Shown: positions 1 through 64,000 of the stretch, in pieces | How the letters are laid out: every line of letters starts with the position of its first letter | How positions within the stretch are numbered: the stretch's first letter is position 1 | Source: Haliotis rufescens | Taxonomy: Eukaryota | Length of the DNA stretch: 64,000 nucleotides | Assembly (NCBI RefSeq): GCF_023055435.1 | Contig: NW_025963779.1 | Location: forward strand, 36,270,001-36,334,000 | Direction of reading: 5' to 3' | The notes under the pieces: model-generated | Seen by the model: only the letters and a program-made list of their open reading frames with translations | Told to the model about the DNA's origin: nothing | Database searches by the model: none | Made by a program: the position numbers and the translations under genes

Positions 1-85
1 CCGAGGTTTCCCCAACGAGGATAGATCCAATGCTTTAGGCTCAGTGGAAAGAAGTCAATCAAACCCACCATGCCACGGCTCACCC
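1..85 (-). ncRNA. Putative Pol III small RNA, type A (3' part cut off by the window edge)
   Basis: Same core as 2289-2419, with TATA at 107-116. Confidence 0.55.
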
Positions 86-985
86 GGCAGAGATACATGC
101 AAGTTGTATACTTATACCACAGGTTAGTGGCTTGAAATACTCCCATGTGGTTGTGCAATTAACTGTGAAAGGGAGACAACTCCTGTATCCTTATAGTCAA
201 CGAACCAGTTGTTGGAAGACCGTGTGTCCTATGTTGGATGGTTATGCAAAAATACACAATCGTAATGATATAAGGATAAATCACATTTCATTGAAAGTTG
301 GACAAATTGAATAAAATGCTTTCTGGGGAAACTATTTTAGTTTAAATCTATACCATCATGTTTACTTGAATTAACTCCACATCATTGTGATCTCCCGGTG
401 CACATTCATGGAAGTTTTATCAGCCTGGTTGAATACGCTGAATGTGGGTTGAACATGCTTATTTATATTGCAACTGAATTCTAGGAAATATGCACGAACG
501 TTGCTGCCAATGGAGACGTAGAAAAGGACATGTAAATACAAACAACAATAGGGTGGATGCCCGAAAAAGAAACTCGCTCCCAATGTAAAAGTTTTATTTG
601 ACTGTTGAATGGATGTTTGATGCGAAAGAGGGGAGTCTTATATATATATACAGTAACGTGGCATTAACATGACACTGTCTGTTTCGATGTTGTATTGCAG
701 CGAACATGGTGATATATAAAGGAATGATTGTCAAAACAAGTTAAACGCAAAAGGATGAAACGCATCTAATGGGTGAAAGCATTTTCTAGTGTGTGCCATT
801 GATGAGAAAAAACAACATTCATCGGACATATACAATACTAAATACCGGTAAGTCAAGTGGAAATGTTATTTTAGATGATAGTTAATCATTCTTTCTGTCT
901 GCTAAATATATATTTTTTGTCTTGTTAATTTGCAAGTTGAAATCAAAACATGTCCAAAGTGGAACTGCCCAAAGGCAAAAATAGG

Positions 986-1118
986 AAAAAGGTGAGTATC
1001 GAGTTAGCGTGGTGGTATCCCCGCGGTTCGACCGAGGTTTCCCCAACGAGGATAGATCCAATGCTTTAGGCTCAGTGGAAGTAAGTCAACAATCATCCCA
1101 CCATGCCACGGCTCACCC
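986..1118 (-). ncRNA. Putative Pol III small structured RNA, type B (133 nt)
   Basis: G start at 1118, TATAAGTATA at 1149-1140 (-31), terminal stem GGUGAG/CUCACC, T5 terminator at 990-986. Confidence 0.65.
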
Positions 1119-1139
1119 GGCAGAGATACAGGCAAGTTG

Positions 1140-1193
1140 TATACTTATACCACCGGTTAGTGGCTTGAAATACTCCCATGTGGTTGTGCAATT
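1140..1193 (-). promoter_or_regulatory. TATA box plus conserved PSE-position block (present in every sub-unit)
   Basis: A/B identity ends abruptly at about -75 (gtgcaatt). TATA at -31 matches U6-type (type 3) promoter spacing. Confidence 0.6.
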
Positions 1194-1394
1194 AGCCGCA
1201 CAAGGGATATAATTCATGTAACACTGATCAAGTATTAGTCAATTTGAGGATGGGGCGTCCCGTTTCCGATATTGAAATGAAAACGTCAAAGATTACCAAA
1301 ATAAGGTGAGACATTATTTCAGCTTTAGTCCTAAAAATGTAATAAAATGCTTTCTGAGGAAATATTTATAGTTTAAATCGATGTCATCCCGTTT

Positions 1395-1437
1395 ATTTGC
1401 ATAAACTCGCCGTCATTGGGATATCTTGAATGCAAAT
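1395..1437. promoter_or_regulatory. Pair of perfect octamer motifs upstream of type B genes (DSE-like)
   Basis: ATTTGCAT at 1395-1402 and ATGCAAAT at 1430-1437 (about -280 and -315), retained in the B units. Confidence 0.4.
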
Positions 1438-2288
1438 ACATGAACGATTTGACAGCCTGGTTGAAGAAGTTGAATGTAGGTTGAACATGGTTATTTTGAG
1501 TGCAAGTGAATCGCAAGAAACGTTCGTGTAGCTGCCAGTGAAGATATAGAAATGAACACGTACATAAGTAAACAATAATGAAAGTGGATACCCACACGAG
1601 AGACTGGTGTCGTAGTCAATGTAACAATCATTAATGACTGTTGACTTGATGTTTGATTTAAGCTTTAAGCGTCGTAGTAATGCGGAGAAGTATTTCTACA
1701 CAATTACGCGGCATTATCATGGGAATGTTTGTTTTTTCATGAGGTAATTCAGCGATTAGGGCACCATATGAATGAGTGATTGTTGAAGTTAGGAAAATGA
1801 TTTCTGACATTTCATGCGAAAAAGAAAGTTTAGCATTGTAAATAGCATGGGACTTGAATACGGTTATAGTTTGTAACATTAGACATCTCTAACTAATTGA
1901 GCATTGACACATTATGTACGCTTTTGTTATAGATGCGAGTAAAGGGTTATCAAGGAACTGCATACTCGTTCGCTTATTCTTTAAATTTGCACTATTCATG
2001 GCGAAATTTACCTAACACAAGTTGACATTTTAACCTAGAATTTGGAAACGTACACAATGAATGAAGACGCTCATGTTGTAAGTAATAACTGGAAAAAGAA
2101 TCGCGGTTAGAAGAAAAGAATACAAATACTTAACAACAGTAAATTAAGTGAACATTATAATTTAGATGATATTAAGTGAGACACAGAGAGACACTATCTG
2201 TTTGCTCAATAAATGTGTTTTGTCTTGTTAAATTGTAAGATGAGATCAAAACATGTGCAACGTATAACTGCCCAAAGGCAAAACTAGG

Positions 2289-2419
2289 AAAAAGGTGAGT
2301 ATCGAGTTAGCATGGTGGTATCCCCGCGGTTCGACCGAGGTTTCCCCAACGAGGATAGATCCAATGCTTTAGGCTCAGTGGAAAGAAGTCAATCAAACCC
2401 ACCATGCCACGGCTCACCC
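2289..2419 (-). ncRNA. Putative Pol III small structured RNA, type A (131 nt)
   Basis: GGGUGAGCCGUGGCAUGGUGG...CCACCAUGCUAACUCGAUACUCACCUUUUU; TATA at -31, A-box-like at +11, B-box-like at +84. Confidence 0.65.
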
Positions 2420-3319
2420 GGCAGAGATACATGCAAGTTGTATACTTATACCACAGGTTAGTGGCTTGAAATACTCCCATGTGGTTGTGCAATTAACTGT
2501 GAAAGGGAGACAACTCCTGTATCCTTATAGTCAACGAACCAGTTGTTGGAAGACCGTGTGTCCTATGTTGGATGGTTATCCAAAAATACACAATCGTAAT
2601 GATATAAGGATAAATCACATTTCATTGAAAGTTGGACAAATTGAATAAAATGCTTTCTGGGGAAACTATTTTAGTTTAAATCTATACCATCATGTTTACT
2701 TGAATTAACTCCACATCATTGTGATCTCCCGGTGCACATTCATGGAAGTTTTATCAGCCTGGTTGAATACGCTGAATGTGGGTTGAACATGCTTATTTAT
2801 ATTGCAACTGAATTCTAGGAAATATGCACGAACGTTGCTGCCAATGGAGACGTAGAAAAGGACATGTAAATACAAACAACAATAGGGTGGATGCCCGAAA
2901 AAGAAACTCGCTCCCAATGTAAAAGTTTTATTTGACTGTTGAATGGATGTTTGATGCGAAAGAGGGGAGTCTTATATATATATACAGTAACGTGGCATTA
3001 ACATGACACTGTCTGTTTCGATGTTGTATTGCAGCGAACATGGTGATATATAAAGGAATGATTGTCAAAACAAGTTAAACGCAAAAGGATGAAACGCATC
3101 TAATGGGTGAAAGCATTTTCTAGTGTGTGCCATTGATGAGAAAAAACAACATTCATCGGACATATACAATACTAAATACCGGTAAGTCAAGTGGAAATGT
3201 TATTTTAGATGATAGTTAATCATTCTTTCTGTCTGCTAAATATATATTTTTTGTCTTGTTAATTTGCAAGTTGAAATCAAAACATGTCCAAAGTGGAACT
3301 GCCCAAAGGCAAAAATAGG

Positions 3320-3452
3320 AAAAAGGTGAGTATCGAGTTAGCGTGGTGGTATCCCCGCGGTTCTACCGAGGTTTCCCCAACGAGGATAGATCCAATGCTT
3401 TAGGCTCAGTGGAAGTAAGTCAACAATCATCCCACCATGCCACGGCTCACCC
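3320..3452 (-). ncRNA. Type B copy
   Basis: Same core; one substitution in the B-box hairpin. Confidence 0.6.
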
Positions 3453-4622
3453 GGCAGAGATACAGGCAAGTTGTATACTCATACCACCGGTTAGTGGCTT
3501 GAAATACTCCCATGTGGTTGTGCAATTAGCCGCACAAGGGATATAATTCATGTAACACTGATCAAGTATTAGTCAATTTGAGGATGGGGCGTCCCGTTTC
3601 CGATATTGAAATGAAAACGTCAAAGATTACCAAAATAAGGTGAGACATTATTTCAGCTTTAGTCCTAAAAATGTAATAAAATGCTTTCTGAGGAAATATT
3701 TATAGTTTAAATCGATGTCATCCCGTTTATTTGCATTAACTCGCCGTCATTGGGATATCTTGAATGCAAATACATGAACGATTTGACAGCCTGGTTGAAG
3801 AAGTTGAATGTAGGTTGAACATGGTTATTTTGAGTGCAAGTGAATCGCAAGAAACGTTCGTGTAGCTGCCAGTGAAGATATAGAAATGAACACGTACATA
3901 AGTAAACAATAATGAAAGTGGATACCCACACGAGAGACTGGTGTCGTAGTCAATGTAACAATCATTAATGACTGTTGACTTGATGTTTGATTTAAGCTTT
4001 AAGCGTCGTAGTAATGCGGAGAAGTATTTCTACACAATTACGCGGCATTATCATGGGAATGTTTGTTTTTTCATGAGGTAATTCAGCGATTAGGGCACCA
4101 TATGAATGAGTGATTGTTGAAGTTAGGAAAATGATTTCTGACATTTCATGCGAAAAAGAAAGTTTAGCATTGTAAATAGCATGGGACTTGAATACGGTTA
4201 TAGTTTGTAACATTAGACATCTCTAACTAATTGAGCATTGACACATTATGTACGCTTTTGTTATAGATGCGAGTAAAGGGTTATCAAGGAACTGCATACT
4301 CGTTCGCTTATTCTTTAAATTTGCACTATTCATGGCGAAATTTACCTAACACAAGTTGACATTTTAACCTAGAATTTGGAAACGTACACAATGAATGAAG
4401 ACGCTCATGTTGTAAGTAATAACTGGAAAAAGAATCGCGGTTAGAAGAAAAGAATACAAATACTTAACAACAGTAAATTAAGTGAACATTATAATTTAGA
4501 TGATATTAAGTGAGACACAGAGAGACACTATCTGTTTGCTCAATAAATGTGTTTTGTCTTGTTAAATTGTAAGATGAGATCAAAACATGTGCAACGTATA
4601 ACTGCCCAAAGGCAAAACTAGG

Positions 4623-4753
4623 AAAAAGGTGAGTATCGAGTTAGCATGGTGGTATCCCCGCGGTTCGACCGAGGTTTCCCCAACGAGGATAGATCCAATG
4701 CTTTAGGCTCAGTGGAAAGAAGTCAATCAAACCCACCATGCCACGGCTCACCC
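4623..4753 (-). ncRNA. Type A copy
   Basis: Same core. Confidence 0.65.
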
Positions 4754-5651
4754 GGCAGAGATACATGCAAGTTGTATACTTATACCACAGGTTAGTGGCT
4801 TGAAATACTCCCATGTGGTTGTGCAATTAACTGTGAAAGGGAGACAACTCCTGTATCCTTTTAGTCAACGAACCAGTTGTTGGAAGACCGTGTGTCCTAT
4901 GTTGGATGGTTATGCAAAAATACACAATCGTAATGATATAAGGATAAATCACATTTCATTGAAAGTTGGACAAATTGAATAAAATGCTTTCTGGGGAAAC
5001 TATTTTAGTTTAAATCTATACCATCATGTTTACTTGAATTAACTCCACATCATTGTGATCTCCCGGTGCACATTCATGGAAGTTTTATCAGCCTGGTTGA
5101 ATACGCTGAATGTGGGTTGAACATGCTTATTTATATTGCAACTGAATTCTAGGAAATATGCACGAACGTTGCTGCCAATGGAGACGTAGAAAAGGACATG
5201 TAAATACAAACAACAATAGGGTGGATGCCCGAAAAAGAAACTAGCTCCCAATGTAAAAGTTTTATTTGACTGTTGAATGGATGTTTGATGCGAAATAGGG
5301 GAGTCTTACATATATTCAGTAACGTGGCATTAAAATGACACTGTCTGTCCCGATGTTGTATTGCAGCGAACATGGTAATATATAAAGGAATGATTGTCAA
5401 AACAAGTTAAACGCAAAAGGATGAAACGCATCTAATGGGTGAAAGCATTTTCTAGTGTGTGCCATTGATGAGAAAAAACAACATTCATCGGACATATACA
5501 ATACTAAATACCGGTAAGTCAAGTGGAAATGTTATTTTAGATGATAGTTAATCATTCTTTCTGTCTGCTAAATATATATTTTTTGTCTTGTTAATTTGCA
5601 AGTTGAAATCAAAACATGTCCAAAGTGGAACTGCCCAAAGGCAAAAATAGG

Positions 5652-5784
5652 AAAAAGGTGAGTATCGAGTTAGCGTGGTGGTATCCCCGCGGTTCGACCG
5701 AGGTTTCCCCAACGAGGATAGATCCAATGCTTTAGGCTCAGTGGAAGTAAGTCAACAATCATCCCACCATGCCACGGCTCACCC
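5652..5784 (-). ncRNA. Type B copy
   Basis: Same core. Confidence 0.65.
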
Positions 5785-6955
5785 GGCAGAGATACAGGCA
5801 AGTTGTATACTTATACCACCGGTTAGTGGCTTGAAATACTCCCATGTGGTTGTGCAATTAGCCGCACAAGGGATATAATTCATGTAACACTGATCAAGTA
5901 TTAGTCAATTTGAGGATGGGGCGTCCCGTTTCCGATATTGAAATGAAAACCGTCAAAGATTACCAAAATAAGGTGAGACATTATTTCAGCTTTAGTCCTA
6001 AAAATGTAATAAAATGCTTTCTGAGGAAATATTTATAGTTTAAATCGATGTCATCCCGTTTATTTGCATAAACTCGCCGTCATTGGGATATCTTGAATGC
6101 AAATACATGAACGATTTGACAGCCTGGTTGAAGAAGTTGAATGTAGGTTGAACATGGTTATTTTGAGTGCAAGTGAATCGCAAGAAACGTTCGTGTAGCT
6201 GCCAGTGAAGATATAGAAATGAACACGTACATAAGTAAACAATAATGAAAGTGGATACCCACACGAGAGACTGGTGTCGTAGTCAATGTAACAATCATTA
6301 ATGACTGTTGACTTGATGTTTGATTTAAGCTTTAAGCGTCGTAGTAATGCGGAGAAGTATTTCTACACAATTACGCGGCATTATCATGGGAATGTTTGTT
6401 TTTTCATGAGGTAATTCAGCGATTAGGGCACCATATGAATGAGTGATTGTTGAAGTTAGGAAAATGATTTCTGACATTTCATGCGAAAAAGAAAGTTTAG
6501 CATTGTAAATAGCATGGGACTTGAATACGGTTATAGTTTGTAACATTAGACATCTCTAACTAATTGAGCATTGACACATTATGTACGCTTTTGTTATAGA
6601 TGCGAGTAAATGGTTATCAAGGAACTGCATACTCGTTCGCTTATTCTATAAATTTGCACTATTCATGGCGAAATTTACCTAACACAAGTTGACATTTTAA
6701 CCTAGAATTTGGAAACGTACACAATGAATGAAGACGCTCATGTTGTAAGTAATAACTGGAAAAAGAATCGCGGTTAGAAGAAAAGAATACAAATACTTAA
6801 CAACAGTAAATTAAGTGAACATTATAATTTAGATGATATTAAGTGAGACACAGAGAGACACTATCTGTTTGCTCAATAAATGTGTTTTGTCTTGTTAATT
6901 TGTAAGATGAGATCAAAACATGTGCAACGTATAACTGCCCAAAGGCAAAACTAGG

Positions 6956-7086
6956 AAAAAGGTGAGTATCGAGTTAGCATGGTGGTATCCCCGCGGTTCG
7001 ACCGAGGTTTCCCCAACGAGGATAGATCCAATGCTTTAGGCTCAGTGGAAAGAAGTCAATCAAACCCACCATGCCACGGCTCACCC
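6956..7086 (-). ncRNA. Type A copy
   Basis: Same core. Confidence 0.65.
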
Positions 7087-7983
7087 GGCAGAGATACATG
7101 CAAGTTCTATACTTATACCACAGGTTATTGGCTTGAAATACTCCCATGTGGTTGTGCAATTGACTGTGAAAGGGAGACAACTCCTGTATCCTTATAGTCA
7201 AGAAACCAGTTGTTGAAAGACCGTGTGTCCTATGTTGGATGGTTATGCAAAATACACAATCGTAATGATATAAGGATAAATCACATTTCATTGAAAGTTG
7301 GACAAATTGAATAAAATGCATTCTGGGGAAACTATTTTAGTTTAAATCTATACCATCATGTTTACTTGAATTAACTCCAAATCATTGTGATCTCCCGGTG
7401 CACATTCATGGAAGTTTTATCAGCCTGGTTGAATACGCTGAATGTGGGTTGAACATGCTTATTTATATTGCAACTGAATTCTAGGAAATATGCACGAACG
7501 TGGCTGCCAATGGAGACGTAGAAAAGGACATGTAAATACAAACAACAATAGGGTGGATGCCCGAAAAAGAAACTCGCTCCCAATGTAAAAGTTTTATTTG
7601 ACTGTTGAATGGATGTTTGATGCGAAATAAGGGAGTCTTATATATATACAGTAACGTGGCATTAAAATGACACTGTCTGTCCCGATGTTGTATTGCAGCG
7701 AACATGGTAATATATAAAGGAATGATTGTCAAAACAAGTTAAACGCAAAAGGATGAAACGCATCTAATGGGTGAAAGCATTTTCTAGTGTGTGCCATTGA
7801 TGAGAAAAAACAACATTCATCGGACATATACAATACTAAATACCGGTAAGTCAAGTGGAAATGTTATTTTAGATGATAGTTAATCATTCTTTCTGTCTGC
7901 TAAATAAATATTTTTTGTCTTGTTAATTTGTAAGTTGAAATCAAAACATGTCCAAAGTGGAACTGCCCAAAGGCAAAACTAGG

Positions 7984-8116
7984 AAAAAGGTGAGTATCGA
8001 GTTAGCGTGGTGGTATCCCCGCGGTTCGACCGAGGTTTCCCCAACGAGGATAGATCCAATGCTTTAGGCTCAGTGGAAGTAAGTCAACAATCATCCCACC
8101 ATGCCACGGCTCACCC
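7984..8116 (-). ncRNA. Type B copy
   Basis: Same core. Confidence 0.65.
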
Positions 8117-9287
8117 GGCAGAGATATAGGCAAGTTGTATACTTATACCACAGGTTAGTGGCTTGAAATACTCCCATGTGGTTGTGCAATTAGCCGCACA
8201 AGGGATATATTTCATGTAACACTGATCAAGTATTAGTCAATTTGAGGATGGGGCGTCCCGTTTCCGATATTGAAATGAAAACGTCAAAGATTACAAAAAT
8301 ACGGTGAGACATTATTTCAGCTTTAGTCCTAAAAATGTAATAAAATGCTTTCTGAGGAAATAGTTATAGTTTAAATCGATGTCATCACGTTTATTTGCAT
8401 AAACTCGCCATCATTGGGATATCTTGAATGCAAATACATTAAAGGATTTGACAGCCTGGTTGAAGAAGTTGAATGTAGGTTGAACATGGTTATTTTGAGT
8501 GCAAGTGAATCGCAAGAAACGTTCGTGTAGCTGCCAGTGAAGATATAGAAATGAACACGTACATAAGTAAACAATAATGAAAGTGGATACCCACACGAGA
8601 GACCGGTGTCGTAGTCAATGTAACAATCATTAATGACTGTTGACTTGATGTTTGATTTAAGCTTTAAGCGTCGTAGTAATGCGGAGAAGTATTTCTACAC
8701 AATTACGCGGCATTATCATGGGAATGTTTGTTTTTTCATGAGGTAACTCAGCGATTAGGGAACTATATGAATGAGTGATTGTTGAAGTTAGGAAAATGAT
8801 TTCTGACATTTCATGCAAAAAAGAAAGTTTAGCATTGTAAATAGCATGGGACTTGAATATGGTTATAGTTTGTAACATTGGACATCTCTAACTAATTGAG
8901 CATTGACACATTATGTACGCTTTTGTTATAGATGCGAGTAAATGGTTATCAAGGAACTGCATACTCGTTCGCTTATTCTTTAAATTTGCACTATTCATGG
9001 CGAAATTTACCTAACACAAGTTGACATTTTAACCTAGAATTTGGAAACGTACACAATGAATGAAGACGCTCATGTTGTAAGTAATAACTGGAAAAAGAAT
9101 CGCGGTTAGAAGAAAAGAATACAAATACTTAACAACAGTAAATTAAGTGAACATTATAATTTAGATGATATTAAGTGAGACACAGAGAGACACTATCTGT
9201 TTGCTAAATAAATGTGTTTTGTCTTGTGAAATTGTAAGATGAGATCAAAACATGTGCAACGTATAACTGCCCAAAGGCAAAACTAGG

Positions 9288-9418
9288 AAAAAGGTGAGTA
9301 TCGAGTTAGCATGGTGGTATCCCCGCGGTTCGACCGAGGTTTCCCCAACGAGGATAGATCCAATGCTTTAGGCTCAGTGGAAAGAAGTCAATCAAACCCA
9401 CCATGCCACGGCTCACCC
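9288..9418 (-). ncRNA. Type A copy
   Basis: Same core. Confidence 0.65.
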
Positions 9419-10315
9419 GGCAGAGATACATGCAAGTTCTATACTTATACCACAGGTTATTGGCTTGAAATACTCCCATGTGGTTGTGCAATTGACTGTG
9501 AAAGGGAGACAACTCCTGTATCCTTATAGTCAAGAAACCAGTTGTTGAAAGACCGTGTGTCCTATGTTGGATGGTTATGCAAAATACACAATCGTAATGA
9601 TATAAGGATAAATCACATTTCATTGAAAGTTGGACAAATTGAATAAAATGCTCTCTGGGGAAACTATTTTAGTTTAAATCTATACCATCATGTTTACTTG
9701 AATTAACTCCACATCATTGTGATCTCGCGGTGCACATTCATGGAAGTTTTATCAGCCTGGTTGAATACGCTGAATGTGGGTTGAACATGCTTATTTATAT
9801 TGCAACTGAATTCTAGGAAATATGCACGAACGTGGCTGCCAATGGAGACGTAGAAAAGGACATGTAAATACAAACAACAATAGGGTGGATGCCCGAAAAA
9901 GAAACTCGCTCCCAATGTAAAAGTTTTATTTGACTGTTGAATGGATGTTTGATGCGAAATAAGGGAGTCTTATATATATACAGTAACGTGGCATTAAAAT
10001 GACACTGTCTGTCCCGATGTTGTATTGCAGCGAACATGGTAATATATAAAGGAATGATTGTCAAAACAAGTTAAACGCAAAAGGATGAAACGCATCTAAT
10101 GGGTGAAAGCATTTTCTAGTGTGTGCCATTGATGAGAAAAAACAACATTCATCGGACATATACAATACTAAATACCGGTAAGTCAAGTGGAAATGTTATT
10201 TTAGATGATAGTTAATCATTCTTTCTGTCTGCTAAATAAATATTTTTTGTCTTGTTAATTTGTAAGTTGAAATCAAAACATGTCCAAAGTGGAACTGCCC
10301 AAAGGCAAAACTAGG

Positions 10316-10448
10316 AAAAAGGTGAGTATCGAGTTAGCGTGGTGGTATCCCCGCGGTTCGACCGAGGTTTCCCCAACGAGGATAGATCCAATGCTTTAGG
10401 CTCAGTGGAAGAAAGTCAACAATCATCCCGCCATGCCACGGCTCACCC
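10316..10448 (-). ncRNA. Type B copy
   Basis: Same core; two private substitutions. Confidence 0.6.
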
Positions 10449-11618
10449 GGCAGAGATATAGGCAAGTTGTATACTTATACCACAGGTTATTGGCTTGAAA
10501 TACTCCCATGTGGTTGTGCAATTAGCTGCACAAGGGATATATTTCATGTAACACTGATCAAGTATTAGTCAATTTGAGGATGGGGCGTCCCGTTTCCGAT
10601 ATTGAAATGAAAACGTCAAAGATAACAAAAATACGGTGAGACATTATTTCAGCTTTAGTCCTAAAAATGTAATAAAATGCTTTCTGAGGAAATAGTTATA
10701 GTTTAAATCGATGTCATCACGTTTATTTGCATAAACTCGCCATCATTGGGATATCTTGAATGCAAATACATGAACGATTTGACAGCCTGGTTGAAGAAGT
10801 TGAATGTAGGTTGAACATGGTTATTTTGAGTGCAAGTGAATCGCAAGAAACGTTCGTGTAGCTGCCAGTGAAGATATAGAAATGAACACGTACATAAGTA
10901 AACAATAATGAAAGTGGATACCCACACGAGAGACCGGTGTCGTAGTCAATGTAACAATCATTAATGACTGTTGACTTGATGTTTGATTTAAGCTTTAAGC
11001 GTCGTAGTAATGCGGAGAAGTATTTCTACACAATTACGCGGCATTATCATGGGAATGTTTGTTTTTTCATGAGGTAACTCAGCGATTAGGGAACTATATG
11101 AATGAGTGATTGTTGAAGTTAGGAACATGATTTCTGACATTTCATGCGAAAAAGAAAGTTTAGCATTGTAAATAGCATGGGACTTGAATACGGTTATAGT
11201 TTGTAACATTAGACATCTCTAACTAATTGAACATTGACACATTATGTACGCTTTTGTTATAGATGCGAGTAAAGGGTTATCAAGGAACTGCATACTCGTT
11301 CGCTTATTCTTTAAATTTGCACTATTCATGGCGATATTTACCTAACACAAGTTGACATTTTAACCTAGAATTTGGAAACGTACACAATGAATGAAGACGC
11401 TCATGTTGTAAGTAATAACTGGAAAAAGAATCGCGGTTAGAAGAAAAGAATACAAATACTTAACAACAGTAAATTAAGTGAACATTATAATTTAGATGAT
11501 ATTAAGTGAGACACAGAGAGACACTATCTGTTTGCTCAATAAATGTGTTTTGTCTTGTTAATTTGTAAGATGAGATCAAAACATGTGCAACGTATAACTG
11601 CCCAAAGGCAAAACTAGG

Positions 11619-11749
11619 AAAAAGGTGAGTATCGAGTTAGCATGGTGGTATCCCCGCGGTTCGACCGAGGTTTCCCCAACGAGGATAGATCCAATGCTTT
11701 AGGCTCAGTGGAAAGAAGTCAATCAAACCCACCATGCCACGGCTCACCC
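11619..11749 (-). ncRNA. Type A copy
   Basis: Same core. Confidence 0.65.
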
Positions 11750-12648
11750 GGCAGAGATACATGCAAGTTCTATACTTATACCACAGGTTATTGGCTTGAA
11801 ATACTCCCATGTGGTTGTGCAATTGACTGTGAAAGGGAGACAACTCCTGTATCCTTATAGTCAACGAACCAGTTGTTGAAAGACCGTCTGTCCTATGTTG
11901 GATGGTTATGCAAAATACACAATCGTAATGATATAAGGATAAATCACATTTCATTGAAAGTTGGACAAATTGAATAAAATGCTCTCTGGGGAAACTATTT
12001 TAGTTTAAATCTATACCATCATGTTTACTTGAATTAACTCCACATCATTGTGATCTCGCGGTGCACATTCATGGAAGTTTTATCAGCCTGGTTGAATACG
12101 CTGAATGTGGGTTGAACATGCTTATTTATATTGCAACTGAATTCTAGGAAATATGCACGAACGTGGCTGCCAATGGAGACGTAGAAAAGGACATGTAAAT
12201 ACAAACAACAATAGGGTGGATGCCCGAAAAAGAAACTCGCTCCCAATGTAAAAGTTTTATTTGACTGTTGAATGGATGTTTGATGCGAAATAAGGGAGTC
12301 TTATATATATATACAGTAACGTGGCATTAAAATGACACTGTCTGTCCCGATGTTGTATTGCAGCGAACATGGTAATATATAAAGGAATGATTGTCAAAAC
12401 AAGTTAAACGCAAAAGGATGAAACGCATCTAATGGGTGAAAGCATTTTCTAGTGTGTGCCATTGATGAGAAAAAACAACATTCATCGGACATATACAATA
12501 CTAAATACCGGTAAGTCAAGTGGAAATGTTATTTTAGATGATAGTTAATCATTCTTTCTGTCTGCTAAATAAATATTTTTTGTCTTGTTAATTTGTAAGT
12601 TGAAATCAAAACATGTCCAAAGTGGAACTGCCCAAAGGCAAAACTAGG

Positions 12649-12781
12649 AAAAAGGTGAGTATCGAGTTAGCGTGGTGGTATCCCCGCGGTTCGACCGAGG
12701 TTTCCCCAACGAGGATAGATCCAATGCTTTAGGCTCAGTGGAAGTAAGTCAACAATCATCCCACCATGCCACGGCTCACCC
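12649..12781 (-). ncRNA. Type B copy
   Basis: Same core. Confidence 0.65.
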
Positions 12782-13948
12782 GGCAGAGATATAGGCAAGT
12801 TGTATACTTATACCACAGGTTAGTGGCTTGAAATACTCCCATGTGGTTGTGCAATTAGCCGCACAAGGGATATATTTCATGTAACACTGATCAAGTATTA
12901 GTCAATTTGAGGATGGGGCGTCCCGTTTCCGATATTGAAATGAAAACGTCAAAGATTACAAAAATACGGTGAGACATTATTTCAGCTTTAGTCCTAAAAA
13001 TGTAATAAAATGCTTTCTGAGGAAATAGTTATAGTTTAAATCGATGTCATCACGTTTATTTGCATAAACTCGCCATCATTGGGATATCTTGAATGCAAAT
13101 ACATGAACGATTTGACAGCCTGGTTGAAGAAGTTGAATGTAGGTTGAACATGGTTATTTTGAGTGCAAGTGAATCGCAAGAAACGTTCGTGTAGCTGCCA
13201 GTGAAGATATAGAAATGAACACGTACATAAGTAAACAATAATGAAAGTGGATACCCACACGAGACTGGTGTCGTAGTCAATGTAACAATCATTAATGACT
13301 GTTGACTTGATGTTTGATTTAAGCTTTAAGCGTCGTAGTAATGCGGAGAAGTATTTCTACACAATTACGCGGCATTATCATGGGAATGTTTGTTTTTTCA
13401 TGAGGTAACTCAGCGATTAGGGCACTATATGAATGAGTGATTGTTGAAGTTAGGAAAATGATTTCTGACATTTCATGCGAAAAGAAAGTTTAGCATTGTA
13501 AATAGCATGGGACTTGAATACGGTTATAGTTTGTAACATTAGACATCTCTAACTAATTGAGCATTGACACATTATGTACGCTTTTGTTATAGATGCGAGT
13601 AAAGGGTTATCAAGGAACTGCATACTCGTTCGCTTATTCTTTAAATTTGCACTATTCATGGCGATATTTACCTAACACAAGTTGACATTTTAACCTAGAA
13701 TTTGGAAACGTACACAATGAATGAAGACGCTCATGTTGTAAGTAATAACTGGAAAAAGAATCGCGGTTAGAAGAAAAGAATACAAATACTTAACAACAGT
13801 AAATTAAGTGAACATTATAATTTAGATGATATTAAGTGAGACACAGAGAGACACTATCTGTTTGCTCAATAAATGTGTTTTGTCTTGTTAATTTGTAAGA
13901 TGAGATCAAAACATGTGCAACGTATAACTGCCCAAAGGCAAAACTAGG

Positions 13949-14079
13949 AAAAAGGTGAGTATCGAGTTAGCATGGTGGTATCCCCGCGGTTCGACCGAGG
14001 TTTCCCCAACGAGGATAGATCCAATGCTTTAGGCTCAGTGGAAAGAAGTCAATCAAACCCACCATGCCACGGCTCACCC
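13949..14079 (-). ncRNA. Type A copy
   Basis: Same core. Confidence 0.65.
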
Positions 14080-14977
14080 GGCAGAGATACATGCAAGTTC
14101 TATACTTATACCACAGGTTATTGGCTTGAAATACTCCCATGTGGTTGTGCAATTGACTGTGAAAGGGAGACAACTCCTGTATCCTTATAGTCAACAAACC
14201 AGTTGTTGGAAGATCGTGTGTCCTATGTTGGATGGTTATGCAAAATACACAATCGTAATGATATAAGGATAAATCACATTTCATTGAAAGTTGGACAAAT
14301 TGAATAAAATGCTCTCTGGGGAAACTATTTTAGTTTAAATCTATACCATCATGTTTACTTGAATTAACTCCATATCATTGTGATCTCGCGGTGCACAATC
14401 ATGGAAGTTTTATCAGCCTGGTTGAATACGCTGAATGTGGGTTGAACATGCTTATTTATATTGCAACTGAATTCTAGGAAATATGCACGAACGTGGCTGC
14501 CAATGGAGACGTAGAAAAGGACATGTAAATACAAACAACAATAGGGTGGATGCCCGAAAAAGAAACTCGCTCCCAATGAAAAGTTTTATTTGACTGTTGA
14601 ATGGATGTTTGATGCGAAATAAGGGAGTCTTATATATATATACAGTAACGTGGCATTAAAATGACACTGTCTGTCCCGATGTTGTATTGCAGCGAACATG
14701 GTAATATATAAAGGAATGATTGTCAAAACAAGTTAAACGCAAAAGGATGAAACGCATCTAATGGGTGAAAGCATTTTCTAGTGTGTGCCATTGATGAGAA
14801 AAAACAACATTCATCGGACATATACAATACTAAATACCGGTAAGTCAAGTGGAAATGTTATTTTAGATGATAGTTAATCATTCTTTCTGTCTGCTAAATA
14901 AATATTTTTTGTCTTGTTAATTTGTAAGTTGAAATCAAAACATGTCCAAAGTGGAACTGCCCAAAGGCAAAACAAGG

Positions 14978-15110
14978 AAAAAGGTGAGTATCGAGTTAGC
15001 GTGGTGGTATCCCCGCGGTTCGACCGAGGTTTCCCCAACGAGGATAGATCCAATGCTTTAGGCTCAGTGGAAGTAAGTCAACAATCATCCCACCATGCCA
15101 CGGCTCACCC
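14978..15110 (-). ncRNA. Type B copy
   Basis: Same core. Confidence 0.65.
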
Positions 15111-16278
15111 GGCAGAGATATAGGCAAGTTGTATACTTATACCACAGGTTAGTGGCTTGAAATACTCCCATGTGGTTGTGCAATTAGCCGCACAAGGGAT
15201 ATATTTCATGTAACACTGATCAAGTATTAGTCAATTTGAGGATGGGGCGTCCCGTTTCCGATATTGAAATGAAAACGTCAAAGATTACAAAAATACGGTG
15301 AGACATTATTTCAGCTTTAGTCCTAAAAATGTAATAAAATGCTTTCTGAGGAAATAGTTATAGTTTAAATCGATGTCATCACGTTTATTTGCATAAACTC
15401 GCCATCATTGGGATATCTTGAATGCAAATACATGAACGATTTGACAGCCTGGTTGAAGAAGTTGAATGTAGGTTGAACATGGTTATTTTGAGTGCAAGTG
15501 AATCGCAAGAAACGTTCGTGTAGCTGCCAGTGAAGATATAGAAATGAACACGTACATAAGTAAACAATAATGAAAGTGGATACCCACACGAGACTGGTGT
15601 CGTAGTCAATGTAACAATCATTAATGACTGTTGACTTGATGTTTGATTTAAGCTTTAAGCGTCGTAGTAATGCGGAGAAGTATTTCTACACAATTACGCG
15701 GCATTATCATGGGAATGTTTGTTTTTTCATGAGGTAACTCAGCGATTAGGGCACTATATGAATGAGTGATTGTTGAAGTTAGGAACATGATTTCTGACAT
15801 TTCATGCGAAAAAGAAAGTTTAGCATTGTAAATAGCATGGGACTTGAATACGGTTATAGTTTGTAACATTAGACATCTCTAACTAATTGAGCATTGACAC
15901 ATTATGTACGCTTTTGTTATAGATGCGAGTACAGGGTTATCAAGGAACTGCATACTCGTTCGCTTATTCTTTAAATTTGCACTATTCATGGCGATATTTA
16001 CCTAACACAAGTTGACATTTTAACCTAGAATTTGGAAACGTACACAATGAATGAAGACGCTCATGTTGTAAGTAATAACTGGAAAAAGAATCGCGGTTAG
16101 AAGAAAAGAATACAAATACTTAACAACAGTAAATTAAGTGAACATTATAATTTAGATGATATTAAGTGAGACACAGAGAGACACTATCTGTTTGCTCAAT
16201 AAATGTGTTTTGTCTTGTTAATTTGTAAGATGAGATCAAAACATGTGCAACGTATAACTGCCCAAAGGCAAAACTAGG

Positions 16279-16409
16279 AAAAAGGTGAGTATCGAGTTAG
16301 CATGGTGGTATCCCCGCGGTTCGACCGAGGTTTCCCCAACGAGGATAGATCCAATGCTTTAGGCTCAGTGGAAAGAAGTCAATCAAACCCACCATGCCAC
16401 GGCTCACCC
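16279..16409 (-). ncRNA. Type A copy
   Basis: Same core. Confidence 0.65.
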
Positions 16410-17307
16410 GGCAGAGATACATGCAAGTTCTATACTTATACCACAGGTTATTGGCTTGAAATACTCCCATGTGGTTGTGCAATTGACTGTGAAAGGGAGA
16501 CAACTCCTGTATCCTTATAGTCAACAAACCAGTTGTTGGAAGATCGTGTGTCCTATGTTGGATGGTTATGCAAAATACACAATCGTAATGATATAAGGAT
16601 AAATCACATTTCATTGAAAGTTGGACAAATTGAATAAAATGCTCTCTGGGGAAACTATTTTAGTTTAAATCTATACCATCATGTTTACTTGAATTAACTC
16701 CATATCATTGTGATCTCGCGGTGCACAATCATGGAAGTTTTATCAGCCTGGTTGAATACGCTGAATGTGGGTTGAACATGCTTATTTATATTGCAACTGA
16801 ATTCTAGGAAATATGCACGAACGTGGCTGCCAATGGAGACGTAGAAAAGGACATGTAAATACAAACAACAATAGGGTGGATGCCCGAAAAAGAAACTCGC
16901 TCCCAATGAAAAGTTTTATTTGACTGTTGAATGGATGTTTGATGCGAAATAAGGGAGTCTTATATATATATACAGTAACGTGGCATTAAAATGACACTGT
17001 CTGTCCCGATGTTGTATTGCAGCGAACATTGTAATATATAAAGGAATGATTCTCAAAACAAGTTAAACGCAAAAGGATGAAACGCATCTAATGGGTGAAA
17101 GCATTTTCTAGTGTGTGCCATTGGTGAGAAAAAACAGCATTCATCGGACATATACAATTCTAAATACCGGTAAGTCAAGTGGAAATGTTATTTTAGATGA
17201 TAGTTAATCATTCTTTCTGTCTGCGAAATTAATATTTTTTGTCTTGTTAATTTGTAAGTTGAAATCAAAACATGTCCAAAGTGGAACTGCCCAAAGGCAA
17301 AAATAGG

Positions 17308-17440
17308 AAAAAGGTGAGTATCGAGTTAGCGTGGTGGTATCCCCGCGGTTCGACCGAGGTTTCCCCAACAAGGATAGATCCAATGCTTTAGGCTCAGTGG
17401 AAGTAAGTCAACAATCATCCCACCATGCCACGGCTCACCC
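17308..17440 (-). ncRNA. Type B copy (C-G to U-G variant in helix P3)
   Basis: Same core. Confidence 0.65.
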
Positions 17441-18607
17441 GGCAGAGATACAGGCAAGTTGTATACTTATACCACAGGTTAGTAGCTTGAAATACTCCCA
17501 TGTGGTTGTGCAATTAGCCGCACAAGGGATATAATTCATGTAGCACTGATCAAGTATTAGTCAATTTGAGGATGGGCGTCCCGTTTCCGATATTGAAATG
17601 AAAACGTCAAAGATTACAAAAATACGGTGAGACATTATTTCAGCTTTAGTCCTAAAAATGTAATAAAATGCTTTCTGAGGAAATAGTTATAGTTTAAATC
17701 GATGTCATCACGTTTATTTGCATAAACTCGCCATCATTGGGATATCTTGAATGCAAATACATGAACGATTTGACAGCCTGGTTGAAGAAGTTGAATGTAG
17801 GTTGAACATGGTTATTTTGAGTGCAAGTGAATCGCAAGAAACGTTCGTGTAGCTGCCAGTGAAGATATAGAAATGAACACGTACATAAGTAAACAATAAT
17901 GAAAGTGGATACCCACACGAGACTGGTGTCGTAGTCAATGTAACAATCATTAATGACTGTTGACTTGATGTTTGATTTAAGCTTTAAGCGTCGTAGTAAT
18001 GCGGAGAAGTATTTCTACACAATTACGCGGCATTATCATGGGAATGTTTGTTTTTTCATGAGGAAACTCAGCGATTAGGGAACTATATGAATGAGTGATT
18101 GTTGAAGTTAGGAAAATGATTTCTGACATTTCATGCGAAAAAGAAAGTTTAGCATTGTAAATAGCATGGGACTTGAATACGGTTATAGTTTGTAACATTA
18201 GACATCTCTAACTAATTGAACATTGACACATTATGTACGCTTTTGTTATAGATGCGAGTAAAGGGTTATCAAGGAACTGCATACTCGTTCGCTTATTCTT
18301 TAAATTTGCACTATTCATGGCGAAATTTACCTAACACAAGTTGACATTTTAACCTAGAATTTGGAAACGTACACAATGAATGAAGACGCTCATGTTGTAA
18401 GTAATAACTGGAAAAAGAATCGCGGTTAGAAGAAAAGAATACAAATACTTAACAACAGTAAATTAAGTGAACATTATAATTTAGATGATATTAAGTGAGA
18501 CACAGAGAGACACTATCTGTTTGCTCAATAAATGTGTTTTGTATTGTTAAATTGTAAGATGAGATCAAAACATGTGCAACGTATAACTGCCCAAAGGCAA
18601 AACTAGG

Positions 18608-18738
18608 AAAAAGGTGAGTATCGAGTAAGCATGGTGGTATCCCCGCGGTTCGACCGAGGTTTCCCCAACGAGGATAGATCCAATGCTTTAGGCTCAGTGG
18701 AAAGAAGTCAATCAAACCCACCATGCCACGGCTCACCC
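18608..18738 (-). ncRNA. Type A copy
   Basis: Same core; gagtaagc variant. Confidence 0.65.
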
Positions 18739-19637
18739 GGCAGAGAGACATGCAAGTTCTATACTTATACCACAGGTTATTGGCTTGAAATACTCCCATG
18801 TGGTTGTGCAATTGACTGTGAAAGGGAGACAACTCCTGTATCCTTATAGTCAACGAACCAGTTGTTGGAAGACCGTGTGTCCTATGTTGGATGGTTATGC
18901 AAAAATACACAATCGTAATGATATAAGGATCAATCACATTTCATTGAAAGTTGGACAAATTGAATAAAATGCTTTCTGGGGAAACTATTTTAGTTTAAAT
19001 CTATACCATCATGTTTACTTGAATTAACTCCACATCATTGTGATCTCCTGGTGCACATTCATGGAAGTTTTATCAGCCTGGTTGAATACGCTGAATGTGG
19101 GTTGAACATGCTTATTTATATTGCAACTGAATTCTAGGAAATATGCACGAACGTGGCTGCCAATGGAGACGTAGAAAAAGACATGTAAATACAAACAACA
19201 ATAGGGTGGATGCCCGAAAAAGAAACTCGCTCCCAATGAAAAGTTTTATTTGACTGTTGAATGGATGTTTGATGCGAAATAAGGGAGTCTTATATATATA
19301 TACAGTAACGTGGCATTAAAATGACACTGTCTGTCCCGATGTTGTATTGCAGCGAACATTGTAATATATAAAGGAATGATTCTCAAAACAAGTTAAACGC
19401 AAAAGGATGAAACGCATCTAATGGGTGAAAGCATTTTCTAGTGTGTGCCATTGATGAGAAAAAACAGCATTCATCGGACATATACAATTCTAAATACCGG
19501 TAAGTCAAGTGGAAATGTTATTTAAGATGATAGTTAATCATTCTTTCTGTCTGCGAAATTAATATTTTTTGTCTTGTTAATTTGTAAGTTGAAATCAAAA
19601 CATGTCCAAAGTGGAACTGCCCAAAGGCAAAAATAGG

Positions 19638-19770
19638 AAAAAGGTGAGTATCGAGTTAGCGTGGTGGTATCCCCGCGGTTCGACCGAGGTTTCCCCAACA
19701 AGGATAGATCCAATGCTTTAGGCTCAGTGGAAGTAAGTCAACAATCATCCCACCATGCCACGGCTCACCC
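19638..19770 (-). ncRNA. Type B copy (P3 U-G variant)
   Basis: Same core. Confidence 0.65.
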
Positions 19771-20938
19771 GGCAGAGATACAGGCAAGTTGTATACTTAT
19801 ACCACAGGTTAGTAGCTTGAAATACTCCCATGTGGTTGTGCAATTAGCCGCACAAGGGATATAATTCACGTAGCACTGATCAAGTATTAGTCAATTTGAG
19901 GATGGGGCGTCCCGTTTCCGATATTGAAATGAAAACGTCAAAGATAACCAAAATACGGTGAGACATTATTTCAGCTTTAGTCCTAAAAATGTAATAAAAT
20001 GCTTTCTGAGGAAATAGTTATAGTTTAAATCGATGTCATCCCGTTTATTTGCATAAACTCGCCATCATTGGGATATCTTGAATGCAAATACATGAACGAT
20101 TTGACAGCCTGGTTGAAGAAGTTGAATGTAGGTTGAACATGGTTATTTTGAGTGCAAGTGAATCGCAAGAAACGTTCGTGTAGCTGCCAGTGAAGATATA
20201 GAAATGAACACGTACATAAGTAAACAATAATGAAAGTGGATACCCACACGAGACTGGTGTCGTAGTCAATGTAACAATCATTAATGACTGTTGACTTGAT
20301 GTTTGATTTAAGCTTTAAGCGTCGTAGTAATGCGGAGAAGTATTTCTACACAATTACGCGGCATTATCATGGGAATGTTTGTTTTTTCATGAGGTAACTC
20401 AGCGATTAGGGCACTATATGAATGAGTGATTGTTGAAGTTAGGAACATGATTTCTGACATTTCATGCGAAAAAGAAAGTTTAGCATTGTAAATAGCATGG
20501 GACTTGAATACGGTTATAGTTTGTAACATTAGACATCTCTAACTAATTGAACATTGACACATTATGTACGCTTTTGTTATAGATGCGAGTAAAGGGTTAT
20601 CAAGGAACTGCATACTCGTTCGCTTATTCTTTAAATTTGCACTATTCATGGCGATATTTACCTAACACAAGTTGACATTTTAACCTAGAATTTGGAAACG
20701 TACACAATGAATGAAGACGCTCATGTTGTAAGTAATAACTGGAAAAAGAATCGCGGTTAGAAGAAAAGAATACAAATACTTAACAACAGTAAATTAAGTG
20801 AACATTATAATTTAGATGATATTAAGTGAGACACAGAGAGACACTATCTGTTTGCTCAATAAATGTGTTTTGTCTTGTTAATTTGTAAGATGAGATCAAA
20901 ACATGTGCAACGTATAACTGCCCAAAGGCAAAACTAGG

Positions 20939-21069
20939 AAAAAGGTGAGTATCGAGTTAGCATGGTGGTATCCCCGCGGTTCGACCGAGGTTTCCCCAAC
21001 GAGGATAGATCCAATGCTTTAGGCTCAGTGGAAAGAAGTCAATCAAACCCACCATGCCACGGCTCACCC
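20939..21069 (-). ncRNA. Type A copy
   Basis: Same core. Confidence 0.65.
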
Positions 21070-21968
21070 GGCAGAGATACATGCAAGTTCTATACTTATA
21101 CCACAGGTTATTGGCTTGAAATACTCCCATGTGGTTGTGCAATTGACTGTGAAAGGGAGACAACTCCTGTATCCTTATAGTCAACGAACCAGTTGTTGAA
21201 AGACCGTCTGTCCTATGTTGGATGGTTATGCAAAATACACAATCGTAATGATATAAGGATAAATCACATTTCATTGAAAGTTGGACAAATTGAATAAAAT
21301 GCTCTCTGGGGAAACTATTTTAGTTTAAATCTATACCATCATGTTTACTTGAATTAACTCCACATCATTGTGATCTCGCGGTGCACATTCATGGAAGTTT
21401 TATCAGCCTGGTTGAATACGCTGAATGTGGGTTGAACATGCTTATTTATATTGCAACTGAATTCTAGGAAATATGCACGAACGTGGCTGCCAATGGAGAC
21501 GTAGAAAAGGACATGTAAATACAAACAACAATAGGGTGGATGCCCGAAAAAGAAACTCGCTCCTAATGTAAAAGTTTTATTTGACTGTTGAATGGATGTT
21601 TGATGCGAAATAAGGGAGTCTTATATATATATACAGTAACGTGGCATTAAAATGACACTGTCTGTCCCGATGTTGTATTGCAGCGAACATTGTAATATAT
21701 AAAGGAATGATTGTCAAAACAAGTTAAACGCAAAAGGATGAAACGCATCTAATGGGTGAAAGCATTTTCTAGTGTGTGCCATTGATGAGAAAAAACAACA
21801 TTCATCGGACATATACAATACTAAATACCGGTAAGTCAAGTGGAAATGTTATTTTAGATGATAGTTAATCATTCTTTCTGTCTGCTAAATAAATATTTTT
21901 TGTCTTGTTAATTTGTAAGTTGAAATCAAAACATGTCCAAAGTGGAACTGCCCAAAGGCAAAACTAGG

Positions 21969-22101
21969 AAAAAGGTGAGTATCGAGTTAGCGTGGTGGTA
22001 TCCCCGCGGTTCGACCGAGGTTTCCCCAACGAGGATAGATCCAATGCTTTAGGCTCAGTGGAAGTAAGTCAACAATCATCCCACCATGCCACGGCTCACC
22101 C
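21969..22101 (-). ncRNA. Type B copy
   Basis: Same core. Confidence 0.65.
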
Positions 22102-23269
22102 GGCAGAGATATAGGCAAGTTGTATACTTATACCACAGGTTAGTGGCTTGAAATACTCCCATGTGGTTGTGCAATTAGCCGCACAAGGGATATATTTAAT
22201 GTAACACTGATCAAGTATTAGTCAATTTGAGGATGGGGCGTCCCGTTTCCGATATTGAAATGAAAACGTCAAAGATTACAAAAATACGGTGAGACATTAT
22301 TTCAGCTTTAGTCCTAAAAATGTAATAAAATGCTTTCTGAGGAAATAGTTATAGTTTAAATCGATGTCATCACGTTTATTTGCATAAACTCGCCATCATT
22401 GGGATATCTTGAATGCAAATACATGAACGATTTGACAGCCTGGTTGAAGAAGTTGAATGTAGGTTGAACATGGTTATTTTGAGTGCAAGTGAATCGCAAG
22501 AAACGTTCGTGTAGCTGCCAGTGAAGATATAGAAATGAACACGTACATAAGTAAACAATAATGAAAGTGGATACCCACACGAGACTGGTGTCGTAGTCAA
22601 TGTAACAATCATTAATGACTGTTGACTTGATGTTTGATTTAAGCTTTAAGCGTCGTAGTAATGCGGAGAAGTATTTCTACACAATTACGCGGCATTATCA
22701 TGGGAATGTTTGTTTTTTCATGAGGTAACTCAGCGATTAGGGCACTATATGAATGAGTGATTGTTGAAGTTAGGAACATGATTTCTGACATTTCATGCGA
22801 AAAAGAAAGTTTAGCATTGTAAATAGCATGGGACTTGAATACGGTTATAGTTTGTAACATTAGACATCTCTAACTAATTGAGCATTGACACATTATGTAC
22901 GCTTTTGTTATAGATGCGAGTAAAGGGTTATCAAGGAACTGCATACTCGTTCGCTTATTCTTTAAATTTGCACTATTCATGGCGATATTTACCTAACACA
23001 AGTTGACATTTTAACCTAGAATTTGGAAACGTACACAATGAATGAAGACGCTCATGTTGTAAGTAATAACTGGAAAAAGAATCGCGGTTAGAAGAAAAGA
23101 ATACAAATACTTAACAACAGTAAATTAAGTGAACATTATAATTTAGATGATATTAAGTGAGACACAGAGAGACACTATCTGTTTGCTCAATAAATGTGTT
23201 TTGTCTTGTTAATTTGTAAGATGAGATCAAAACATGTGCAACGTATAACTGCCCAAAGGCAAAACTAGG

Positions 23270-23400
23270 AAAAAGGTGAGTATCGAGTAAGCATGGTGGT
23301 ATCCCCGCGGTTCGACCGAGGTTTCCCCAACGAGGATAGATCCAATGCTTTAGGCTCAGTGGAAAGAAGTCAATCAAACCCACCATGCCACGGCTCACCC
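23270..23400 (-). ncRNA. Type A copy
   Basis: Same core; gagtaagc variant. Confidence 0.65.
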
Positions 23401-24298
23401 GGCAGAGATACATGCAAGTTCTATACTTATACCACAGGTTATTGGCTTGAAATACTCCCATGTGGTTGTGCAATTGACTGTGAAAGGGAGACAACTCCTG
23501 TATCCTTATAGTCAACAAACCATTTGTTGGAAGATCGTGTGTCCTATGTTGGATGGTTATGCAAAATACACAATCGTAATGATATAAGGATAAATCACAT
23601 TTCATTGAAAGTTGGACAAATTGAATAAAATGCTCTCTGGGGAAACTATTTTAGTTTAAATCTATACCATCATGTTTACTTGAATTAACTCCACATCATT
23701 GTGATCTCCTGGTGCACATTCATGGAAGTTTTATCAGCCTGGTTGAATACGCTGAATGTGGGTTGAACATGCTTATTTATATTGCAACTGAATTCTAGGA
23801 AATATGCACGAACGTGGCTGCCAATGGAGACGTAGAAAAAGACATGTAAATACAAACAACAATAGGGTGGATGCCCGAAAAAGAAACTCGCTCCCAATGA
23901 AAAGTTTTATTTGACTGTTGAATGGATGTTTGATGCGAAATAAGGGAGTCTTATATATATATACAGTAACGTGGCATTAAAATGACACTGTCTGTCCCGA
24001 TGTTGTATTGCAGCGAACATTGTAATATATAAAGGAATGATTCTCAAAACAAGTTAAACGCAAAAGGATGAAACGCATCTAATGGGTGAAAGCATTTTCT
24101 AGTGTGTGCCATTGATGAGAAAAAACAGCATTCATCGGACATATACAATTCTAAATACCGGTAAGTCAAGTGGAAATGTTATTTAAGATGATAGTTAATC
24201 ATTCTTTCTGTCTGCGAAATTAATATTTTTTGTCTTGTTAATTTGTAAGTTGAAATCAAAACATGTCCAAAGTGGAACTGCCCAAAGGCAAAAATAGG

Positions 24299-24431
24299 AA
24301 AAAGGTGAGTATCGAGTTAGCGTGGTGGTATCCCCGCGGTTCGACCGAGGTTTCCCCAACAAGGATAGATCCAATGCTTTAGGCTCAGTGGAAGTAAGTC
24401 AACAATCATCCCACCATGCCACGGCTCACCC
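24299..24431 (-). ncRNA. Type B copy (P3 U-G variant)
   Basis: Same core. Confidence 0.65.
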
Positions 24432-25599
24432 GGCAGAGATACAGGCAAGTTGTATACTTATACCACAGGTTAGTAGCTTGAAATACTCCCATGTGGTTGT
24501 GCAATTAGCCGCACAAGGGATATAATTCATGTAGCACTGATCAAGTATTAGTCAATTTGAGGATGGGGCGTCCCGTTTCCGATATTGAAATGAAAACGTC
24601 AAAGATAACCAAAATACGGTGAGACATTATTTCAGCTTTAGTCCTAAAAATGTAATAAAATGCTTTCTGAGGAAATAGTTATAGTTTAAATCGATGTCAT
24701 CCCGTTTATTTGCATAAACTCGCCATCATTGGGATATCTTGAATGCAAATACATGAACGATTTGACAGCCTGGTTGAAGAAGTTGAATGTAGGTTGAACA
24801 TGGTTATTTTGAGTGCAAGTGAATCGCAAGAAACGTTCGTGTAGCTGCCAGTGAAGATATAGAAATGAACACGTACATAAGTAAACAATAATGAAAGTGG
24901 ATACCCACACGAGACTGGTGTCGTAGTCAATGTAACAATCATTAATGACTGTTGACTTGATGTTTGATTTAAGCTTTAAGCGTCGTAGTAATGCGGAGAA
25001 GTATTTCTACACAATTACGCGGCATTATCATGGGAATGTTTGTTTTTTCATGAGGTAACTCAGCGATTAGGGCACTATATGAATGAGTGATTGTTGAAGT
25101 TAGGAACATGATTTCTGACATTTCATGCGAAAAAGAAAGTTTAGCATTGTAAATAGCATGGGACTTGAATACGGTTATAGTTTGTAACATTAGACATCTC
25201 TAACTAATTGAACATTGACACATTATGTACGCTTTTGTTATAGATGCGAGTAAAGGGTTATCAAGGAACTGCATACTCGTTCGCTTATTCTTTAAATTTG
25301 CACTATTCATGGCGATATTTACCTAACACAAGTTGACATTTTAACCTAGAATTTGGAAACGTACACAATGAATGAAGACGCTCATGTTGTAAGTAATAAC
25401 TGGAAAAAGAATCGCGGTTAGAAGAAAAGAATACAAATACTTAACAACAGTAAATTAAGTGAACATTATAATTTAGATGATATTAAGTGAGACACAGAGA
25501 GACACTATCTGTTTGCTCAATAAATGTGTTTTGTCTTGTTAATTTGTAAGATGAGATCAAAACATGTGCAACGTATAACTGCCCAAAGGCAAAACTAGG

Positions 25600-25730
25600 A
25601 AAAAGGTGAGTATCGAGTTAGCATGGTGGTATCCCCGCGGTTCGACCGAGGTTTCCCCAACGAGGATAGATCCAATGCTTTAGGCTCAGTGGAAAGAAGT
25701 CAATCAAACCCACCATGCCACGGCTCACCC
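25600..25730 (-). ncRNA. Type A copy
   Basis: Same core. Confidence 0.65.
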
Positions 25731-26628
25731 GGCAGAGATACATGCAAGTTCTATACTTATACCACAGGTTATTGGCTTGAAATACTCCCATGTGGTTGTG
25801 CAATTGACTGTGAAAGGGAGACAACTCCTGTATCCTTATAGTCAACAAACCAGTTGTTGGAAGATCGTGTGTCCTATGTTGGATGGTTATGCAAAATACA
25901 CAATCGTAATGATATAAGGATAAATCACATTTCATTGAAAGTTGGACAAATTGAATAAAATGCTCTCTGGGGAAACTATTTTAGTTTAAATCTATACCAT
26001 CATGTTTACTTGAATTAACTCCATATCATTGTGATCTCGCGGTGCACAATCATGGAAGTTTTATCAGCCTGGTTGAATACGCTGAATGTGGGTTGAACAT
26101 GCTTATTTATATTGCAACTGAATTCTAGGAAATATGCACGAACGTGGCTGCCAATGGAGACGTAGAAAAGGACATGTAAATACAAACAACAATAGGGTGG
26201 ATGCCCGAAAAAGAAACTCGCTCCCAATGAAAAGTTTTATTTGACTGTTGAATGGATGTTTGATGCGAAATAAGGGAGTCTTATATATATATACAGTAAC
26301 GTGGCATTAAAATGACACTGTCTGTCCCGATGTTGTATTGCAGCGAACATTGTAATATATAAAGGAATGATTCTCAAAACAAGTTAAACGCAAAAGGATG
26401 AAACGCATCTAATGGGTGAAAGCATTTTCTAGTGTGTGCCATTGATGAGAAAAAACAGCATTCATCGGACATATACAATTCTAAATACCGGTAAGTCAAG
26501 TGGAAATGTTATTTTAGATGATAGTTAATCATTCTTTCTGTCTGCGAAATTAATATTTTTTGTCTTGTTAATTTGTAAGTTGAAATCAAAACATGTCCAA
26601 AGTGGAACTGCCCAAAGGCAAAAATAGG

Positions 26629-26761
26629 AAAAAGGTGAGTATCGAGTTAGCGTGGTGGTATCCCCGCGGTTCGACCGAGGTTTCCCCAACAAGGATAGAT
26701 CCAATGCTTTAGGCTCAGTGGAAGTAAGTCAACAATCATCCCACCATGCCACGGCTCACCC
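26629..26761 (-). ncRNA. Type B copy (P3 U-G variant)
   Basis: Same core. Confidence 0.65.
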
Positions 26762-27928
26762 GGCAGAGATACAGGCAAGTTGTATACTTATACCACAGGT
26801 TAGTAGCTTGAAATACTCCCATGTGGTTGTGCAATTAGCCGCACAAGGGATATAATTCATGTAGCACTGATCAAGTATTAGTCAATTTGAGGATGGGCGT
26901 CCCGTTTCCGATATTGAAATGAAAACGTCAAAGATTACAAAAATACGGTGAGACATTATTTCAGCTTTAGTCCTAAAAATGTAATAAAATGCTTTCTGAG
27001 GAAATAGTTATAGTTTAAATCGATGTCATCACGTTTATTTGCATAAACTCGCCATCATTGGGATATCTTGAATGCAAATACATGAACGATTTGACAGCCT
27101 GGTTGAAGAAGTTGAATGTAGGTTGAACATGGTTATTTTGAGTGCAAGTGAATCGCAAGAAACGTTCGTGTAGCTGCCAGTGAAGATATAGAAATGAACA
27201 CGTACATAAGTAAACAATAATGAAAGTGGATACCCACACGAGACTGGTGTCGTAGTCAATGTAACAATCATTAATGACTGTTGACTTGATGTTTGATTTA
27301 AGCTTTAAGCGTCGTAGTAATGCGGAGAAGTATTTCTACACAATTACGCGGCATTATCATGGGAATGTTTGTTTTTTCATGAGGAAACTCAGCGATTAGG
27401 GCACTATATGAATGAGTGATTGTTGAAGTTAGGAAAATGATTTCTGACATTTCATGCGAAAAAGAAAGTTTAGCATTGTAAATAGCATGGGACTTGAATA
27501 CGGTTATAGTTTGTAACATTAGACATCTCTAACTAATTGAACATTGACACATTATGTACGCTTTTGTTATAGATGCGAGTAAAGGGTTATCAAGGAACTG
27601 CATACTCGTTCGCTTATTCTTTAAATTTGCACTATTCATGGCGAAATTTACCTAACACAAGTTGACATTTTAACCTAGAATTTGGAAACGTACACAATGA
27701 ATGAAGACGCTCATATTGTAAGTAATAACTGGAAAAAGAATCGCGGTTAGAAGAAAAGAATACAAATACTTAACAACAGTAAATTAAGTGAACATTATAA
27801 TTTAGATGATATTAAGTGAGACACAGAGAGACACTATCTGTTTGCTCAATAAATGTGTTTTGTATTGTTAAATTGTAAGATGAGATCAAAACATGGGCAA
27901 CGTATAACTGCCTAAAGGCAAAACTAGG

Positions 27929-28059
27929 AAAAAGGTGAGTATCGAGTAAGCATGGTGGTATCCCCGCGGTTCGACCGAGGTTTCCCCAACGAGGATAGAT
28001 CCAATGCTTTAGGCTCAGTGGAAAGAAGTCAATCAAACCCACCATGCCACGGCTCACCC
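27929..28059 (-). ncRNA. Type A copy
   Basis: Same core; gagtaagc variant. Confidence 0.65.
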
Positions 28060-28958
28060 GGCAGAGAGACATGCAAGTTGTATACTTATACCACAAGTTA
28101 TTGGCTTGAAATACTCCCATGTGGTTGTGCAATTGACTGTGAAAGGGAGACAACTCCTGTATCCTTATAGTCAACGAACCAGTTGTTGGAAGACCGTGTG
28201 TCCTATGTTGGATGGTTATACAAAAATACACAATCGTAATGATATAAGGATCAATCACATTTCATTGAAAGTTGGACAAATTGAATAAAATGCTTTCTGG
28301 GGAAACTATTTTAGTTTAAATCTATACCATCATGTTTACTTGAATTAACTCCACATCATTGTGATCTCCTGGTGCACATTCATGGAAGTTTTATCAGCCT
28401 GGTTGAATACGCTGAATGTGGGTTGAACATGCTTATTTATATTGCAACTGAATTCTAGGAAATATGCACGAACGTGGCTGCCAATGGAGACGTAGAAAAA
28501 GACATGTAAATACAAACAACAATAGGGTGGATGCCCGAAAAAGAAACTCGCTCCCAATGAAAAGTTTTATTTGACTGTTGAATGGATGTTTGATGCGAAA
28601 TAAGGGAGTCTTATATATATATACAGTAACGTGGCATTAAAATGACACTGTCTGTCCCGATGTTGTATTGCAGCGAACATTGTAATATATAAAGGAATGA
28701 TTCTCAAAACAAGTTAAACGCAAAAGGATGAAACGCATCTAATGGGTGAAAGCATTTTCTAGTGTGTGCCATTGATGAGAAAAAACAGCATTCATCGGAC
28801 ATATACAATTCTAAATACCGGTAAGTCAAGTGGAAATGTTATTTTAGATGATAGTTAATCATTCTTTCTGTCTGCGAAATTAATATTTTTTGTCTTGTTA
28901 ATTTGTAAGTTGAAATCAAAACATGTCCAAAGTGGAACTGCCCAAAGGCAAAAATAGG

Positions 28959-29091
28959 AAAAAGGTGAGTATCGAGTTAGCGTGGTGGTATCCCCGCGGT
29001 TCGACCGAGGTTTCCCCAACAAGGATAGATCCAATGCTTTAGGCTCAGTGGAAGTAAGTCAACAATCATCCCACCATGCCACGGCTCACCC
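28959..29091 (-). ncRNA. Type B copy (P3 U-G variant)
   Basis: Same core. Confidence 0.65.
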
Positions 29092-30259
29092 GGCAGAGAT
29101 ACAGGCAAGTTGTATACTTATACCACAGGTTAGTAGCTTGAAATACTCCCATGTGGTTGTGCAATTAGCCGCACAAGGGATATAATTCATGTAGCACTGA
29201 TCAAGTATTAGTCAATTTGAGGATGGAGCGTCCCGTTTCCGATATTGAAATGAAAACGTCAAAGATAACCAAAATACGGTGAGACATTATTTCAGCTTTA
29301 GTCCTAAAAATGTAATAAAATGCTTTCTGAGGAAATAGTTATAGTTTAAATCGATGTCATCCCGTTTATTTGCATAAACTCGCCATCATTGGGATATCTT
29401 GAATGCAAATACATGAACGATTTGACAGCCTGGTTGAAGAAGTTGAATGTAGGTTGAACATGGTTATTTTGAGTGCAAGTGAATCGCAAGAAACGTTCGT
29501 GTAGCTGCCAGTGAAGATATAGAAATGAACACGTACATAAGTAAACAATAATGAAAGTGGATACCCACACGAGACTGGTGTCGTAGTCAATGTAACAATC
29601 ATTCATGACTGTTGACTTGATGTTTGATTTAAGCTTTAAGCGTCGTAGTAATGCGGAGAAGTATTTCTACACAATTACGCGGCATTATCATGGGAATGTT
29701 TGTTTTTTCATGAGGTAACTCAGCGATTAGGGCACTATATGAATGAGTGATTGTTGAAGTTAGGAAAATGATTTCGGACATTTCATGCGAAAAAGAAAGT
29801 TTAGCATTGTAAATAGCATAGGACTTGAATACGGTTATAGTTTGTAACATTAGACATCTCTAACTAATTGAACATTGACACATTATGTACGCTTTTGTTA
29901 TAGATGCGAGTAAAGGGTTATCAAGGAACTGCATACTCGTTCGCTTATTCTTTAAATTTGCACTATTCATGGCGATATTTACCTAACACAAGTTGACATT
30001 TTAACCTAGAATTTGGAAACGTACACAATGAATGAAGACGCTCATGTTGTAAGTAATAACTGGAAAAAGAATCGCGGTTAGAAGAAAAGAATACAAATAC
30101 TTAACAACAGTAAATTAAGTGAACATTATAATTTAGATGATATTAAGTGAGACACAGAGAGACACTATCTGTTTGCTCAATAAATGTGTTTTGTATTGTT
30201 AAATTGTAAGATGAGATCAAAACATGTGCAACGTATAACTGCCCAAAGGCAAAACTAGG

Positions 30260-30390
30260 AAAAAGGTGAGTATCGAGTTAGCATGGTGGTATCCCCGCGG
30301 TTCGACCGAGGTTTCCCCAACGAGGATAGATCCAATGCTTTAGGCTCAGTGGAAAGAAGTCAATCAAACCCACCATGCCACGGCTCACCC
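30260..30390 (-). ncRNA. Type A copy with a lesion in the upstream conserved block
   Basis: Same core; upstream aaatcctccat instead of aaatactcccat. Confidence 0.55.
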
Positions 30391-31287
30391 GGCAGAGATA
30401 CATGCAAGTTCTATACTTATACCACAGGTTATTGGCTTGAAATCCTCCATGTGGTTGTGCAATTGACTGTGAAAGGGAGACAACTCCTGTATCCTTATAG
30501 TCAACGAACCAGTTTTTGGAAGACCGTGTGTCCTATGTTGGATGGTTATGCAAAAATACACAATCGTAATGATATAAGGATAAATCTAATTTCATTGAAA
30601 GTTGGACAAATTGAATAAAATGCTTTCTGGGGAAACTATTTTAGTTTAAATCTATACCATCATGTTTACTTGAATTAACTCCACATCATTGTGATCTTCT
30701 GGTGCACATTCATGGAAGTTTTATCAGCCTGGTTGAATACGCTGAATGTGGGTTGAACATGCTTATTTATATTGCAACTGAATTCTAGGAAATATGCACG
30801 AATGTGGCTGCCAATGGAGACGTAGAAAAGGACATGTAAATACAAACAACAATAGGGTGGATGCCCGAAAAAGAAACTCGCTCCCAATGTAAAAGTTTTA
30901 TTTGACTGTTGAATGGATGTTGGATGCGAAATAGGGGAGTCTTATATATATACAGTAACGTGGCATTAAAATGACACTGTCTGTCCCGATGTTGTATTAC
31001 AGCGAACATGGTAATATATAAAGGAATGATTGTCAAAACAAGTTAAACGCAAAAGGATGAAACGCATCTAATGGGTGAAAGCATTTTCTAGTGTGTGCCA
31101 TTGATGCGAAAAAACAACATTCATCGGACATATACAATACTAAATACCGGTAAGTCAAGTGGAAATGTTATTTTAGATAATAGTTAATCATTCTTTCTGT
31201 CTGCAAAATTAATATTTTTTGTCTTGTTAATTTGTAAGTTGAAATCAAAACATGTCCAAAGTGGAACTGCCCAAAGGCAAAAATAGG

Positions 31288-31420
31288 AAAAAGGTGAGTA
31301 TCGAGTTAGCGTGGTGGTATCCCCGCGGTTCGACCGAGGTTTCCCCAACAAGGATAGATCCAATGCTTTAGGCTCAGTGGAAGTAAGTCAACAATCATCC
31401 CACCATGCCACGGCTCACCC
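31288..31420 (-). ncRNA. Type B copy (P3 U-G variant)
   Basis: Same core. Confidence 0.65.
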
Positions 31421-32590
31421 GGCAGAGATACAGGCAAGTTGTATACTTATACCACAGGTTAGTAGCTTGAAATACTCCCATGTGGTTGTGCAATTAGCCG
31501 CACAAGGGATATAACTCAATTTACACTGATCAAGTATTAGTCAATATGAGGATGGGGCGTCCCGTTTCCGATATTGAAATGAAAACGTCAAAGATTACAA
31601 AAATACGGTGAGACATTATTTCAGCTTTAGTCCTAAAAATGTAATAAAATGCTTTCTGAGGAAATAGTTATAGTTTAAATCGATGTCATCCCGTTTATTT
31701 GCATAAACTCGCCTTCATTGGGATATCTTGAATGCAAATACATGAACGATTTGACAGCCTGGTTGAAGAAGTTGAATGTAGGTTGAACATGGTTATTTTG
31801 AGTGCAAGTGAATCGCAAGAAACGTTCGTGTAGCTGCCAGTGAAGATATAGAAATGAACACGTACATAAGTAAACAATAATGAAAGTGGATACCCACACG
31901 AGAGACTGGTGTCGTAGTCAATGTAACAATCATTAATGACTGTTGACTTGATGTTTGATTTAAGCTTTAAGCGCCGTAGTAATGCGGAGAAGTATTTCTA
32001 CACAATTACGCGGCATTATCATGGGAATGTTTGATTTTTCATGAGGTAACTCTGCGATTAGGGCACCATATGAATGAGTGATTGTTGAAGTTAGGAAAAT
32101 GATTTCGGACATTTCATGCGAAAAAGAAAGTTTAGCATTGTAAATAGCATGGGACTTGAATACGGTTATAGTGTGTAACATTAGACATCTCTAACTAATT
32201 GAACATTGACACATTATGTACGCTTTTGTTATAGATGCGAGTAAAGGGTTATCAAGGAAATGCATACTCGTTCGCTTATTCTTTAAATCTGCACTATTCA
32301 TGGCGAAATTTACCTAACACAAGTTGACATTTTAACCTAGAATTTGGAAACGTACACAATGAATGAAGACGCTCATGTTGTAAGTAATAACTGGAAAAAG
32401 AATCGCGGTTAGAAGAAAAGAATACAAATACTTAACAACAGTAAATCAAGTGAACATTATAATTTAGATGATATTAAGTGAGACACAGAGAGACACTATC
32501 TGTTTGCTCAATAAATGTGTTTTGTCTTGTTAATTTGTAAGATGAGATCAAAACATGTGCAACGTATAACTGCCCAAAGGCAAAACTAGG

Positions 32591-32721
32591 AAAAAGGTGA
32601 GTATCGAGTTAGCATGGTGGTATCCCCGCGGTTCGACCGAGGTTTCCCCAACAAGGATAGATCCAATGCTTTAGGCTCAGTGGAAAGAAGTCAATCAAAC
32701 CCACCATGCCACGGCTCATCC
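32591..32721 (-). ncRNA. Type A copy
   Basis: Same core; mismatch in the terminal stem and the P3 variant otherwise seen in B copies. Confidence 0.55.
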
Positions 32722-32862
32722 GGCAGAGATACATGCAAGTTGTATACTTATACCACAGGTTAGTGGCTTGAAATACTCCCATGTGGTTGTGCAATTTACT
32801 GTGAAAGGGAGACAACTCCTGTATCCTTATAGTCAACGAACCAGTTGTTGGAAGACCGTGTG

Positions 32863-33131
32863 AGTTGGGTTTAACGCCGCTTTTAACAGTATTCCAGTCA
32901 TATCGCGGCGTGTCAGCTTAATGTGGGAGGAAAGCCCGAAGTGATGCAGGTCTTAGACATTTACCACTTCGGTGAAACCCACGAGCACGGGTATGGTGCT
33001 GACAAACCTAGAAACATAATTGGGGCGAACCAAGATTCGAACCCACAATCATAGGTTTCTGGCGTGCCCAAGGGACGCAACTCTGCACAGCGAATCGCGG
33101 CGCCTTAGACGACTGGGCCACCCGTGCCCCC
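32863..33131 (-). mobile_element. tRNA-headed SINE (family S1) inserted into one array unit
   Basis: Absent from all other units; perfect 13-bp TSD ggaagaccgtgtg at 32850-32862 and 33132-33144; A box TGGCCCAGTCG, B box GGTTCGAATC; homologous copies in the right half of the window. Confidence 0.95.
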
Positions 33132-33901
33132 GGAAGACCGTGTGTCCTATGTTGGATGGTTATGCAAAAATATATAATCGTAATGATATAAGGATAAATC
33201 ACATTTCATTGAAAGTTGGACAAATTGAAGAATATGCTTTCTGGGGAAACTATTTGAGTTAAAATCTATACCATCATGTTTACTTGAATAAACTCCACAT
33301 CATTGTGATCTCCCGGTGCACATTCATGGAAGTTTTATCAGCCTGGTTGAATACGCTGAATGTGGGTTGAACATGCTTATTTATATTGCAACTGAATTCT
33401 AGGAAATATGCACGAACGTGGCTGCCAATGGAGACGTAGAAAAAGACATGTAAATACAAACAACAATAGGGTGGATGCCCGAAAAAGAAACTAGCTCCCA
33501 ATGTAAAAGTTTTATTTGACTGTTGAATGGATGTTGGATGCGAAATAGGGGAGTCTTATATATATACAGTAACGTGGCATTAAAATGACACTGTCTGTCC
33601 CGATGTTGTATTACAGCGAACATGGTAATATATAAAGGAATGATTGTCAAAACAAGTTAAACGCAAAAGGATGAAACGCATCTAATGGGTGAAAGCATTT
33701 TCTAGTGTGTGCCATTGATGCGAAAAAACAACATTCATCGGACATATACAATACTAAATACCGGTAAGTCAAGTGGAAATGTTATTTTAGATAATAGTTA
33801 ATCATTCTTTCTGTCTGCAAAATTAATATTTTTTGTCTTGTTAATTTGTAAGTTGAAATCAAAACATGTCCAAAGTGGAACTGCCCAAAGGCAAAAATAG
33901 G

Positions 33902-34034
33902 AAAAAGGTGAATATCGAGTTAGCGTGGTGGTATCCCCGCGGTTCGACCGAGGTTTCCCCAACGAGGATAGATCCAATGCTTTAGGCTCAGTGGAAGTAA
34001 GTCAACAATCATCCCACCATGCCACGGCTCACCC
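33902..34034 (-). ncRNA. Type B copy
   Basis: Same core; G-C to G-U change in the terminal stem. Confidence 0.6.
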
Positions 34035-35193
34035 GGCAGAGATACAGGCAAGTTGTATACTTATACCACAGGTTAGTAGCTTGAAATACTCCCATGTGGT
34101 TGTGCAATTAGCCGCACAAGGGATATAACTCAATTTACACTGATCAAGTATTAGTCAATTTGAGGATGGGGCGTCCCGTTTCCGATATTGAAATGAAAAC
34201 GTCAAAGATTACAAAAATACGGTGAGACATTATTTCAGCTTTAGTCCTAAAAAAATGTAATAAAATGCTTTCTGAGGAAATAGTTATAGTTTAAATCGAT
34301 GTCATCCCGTTTATTTGCATAAACTCGCCTTCATTGGGATATCTTGAATGCAAATACATGAACGATTTGACAGCCTGGTTGAAGAAGTTGAATGTAGGTT
34401 GAACATGGTTATTTTGAGTGCAAGTGAATCGCAAGAAACGTTCGTGTAGCTGCCAGTGAAGATATAGAAATGAACACGTACATAAGTAAACAATAATGAA
34501 AGTGGATACCCACACGAGAGACTGGTGTCGTAGTCAATGTAACAATCATTAATGACTGTTGACTTGATGTTTGATTTAAGCTTTAAGCGTCGTAGTAATG
34601 CGGAGAAGTATTTCTACACAATTACGCGGCATTATCATGGGAATGTTTGATTTTTCATGAGGTAACTCTGCGATTAGGGCACCATATGAATGAGTGATTG
34701 TTGAAGTTAGGAAAATGATTTCGGACATTTCATGCGAAAAAGAAAGTTTAGCATTGTAAATAGCATGGGACTTGAATACGGTTATAGTGTGTAACATTAG
34801 ACATCTCTAACTAATTGAACATTGACACATTATGTACGCTTTTGTTATAGATGCGAGTAAAGGGTTATCAAGGAACTGCATACTCGTTCGCTTATTCTAT
34901 AAATTTGCACTATTCATGGCGAAATTTACCTAACACAAGTTGACATTTTAACCTAGAATTTGGAAACGTACACAATGAATGAAGACGCTCATGTTGTAAG
35001 TAATAACTGGAAAAAGAATCGCGGTTGGAAGAAAAGAATACAAATACTTAACAACAGTAAATTAAGTGAACATTATAATTTAGTTGATATTAAGTGAGAC
35101 ACAGAGAGACACTATCTGTTTGCTCAATAAATGTGTTTTGTCTTGTTAATTTGTAACATGTGCAACGTATAACTGCCCAAAGGCAAAGCTAGG

Positions 35194-35280
35194 AAAAAGG
35201 TGAGTATCGAGTTAGCATGGTGGTATCCCCGCGGTTCAGTTGAAAGAAGTCAATCAAACCCACCATGCCACGGCTCACCC
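35194..35280 (-). pseudogene. Terminal type A copy with a 44-nt internal deletion and a decayed upstream block
   Basis: gcggttc|agttgaaag junction removes 44 nt; TATA retained, upstream block degraded; marks the end of the array. Confidence 0.75.
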
Positions 35281-37137
35281 GGCAGAGATACAGGGAAGCT
35301 GTATACTTATATCAGCACGTTTGTGTTGTAGAAAGGAGATAACTCACTGAGATACTTATACCAGTTGAGATACCGCTTGGTCAAACGTTTAGGATCTAAA
35401 AGTGAAATTATCTAAATGGAAACGTTCCATTTTCACCCCTGGAATTTGTTCTTTCAGATATGTATAGTATGGGAAAGGCTTAGACTTCCTTGTATGAAGA
35501 TTATTATAAGAAACTTTTGATGTCTTTACAAGACAGCTTTGAGATACTTTGTTTCCAAAATGGATTATTATGTTGTCGTTGTTTTTAATTTTTAATTGTT
35601 CGATAGATATTCATTTGTTCATTTATAAAATTAAAAGAATAAAATCCAAATGGAGCCAAGATCAATGCTTAATTGCAGAACTGAGGCCATCTTCGACTTG
35701 CAAAATAATTCTAGACTTGAATTGGATTATTTATGTTGGTGCCAAGTGTTGTATTTATACTATATATTTTGGTTATTTCAGGTATACTGTATAATTTTTA
35801 CTGATAAGTCTATGAATGTACCGGGTTTCCGGGTGTTATTGGAAGTCTATTTCCCCTGCCTCAACTATGCCGCCGTGGTTGTTTTGGAATTTCCTGCCTG
35901 ATAAAACAAGGAAAAAGAGGTTGGTAATTACCTGGTAATGTTCTGAGGAGTGACATATTTTTAATAATATCCGAAAAGCTTTTCTTTGTCCATAATATAT
36001 GACAACATCTCCTGTCTCACCTTCCCATGGGTGGGTTAGATCAAATGAAGCACGTAAGGAGAGAAGTTCAACTTTTCATGTTTTGTCAGTTGAATGTTAT
36101 TTTACGTTACAGTCAAAATAGTTCCACCTACTTCATATTGAAAATGTCACAAGAAATCCCACGGAAACACAGCCATTTTGTTCTGGGACTTATTCTACTC
36201 CGGAATCCTCACGGGAAGACAGACATTTTGTACTGAGCCTCCCAGAGTTTTCACGACTCAACAGAGGTGTGAATCCAATATCTGACTGAATATCTGATGC
36301 AATAGATTGTATCACTTGTTGCAATAATGAAACAACCTTTGGCTATGTTTCATATTAAACGACTAGTTAATGCAACTTTACGGCCTCGATATATCCAAGT
36401 AGCGTGGTCACCCCACAAAAAAAGAACATAAAAAATCATAACTGTGTTCCCATTGTTTTTTTTATTACTATTCATGGGTAAAGATCTTTATATAAATGCA
36501 TACTGTACAAGCTGGACTCACGAACACACAAAACAGAATATCTCACCAAACAAATAGTTACACGATGGTGAATATGAAATACCTGCGAAGACTGACATAC
36601 CTGAAAATTGCACATTCGCCAATAACCATAGTTCATCTATTAATACATGTATTTAGATCAGATTTGTAAAGTCATGAAATATATTGAAGAAATGTTTCTC
36701 ATCACAGTGCGGGTCAAAGCAAAACATTCCTTGTGAACGATGTTTCGTCACGGCTACGAATCACAGTTGGTTTTGTAGGGTAAAGACATCCGATTCTAAC
36801 ATTGTCTGTAAACGCCAAAGTGTCCGGATTTTAACGCAAGAGCCATCTTTCCTTGAATAAACTCAATCTCCTATCGTGATTAGTACATGTAATTAGTTTG
36901 TTTGAACCGAAGAAGCTGATGAAAGTCTGGTGATCCGCTATCTTAATAATACTATGACGAGAAACATTTTTGTCCAATTGCCATTATTGTCAAATGGTCC
37001 AACCATTAGCAGATGACGACAGGTTATTTGAATAGAAAATAGTTTTTTTTTGTATATCAGGAAACCCATTAATGAGGATAGCTTTCATACATACATGTTA
37101 TCGACACACCGTTCCGCTTCTACACTGTGGCAGGCAA

Positions 37138-37267
37138 GGGACCGACCATTTCATTTTCTGCCTGTGGGCTGTTTGTTGTTTTTTGGAGATTTTCGGTCGC
37201 TGCCTCAATTGATTCAATCCTGCATTTTATTAACTTTATCCCCCTAAAATATTAAATGGTCGGTCCC
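37138..37267. mobile_element. MITE-like element
   Basis: 14-bp perfect terminal inverted repeat gggaccgaccattt / aaatggtcggtccc. Confidence 0.6.
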
Positions 37268-37347
37268 AAAGATAATGAATACATATGCAGATGTTGGATG
37301 AATCATCTGGTTAATATACCCCCTCACCTTTGTTCATTATATAAAAC

Positions 37348-37594
37348 GACCGCCTCCGTGGTCTTGTGGTAGAGCGGAAGGTCGAGGGTTCGATCCCCGC
37401 CGCGTCATACGTAAGACGTTAAAAGATAGTACTTGTTGTTACGCTGCCTTGCGCTCGGCATTAAGGGGCTAATACAAGGACTGGTCTGTTAGGAGTTAGT
37501 ATACTCTGTCTGAGTAGGATATTCGTGTTAAACTGCGACATGGTATCTCGGTGGGCTAGCACTGAAAAAAACAGCACTAGTCCGGACTAGTGCA

Positions 37595-37631
<37 letters not shown>

Positions 37632-37664
37632 GTGCATGCACGTCGCGATGTAAGTGCAATAATC
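37348..37664 (+). mobile_element. tRNA-headed SINE family S4 (probably Meta/MESC-domain type)
   Basis: A/B boxes, body homologous to 47652-48009 and 61116-61340, (CA)n tract. Domain name is from memory. Confidence 0.8.
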
Positions 37665-38370
37665 GAGGATCATAATTGGGAAGAACCCGGGGATCAAAAC
37701 CAGAGAGTACCGAGGCTCAAAACCGGTAAAAACCCGAGGCTTAAAACCGGAGAGAACCAACAACGAGCGGATCCTGGCACGGGTGATCATTATCAGAAAA
37801 AGTGACTTCTTTTGGAACAAATATGATGACTATGAAGTTGATATTCGATTTTAATTGTGCCCGAAATATCGAGGCCAGTTTTTTCCCAACTACAAACATG
37901 TATCACTGTCGTGTTTGTAGCGCGACGAGCATGTTTTATGTACATGTATCTCTGAATGTGATAAATACTTAGACAGTTACAGAATGTTAATTCAGGTATG
38001 TAAACTCAAAGGAAAATGTAACTGTGATCCTAACGAGTTATTAATAACTGTACATCAATACTAATTATGATGAAATGGACAGTATGACTATACAGATCGA
38101 CCATTCACTTTTCAAGACAAATCAGGGTACTTTCATCATGTTATACATTTGACTGAGGGCAAAAGAGTCAAAAGTCACACCTCAATTTTTCAGATGTTAA
38201 ACAATACGAATACGGAATTAAGATAAGCAGATATTTCACTATCCTATCGTGTGTAAAGAACAAGAATATTGCAAGATATATATTTCAGATTTTTTTAAAA
38301 TACATACTTTTGAAAATTCATCTTGAAAACTAAAATTAAACAGTCAAACGCCAGTTCTTAAAATCTTCAG

Positions 38371-38527
38371 AGTGAGTATGGTTTTACGCCGTTTTAGCAA
38401 TATTCCAGCAATATCACTGCGGGGGACTCTAGAAATGGGCTTCACACTTTGTATTCATGTGGGAAGTCGAACCCTGGTCTTCGGCGTGACGAGAGAACGC
38501 TTTAACCACTTGGCTTCCCCATCGCCC
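38371..38527 (-). mobile_element. tRNA(Asp)-like headed SINE family S3
   Basis: Homologous to 42246-42410; same 3' tail. Confidence 0.8.
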
Positions 38528-39032
38528 AAATAGGACGGAAAGGAGTTCTCCAATATGCGCCTCTAAACAATCGCCATATAGAAAATATAAACAGGGCAGT
38601 TACTTTTGCCTCTGAGTATACATTCTGTTAATGCCTTTCTGCTGCCATTCAATGCCTGGCATCTTGTCTTGTCTTAGAGAGTGTACACAGAGACGGTCAT
38701 GGCGACACGTAACATGGGCACCAAATACAGGAACCAGTAGGTTACAAACACAAGCTGCCTAGCTGGACAATTAACAGTATGAAAAATGTTGAAGGATCAT
38801 ATTTCTCAATGGTTTTAATTCAAAACAATGCATATTTGTACAGTTAAACCAGGAACTGCATCTGAGTCATCAAGTTATTTGGCCATAGGAAACAATCTTT
38901 GGCACGGTTAAATGACTTACATGCGTGTCTGTAGGGGCGAGGGCCTATATAACAGCTATGGCTGGGAGGGTGTGGCAGGAGAAGATCGTCGCGACATGCG
39001 TGGACATGAGAAGATCGTCGCGACATGCGTGG

Positions 39033-39301
39033 TTGGTTGGTTGGTTGGTTGGTATTTTAACGCCGCACTCAGCAATATTCCAGCTAGTTGACGGCGGTCT
39101 GTAAATAATCAATGCTGGACCAGACAATCCAGTGATTGATATCATGATCATCCATCCACGCAATTGGGATCGATGACATGCGTCAACCAAGTCAGCGAGC
39201 CTGACCACCCGATCCCGCTAGTCGCCTTTTACGACAAGCATAGTCACCTTTTACGGCAAGCATGGGTCGCTGAAGACCTTTTCTACCCCGGATCTTCACG
39301 G
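39033..39301 (-). mobile_element. Short retroposon family S2 (no tRNA head)
   Basis: 16-bp TSD gtcgcgacatgcgtgg at 39017-39032 and 39302-39317; (CAAC)n tail; many copies in the window. Confidence 0.9.
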
Positions 39302-39389
39302 GTCGCGACATGCGTGGAATGGCTATGTATAAGACATTCAGTCTATGTTGACTGGTTTGGAGAAGAAGGGCCATGGAATGGGACAGAGG

Positions 39390-40020
39390 AATGAACGAAA
39401 TTTTTCAAATACAGATTGACCAGGTTATAGGAAAAATGTTGTACATTTCCAGACATTGTCTGAATCGAGTCCAAGGCCAATACGAAATATATTTTTCGTT
39501 GTCATGTGCAGTGGTAATTGTTTAACTTCTGGGTGTAAGTTCCAGTTTTGGTTCAGTTCGATGTTAGATGGTTGGAGTATGGTGAAGAGAGCGTTATTAC
39601 AGAGGCTAGATATCTTAACGCTTTTGACAAGTGTGGTCCTGGATGGGCGACATCGCTTTACATCTAACGAATTGTCCATCAATGTAGACGGGGGCCTGGG
39701 CTTGAGATGATAGTACCAGATATGGTTTGAGTCGGGTGGATGAGGGATGGGTGTGAGTTTGGCTGGATGTGGGGGTGATGGTTGGGAGTGGGAATGTATG
39801 GGGGGTGGGGGGTGGTGATGGTTGGGAGTGGGAATGTATTGGGGGAGTGATGTTTGGGAGTGGGAGTTGGGTTGACGTATCACCACATCCGCTTGGATCA
39901 GGACTCGTCTAACACCTGGACAGTTGGAATGAAGAAGGTTGAGCAGCTTCTTTAAGGCACAGAGTGAGAGGTAGGTACTACATCAGCTGTGTCGGACAGT
40001 CGTATCAAGGTCTCACGTTG
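39390..40020 (-). mobile_element. Possible decayed CR1/L2-group LINE 3' fragment, interrupted by a G-rich tract
   Basis: Translation ...YHLKPRP...PSRTT...QNWNLHPEVK resembles LINE ORF2 C-termini; stop codons present. Confidence 0.35.
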
Positions 40021-41429
40021 TAGTGATACAGGTGACTGTCCTGATACCGTCCTCACTACAACCTAAACACCGCGAGGCTACCGGGACTTGGAGGTATGAC
40101 GTTTTGATATGACTGTATGTCAAGTCACGAAACCCCAGAGCCCCACTTAACAAAGCCTAATCGCTACTCCTGGGTGCTTTCATGTAAAAAAGGTAAAAGA
40201 TCGGAGTAATGTTTCGTTATCATATACCATATTAATATCGCATCAGTTTAGTTGCCTGTGTATGGACGTTTATTTAAAAATGTATCAAAGCTAAAATTAT
40301 TCTGAATGTTTCTTCAATTTAATGAGGAACAATGTGTTAATATGTTGTTAAACACGAGTCTTTTTGAGTCATTGGACACAAAAGGAAGCAAACATGTCTG
40401 ATCCAATCACAAGGTGACTGGATCTAGTTTGTACACACACACACGCATATTATTATGATGATATACTATCGAAAACAGTGATGAAGGATAAACGGGTTAT
40501 TATCATGTAACCATGATGCGAAATCATCACGATTAATCACAGCACAGTACCGCGACATAACTTCAGCTGCCACATATGGCACAATCTTACACATATACAC
40601 ATGCCGACCTATGTTTAACATAGACAAACCATAACGATCTGCTACAGCTACTTCCAATTACGCATACGCCACGATTAAAGCATATCTCCCTTCAAATTAG
40701 CAAAAATATACTGTATTTGCAAAATCATATGGGTTGATGAATACTAGTATATAATGTACCGACTGACCGATGACGTCATGGGTGTACTGTCATATTAGTG
40801 ATATCACCCTTTGATAATGTGCGTACGCACGTCTTCCTACGAAAATACCCACTGGCATCCGGAAGTGTCAAGTTTACATGAACATGAACATGTACTGAAT
40901 TTACGACATTGTATCTTTTTAATGGAATCTGGTGTACAGTTGTACATGGCCTAAGCCTTGCACACTATCAATGTACACACATACATAGATACATACACTG
41001 TACAAATGACATAACAGCACCATTTGTACAGCATAAATCATATTTATCATATAATAAAAATATAAAGTTTGGGTTTCTCGACAGCGATACTTGCCTATAA
41101 GGCTGTATGACTCATTGATCAAAGGACCTTGGTATTAAAAATAGGGGGACTGATTTTTGCCCCTCTTCCGCAACATAACTCGGATACCTTTCACACCAAT
41201 CAAATCTTTACACCAAACACAATTTCCAGATATATCACCATGCACTAATATAATGCATTCATCCCATATAAGCAAGCTCATTAAGAATCTTCTTTTCAAC
41301 ATCTCACAACAAATTATAACAGTAAGTTTCTAGTTTGCAGATGAAGTCGGGATTTCAGTGACGACTGCAAAGAATAAAATACTCATTCATCAGAACAAGT
41401 TCGTTTACTTGGACCCGAGAATGCCTTGA

Positions 41430-41670
41430 GATGGATCCACCTGGTACCAAGGCTTAGATAATGGACCTCTCTGGTATCAAGAGTTTGATAACGATGGGCC
41501 GTCTGGTAGCATGACCTAGATACCATGGACCCGTTACCAAGGTTTTCATGGCATGGACCCGTCTGGCATCATGGCTTAGATAACATGGACCCTTCTGTAC
41601 CAAGGCATACAACATGGACCAATCGTGTTTCAAGGCTTTTATAGCAAGGACCTGTCTGGTAATAAGGTAT
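41430..41670. repeat. Degenerate ~30-bp minisatellite in the presumed SLC20 3' UTR
   Basis: Recurrent atggacc(c)...ggtaccaaggcttagataac units. Confidence 0.7.
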
Positions 41671-41829
41671 ATTGTCTAATCTGTGTTCTTTGTAAAATAG
41701 AGCTCGTCTTCATCAATTTACAAACTAACCTAAAGATGTGAATACCCAGTTGATGCAGTATGAGATTGCTCTTCGAGATCGAGTCCATCTTAATGACATC
41801 GTCATTATCACGTGGTCGTAAGCAGCCAA

Positions 41830-42067
41830 TCAGATGAGTTCTCTCAACCCGGCAAACGCTGCTGCACTTAGCAATCCAGAGATGGGCAGGGTCACAAGCC
41901 AGGCAATGATGATGTTCCGGAACAATTTCCAATCCACGTTTTCGTTGGATCGAACTCTGCCGACGAAGACGATGCTGCCAACTTTGCAGTGGGTGGTGCT
42001 GATGGGGATGCCGATGTTGGACGCGATGAGGACGGTAAGCGCTGAACCTATCTCGATGCAGAACCCA
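41830..42067 (-). CDS. slc20a: SLC20/PiT Na+-phosphate transporter, coding exon 13 (last)
   Basis: [32 protein letters not shown]...[19 protein letters not shown]...stop; AG acceptor. Confidence 0.97.
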
Positions 42068-42245
42068 CTGAAACACAAAACAAGCCAAGTTACATGTGGT
42101 TGGTTTAGTCGTGAACGTATGACCATCTGACAGGTTCCCGACTGTTTAGTCGGCTTTCTTCGTGACCTTCAGTCTTCATTGGTGTAATTTAATTCTAAAC
42201 TAAATGCCACTACTTTGGACCGTTCTTTCTCTTAGGTACCATAAG

Positions 42246-42410
42246 GGCGGTCGGGTAACCTAGTGGTTAAAGCGTTCGCTCGTCACGCCGATGACCCGGG
42301 TTCGATTTCCGATATGGGTACAATGTGTGAAGCCCATTTCTGGTGTCGCCCGCCGTGATATTGCTGGAATAGTGCTAAAAGTGGCGTAAAATCATTCTCA
42401 CTCACTCACT
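42246..42410 (+). mobile_element. SINE S3 (tRNA-Asp-like head)
   Basis: TAGTGGTTAAAGCGTTCGCTCGTCACGCCGATGACCCGGGTTCGATTTCC, followed by a body and (CACT)n tail. Confidence 0.85.
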
Positions 42411-42420
42411 AAGGTACTAT

Positions 42421-42790
42421 ACACCTGGACCACATTACTGTAGGCCTGTCTTTCTCAGTGGTTCTATACCTCATTTGGATGATGATGTTTTAGGCAGAAA
42501 GTTTCAAATGTTGACGTAAGACACCTAGATCAGATACCTTAGACCGTTCTTCCCACATGTGACCATATGACATCTGGATCGTGTTACTTTACACTGCTCC
42601 CCCCCCCCCCCCCCCCCCCCCCCCTAAGGTGACCAGAAGACACCTACACCGTGTTACTTTAGACCGTCCTTCCCCCATGTTAACATGAGACACATAGATG
42701 GCACCACTTCAGACCAGTCTTCCTCAGTGATTCTATAACCCACCTAGATGGTGTTACTTTGGACAGATCTTCTCCCATGGTCTTCATGAC
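42421..42790. repeat. Degenerate 50-bp tandem repeat overlapping the end and splice donor of exon 12
   Basis: cacctagat-like starts near 42421, 42471, 42521, 42571, 42641, 42691 and 42741. Confidence 0.7.
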
Positions 42791-42929
42791 TCTCCTGCCA
42801 AGAACACACAGTCCGATTGAGATTCCCACACCTCCGTACAGCAGGATCCAGACAGGAGTGGCTGCCTTCTGTGATACTGTGCCATCGATTGATATCATCC
42901 ACAGCGCCACCACTGGGCCGATAGCATTA
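42744..42929 (-). CDS. slc20a: SLC20/PiT coding exon 12
   Basis: [11 protein letters not shown]...[18 protein letters not shown]; 186 nt, GT/AG. Confidence 0.97.
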
Positions 42930-43540
42930 CTGGACAAAATGAATGCATAAGGTGTATACCATCACCATTAATACCATGAACAACAATAATCGCAATATTC
43001 TTCATGTAAGTGGTAATGTTTAAAAACACAAAATTATAAAGTAAGGAGTGAATTGATATCCTCTGGTGAGTAACCTGGTTAGGTGTCATTATACCAAATT
43101 GTGCTCATGCTATCAACCACTGGCCCTGGATCGAATATTTATATGCGGTCATGACATAACTGTTATACTGGTGAGTGAGCACGACACACGTGTTATAGGT
43201 TCAAGGTGTCTGCAAACCCAAACGTCTAACAGATTTATCATTAGATTTAATTTTTATCTGACAAACATTTATGTCCTGGTTTCTCGAATTCAGTTTTCTG
43301 TGCGAGTATTCTGGGGAGGAATAGGTCCCCAGTACCCCTATGCTTTCCGTAGGAGCCCAATACAATAAGGGTCGGGGGGTGACAATGTTCCATCATACCC
43401 TGACGGCGTATTTTGCTGTCAGTCAGTATTTTAGCTCGATTCAGACCACTGTGATATAGCTATATACTGTGATATAATTTCAGGCCTCTTTCCTTTTATT
43501 AAATGCCCCTTGCACAATATAAACAACGGGAAAATCTTAC

Positions 43541-43662
43541 CTGACGTCATTTCCGCCATGCGCAAATGACCCAAACACTGCGGTGAGAATTTGAAGGAAT
43601 GAGAAAAGTTTGGCCGTTTCCGGTTTGTCTTCCACATTCTTACGAGCCAATGCTAGTCGCGC
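43541..43662 (-). CDS. slc20a: SLC20/PiT coding exon 11
   Basis: [41 protein letters not shown], the second PiT signature. Confidence 0.96.
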
Positions 43663-43843
43663 CTGCAAAGAATATGAAGGTGACGATATGAACACTTCAG
43701 TCTCTAAGTAAAATATGTTTCGAATGTGTCAAAATCTAGTCTATATGATTAATCATTGTTTAAAACCCCATTAGCAGCCTTTTCGTGGGGACATAATTCA
43801 TAGGTATCAGCTGGTAATTTTCAATGCATCAGCGCCGACTGAC

Positions 43844-43914
43844 CTCATTGTCTGTTTCAAGTTCCCCTTCCGTTTCACCGGTGCTGATGGACACATCGGC
43901 GTCTCCCTTACCTG
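43844..43914 (-). CDS. slc20a: SLC20/PiT coding exon 10 (intracellular loop)
   Basis: AGKGDADVSISTGETEGELETDNE; phase 1 to 0 fits neighbours; NAGNAG acceptor. Confidence 0.8.
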
Positions 43915-44120
43915 CTGAAAATAAGGTAACGTCGTCAGATTTCAGTGAGTTTTATTTTTTAATCTTTTAGCACTAGTCAACCAATATCATGGCCGGGCAC
44001 ACCAGGAATGGACTTTACCAATTGTATATATACAGGGAGCCGAACCCGGGTCAATGGGTGTTCGAGCGAATACTTTAACCGCTTGGCTACTCAACCGACC
44101 TACCTCGAAAAGAATGTCAG

Positions 44121-44563
44121 TGAGTAAGCGGTATTCCAGTTATATCATGGCGCGTCAGCTTGATGCAGGAGGAAATACCGAAGTGATGCCGTTCCTAGAC
44201 GTTTACCACTTTGGTGATTTTGTTTGTTTGTTGTTCAACGCCACACTCAGCAATATTCCAGCTATATCACGGCGGTCTGTAAATAATCGAGTCTGTACCA
44301 GACAATCCAGTGATTGACATCATGAGCATCGATCGAAGCAATTGGGATACTATGACATGCAACAACCAAGTCAGCGAGCCTGACCACCCGATCCTGTTAG
44401 TCGCCTCTTACGACAAGCATAATCACCTTTTACGCCAAGCATGGGTTGCTGAAGGCCTATTCTACCCCGGACCTTCACGGGTTACCACTTTGGAGAAACC
44501 CACGGTATGGTGCTGACAAACCAAGAAACACAATGGAGCGCATCTTGGATTCGAACCCATGAT
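44121..44563 (-). mobile_element. SINE S1 interrupted by an S2 insertion (44218-44481)
   Basis: TSD ttaccactttgg(t/a)ga at 44203-44217 and 44482-44496. Confidence 0.85.
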
Positions 44564-44812
44564 CATTTTATTGTGCATACGTCATAATGAACTATCTAGG
44601 GCTAATAAGGTAAAACAAGTGAACCAAACCACATTGAACATTGGGTACAATTTCATACCAATCCAGCCAGCTATAGTAAAAAGTGTTGCATATATCACAT
44701 TATTAGCATGGACTATCAATAGACAGTGAAGCAAATACTATCAGGACTTTGTTGGTGACAGATGAAAGGGGTTTGGGGTTTGGGGTTTGGGTTAAATGCA
44801 AAGAGTTTTCAC

Positions 44813-44876
44813 CTTCAGGGCCGCCATTGAGCAACTTATGTGTTTGTTCGTCTTCCTGGTTATTTGCAGCCTCGTC
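44813..44876 (-). CDS. slc20a: SLC20/PiT coding exon 9 (loop)
   Basis: DEAANNQEDEQTHKLLNGGPE; 64 nt, phase 0 to 1. Confidence 0.75.
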
Positions 44877-45066
44877 CTGAAACCATCACGTGACAATGAA
44901 GATATATCCTGTTCCAGCTTACACTTCAATATACATCTAGTTCCGGATTGGCCAAAACGATTTTTAATAGTTTATGGTAACATTATTTAGTTGGAAAAAA
45001 TATATATTTCGAGACACAATATGTACAAGTACATGTAACTGTATCTGAAACAAATCAGCTACATAC

Positions 45067-45095
45067 CTTTGTGTTGTGGTTACTATCTCCGGTGG
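45067..45095 (-). CDS. slc20a: SLC20/PiT coding exon 8 (29-nt micro-exon)
   Basis: tttcAG|CCACC...AAAG|GTATGT; needed for phase 1 to 0 continuity; encodes ATGDSNHNTK. Confidence 0.7.
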
Positions 45096-45754
45096 CTGAA
45101 ACAAATAAGAATATCTATGAGGGACTATCTACAGGACGACTAGGTAATAACAACTCGCGATCTACTTCAGCCATGACAGTTGTATATTAGTATTAGCAAG
45201 GTATTATCGTGATAGTTAATTTACAACGGATCGCAATAGAGTAGGCTTACTTACCTATTAAATATGTCATAGGCAAAATGTTTTTGTTTTCGTTAAATGT
45301 TCAACTACTATGACTTATCAATTGCGATTGATCGATACCGATTTTCTAAAGTGAGATCGGTAAACAAGTAATCTGCTATTGGCGACTCAAGGGGAGCTGG
45401 GGCTACTCAGTGTCATCGGGGTATCACTATTTTGGGGAAAGATAGTGTAGAATATGTGCTTTACATCACTTCCTGTTATGAATTATGCATAATCATTATG
45501 CAAATGACCTAGGTTGGGTCAACGGACATCAACGGTTCATCGGACAAACAAATGGGTTCTTTTCTTACAAATTTCGAATGGAAGTACGGATAATGCCACT
45601 TCAAAAATATTCCAGAAATACATATCAAGACGTTACTATGGTTACTTCAAGTGGCCGTGACATTCCTCAGCGAGTCCTGAATTCGATGAAATATCGTGCT
45701 TGGTTAACAGCCGACACAGTGTTGGGTTTAATGCCGCTTTGAACAGTCTTCATT

Positions 45755-46425
45755 TTTGTTTGTTTGTTTCTTTGTTTGTAGGGGGCACGGGTGGCCCAGT
45801 CGTCTAAGGCGCCGCGATTCGCTGTGCAGAGCCGCGTCCCTCGGGCACGCCAGAAACCTAGGATTGTGGGTTCGCCCCGATTATGTTTCTAGGTTTGTCA
45901 GCACCATACCCGTGGGTTTCACCGAAGTGGTAAACGTCAGAGACCTGCATCACTTTGGGCTTTCCACCCACATTAAGCTGACACGCCGCGATATAACTGG
46001 AATACTGTTAAAAGCGGCGTTAAACCCAACTCACTCACTCACTCACCCCATTCTTTGTTTGTTGTTTAACGCCGCTCTCGGCAATATTCAAGCTATATGA
46101 CGGCGGTCTGTAAATTATCGAGTCTGGACATCATGAGCATCGGTATACGAAATTGGGATACGATGACATGCATCAACCAAGTCAGCGAGCCTGACCACAC
46201 GCTCCCGTTAGTCGCCTCTTACTAGTTATATCACGGCGTGTCAGCTTAATGTGGGAGGGAAGCCCGAAGTGATGCAGGTCCGAGACGTTTACCACCTTGG
46301 TGAAATCCACGAGCACAGTAAGATACTGACAAACCTAGAAACATAATTGGAGCGAACCGGGATTTGAACCCACAATCATAGGTTTCTGGCGTACCCAAGG
46401 GACGCAACTCAGGGGACGCAACTGT
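45755..46425. mobile_element. Nested SINEs: S1 (+, 45781-46048) inserted in the tail of S2 (-), followed by an S1 fragment (-)
   Basis: TSD ttctttgtttgt flanks the S1 copy. Confidence 0.8.
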
Positions 46426-46461
46426 GTAAATCGAATGTCTCCATCTGTTTCATATCCATAC

Positions 46462-46554
46462 CTGACTCCGGTGTGGGTGGTACATAGATATCGACTTTAG
46501 GCTCGGTTTTCTCGCCCTCTTCGGACTCAGTGAGACGCACAACGGCCGTATAAG
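46462..46554 (-). CDS. slc20a: SLC20/PiT coding exon 7 (loop)
   Basis: AYTAVVRLTESEEGEKTEPKVDIYVPPTPES; 93 nt, phase 1 to 1. Confidence 0.8.
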
Positions 46555-46653
46555 CTGAAACCACAAAGAATCCCAGATGCACACATATGGAATATGAAAA
46601 AACTATATATGACTTTTTTTATGGGGTGGAGGTCCTAAAATAAATCAACTCAC

Positions 46654-46773
46654 CCTGTATTCTTTTCCGTTGCCAGGGAACGATGACGAAGTACACAAGC
46701 AGCGCCACCACAAGGCCAAGGCCGAACGACAGTATGAAGACACCATACAGAGGAATACGATCAAAGTGCAACA
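46654..46773 (-). CDS. slc20a: SLC20/PiT coding exon 6
   Basis: MLHFDRIPLYGVFILSFGLGLVVALLVYFVIVPWQRKRIQ. Confidence 0.93.
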
Positions 46774-46895
46774 CTGAAATAAGGGATAATGTTGCCATGG
46801 ATACATGAATAGATTGCAATACGTAGATACTCTAAATATAGTAAGAATCCGGAATCATGCAGTACGTAAGATATGTCGAGTCTTGGACAGATAAG

Positions 46896-47115
46896 GTGGC
46901 ACGGGAGGCCCAGTCGTCTAAGGCGCCACAAATCGCTGTGCAGAGTTGCGTCCCTTGGCCGCGACAGACACCTATGATCGTGGGTTCGAATCCCGGTTCG
47001 TCACGATTATGTTTGTAGGTTTGCCAGCACCAAGACCTGCATGACTTTGGGCTTTCCTCCCACATTAAACTGGTATACTGTTCAAAGCAGCATTATACTT
47101 ACTCACTCACTCACT
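46896..47115 (+). mobile_element. SINE S1
   Basis: Homologous to 32863-33131, with an (ACTC)n tail. Confidence 0.8.
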
Positions 47116-47535
47116 CGGACAGATAAACCAGTGGTTGATAATATGAAGTGGTGGGGTTAATATGACTAGCAATCAGCAAGGTCACACAGAGTCAACATCC
47201 GATCCTAATCTTAGTCGACTATTATGACAAGCATGGTTTATAAGCGAATTGGGGTCAATTCTTCCCGCCCCCAGATCATAAACAAATGTCCGTTCCGGGG
47301 AGAACACACGCAGTGTGATCAGGGGGTGTCTGTTTTGAACAGTAGAGTAGTCATCTCTGAAATACAGGGACAGGGATACAAGCAATATTCGACAATTATC
47401 ATGGCGAGAAATCGTACCCATGTGGAGAATCGAACCCGGGTCTTCGGCGTGATTGGCCAACGCTTTAACCACTCGGCTACCTAACCACTGCTCAGAAATA
47501 TAGAAATATGAAAAACTTATTGATCGAAGACTCAC

Positions 47536-47632
47536 TTTCAGATCCTTCGTAGAAAACGGAGAAGGCATTGATGACCACAGTGACGCCATAAAACACTGGG
47601 AGGAGACGCAGTCCTGGTTCGAGGGGCTTTTC
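47536..47632 (-). CDS. slc20a: SLC20/PiT coding exon 5
   Basis: EKPLEPGLRLLPVFYGVTVVINAFSVFYEGSE; 97 nt. Confidence 0.95.
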
Positions 47633-47651
47633 CTGGTGGAGAGAGAAAGGT

Positions 47652-48009
47652 GAGGTGAGGTGAAATTGGGTTTAACGTCGCGTCCAAGATTATTGCACTT
47701 ATATAGCGACGTGCATGCACGTGTATGTGTGTGTGTGGCTGCTTGTACTAGTCCGGACTGATGCCGATTTATAGTGCTAGCTCACTGAGATACCATGCCG
47801 CAGTTTAACATGAATACCCCACTCAGACACAGTATACTGACTCCGAGCCGACCAGTCCTTGTTTTAGCCCCTTAATGCCGAGCGCCAGACAGGGTAACAA
47901 CAAGTACAATCTTTTAACGTCTTTTTGTATGACGCGGCCCGGGATCGAACCCTGGACCTTCCGCTCTCCGGGCGGACGCTCTACCACAAGACCACGGAGG
48001 CGGTCCCGA
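47652..48009 (-). mobile_element. Full-length SINE S4
   Basis: 14-bp TSD ggagagagaaaggt at 47638-47651 and 48010-48023; tRNA-like head; (CACCT)n tail. Confidence 0.92.
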
Positions 48010-48393
48010 GGAGAGAGAAAGGTCGAGTATACATTGCAACTCCGCTATTACGAACCAGAGTTGATTCCTATACAGTGTAATTAACGTTCTTGTTCAATAA
48101 AGACATCTTTATTAAATACATCAGAGTTGGTGAGCTGGCTCGTGGGCATTTCACAATGAGAGCAAATAAGATCTACCCCAGGGTCCCTTTCTTGAAGCGA
48201 TCTTAGTGCTAAGGCGATCATATACTTAAATCTAGACTGTACTCCCATGAAAAAGGGGACCATTAAGAACAAACATATGCAAGCGTCATTAAATTACAAA
48301 GTTATGCATGTGCATATGGATCATGATTGAAGCATTATCTGAAATGACAAAACAGCGATCGAATGTTCTTAGAGGGAAGTCGGGGGATCTCAC

Positions 48394-48479
48394 CTTATTG
48401 AGGACGAACTTGCGGACCAGGAAAAACAAGACGGATGAAACAATACCGGACATGACTGGGCTGATGAACCAGCTACCAA
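48394..48479 (-). CDS. slc20a: SLC20/PiT coding exon 4
   Basis: IGSWFISPVMSGIVSSVLFFLVRKFVLNK; 86 nt. Confidence 0.96.
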
Positions 48480-48524
48480 CTGAAACACAATACGTACACT
48501 TTTTGAGAGGAAGCGTACTGAAGG

Positions 48525-48749
48525 AGTGAGTGAGTGAGTTGGGTTTAACGCTGCTTTTAACAGTATTCCTTTTATATACCACTCCGGGGAAACCCACGAG
48601 CACGGTATGGTGCTGACAAACCTAGAAACATAATCGGGGCGAACCGAGATTCGAACCCATAACCCACAATCATAGGTTTCTGGCGTGCCCAAGGGACGCA
48701 ACTCTGCACAGCGAATCGCGGGAACTAAGACGACTGGGCCACCCGTGCC
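48525..48749 (-). mobile_element. SINE S1 with an internal deletion
   Basis: Homology to other S1 copies. Confidence 0.8.
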
Positions 48750-48861
48750 ATCCGTACTAAAGGAAAAAAACAACAATTTAAGTTGAATAAGTTTCACTTT
48801 TGAGGATCTAAATGACGGATATCCGTTGGACAAAATGACAGCACCTTTCTTTGACTAATGT

Positions 48862-49250
48862 GTTTGTTGTTTTTGTTGTTGTTTGTTGTTTAACGACGCA
48901 CTCAGCAACATTCCTTGGCAAGTAAATCCCATGGCATGATGAGCATCGATCTACGAAATTGGGATACGATGACATGCATCAACGAGCCTGACAACTCGAT
49001 CCCCTTAGTCACCTTTTACGACAAGCATAGTCACCTCTGACGGCAATAATAGGCGATTATGCTTGTCGTAAGAGGCGACTAACGGGATCGGGTGGTCAGG
49101 CTCGCTGACTTGGTTGATGAATGTCTTCGTATCCCAATTGCTTGGATCGATGCTCATGATGTCAATCACTGGATTGTCTTGTCCAAACTTGATTATTTAC
49201 AGGCCGCCGTCATATAGCTGGAATATTGCTGAGAGCGGCTTTAAACAAAA
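48862..49250. mobile_element. Head-to-head inverted pair of S2 elements
   Basis: S2 on the minus strand to ~49045, then S2 on the plus strand from ~49050. Confidence 0.8.
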
Positions 49251-49856
49251 GAAAATAAAAAAAAAAGACAACCGTGCAACAAGTGGTTGTAAGTTTCGCT
49301 AAACATGTCAGACACGGACAAACCAAGCTGGATTGCCGTCATGTGCAGGAATTGAGGCGTCTTCATGTGCTACACCAGATGGTACTGTGACGTAGGCGCC
49401 GGGAATTGAAATCGATAAGAGTTGATCGATAATTGTTGTCACCCATACGTGTTCACTAGAGCGTATCCACAAGCACACAAAGAATGATTTTGTCGAAGCT
49501 CACCTTGAACACAAAACTCAACATCTTTCAAGCGAACTGAATACAATTAGTTCATACTAAGGTAGCCTTTTGAACGAGTCATTGTGACAAGATATCCCTC
49601 ACAAAGACGTACGGTGTCATGTATATAAATGCAGTCAGGATTATTCAAGTCAGCTGCCTCTATTCGTTTCCTTTCACATGATCATTATTCATATTTCCTG
49701 ACGCAGAGATCTAAAGATCCAGAGCCAGCGGTGCTATAACGTCACACCACGCGTTGAGAACGCTTTGTGAAGCGTTGACAACGCTTTGTGAAGCGCTGAC
49801 AAGTTGATACAGTGATTATTATTTCATCTCCACCCAAGAACACTTCGACCACACTC

Positions 49857-50015
49857 GTGTGTGTGTATGGTTTTTACGCCGCTTCTAGTAATATTCCAGC
49901 AATATCACGGCGGGGGACATCCGAAATTGGCTTCTCACATTGTACCCATTTTGGGAATCGAACCCGGTCTTCGGCGTGACGAGCAAACGCTTTAACACTA
50001 AGCTACCACCGCCCC
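49857..50015 (-). mobile_element. SINE S3
   Basis: Homology to 42246-42410. Confidence 0.85.
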
Positions 50016-50133
50016 TCTACAATCGTGGGTTCGTTCTATCGGGGTGTAAGGCATTGTCCTCCCTCCCCTTGTTTTTGGGTATGTTGCCAAGGCCAAGAAT
50101 CGGAGCTCACAGTTTTTTCAATACACTACTTAC

Positions 50134-50274
50134 TGATCAGGCCTAACTTCATCCAGCCGATGCCTCGGGCGCCATGAGCCACTACAGAGAAACCTATGGT
50201 AGCCCCGACAATGCTGTGTGTCGCGGAGATTGGCAGGCTGGCTATTGTTGCCCCGATCAGCATCACACAAGATC
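50134..50274 (-). CDS. slc20a: SLC20/PiT coding exon 3
   Basis: GSCVMLIGATIASLPISATHSIVGATIGFSVVAHGARGIGWMKLGLI; 141 nt. Confidence 0.96.
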
Positions 50275-50296
50275 CTGTGAGATAAATTAGATACAT

Positions 50297-50760
50297 TAGT
50301 GAGTGTGTGAATGAGTTGGTTTTAACGCCGCTTTGAACAGCATTTCAGTTGTATCACGGCGTGTCTGCTTGTTGTGCGAGAACGTTGGTTGGTTGGTTTG
50401 TTGTTTAACGCCGCACTCAGCAATATTCCAGCTATATGACGGCGGTCTGTAAATAATCGAGTCTGGACCAGACAATCCATTGATTGATATCATGAGCATC
50501 GATCCACGCAATTGGGTATCGATGACATGCATCAACCAAGTCAGGAGCCTGACCACCCTATCCCGTTAGACGCCTTTTACGACAAGTATAGTCACCTTTT
50601 ACGCCAAGCATGAGTTGCTGAAGACCTATTCTACCCTGGAATCTTCATGGGTCTGTGGGAGGAAGTGATGCAGGTAACGTTTGCCATGATCGTGAAACAC
50701 AGGAGCACCGGTTGGTGCTGACAAAGCAAGAAAGATCATCTGGATTCGATCCCACGATCA
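50297..50760 (-). mobile_element. Old S1 interrupted by S2 (~50383-50652)
   Basis: S1 tail, then a full S2, then the rest of S1. Confidence 0.75.
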
Positions 50761-50941
50761 TTTGTTTCTAGAACGCTAAAGGGAGACTGTCGCAATACAA
50801 GGTTCACTGTCAATAGGTGCAAGTGTTTTAATGTGTGTAGCTGTACCACCGTTTGAGTGTATGTGGCACACATCTACATGTATGTGGGACTAATGTTTTT
50901 TTCTCATATCAAGAGGGCAAGAAGGGAACAAGTTGACCCAC

Positions 50942-51043
50942 CTGAGAGAGCGGCAACATTGCCCACCATGAGTAAGGCCTCGCTGCCATTATATGCACTC
51001 ACGTCGATAATACCCTTCCGTATTGTGTCTGACACTCGGGATC
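50942..51043 (-). CDS. slc20a: SLC20/PiT coding exon 2
   Basis: GSRVSDTIRKGIIDVSAYNGSEALLMVGNVAALS; 102 nt. Confidence 0.96.
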
Positions 51044-51606
51044 CTGCAACAATGAAGACTCAGATATCAAGGCGTTCAGATATCAAGTTATTACTGCTCT
51101 GCCGTTGATATCTACACCAGGATATAACACATGATATCATCATGAAGCGCACCATAAAACTGTGTACTGCTCAAAGGGCTGAGACCCTGTTTAAGTCCGT
51201 ACTTTGCAATGCAGCGAACCGCTTCTGGTCCTTGAATGACATACGATATACCAAATGGCCGGTGGACAACGAGAAATGAAGTCTCGTTCTCGAAGCCCAG
51301 TTAGTGATCATTTGTATCACATTTACGTTTCGTTTTACCTGTTTTGCCAGTCAAGAGTTAACGAGTAAGGAGTTAAACGCCGCTTTGAGCATAAGTATGG
51401 TGGCATCACACAATTACAGTTTAACAGACGAACAACTAACATTGACGATCACCGGTTAGGCGAAACACACTTCATTTAGTAATTGAATGCCCGGGATTTG
51501 GGCGAGCTTAATGGGTTCTTTTCGGTCAGTGCTTTGAACAGTATTTCTGTTTTACGTCAGGTTATTATAACTTGCTCACCCATATCACTAAGTTCATAGT
51601 GAGCAG

Positions 51607-51879
51607 GTGAGTTGGGTTTAACGCCGCTTTTAATACTATTTCAATTATATCACGACGTGTCAGCTTAATGTGGGATGATAGCACTAAGCGACTGCAGGTC
51701 TCGGACTTTTACCACTTTTTGTGTAACCCATGAAAACCACATTATGGTGCTGTGAGAAACGGAGAAACATGATCGGGGCTAACCGAGATTCGAACCCATA
51801 ATCATAGGTTTCTGGGGAAAGGGACGCAACTCTGCACAGCAAAATGCGGTTCCTTAGACGACTGGGCCACCCGTGCCCC
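51607..51879 (-). mobile_element. SINE S1
   Basis: Homology to other S1 copies. Confidence 0.85.
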
Positions 51880-52879
51880 ATGACCAGTACGTAAGTGAGG
51901 TGAGATGAAATGGATGTCATTTTTGCACTTATATAGCGACTGAATGTATTTCCTGACGTTTGGAATAGTGTTGATATTAATTATATATATGCACACATTT
52001 CCAGACATTCCGAATCATTGGGTTATATTTACATGTATGCCAAGTTTGGGAATGTATGGGAATGTTGGAGGAACGCACACACTAACATCAGTGTTCATAC
52101 CTGTCCATTATCCTGACATGCGTGTTATGTTAGCGACACAAAACCAAATGACATTTACATGTGTGTGCACACCATTTGGAATACTTTGGACAGTTTGCAA
52201 TTTCAAACGTTAGAACTGAATCACTTCCCTAAAGTTTCCAGGTACAGAAATTAATAGGAAATTGTACCCATTATAACCATCCGACCATTAATCGGCCCAT
52301 ACGAAAAGGATGGGATACAAGTACCGATTGCAGTTCCTTTCCACTTCTCAGAAAAATAACGTGGTTGTGTGGTCGTAAACGCAAACACGGCAAAAACCCA
52401 TGCCACAAAAACCCAAAGAGAACTGTCAAATGACCGCGACAGACTGACTGAGGTTGGGGATTTAACGTGCGCTTTCCGACTAACAGCGTATGTCGCACAC
52501 GGGACCGCGAGTAATTACATAGCGAATACGCAGCTTCGAAAAATCGGTAAGTGCGAAGTTTCGAATGATTGTCCGAATGTAAGGGATACAATATTTATCG
52601 CCCATCCCTTCCTTCGTACTCCATTAATCTTCTATTCATCGTGAGTGCCATTAAACCATAGCCCTATCATATTGCTTGATTGTTAGTCTGTGGAGGCGAT
52701 CAGATTCAGGTGGAATGAGAATATTGGAGCAGATCCCCTATCAGGGGATAGTTCTTCTCCATGAACTGTTGTTTTCCTTCAGTAAACTGATACGGTAAAG
52801 AGTGTCAAGTGGATACTTTGTAGAGTGACATGTGTATGACTACTGTTGGTGCACACCTCCGAAGATGTGAAGATCATTT

Positions 52880-54016
52880 GTTACGTCAGTCATTCTTACG
52901 TCAATCATTCTTATCTTCCAGAGGTCGCACATGTGTAATAGCAATCATTCTTTGAATTCACAGGAACATGTTATAAAACGTCAATCATCCTTTACATTCG
53001 GTACACGCAAGAGTCACGACAATCATGCTTTACATTAACTGGACGCGCCAGAGTAATGTCAGTCATTCTTTACATTTACTGAACGTGCCAGAGTAATGTC
53101 AGTCATTCTTTACATTCACTGAACGCGCCAGAGTAATATCAGTCATTCTTTACATTCACTGAACGCGCCAGAGTAATGTCAGTCATTCTTTACATTCACT
53201 GAACGCGCCAGAGTAATGTCAGTCATTCTTTACATTCACTGAACGCGCCAGAGTAATGTCAGTCATTCTTTACATTCACTGAACGCGCCAGAGTAATGTC
53301 AGTCATTCTTTACATTCACTGAACGCGCCAGAGTAATGTCAGTCATTCTTTACATTCACTGAACGCGCCAGAGTAATGTCAGTCATTCTTTACATTCACT
53401 GAACGCGCCAGTGTAATGTCAGTCATTCTTTACATTCACTGAACGCGCCAGAGTAATGTCAGTCATTCTTTACATTCACTGAACGCGCCAGAGTAATGTC
53501 AGTCATTCTTTACATTCACTGAACGCGCCAGAGTAATGTCAGTCATTCTTTACATTCACTGAACGCGCCAGAGTAATGTCAGTCATTCTTTACATTCACT
53601 GAACGCGCCAGAGTAATGTCAGTCATTCTTTACATTCACTGAACGCGCCAGAGTAATGTCAGTCATTCTTTTCATTCACTGAACGCGCCAGAGTAATGTC
53701 AGTCATTCTTTACATTCACTGAACGCGCCAGAGTAATGTCAGTCATTCTTTACATTCACTGAACGCGCCAGAGTAATGTCAGTCATTCTTTTCATTCACT
53801 GAACGCGCCAGAGTAATGTCAGTCATTCTTTACATTCACTGAACGCGCCAGAGTAATGTCAGTCATTCTTTAAATTCACTGAACGCGCCAGAGTAATGTC
53901 AATCATTCTTTACATTCACTGAACGCGCCAGAGTTATGTCAGTCATTCTTTACATTCACTGAACGCGACATAGTAATATCAGTAATGCTTTACATTCACT
54001 GAACGTGCCAGAGCAA
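52880..54016. repeat. 40-bp minisatellite, ~24 near-perfect copies plus degenerate left copies
   Basis: Unit gagtaatgtcagtcattctttacattcactgaacgcgcca from 53051; no spacers between units. Confidence 0.97.
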
Positions 54017-54693
54017 TTTTACTATTGGACACGAGTTTATCTTGATGCCTATCCGTCTTATCTTCCCTCACTCGTGGTGGAAACGTGCTCCAACCATGTG
54101 AAGCATTCGCCCGCATTTACAGGATTATGTCCAGGTCCTGACCCGGTCAAGCCACACCCTGACAGCAACCCGTTCATGTGTACCAATTTAACTGTAAAGG
54201 GATATCTTGACCCATGAACGGGTTCAAATACAGGGTAGCACATACTGCGCCCATGTGATCGAGTGAATGATATTTTAGGGCGCAGTCAGTAAGATTCTAG
54301 TTGTATTGCATCAAGGACGCAAGTAATCGAGCCTTGGCCAGACAAACCAGTGATTGATATTATGAGCAACGGTCCACGTCGTCTGGGTAGGATGGCACGT
54401 AATCAACCAAGTCAACGAGCATGACCACCCGCACCATTTTACAACAAGCATAAGTTAATTGGGTCCCCTTTTCTAACGCGGTATCCCGGGTTTAACGTCA
54501 CGGTGGAAATAGGCTTCACGCATTGTACACATGTGAGATTCAAACCCGGGCTGGCGTAAATAGCAAACGCTTTCACCACTAGGCTACCCTGGCGCCTTAT
54601 ACCCATATGGGTAATGGAACCAGTCGGGCAAAAGTACCTCCCCCACCCTACACTCCGAGAGAAAATAAAAGAAGAATATCGGACGGTACTTAC

Positions 54694-54883
54694 CAATAAG
54701 GATGGCGCCTGCAACTTCAAATATGGTGGCCAAGATGCATGCTTGTCGGAGGCTGAGTACCTTGGCACCCACAGATGTACCAAAGGAGTTGGCGACGTCA
54801 TTGGCGCCGATGCCAAACGCCAGTACAAAGGCGATGATGAAACCAACTATCACCATCCATAGCCATTCTTCCGGTACAAGCAT
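54694..54883 (-). CDS. slc20a: SLC20/PiT coding exon 1
   Basis: [39 protein letters not shown] (GANDVAN signature). The exon starts at an acceptor at 54919-54920, so a non-coding exon lies further upstream. Confidence 0.97.
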
Positions 54884-55070
54884 TTTGGGGGACAATGCAG
54901 GGAACTATGGCAAAACGTCTGGAACAGACAAAAATATGGCAAAGTAAGGAACGTGCTTTCTGAAAACAGTAAACCACATTTGCTATCCTATAACAGCAAC
55001 ATAATTTGAAAACGGGTGAATATGGACATGTTTAATTTATCTAACCCTCCAATCACCTGAGCCTTGGGGC

Positions 55071-55242
55071 AGTGAGTGAGTGAGTGAGAGAGTGAGTATG
55101 GTTTTGCACCGCTTTTAGCACTATTCCAGCAATATCACGGCGGGGGACACATGGGCTTCACACATTGTACCCATGTCGGGAATCGAACCCGGGTCTTCGG
55201 CGTGACGAGCGAACGCTTTAACCACTAAGCTACCGACCGCCC
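55071..55242 (-). mobile_element. SINE S3
   Basis: tRNA-like head; (CACT)n tail. Confidence 0.88.
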
Positions 55243-55543
55243 CTTGGGGCAATGATGTCCCAGGGGGATTCCACGCGCAATATGTTTTGAAGCCTTGCGC
55301 CCCTTTGCCGTACCAGGATCCGATGATCGTGGGTACTGAGTGAGATCCTAAGTTTGACAGCACCATGCCCATGTTTGTGTCTTTCCTTAAAGTTGTAAAC
55401 ATTTGAGACTTAAGTCGCCTCGGGCTCCATCCAACATTGTGCCGACACGCCATTAAACTAGTTGTGAAGATCCCTTGCATTACTTCCACAAATACGATGT
55501 TACCTCGAAAAAATGGGTTCTGCAATAGTGTACAGCGAGACCA

Positions 55544-56172
55544 AACAAGAAAACAGCTTTGTCACTGTACCCCGCCATGGCGCCCATTAGAATTGTGTTT
55601 GTTCATGTCGTAATGAATATAAGCTATAAAAAGCTATAAAAAGAATCTTATAAGGCCTGTAGAAGAGATTGGCACTTGGGCTTTATGTCATCAGAAAAAA
55701 TGATTAAATGTGAAATTAATACACACAAAAGGCCATATTTCTCTGGAAAAAACCCAACTCAGTCTTGATAAGTATCTCTTTGACAAGTATCTCATAGATA
55801 AGCATGGAAACTTTCATTCACGCAACTTCAGTAGTTTCTGAGAAAACTTGTCCCCATTGCACACATTATGCACAAAGTAAAGTAACATGGATTAAGGGCT
55901 CTAATTATGTAATAAAATAATTTACGGGGCCAATTTTCGAACTCAGTCTTCAACTCATATATAAGCATGTTAACTGTCATTCATGCAACTTCAGTAGTTT
56001 CTGAGTAAACATGTCCCCATTTCAGTAAGGGCCATAACTATGTACAAAATGAATTTACACACGACACCAATTTGAGACTTTAATAGTTTTTGCGAAACTT
56101 TGTCCCCTTTGAGAAGCGGGCGGACGGACGAACACCGTTCCTATATCCTCCGGCCCACTTTGTGGTGGCCGT
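55544..56172 (+). mobile_element. Probable non-autonomous Helentron/HINE-like repeat
   Basis: aacaag start, internal ~150-170-bp repeats with aagggccataact-like motifs, (GGAC)n microsatellite and a terminal hairpin. Family assignment is from memory. Confidence 0.45.
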
Positions 56173-56450
56173 TGTTTCAATTCCAACATAAACAAAATAC
56201 GGCATGTTATTTTAATGTTACAAATACAGACCGACCCTGTCTGTAGGAAAGCCCAACCGCTTTAGTTCGGTCTTACTAAATACTTTTCAACTTATTAACT
56301 CATGGTGATTGAGTTTTGTGGAGACAAAACCTGTCGCTGACGCAAGAAGCGATCTCTGTGGGAATCGACAAATGGAACCCTATCATAGGATTCGAAACAA
56401 TAAATATAATTCGAAAGATAAGATATGTTAGGTATATAAGCGACGCGTGA

Positions 56451-56581
56451 AAACTACCAGCAGCAGACAGAAGGACACTGTACATTATGCAAACTACCAG
56501 CAGCAGACAGAAGGACACTGTACATTATGCAAACTACCAGCAGCAGACAGAAGGACACTGCACATTATGCAAACTAACAGC
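56451..56581. repeat. 40-bp tandem repeat, 3 copies
   Basis: aaactaccagcagcagacagaaggacactgtacattatgc. Confidence 0.95.
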
Positions 56582-57364
56582 GGAAACATTTCGCGAAGCA
56601 CACGTAGAACGTGCTGCAGGCGAATAACGGAGTCCTATTGACAAAGGTACAAGCATCAGTTCTGAAAAGTCGCATTAAAATAATAAAATCCTTCTTCTTT
56701 GATACTACAGAGTGTGTGAGAGTGAAAATCTTACGAAACAATGAAAACCTTGTATCCTACTTCTACGTTCCTGTCTTCGGTCGGTGGCGTCCGAAAGTTG
56801 GTGCAGTTCTTGTACACGTCTTCGCGCGTTGAACCAAAAGCGGCTTACTTCAGACAAAGCTTGTCTATGAATAAATTATGTGGACTCAAAAACATAGATA
56901 ACACTGGCTGGATGTCTCTGTTGACAAAAAGTGTTGAATGAATTTGACGCGTGTTGATAACGGCCTAATCAGAGGTCAACCGCATGCCAACGCCAAGGTC
57001 CACCGAAATCACTGAATAAACATGACTGTCAAATGACGGTCAAATCTAGCTAATCCATGTTTTGTTTCCTGTAAATCGGGTAGATATACTAGAAATTCTT
57101 GCTTTCTTGAAAGGCATCTTTGAAAACATCTCAAATCGCATGATATTGATACTTTTACGGTTGGCGTACAAGGTGCTTTGAACACCATCTCTGTTATACA
57201 ACAACTTAATGCTACATCTTGTGAAACCCACGGGCATGACAGACCAAGTTTCATACTCAGAGCGAATTTTGGTTTCCAGTTCACGACCCGCGGATCCTGT
57301 CACGGATAAGGGGCGCAACTCTGAAAAGGAAATCAGACCACTGGCCCACCGGTTCCACCCCCCC

Positions 57365-57395
<31 letters not shown>

Positions 57396-57822
57396 ACTTT
57401 ACAATATAATTAACAATAATAAAATCAATACATATTACACCAAATAGATAGATAAATGAGATATATTACAATAGAAACAAACGGGCAAATATAAAAAATA
57501 ACCCCAAACAAACAAAACGACATTCCACAGTCCCCAGGGGATAAAAAGCCTTTCCAGCCTCACCTTCATCGGATTCACACGAATCAGAATCATACTTAAC
57601 CTACAAGTATAACATCGTTTCTTGGTACGACACAAGTGTTATTATCAACTACAAAATTATTATCTATGTCCGGCGTAAATGTTAATGCGCGAGACGCTGG
57701 CATCGTCCTTCACCAACCTGTGCATGTAATACTGCATGCGTGAAACACACGGCAAACATCAGTGAATTCACCTACCAATAGCGCCTCTCTTCGCCAGGTC
57801 TGCGTTAACACGAGTGAATGCA

Positions 57823-57985
57823 CACTTACCCTGGGGAAACACTTGTTTACAAAGCCGGAGTCACGAGTGAAGATTACTGCTTATCTTTTGTATTAACAAG
57901 TTACTTTTATGTCATCTCAACGAATTATCTGGGCTTCAGGGAGTCCGTTTCATTGGCTGCATCGAAGAACAAAGGGCGGAGTTTA
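57823..57985 (-). promoter_or_regulatory. Candidate SLC20 non-coding first exon and promoter
   Basis: Strong donor AGG|GTAAGT at 57830/57829, with CCAAT (57952-57956) and a GC box (~57974) upstream. Confidence 0.3.
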
Positions 57986-58245
57986 ATCTTTGATGATACT
58001 TGCAAGCTCTTGCTATATTGGTCAGATAAAAGCAGCTTTTATAACACGTTACCTAATTATTTTAGTGAGTGTTTTTGGTTTGTTGTTAAACGTCGTGGTC
58101 GGCAATAGTTCAGCAATAGTTCAGCAATATCACAGCGGCCTGTAAATAGTCAAGTCTGGACCAGACAAACCAGTGACTTATTGAACAACACCCCACGCCA
58201 TCGGGTTCAACATCAGACAAGTCACCGAACCAGTAAGTCTCACTA

Positions 58246-58795
58246 ACCCGTGTAGATCCCGGTAAGTGAGTGAGTGAGTGAGTGAGCTGGGTTTAACGCC
58301 GTTTTTAATATTATTCCAGTTATATCACGGCGTGTCAGCTAAATGTGGGAGGAAAGCCCAAAGTGATGCAGGTCTCAGACGTTTACCACTTCGGTGAAAC
58401 CCACGAGCACGGATATGGTGCTGACAAACCTAGAAACATAATCGGGGCGAACCGGGATTCGAACCCACAATCCTAGGTTTCTGGCGTGCCCAAGGGACGC
58501 AACTCTGCACAGCGAATCGCGGCGCCTTAGACGACTGGGCCACCCTTGCCCCCTCCCTGTGAGAATAGGTCTTCAGCAACCCATGCTTGCTGTGAAAGGC
58601 GACTTTGCTTGTCGATGGAGGCGACTAACGGGATCGGAAGGTCAGGTTCGCTGACTTGGTTGATGCATGTCATCGATCCCAATTGCGTTCATCAATGCTC
58701 ATGATGTCAACTATTCAGCTGCCAGGTCCAGACTCGATTATTTACAGACCGCCGTCATATAGCGACGTTAAACAACAAACAAACAAACAAACAAA
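58246..58795. mobile_element. S2 (+) interrupted by a full-length S1 (-, ~58265-58552)
   Basis: S2 5' end acccgtgtagatcccggt resumes after S1 as agaataggtcttcagc; imperfect TSD. Confidence 0.85.
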
Positions 58796-59071
58796 CTTAG
58801 TCTATTACAAACATATAGGTTGCTGGGGACCTAATGGCATCCGGAAGCCTCACGGTATTGATCTGGAGGCAGATCTGATGTGTCATAAGAGAGGATACTG
58901 TGAACTGCAGTTTTTCTGCAATATGTTCCGTTTATTGGTACTTAAAAATTTCATATACAACGTACCAACATTTGCATAAACAGTCCGATCGTTCTGTTAA
59001 ACAAATTCTATTGCTGCAAATAAATGAATTGGGCCAGGTGGAAGTGACATTATCGCTGCGGCATGAGTAAA

Positions 59072-59333
59072 TAAGTGAGTCGGGTTTAACCAGTTTCAAC
59101 AATATTTCTGTTATATCACGGCGTGTCAGCTCCTGCTGAAGCAAAAGCCGAATGTGATGCAGGTCTTGGAGGTTTACCTCGTCAAGCCCACAAGCACGGG
59201 TACGGTGCTGACAAGTTTTTCAATCAGCGTGAATATGCGACTCAAACCCCAAATCATCAGATCCTGGAACAGATAATGGCGCAAATCTGCACAGCGAAAT
59301 GTGGGCCTTCGCCGACTGGTTCGCCGTGCCCTT
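59072..59333 (-). mobile_element. Degenerate SINE S1
   Basis: Diverged homology to S1. Confidence 0.65.
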
Positions 59334-60046
59334 GAATCCAAAGACTACTTAAACTAATGAGAAGGTATACATGCGTTTACATTTATTAAGAATTGACTTC
59401 CATATCTTTTGGCGTTTATGGAGGTATACACGTAAAATATAACGAAGTTAATGCTTATTAATAAATATAGTCAGCAGTGATTATTTAATGATCAACACAC
59501 TAAAAACTACTAACAACAGTACGTAATCAGTGACATCGTTCAGGGCAATAAATCAGCCAATTAGGAAACAGTAGCTTCTAAGTGGGCGTGGCCTAATTTG
59601 TTTTCGTTTTATGGAAACAAACGCAGAAAAATATTGCTAGACGCCACGGAGGGGCTGCAATTTATTTATTACTAAATGAACACAACAGTCAAACACTCTG
59701 ATTACGCGGATTTTTTTTGTTCCTACAAAGAAGACAAGTGTGGAATTCTCACGCGTGACTCAGAACACATGTTTACAACCTATTTTGTTACATCATTAAA
59801 GTTGTTAAAGGACTATCATCTCGTGTTTCTTGTAATGGGGTAGACTGACACTTAGTCCCAGAGATTCTTTGGTATCAGTCAAGTTTTGACAGAATAAATA
59901 GCAAAAGTAAGTTTAAAATTAATGTTAATACAAGTATTGAAGCGGAGTAAACCCCTGTACAATCACTCACACAATTGAATCAATAGTGTGGCACACTCAT
60001 TTTATTCCAAATTGTCAAGCAATTGGGTTGTGAGGTTATATTGTGG

Positions 60047-60190
60047 AGTGAGTGAGTGGGTATGGTTTTACACCGCTTCTAGCAATATTCCAGCAATATC
60101 ACGGCAGGGGACACCAGAAATGGGCTTCACACATTGTACCCGGGTCTTCGGCGTGACGAGCGAAAGCTTTAACCACTACCCGACCGCCCT
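60047..60190 (-). mobile_element. SINE S3
   Basis: Homology to S3, with a small deletion. Confidence 0.82.
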
Positions 60191-60488
60191 TATATTGTGG
60201 AATTCTCTGGAAATAGATCGGGTACAGTAGCTGCAAGGAAGCAGTATCTGTTTCCATGGACAATACCCGTGTGTGATGATTAACACGTAAACTAACACTG
60301 CCGCTGTGTAAGGGTAGTGTGCAGGTAAGACGACCAGCAATGTCGCCATGGACTGCCTGACTTACACAAGAGAATCGCACCTGTTGGATGCCCTAGGTCC
60401 AATTTTACTTCTTGTTAAAATACAGGTAAAAGTGACCTTGACATGGTTGCAAATGTACTTTTCAATGGCCTTGAAACTCAGTTGATAA

Positions 60489-60650
60489 CACGACTTGTTT
60501 AAGTGTCCTTCATTTAAAGAAGAGAGGAAACAACACATCCTTAAATATTATTAGATTAAACCTAACATGTATAAAATGTATTTTCTCTTTAGCAGACAGA
60601 TTGGGAACATTGAGAAAACTATCCAAGTTGTGTAAAATAATCATGATATA
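60489..60650 (+). mobile_element. Short LINE 3' remnant (RTE-X-like)
   Basis: HDLFKCPSFKEERKQHILKYY*IKPNMYKM, similar to the C-terminus of the fragment at 61.7 kb. Confidence 0.5.
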
Positions 60651-60711
60651 AAGTTCAAAGTGGAAAGAATATTACATAAATGTTTGTACAAATTCTCAGC
60701 TGTGTTCTGTT

Positions 60712-60990
60712 TTTGTTTGTTTGTTTGTTTGTTTGTTGTTTAATGCCACTCTCAGCATTATTCCAGCTATATGACGGCGGTCTGTAAAATAAAATCAAGT
60801 CTGGACCAGACAATCCAGTGATTGACATCATAAGCATCCATCCACACAATTGGGATACGATGACATGCATCAACCAAGTCAGCAAGCTTGACCATCCGAT
60901 CCCGTTAGTCGCCTCTTACAACAAGCAAATTGGCCTTTTACGGCAAGCATGGGTTGCTGAAGACCTACTTAAACCCCTGTCTTTACGGGT
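60712..60990 (-). mobile_element. S2 element
   Basis: Homology to S2; (CAAA)n tail. Confidence 0.88.
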
Positions 60991-61115
60991 CGATTAAGTG
61001 AAAGTGTGTAGGGATGGTGTATCAGTTTCTATATTACAAAATCTGTATATCTTTCATCTAATATCCAGCTATTTGTTCTTAAAAACACAATTTACTGGTT
61101 GAATATTGATATATT

Positions 61116-61340
61116 CGTGTGTGTGAGTGACTGCTTGTACTAGTAGGATTCATGCCAATTTTATAGTGCTAGCATACTGAGATACCATGCCGCAATTTAA
61201 CACGAATACACCATTCAGACACAGTATACTGACTCCGAGCCGACCAGTCCTTGTTTTAGTCCCTTAATGCCGAGCGCCAGGTAGGGTAACAACAAGTACC
61301 ATCTTCTAACGTTTTTTGGTATGACACGTCGGGGATCGGA
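61116..61340 (-). mobile_element. 5'-truncated SINE S4
   Basis: Homology to 47652-48009. Confidence 0.8.
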
Positions 61341-61529
61341 TGTCAGAATGATGAGATCTGATTGGTCCACGTGATCTTGATAAAATACTATGTCAGCTAT
61401 TGAGGGTGGAGTACACGTCGGGGAGTTTGACGCAGCTTCCAACAGCATGTCAGTTATAAATGTTTGAGCTATTGAAAAATCCTCACAGGGTATTTATAGA
61501 TGTCTTTTTTTTCAATCTTTTATTTTGTA

Positions 61530-62430
61530 CTTGAGGCCTTAGACCCATATACAAAGTATACAAAGTATACGAAAATACAAATTATACATCAAGGTGATGG
61601 CGGTTTATCATACTTATATATTCAATGATAACAGAGTGTAAAGTAATTAATGATAACATGCTCTCCTCACAAGTGAAGCTTTACAGAATTTTAGCAAGTT
61701 TTCTACTATAGCTGGATCATAATCATTCATTAAATTAACAAAACATTAAATATTTCTTTGGTACAAAAAGATTTCTAAAATCATTAAAACATGGGTATTT
61801 CATTATTATGTGGAATTCATCCTCTAACTCATTTAAATTATAATTCTGACAGATTCTTTTACTTTTTTCAACATTTTTCCATCTTCCAACATTTATGTAA
61901 ATTTTTGCACCTCCAGTTCTTAAAAGAGCTAAGTATCTTCTATGCATTTAATATTTATTGCAATACACATATGGTTCGGTATTTAATGAAAATTTGTATT
62001 TGCTGTTACAATCGAATCGTGTACTTTCTTTTAATTTTGCTTGCCACTCTTGAAAAGAAATATCTCTTAATCTAAGTTTAATCATACTTATTAAATAATC
62101 AATATTACCAACACCTTGAGAGAACCAGACTTCCCCAAGACCTATCAAACATAAAGATTCTCTAACATTTGTTACCCAATTTCTCCTATCACATTCATCT
62201 AAGTGTTTTAACATATCATACGACTTTTTTGTATTCTATCATCTGACATGTGTATTAATCTAGGCCAATATTTTTATACATTGCACAAATGAATGAACAT
62301 ATAACGGATATCTACCACATTCTCCCACAGCCATAGCATTTGGAGTTTGTGACGGTAAACCAAGAAATCTTTTACATGCATAATTCTGAATTTTCTGAAG
62401 TGGATCAAATATATTGGTGCCCCAAATATG
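61530..62430 (-). mobile_element. 5'-truncated, frameshifted LINE ORF2 C-terminus (RTE-X-like)
   Basis: ...TPNAMAVGECGRYPL...IKYW...GLGEVWFSQ...KLRLRD..FQEW...GRW...RIC...EDEFH, a decayed C-terminal CCHC region. Confidence 0.8.
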
Positions 62431-64000
62431 TCTTTGACATCTTATATATAGATGTCATTGGGTATTCAATATATTTTACTCCATTAGGTCGAGTCTATTG
62501 TGTTCATATATACTAATAATAACCAATTATAATTATTTTGCTTTAAATGATGTTTCATGCAACAATTTGTGCAAGATTCGACGCTGTAGAGTTCATGTAT
62601 ATATTAAGTGATGTCTGCATTTGATCGGTAAATAAAGACGTGTAACGTATTACTGGCACGCAGTTAAGTCTACATTGGGTAATGACGTATAGTGTTAAAT
62701 TATTGGTGTTTTGAAAGTGTTCGTGCGTATTTGTACGCAAGAACTCGAAATTTAGTGGGTTATGTTGATATATTCTGCGCATTTTACTCAAATACGTAGT
62801 TATCTAAAACTATGTTAATATGTACACGTAGTGTATTTAAAAGCATTCATTCAAATCCCTGTTCTCCTTGCTCCTGGGTTTAATCAGGGTCACTGTTATG
62901 CGATTTTCTTTATAGTCTGAAGAGAAACGGGAGACACGATGGTAAATGACCAAATTCAATCTTTAGCTATGACTGTCAACGTCAACTACTAAGCAGATGT
63001 TGAACAACGACGTGCACGACGATCTATCAGCTGCGGCCAATTCCTCGGGTACTTACAGAAGCAATAGTGTTACGCCATACGGAGTAACTGTACCAGCCCT
63101 ACGTCTATAGACGAATGCATGGTTAGCATTTACCTCAAGCTTGGTAAGCATTCCCCAGAAGAGTAAAAAATGCCATGTTCCTTTTTCTCTTTGAGAAGAG
63201 GGACTAGATACGCTGTCGCGGACGGTGCTGCAGTCGGCAGGAATACATCCACATCTACACCATTGTAATACTGGCCACAAACATGTGACAATGGCATCCC
63301 ACAATGAAAGTGTATAGAAAGGTTCATTAAAGCTGTTCTGGCCAAGCTTAGAGATGCATTCATCTAACTGTAATTTGTACAAATAGTGTGTGACATGTTC
63401 AGAGAAAAGAGGCATTTCGTACACCACACGTAATTGATTACATTGTGTGCACATGTTGTTTTATTCACTGATACCTTAACTTTAACTTTTTGAATTTAGA
63501 GACAATCTTATCATTTTAATTTACATGTAAAGACACTTGTGAACATTCAAAAGTAGAAGAGAAGGGTTGACATGTTTCGTGGACACCCCAACATGCGCAA
63601 TTCTACAATATATCAATTTGTGCAGCTGAAAAACCAAACGGGAAAGAAATGTTCCTCCTTTCTGTTCAAAGTTATTTTGTGGAGAAGTTTTAAAGTAAAA
63701 ATAAATACATGGCAAGAGCAAAAAGGTGCATATATTGTTTTGGTGTAATTGTGTTAGTTACATGAAGACTATGGCCCAGTATCATATATCTCATTACATA
63801 CCTTGCGGAATAACACGTATAAGTTACGGAGGGCAGTGAGAAACACGGGAACTTGACGTTGGTGGTTATTTCAGTATTGGTCGACTTTAAAACTATAATT
63901 TCCTTTACAATAACACAGACAATTCTGGGAATACCCCGCGCGAATGTTTATGACAATCCCATAAGTCCACCATCACCGTCGTCAGTGAATTTAATGAACT

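Follow-up and report, generated by a model that had tools for sequence, protein, structure and literature searches.

Ro60 is widespread. In a 2009 survey, vertebrates and nematodes were the sole groups in which Y RNAs were found (PMC2770079), and to these a 2015 review added just a handful of candidates from insects and amphioxus (PMC4726728). Our literature search found no report of Y RNAs in molluscs or other lophotrochozoans and nothing specific on mollusc vault RNAs. The RNA genes described here lie in the mollusc Haliotis rufescens, in a window of 64,000 nucleotides (the whole stretch of DNA analysed; contig NW_025963779.1, positions 36,270,001 to 36,334,000). Their modelled architecture tentatively suggests a Pol III gene family built like the Y RNAs and the stem-bulge RNAs (sbRNAs) of nematodes, a reading to which we give a probability of about 0.4.

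Two tandem arrays of one RNA gene family

An 18-nucleotide core of the RNA is matched 31 times in the window, always on the minus strand, where none is expected by chance, and the spacing alternates between ~1031 and ~1301 bp. A prior sequence-only reading had proposed a tandem array of ~30 genes in two alternating paralogues (types A and B), and this layout is borne out. The main elements are as follows.

1..35345, minus strand: the array as far as the window covers it, with 31 copies in which A alternates with B (super-unit 2.33 kb)
4623..4753, minus strand: type A example gene, with a 126-nt body at 4628-4753 and the T5 terminator/U-tail at 4623-4627
3320..3452, minus strand: type B example gene, 133 nt with T5
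35195..35280, minus strand: degenerate final copy where the array ends, missing ~46 internal nt and with them most of the inner module

The complete array holds 37 copies, the first at G000:C1:36262956, 7 kb ahead of the window, and the copy at 1-85 is interrupted by the window start. As extracted, type A is 131 nt and type B 133 nt, T5 counted in both; the commonest type A variant (10 copies) is letter-identical to the sequence first proposed. Type B differs from A mainly in a variable loop at nt 22-37, and its upper stem has A15 mismatched with C108. The degenerate edge copy scores 64 bits, versus ~150 for intact copies; truncated copies occur in the family.

A second locus, on contig C246, carries ~43 further and more diverged copies that fall into classes C-F. 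Body length is ~116 nt in class F, 126-128 nt in A-D and ~141 nt in E; across classes, nt 22-42 are variable, and conservation is strong over much of nt 43-100. Genome-wide, the 80 covariance-model matches are confined to these two loci (C1, the contig of the window, and C246), and no dispersed copies were found, as 63 of 63 exact matches to an inner-module pattern and all 80 model matches lie within the two arrays. Dozens of head-to-tail units also make up the U6 (1477-bp period) and U1 (592-bp period) arrays of the same genome and, like those, the 37 and ~43 copies would provide a bulk supply of the RNA. The array RNA is unlike the spliceosomal snRNAs in having no sequence or structural similarity to them and no Sm site.

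The RNA stays without an Rfam assignment, in keeping with the prior reading. Neither the gathering threshold nor E<=10 brought a family match, only noise, whether the query was the window, one unit, the RNA by itself or classes C-F. The U6, 7SK, RNase MRP and U1 models find high-scoring genes elsewhere in the genome, and the array is matched by none of them. On inspection only, telomerase RNA was rejected for want of a CCCUAA-type template, as were hammerhead and other ribozymes, U5/U6atac and the SRP Alu domain. A metagenome scan with the 5' block returned at least 120 matching stretches, taken as chance, and 0 of the 80 that were searched matched model R1.

Promoter layout, conservation and fold

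Two upstream elements of the type A gene define its promoter layout.

4777..4784, minus strand: TATA box TATAAGTA, at -31 to -24
4808..4826 (approximate), minus strand: upstream block TTGCACAAC-N-ATGG in the PSE position (about -72 to -55), the one upstream sequence, a TATA-like box aside, that the C246 paralogues have too

With a G at the start, a T5 run following the 3' stem and the TATA box at -31, the TATA position, purine start and T5 end originally described are confirmed. The layout is that of the U6, 7SK and MRP genes of the same genome, in which TATA boxes lie at -28 (U6), -29/-30 (7SK) and -32 to -35 (MRP); the geometry of proximal element and TATA box matches theirs, U6 agreeing in the positions of both TATA and PSE. 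An intact T-run stop and a TATA-like box are kept in at least four array types. This gene anatomy is read directly; the array units are most likely functional, multi-copy genes of the U6 type, predicted to be transcribed by Pol III, and the transcription and abundance that go with this are inferred.

When an A-unit is aligned with a B-unit, the RNA shows 43-49 identities per 50 columns, the next 50 bp downstream 42 and the final 50 bp ahead of the next gene 47, whereas the aligned spacer shows 14-38 and includes an indel of ~225 bp; the near-identity of A and B over the RNA and its close flanks, with diverged spacers, is as first noted. Between the C1 and C246 paralogues the RNA body is 73-93% identical, and the 100-bp flanks, at 53-66%, are at background (unrelated DNA, 57±4%) outside two elements, a TATA-like box near -30 and, further upstream, a block at -58 to -70. 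By these sequence comparisons, the predicted transcribed segment is selectively conserved between the two arrays.

The type A RNA is predicted to fold with a minimum free energy (MFE) of -47.1 kcal/mol (z -2.95, equalled by none of 200 shuffles) into a structure with these principal parts.

4747..4753, minus strand: 5' strand of the lower stem P1, 7 bp, nt 1-7, pairing with nt 121-127 (4627-4633)
4733..4741, minus strand: 5' strand of the upper stem P2, 9 bp, nt 13-21, pairing with nt 102-110 (4644-4652)
4654..4695, minus strand: conserved inner module, nt 59-100, in which P3 (64-70/94-100) surrounds small hairpins, one of them capped by a CUCG/UUCG tetraloop

Above P1, an unpaired and invariant C8 (4746) directly faces unpaired A118-N119-A120 to form a 1x3 internal loop, followed by the 2-bp P1b (nt 9-10 with 116-117). 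Both ends of P2 carry G-C/C-G clamps, with G-U at pair 13:110 in classes D-F; A15-U16-G17/C106-A107-U108 is invariant with the sole exception of C108 in type B, and G18U19G20/C103A104C105 is present in classes A and B. P1, unpaired C8, P1b, P2 and P3 are common to separate MFE folds of A, C, D, E and F, and class fold z-scores run from -2.0 to -3.4; the class B MFE fold has no P1b, which the class B centroid retains. P1, unpaired C8 and P1b are also present in the RNAalifold structure.

Across classes, 96.5% of pair cells are paired versus 36-45% in slid controls; the covariation comes from ~5 paralogue lineages of a single genome. Every substitution in P2 turns G-C into G-U or U-A into U-G; P1 and the 38-60 hairpin show compensatory changes, and in the tetraloop hairpin pair 79:86 is A-U, G-U or G-C depending on the class. 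RNAfold and RNAalifold return P1, P2, the 38-60 hairpin and P3 from among the helices originally folded by hand, whereas the two inner hairpins fit an alternative fold equally well (96.0% paired in the hand-drawn version, 96.5% in that of RNAfold, which is indistinguishable). A further register, nt 10-14 with 101-105, offers two compensatory pairs at the cost of a 15-nt bulge and of one pair broken in 9 of 13 sequences; it is a possible alternative conformer only. As modelled, the structure is preserved across the diverged paralogues.

Comparison with Y and stem-bulge RNAs

The sequence-only reading had called the paired ends and U-tail Y-like, and the resemblance proves stronger than first thought, extending to the 7-bp stem, bulged C and 9-bp stem. 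Like Y RNAs and sbRNAs, the array RNA would combine a Pol III type-3 promoter, an oligo-U tail and paired 5' and 3' ends with a lower stem of 7 bp, one bulged C and an upper stem of 9 bp that has G-C clamps and, at its centre, UG/CA (AUG/CAU; also GUG/CAC in A/B). The three unpaired nucleotides on the other strand recall the published plan; that they directly face the C, as a 1x3 internal loop, counts against a Y RNA, a geometry that may differ from the vertebrate one. Both have a variable loop that differs between paralogues, and both form multigene families. UG/CA and RUG/CAY are short motifs that could occur by chance in a 9-bp helix.

The differences concern number, sequence and perhaps size. 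The array RNA has 116-141 nt (published, 100±20 nt), ~80 tandem copies against 1-19 genes, and a large, conserved and structured module within its loop domain; much of nt 43-100 ranks with its best conserved segments, whereas Y RNAs have a poorly conserved loop domain. The vertebrate Ro60 contact sequence, GGUCCGA/UUGAC, is absent from the lower stem, which carries GUGAGCCGU/CUCGAUACUCAC, so that this part of the original description, in which the canonical helix was already missing, is unchanged. The UUAYC loop motif is absent as well; the loop starts with GUUUGAUUG in A, GAUGAUUG in B, GUUGAUAUC in C, GUAGAUAC in D and UUAGAUAC in E, which have [U/A]GAU[A/U] in common. The Rfam Y_RNA model (RF00019) has no match at E<=10 in classes A-F, and genome-wide it accounts for none of 51 scored candidates. 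The canonical Y pattern, GGUCCGA...UUGAC...UUUU, is not enriched in the genome, since it has 30 matches versus 76 in a reversed control; two mutually similar matches (on C79 and C223) have no TATA box within the upstream spacing searched, 18-34 nt. TROVE-domain genes are present on C24, which is permissive only for a partner of the Ro60 type.

On the Y/sbRNA-like reading, the nascent U-tail would bind La, and a Ro60/TROVE-type protein would dock on the terminal stem of 7 bp together with the bulged C and the three nucleotides facing it. Activity of the Y/sbRNA type would reside in the 9-bp upper stem, and the class-specific loop, together with the extra module (nt 59-100), would recruit further proteins.

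Competing readings and significance

Nearly as likely, these are abundant Pol III RNAs that form a new, lineage-specific class of their own, with no relation to Y RNAs and sbRNAs; the panhandle would then be a generic end-protecting stem, and the inner module (nt 43-100) would bind an unknown protein. The missing sequence-level Y signatures, the lack of any Rfam match at E<=10 and the ~80 copies, far above the usual number of Y RNA genes, all fit it, as does an inner module that is among the best conserved segments and has no Y RNA counterpart. Against this, the succession of a 7-bp stem, bulged C, three nucleotides and clamped 9-bp stem with AUG/CAU is hard to dismiss as coincidence, and TROVE proteins are encoded, yet an Rfam search of the genome detected no other Y RNA. 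With much the same plausibility, the RNA may be not a Y RNA at all but a subunit of a new abundant mollusc RNP, with nt 43-100 as its functional core and a copy number rivalling that of spliceosomal snRNA genes.

It is improbable that the array is instead satellite-like, made up of decaying or selfish Pol III units (e.g., an amplified pseudogene) that are functionless and kept homogeneous by concerted evolution alone. Unequal crossing-over could explain the near-identical copies within an array without selection, and the truncated copies suit such decay; however, flanks have diverged to background between the arrays while only the RNA body and promoter elements persist, substitutions preserve the helices, and the stop and TATA-like box are intact in the four or more array types noted above.

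On a further, very unlikely reading the RNA is a diverged paralogue of vault RNA that has a panhandle and internal A/B boxes and associates with the major vault protein. Vault RNA would share with the array RNA a Pol III panhandle, a similar size, an upstream TATA box and a box A-like motif (TGGCATGGTGG at +11), and GGTCGAACC followed by GCGGGG resembles the vault box B region; the box B-like element is, however, not conserved among classes (GGTCAAACC, GGCCAAACC, GGTCGTACC), and the array RNA scores nothing with the Rfam Vault model (RF00006). The vault-like resemblance first noted is all but excluded as an identity because the canonical vault RNA genes of this genome sit on C605 (16 matches over the Rfam gathering score, best 57.4 bits). 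Equally remote is the master gene of a tRNA- or 7SL-derived SINE or retroposon family, which the box A-like motif and an acceptor-like 7-bp terminal stem might recall, but ARAGORN finds no tRNA, the promoter is external and the copies are confined to two arrays, with none dispersed.

The gene is clean, highly amplified and easy to assay, and its four to six natural sequence variants lend themselves to structure-function work. If the RNA is Y/sbRNA-like, the family could extend to a new superphylum, and its molluscan members, whose lower-stem sequence differs and which carry an extra module, could show which features are truly ancestral; otherwise, the arrays could lead to an abundant Pol III RNP that is new.

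Array copies in the window and their conservation

The 18-nt core of the RNA proposed in the sequence-only reading occurs 31 times in the window, always on the minus strand, against a chance expectation of 0. They divide into type A, 131 nt long counting the T5, and type B, 133 nt long, at alternating spacings of about 1031 and 1301 bp, in agreement with the proposed tandem array of some 30 genes in two alternating paralogues; the commonest A variant (10 copies) is exactly the sequence put forward for type A. The window start truncates the first copy, and about 46 nt are missing from within the last (35195-35280). On contig C1, where the window spans 36270001-36334000, the array begins at 36262956 and totals 37 copies. 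ORFs in the spacers do not exceed 74 aa, and ARAGORN called zero tRNAs.

When A and B units are aligned and scored per 50 columns, the RNA is 86-98% identical, the next 50 bp 84% and the final 50 bp ahead of the following gene 94%, against just 28-76% for the aligned spacer, which also carries an indel of about 225 bp. The contrast first drawn by eye, between diverged spacers and near-identical RNA and flanks, is thus upheld.

Several other features of the window were recorded. Throughout positions 1-36000 of the window, GC content is 36-40% and the GC skew stays evenly positive, at 0.12-0.16; both shift abruptly at about 36 kb, at the array end. A 40-bp unit repeats 26 times in tandem (95% matches) at 52980-54017, with a related 40-bp repeat of 3.3 copies at 56451-56581. 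A partial tRNA-like match at 55175-55233 (-) scores 35.9 bits with the Rfam tRNA model (model positions 7-64 of 71) and has no ARAGORN call; it is probably a tRNA-derived repeat or pseudogene.

Diverged paralogues and putative promoter layout

BLAST and a covariance model built from array copies (R1) found 80 family matches in the 1.33-Gb genome (G000; C-numbers denote its contigs). All lie in the C1 array or at C246:1.837-1.977 Mb, except one isolated, weaker match at C246:855733, and the pattern of the inner module (conserved nt 59-100 of the RNA) has 63 matches, confined to the C1 and C246 loci, and none in the reversed control. Because the copies are confined to two loci, with none dispersed, a SINE was ruled out. 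A metagenome scan returned at least 120 matching stretches, which were taken as chance; none of the 80 searched with R1 fitted it. The second locus comprises:

G000:C246:1837183-1882348, 1959067-1977605 and 855733-855869: diverged paralogue arrays of the array RNA, with classes C/D, E and F and truncated copies (e.g. loci L080-L084)
Classes C/D, C246: alternating, in a 2.49-kb super-unit with the spacing logic of A/B
Class E, C246: 145 nt, hairpin insert in the variable region, units of about 860 bp, opposite strand
Class F, C246: 120 nt, variable region nearly missing
Truncated family copies, C246: a few

Comparing classes between C1 and C246 gives 73-93% identity over the RNA and 53-66% over the 100-bp flanks, the latter not above unrelated DNA (57±4%). 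What survives upstream is a TATA-like box at about -30 to -40 and a block at -58 to -70, T(G/T)CACAAC(C/A)A-N-ATG(G/T), a putative upstream Pol III promoter element (PSE) by its position and conservation. In the same genome, TATA and block lie at -28 and -61 in U6, at -29/-30 and -64 in 7SK, and at -32 to -35 and -65 to -69 in RNase MRP, while U1, a Pol II gene, is without the TATA and carries its block at -59; sequence likeness among the blocks is loose. In every intact class the 3' stem leads into a T5 run, shortened to T4 in the sampled class F copies. As read from the DNA, the array genes are built like type-3 Pol III genes, and the layout originally claimed (TATA, PSE position, oligo-T) has the geometry of the U6, 7SK and MRP genes of this genome. 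An invariant box A-like motif sits at +11. The box B-like GGTCGAACC takes other forms as well (GGTCAAACC, GGCCAAACC, GGTCGTACC, GGTAGAACC), and an internal B box is therefore doubtful.

Predicted fold

Single-sequence predictions for classes A, C, D, E and F all share the same elements, numbered here from the RNA start:

P1: nt 1-7 with 121-127
C8: unpaired
P1b: 2 bp, nt 9-10 with 116-117
Internal loop: 2x5
P2: nt 13-21 with 102-110
P3: nt 64-70 with 94-100

Fold z-scores range from -2.0 to -3.4 in these classes, and class B gives -1.7. Among 13 representative sequences, standard pairs fill 96.5% of pair cells; sliding the 3' partners by 1-3 columns lowers this to 36-45%. P2 has four variable pairs, in which every change is G-C to G-U or U-A to U-G, and its sole break is A15-C108 in class B. 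This mismatch is present in every type B copy (n=15, e.g. 3320-3452), uncompensated, at the centre of the upper stem and within an otherwise invariant AUG/CAU. Both partners change in P1, where class F has C-G for G-U, and in the 38-60 hairpin; the tetraloop-hairpin pair 79:86 is A-U, G-U or G-C across classes, and the loop goes from CUCG to UUCG. An alternative register, nt 10-14 with 101-105, also has two compensatory pairs. Covariation support for the predicted fold is real but thin, since it comes from about five lineages in one genome. Of the hand-drawn fold, P1, P2, the 38-60 hairpin and P3 stand; its inner hairpins and those of RNAfold fit equally well.

Relation to known small RNAs

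Rfam has no family for any class (A-F), whether at gathering scores or at E≤10, as the sequence-only reading had supposed. U6 genes lie elsewhere, in an array of at least 48 identical copies with a 1477-bp period (G000:C112:12755752-12846731), as do U1 genes (at least 42 copies, 592-bp period, G000:C46:11179277-11242436), and 7SK and MRP genes were also located elsewhere. In this genome, small-RNA genes are as a rule arranged in large tandem arrays. The suggested vault-like class was dropped, as the genome has canonical vault genes of its own:

G000:C605:14444629-14444734 and about 15 further C605 sites (locus L079): canonical vault RNA genes, up to 57.4 bits with Rfam Vault

The 16 matches above the Vault gathering score cluster at 14.44-14.46, 14.00, 0.12-0.13 and 37.65 Mb, and the best-scoring one is a typical vault RNA in which both the A and the B box are clear. 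Several of these genes have a TATA at -31 and a TTGCACC block at -60.

The fold was predicted before it was compared with published definitions of Y RNA and of the nematode stem-bulge RNAs (sbRNAs). In the sbRNA consensus of Kowalski et al. (PMC4450293), one bulged C interrupts a 7-bp lower stem; above it come an upper stem of nine bp, clamped by GC pairs and with UG-CA at its centre, and a variable loop that starts UUA(U/C)C, and the RNA carries a U-tail. The array RNA likewise has a 7-bp P1 followed by invariant C8; a 9-bp P2 with G-C clamps and near-invariant A15U16G17/C106A107U108, to which classes A/B add G18U19G20/C103A104C105; a variable, class-specific loop start; and a U-tail. Opposite C8 lie the unpaired A118-N-A120, in a 1x3 internal loop. 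The array RNA differs in that its loop begins [U/A]GAU[A/U] in place of UUAYC, it does not fit Rfam Y_RNA, and much of nt 43-100 is strongly conserved, unlike Y RNA loops. Against a published size of 100±20 nt, its body has about 116 nt in class F, 126-128 nt in A-D and about 141 nt in E. The canonical Ro60 helix (GGUCCGA/UUGAC) is indeed absent, as first noted. In a 2009 survey, Y RNAs were known from vertebrates and nematodes alone (PMC2770079), and a literature search found no report of a mollusc Y RNA.

Genes with a TROVE (Ro60-type) domain are present and may be Ro60 paralogues and TEP1:

G000:C24:2888141-2889076 (+) and 2900012-2900947 (-): uninterrupted TROVE ORFs of 558 and 568 aa, 11 kb apart, each covering model positions 1-350
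G000:C24:682914-689012 (+): third TROVE locus, a multi-exon gene

A weak search found no canonical Y RNA among 51 scored genome candidates, and a pattern scan for canonical Y ends gave no enrichment. Two mutually similar segments of about 85 nt, G000:C79:17349360-17349441 and C223:48625614-48625700, start UGGUCCGAUA and end UUAUUUGAC-N-UUUU, the ends of a canonical Y RNA; no TATA precedes either of them at the spacings searched (18-34 nt). C594 has four equal-length matches to the Y-end pattern.

If the family is functional, the stem likenesses make a Y/sbRNA-like RNA, whether through common descent or through a shared mode of action, the leading though tentative reading. The next contender, an unrelated new RNA class, is nearly as likely: the loop and conservation differences speak for it and the shared stems against it. 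What probability remains is divided among a non-functional array, a vault paralogue and a SINE master gene. Judged from its sequence, the array represents a genuine family of about 80 Pol III-type genes, maintained by selection, whose structured RNA is absent from Rfam, and we put the probability that it is a functional small-RNA gene family at roughly 0.85.
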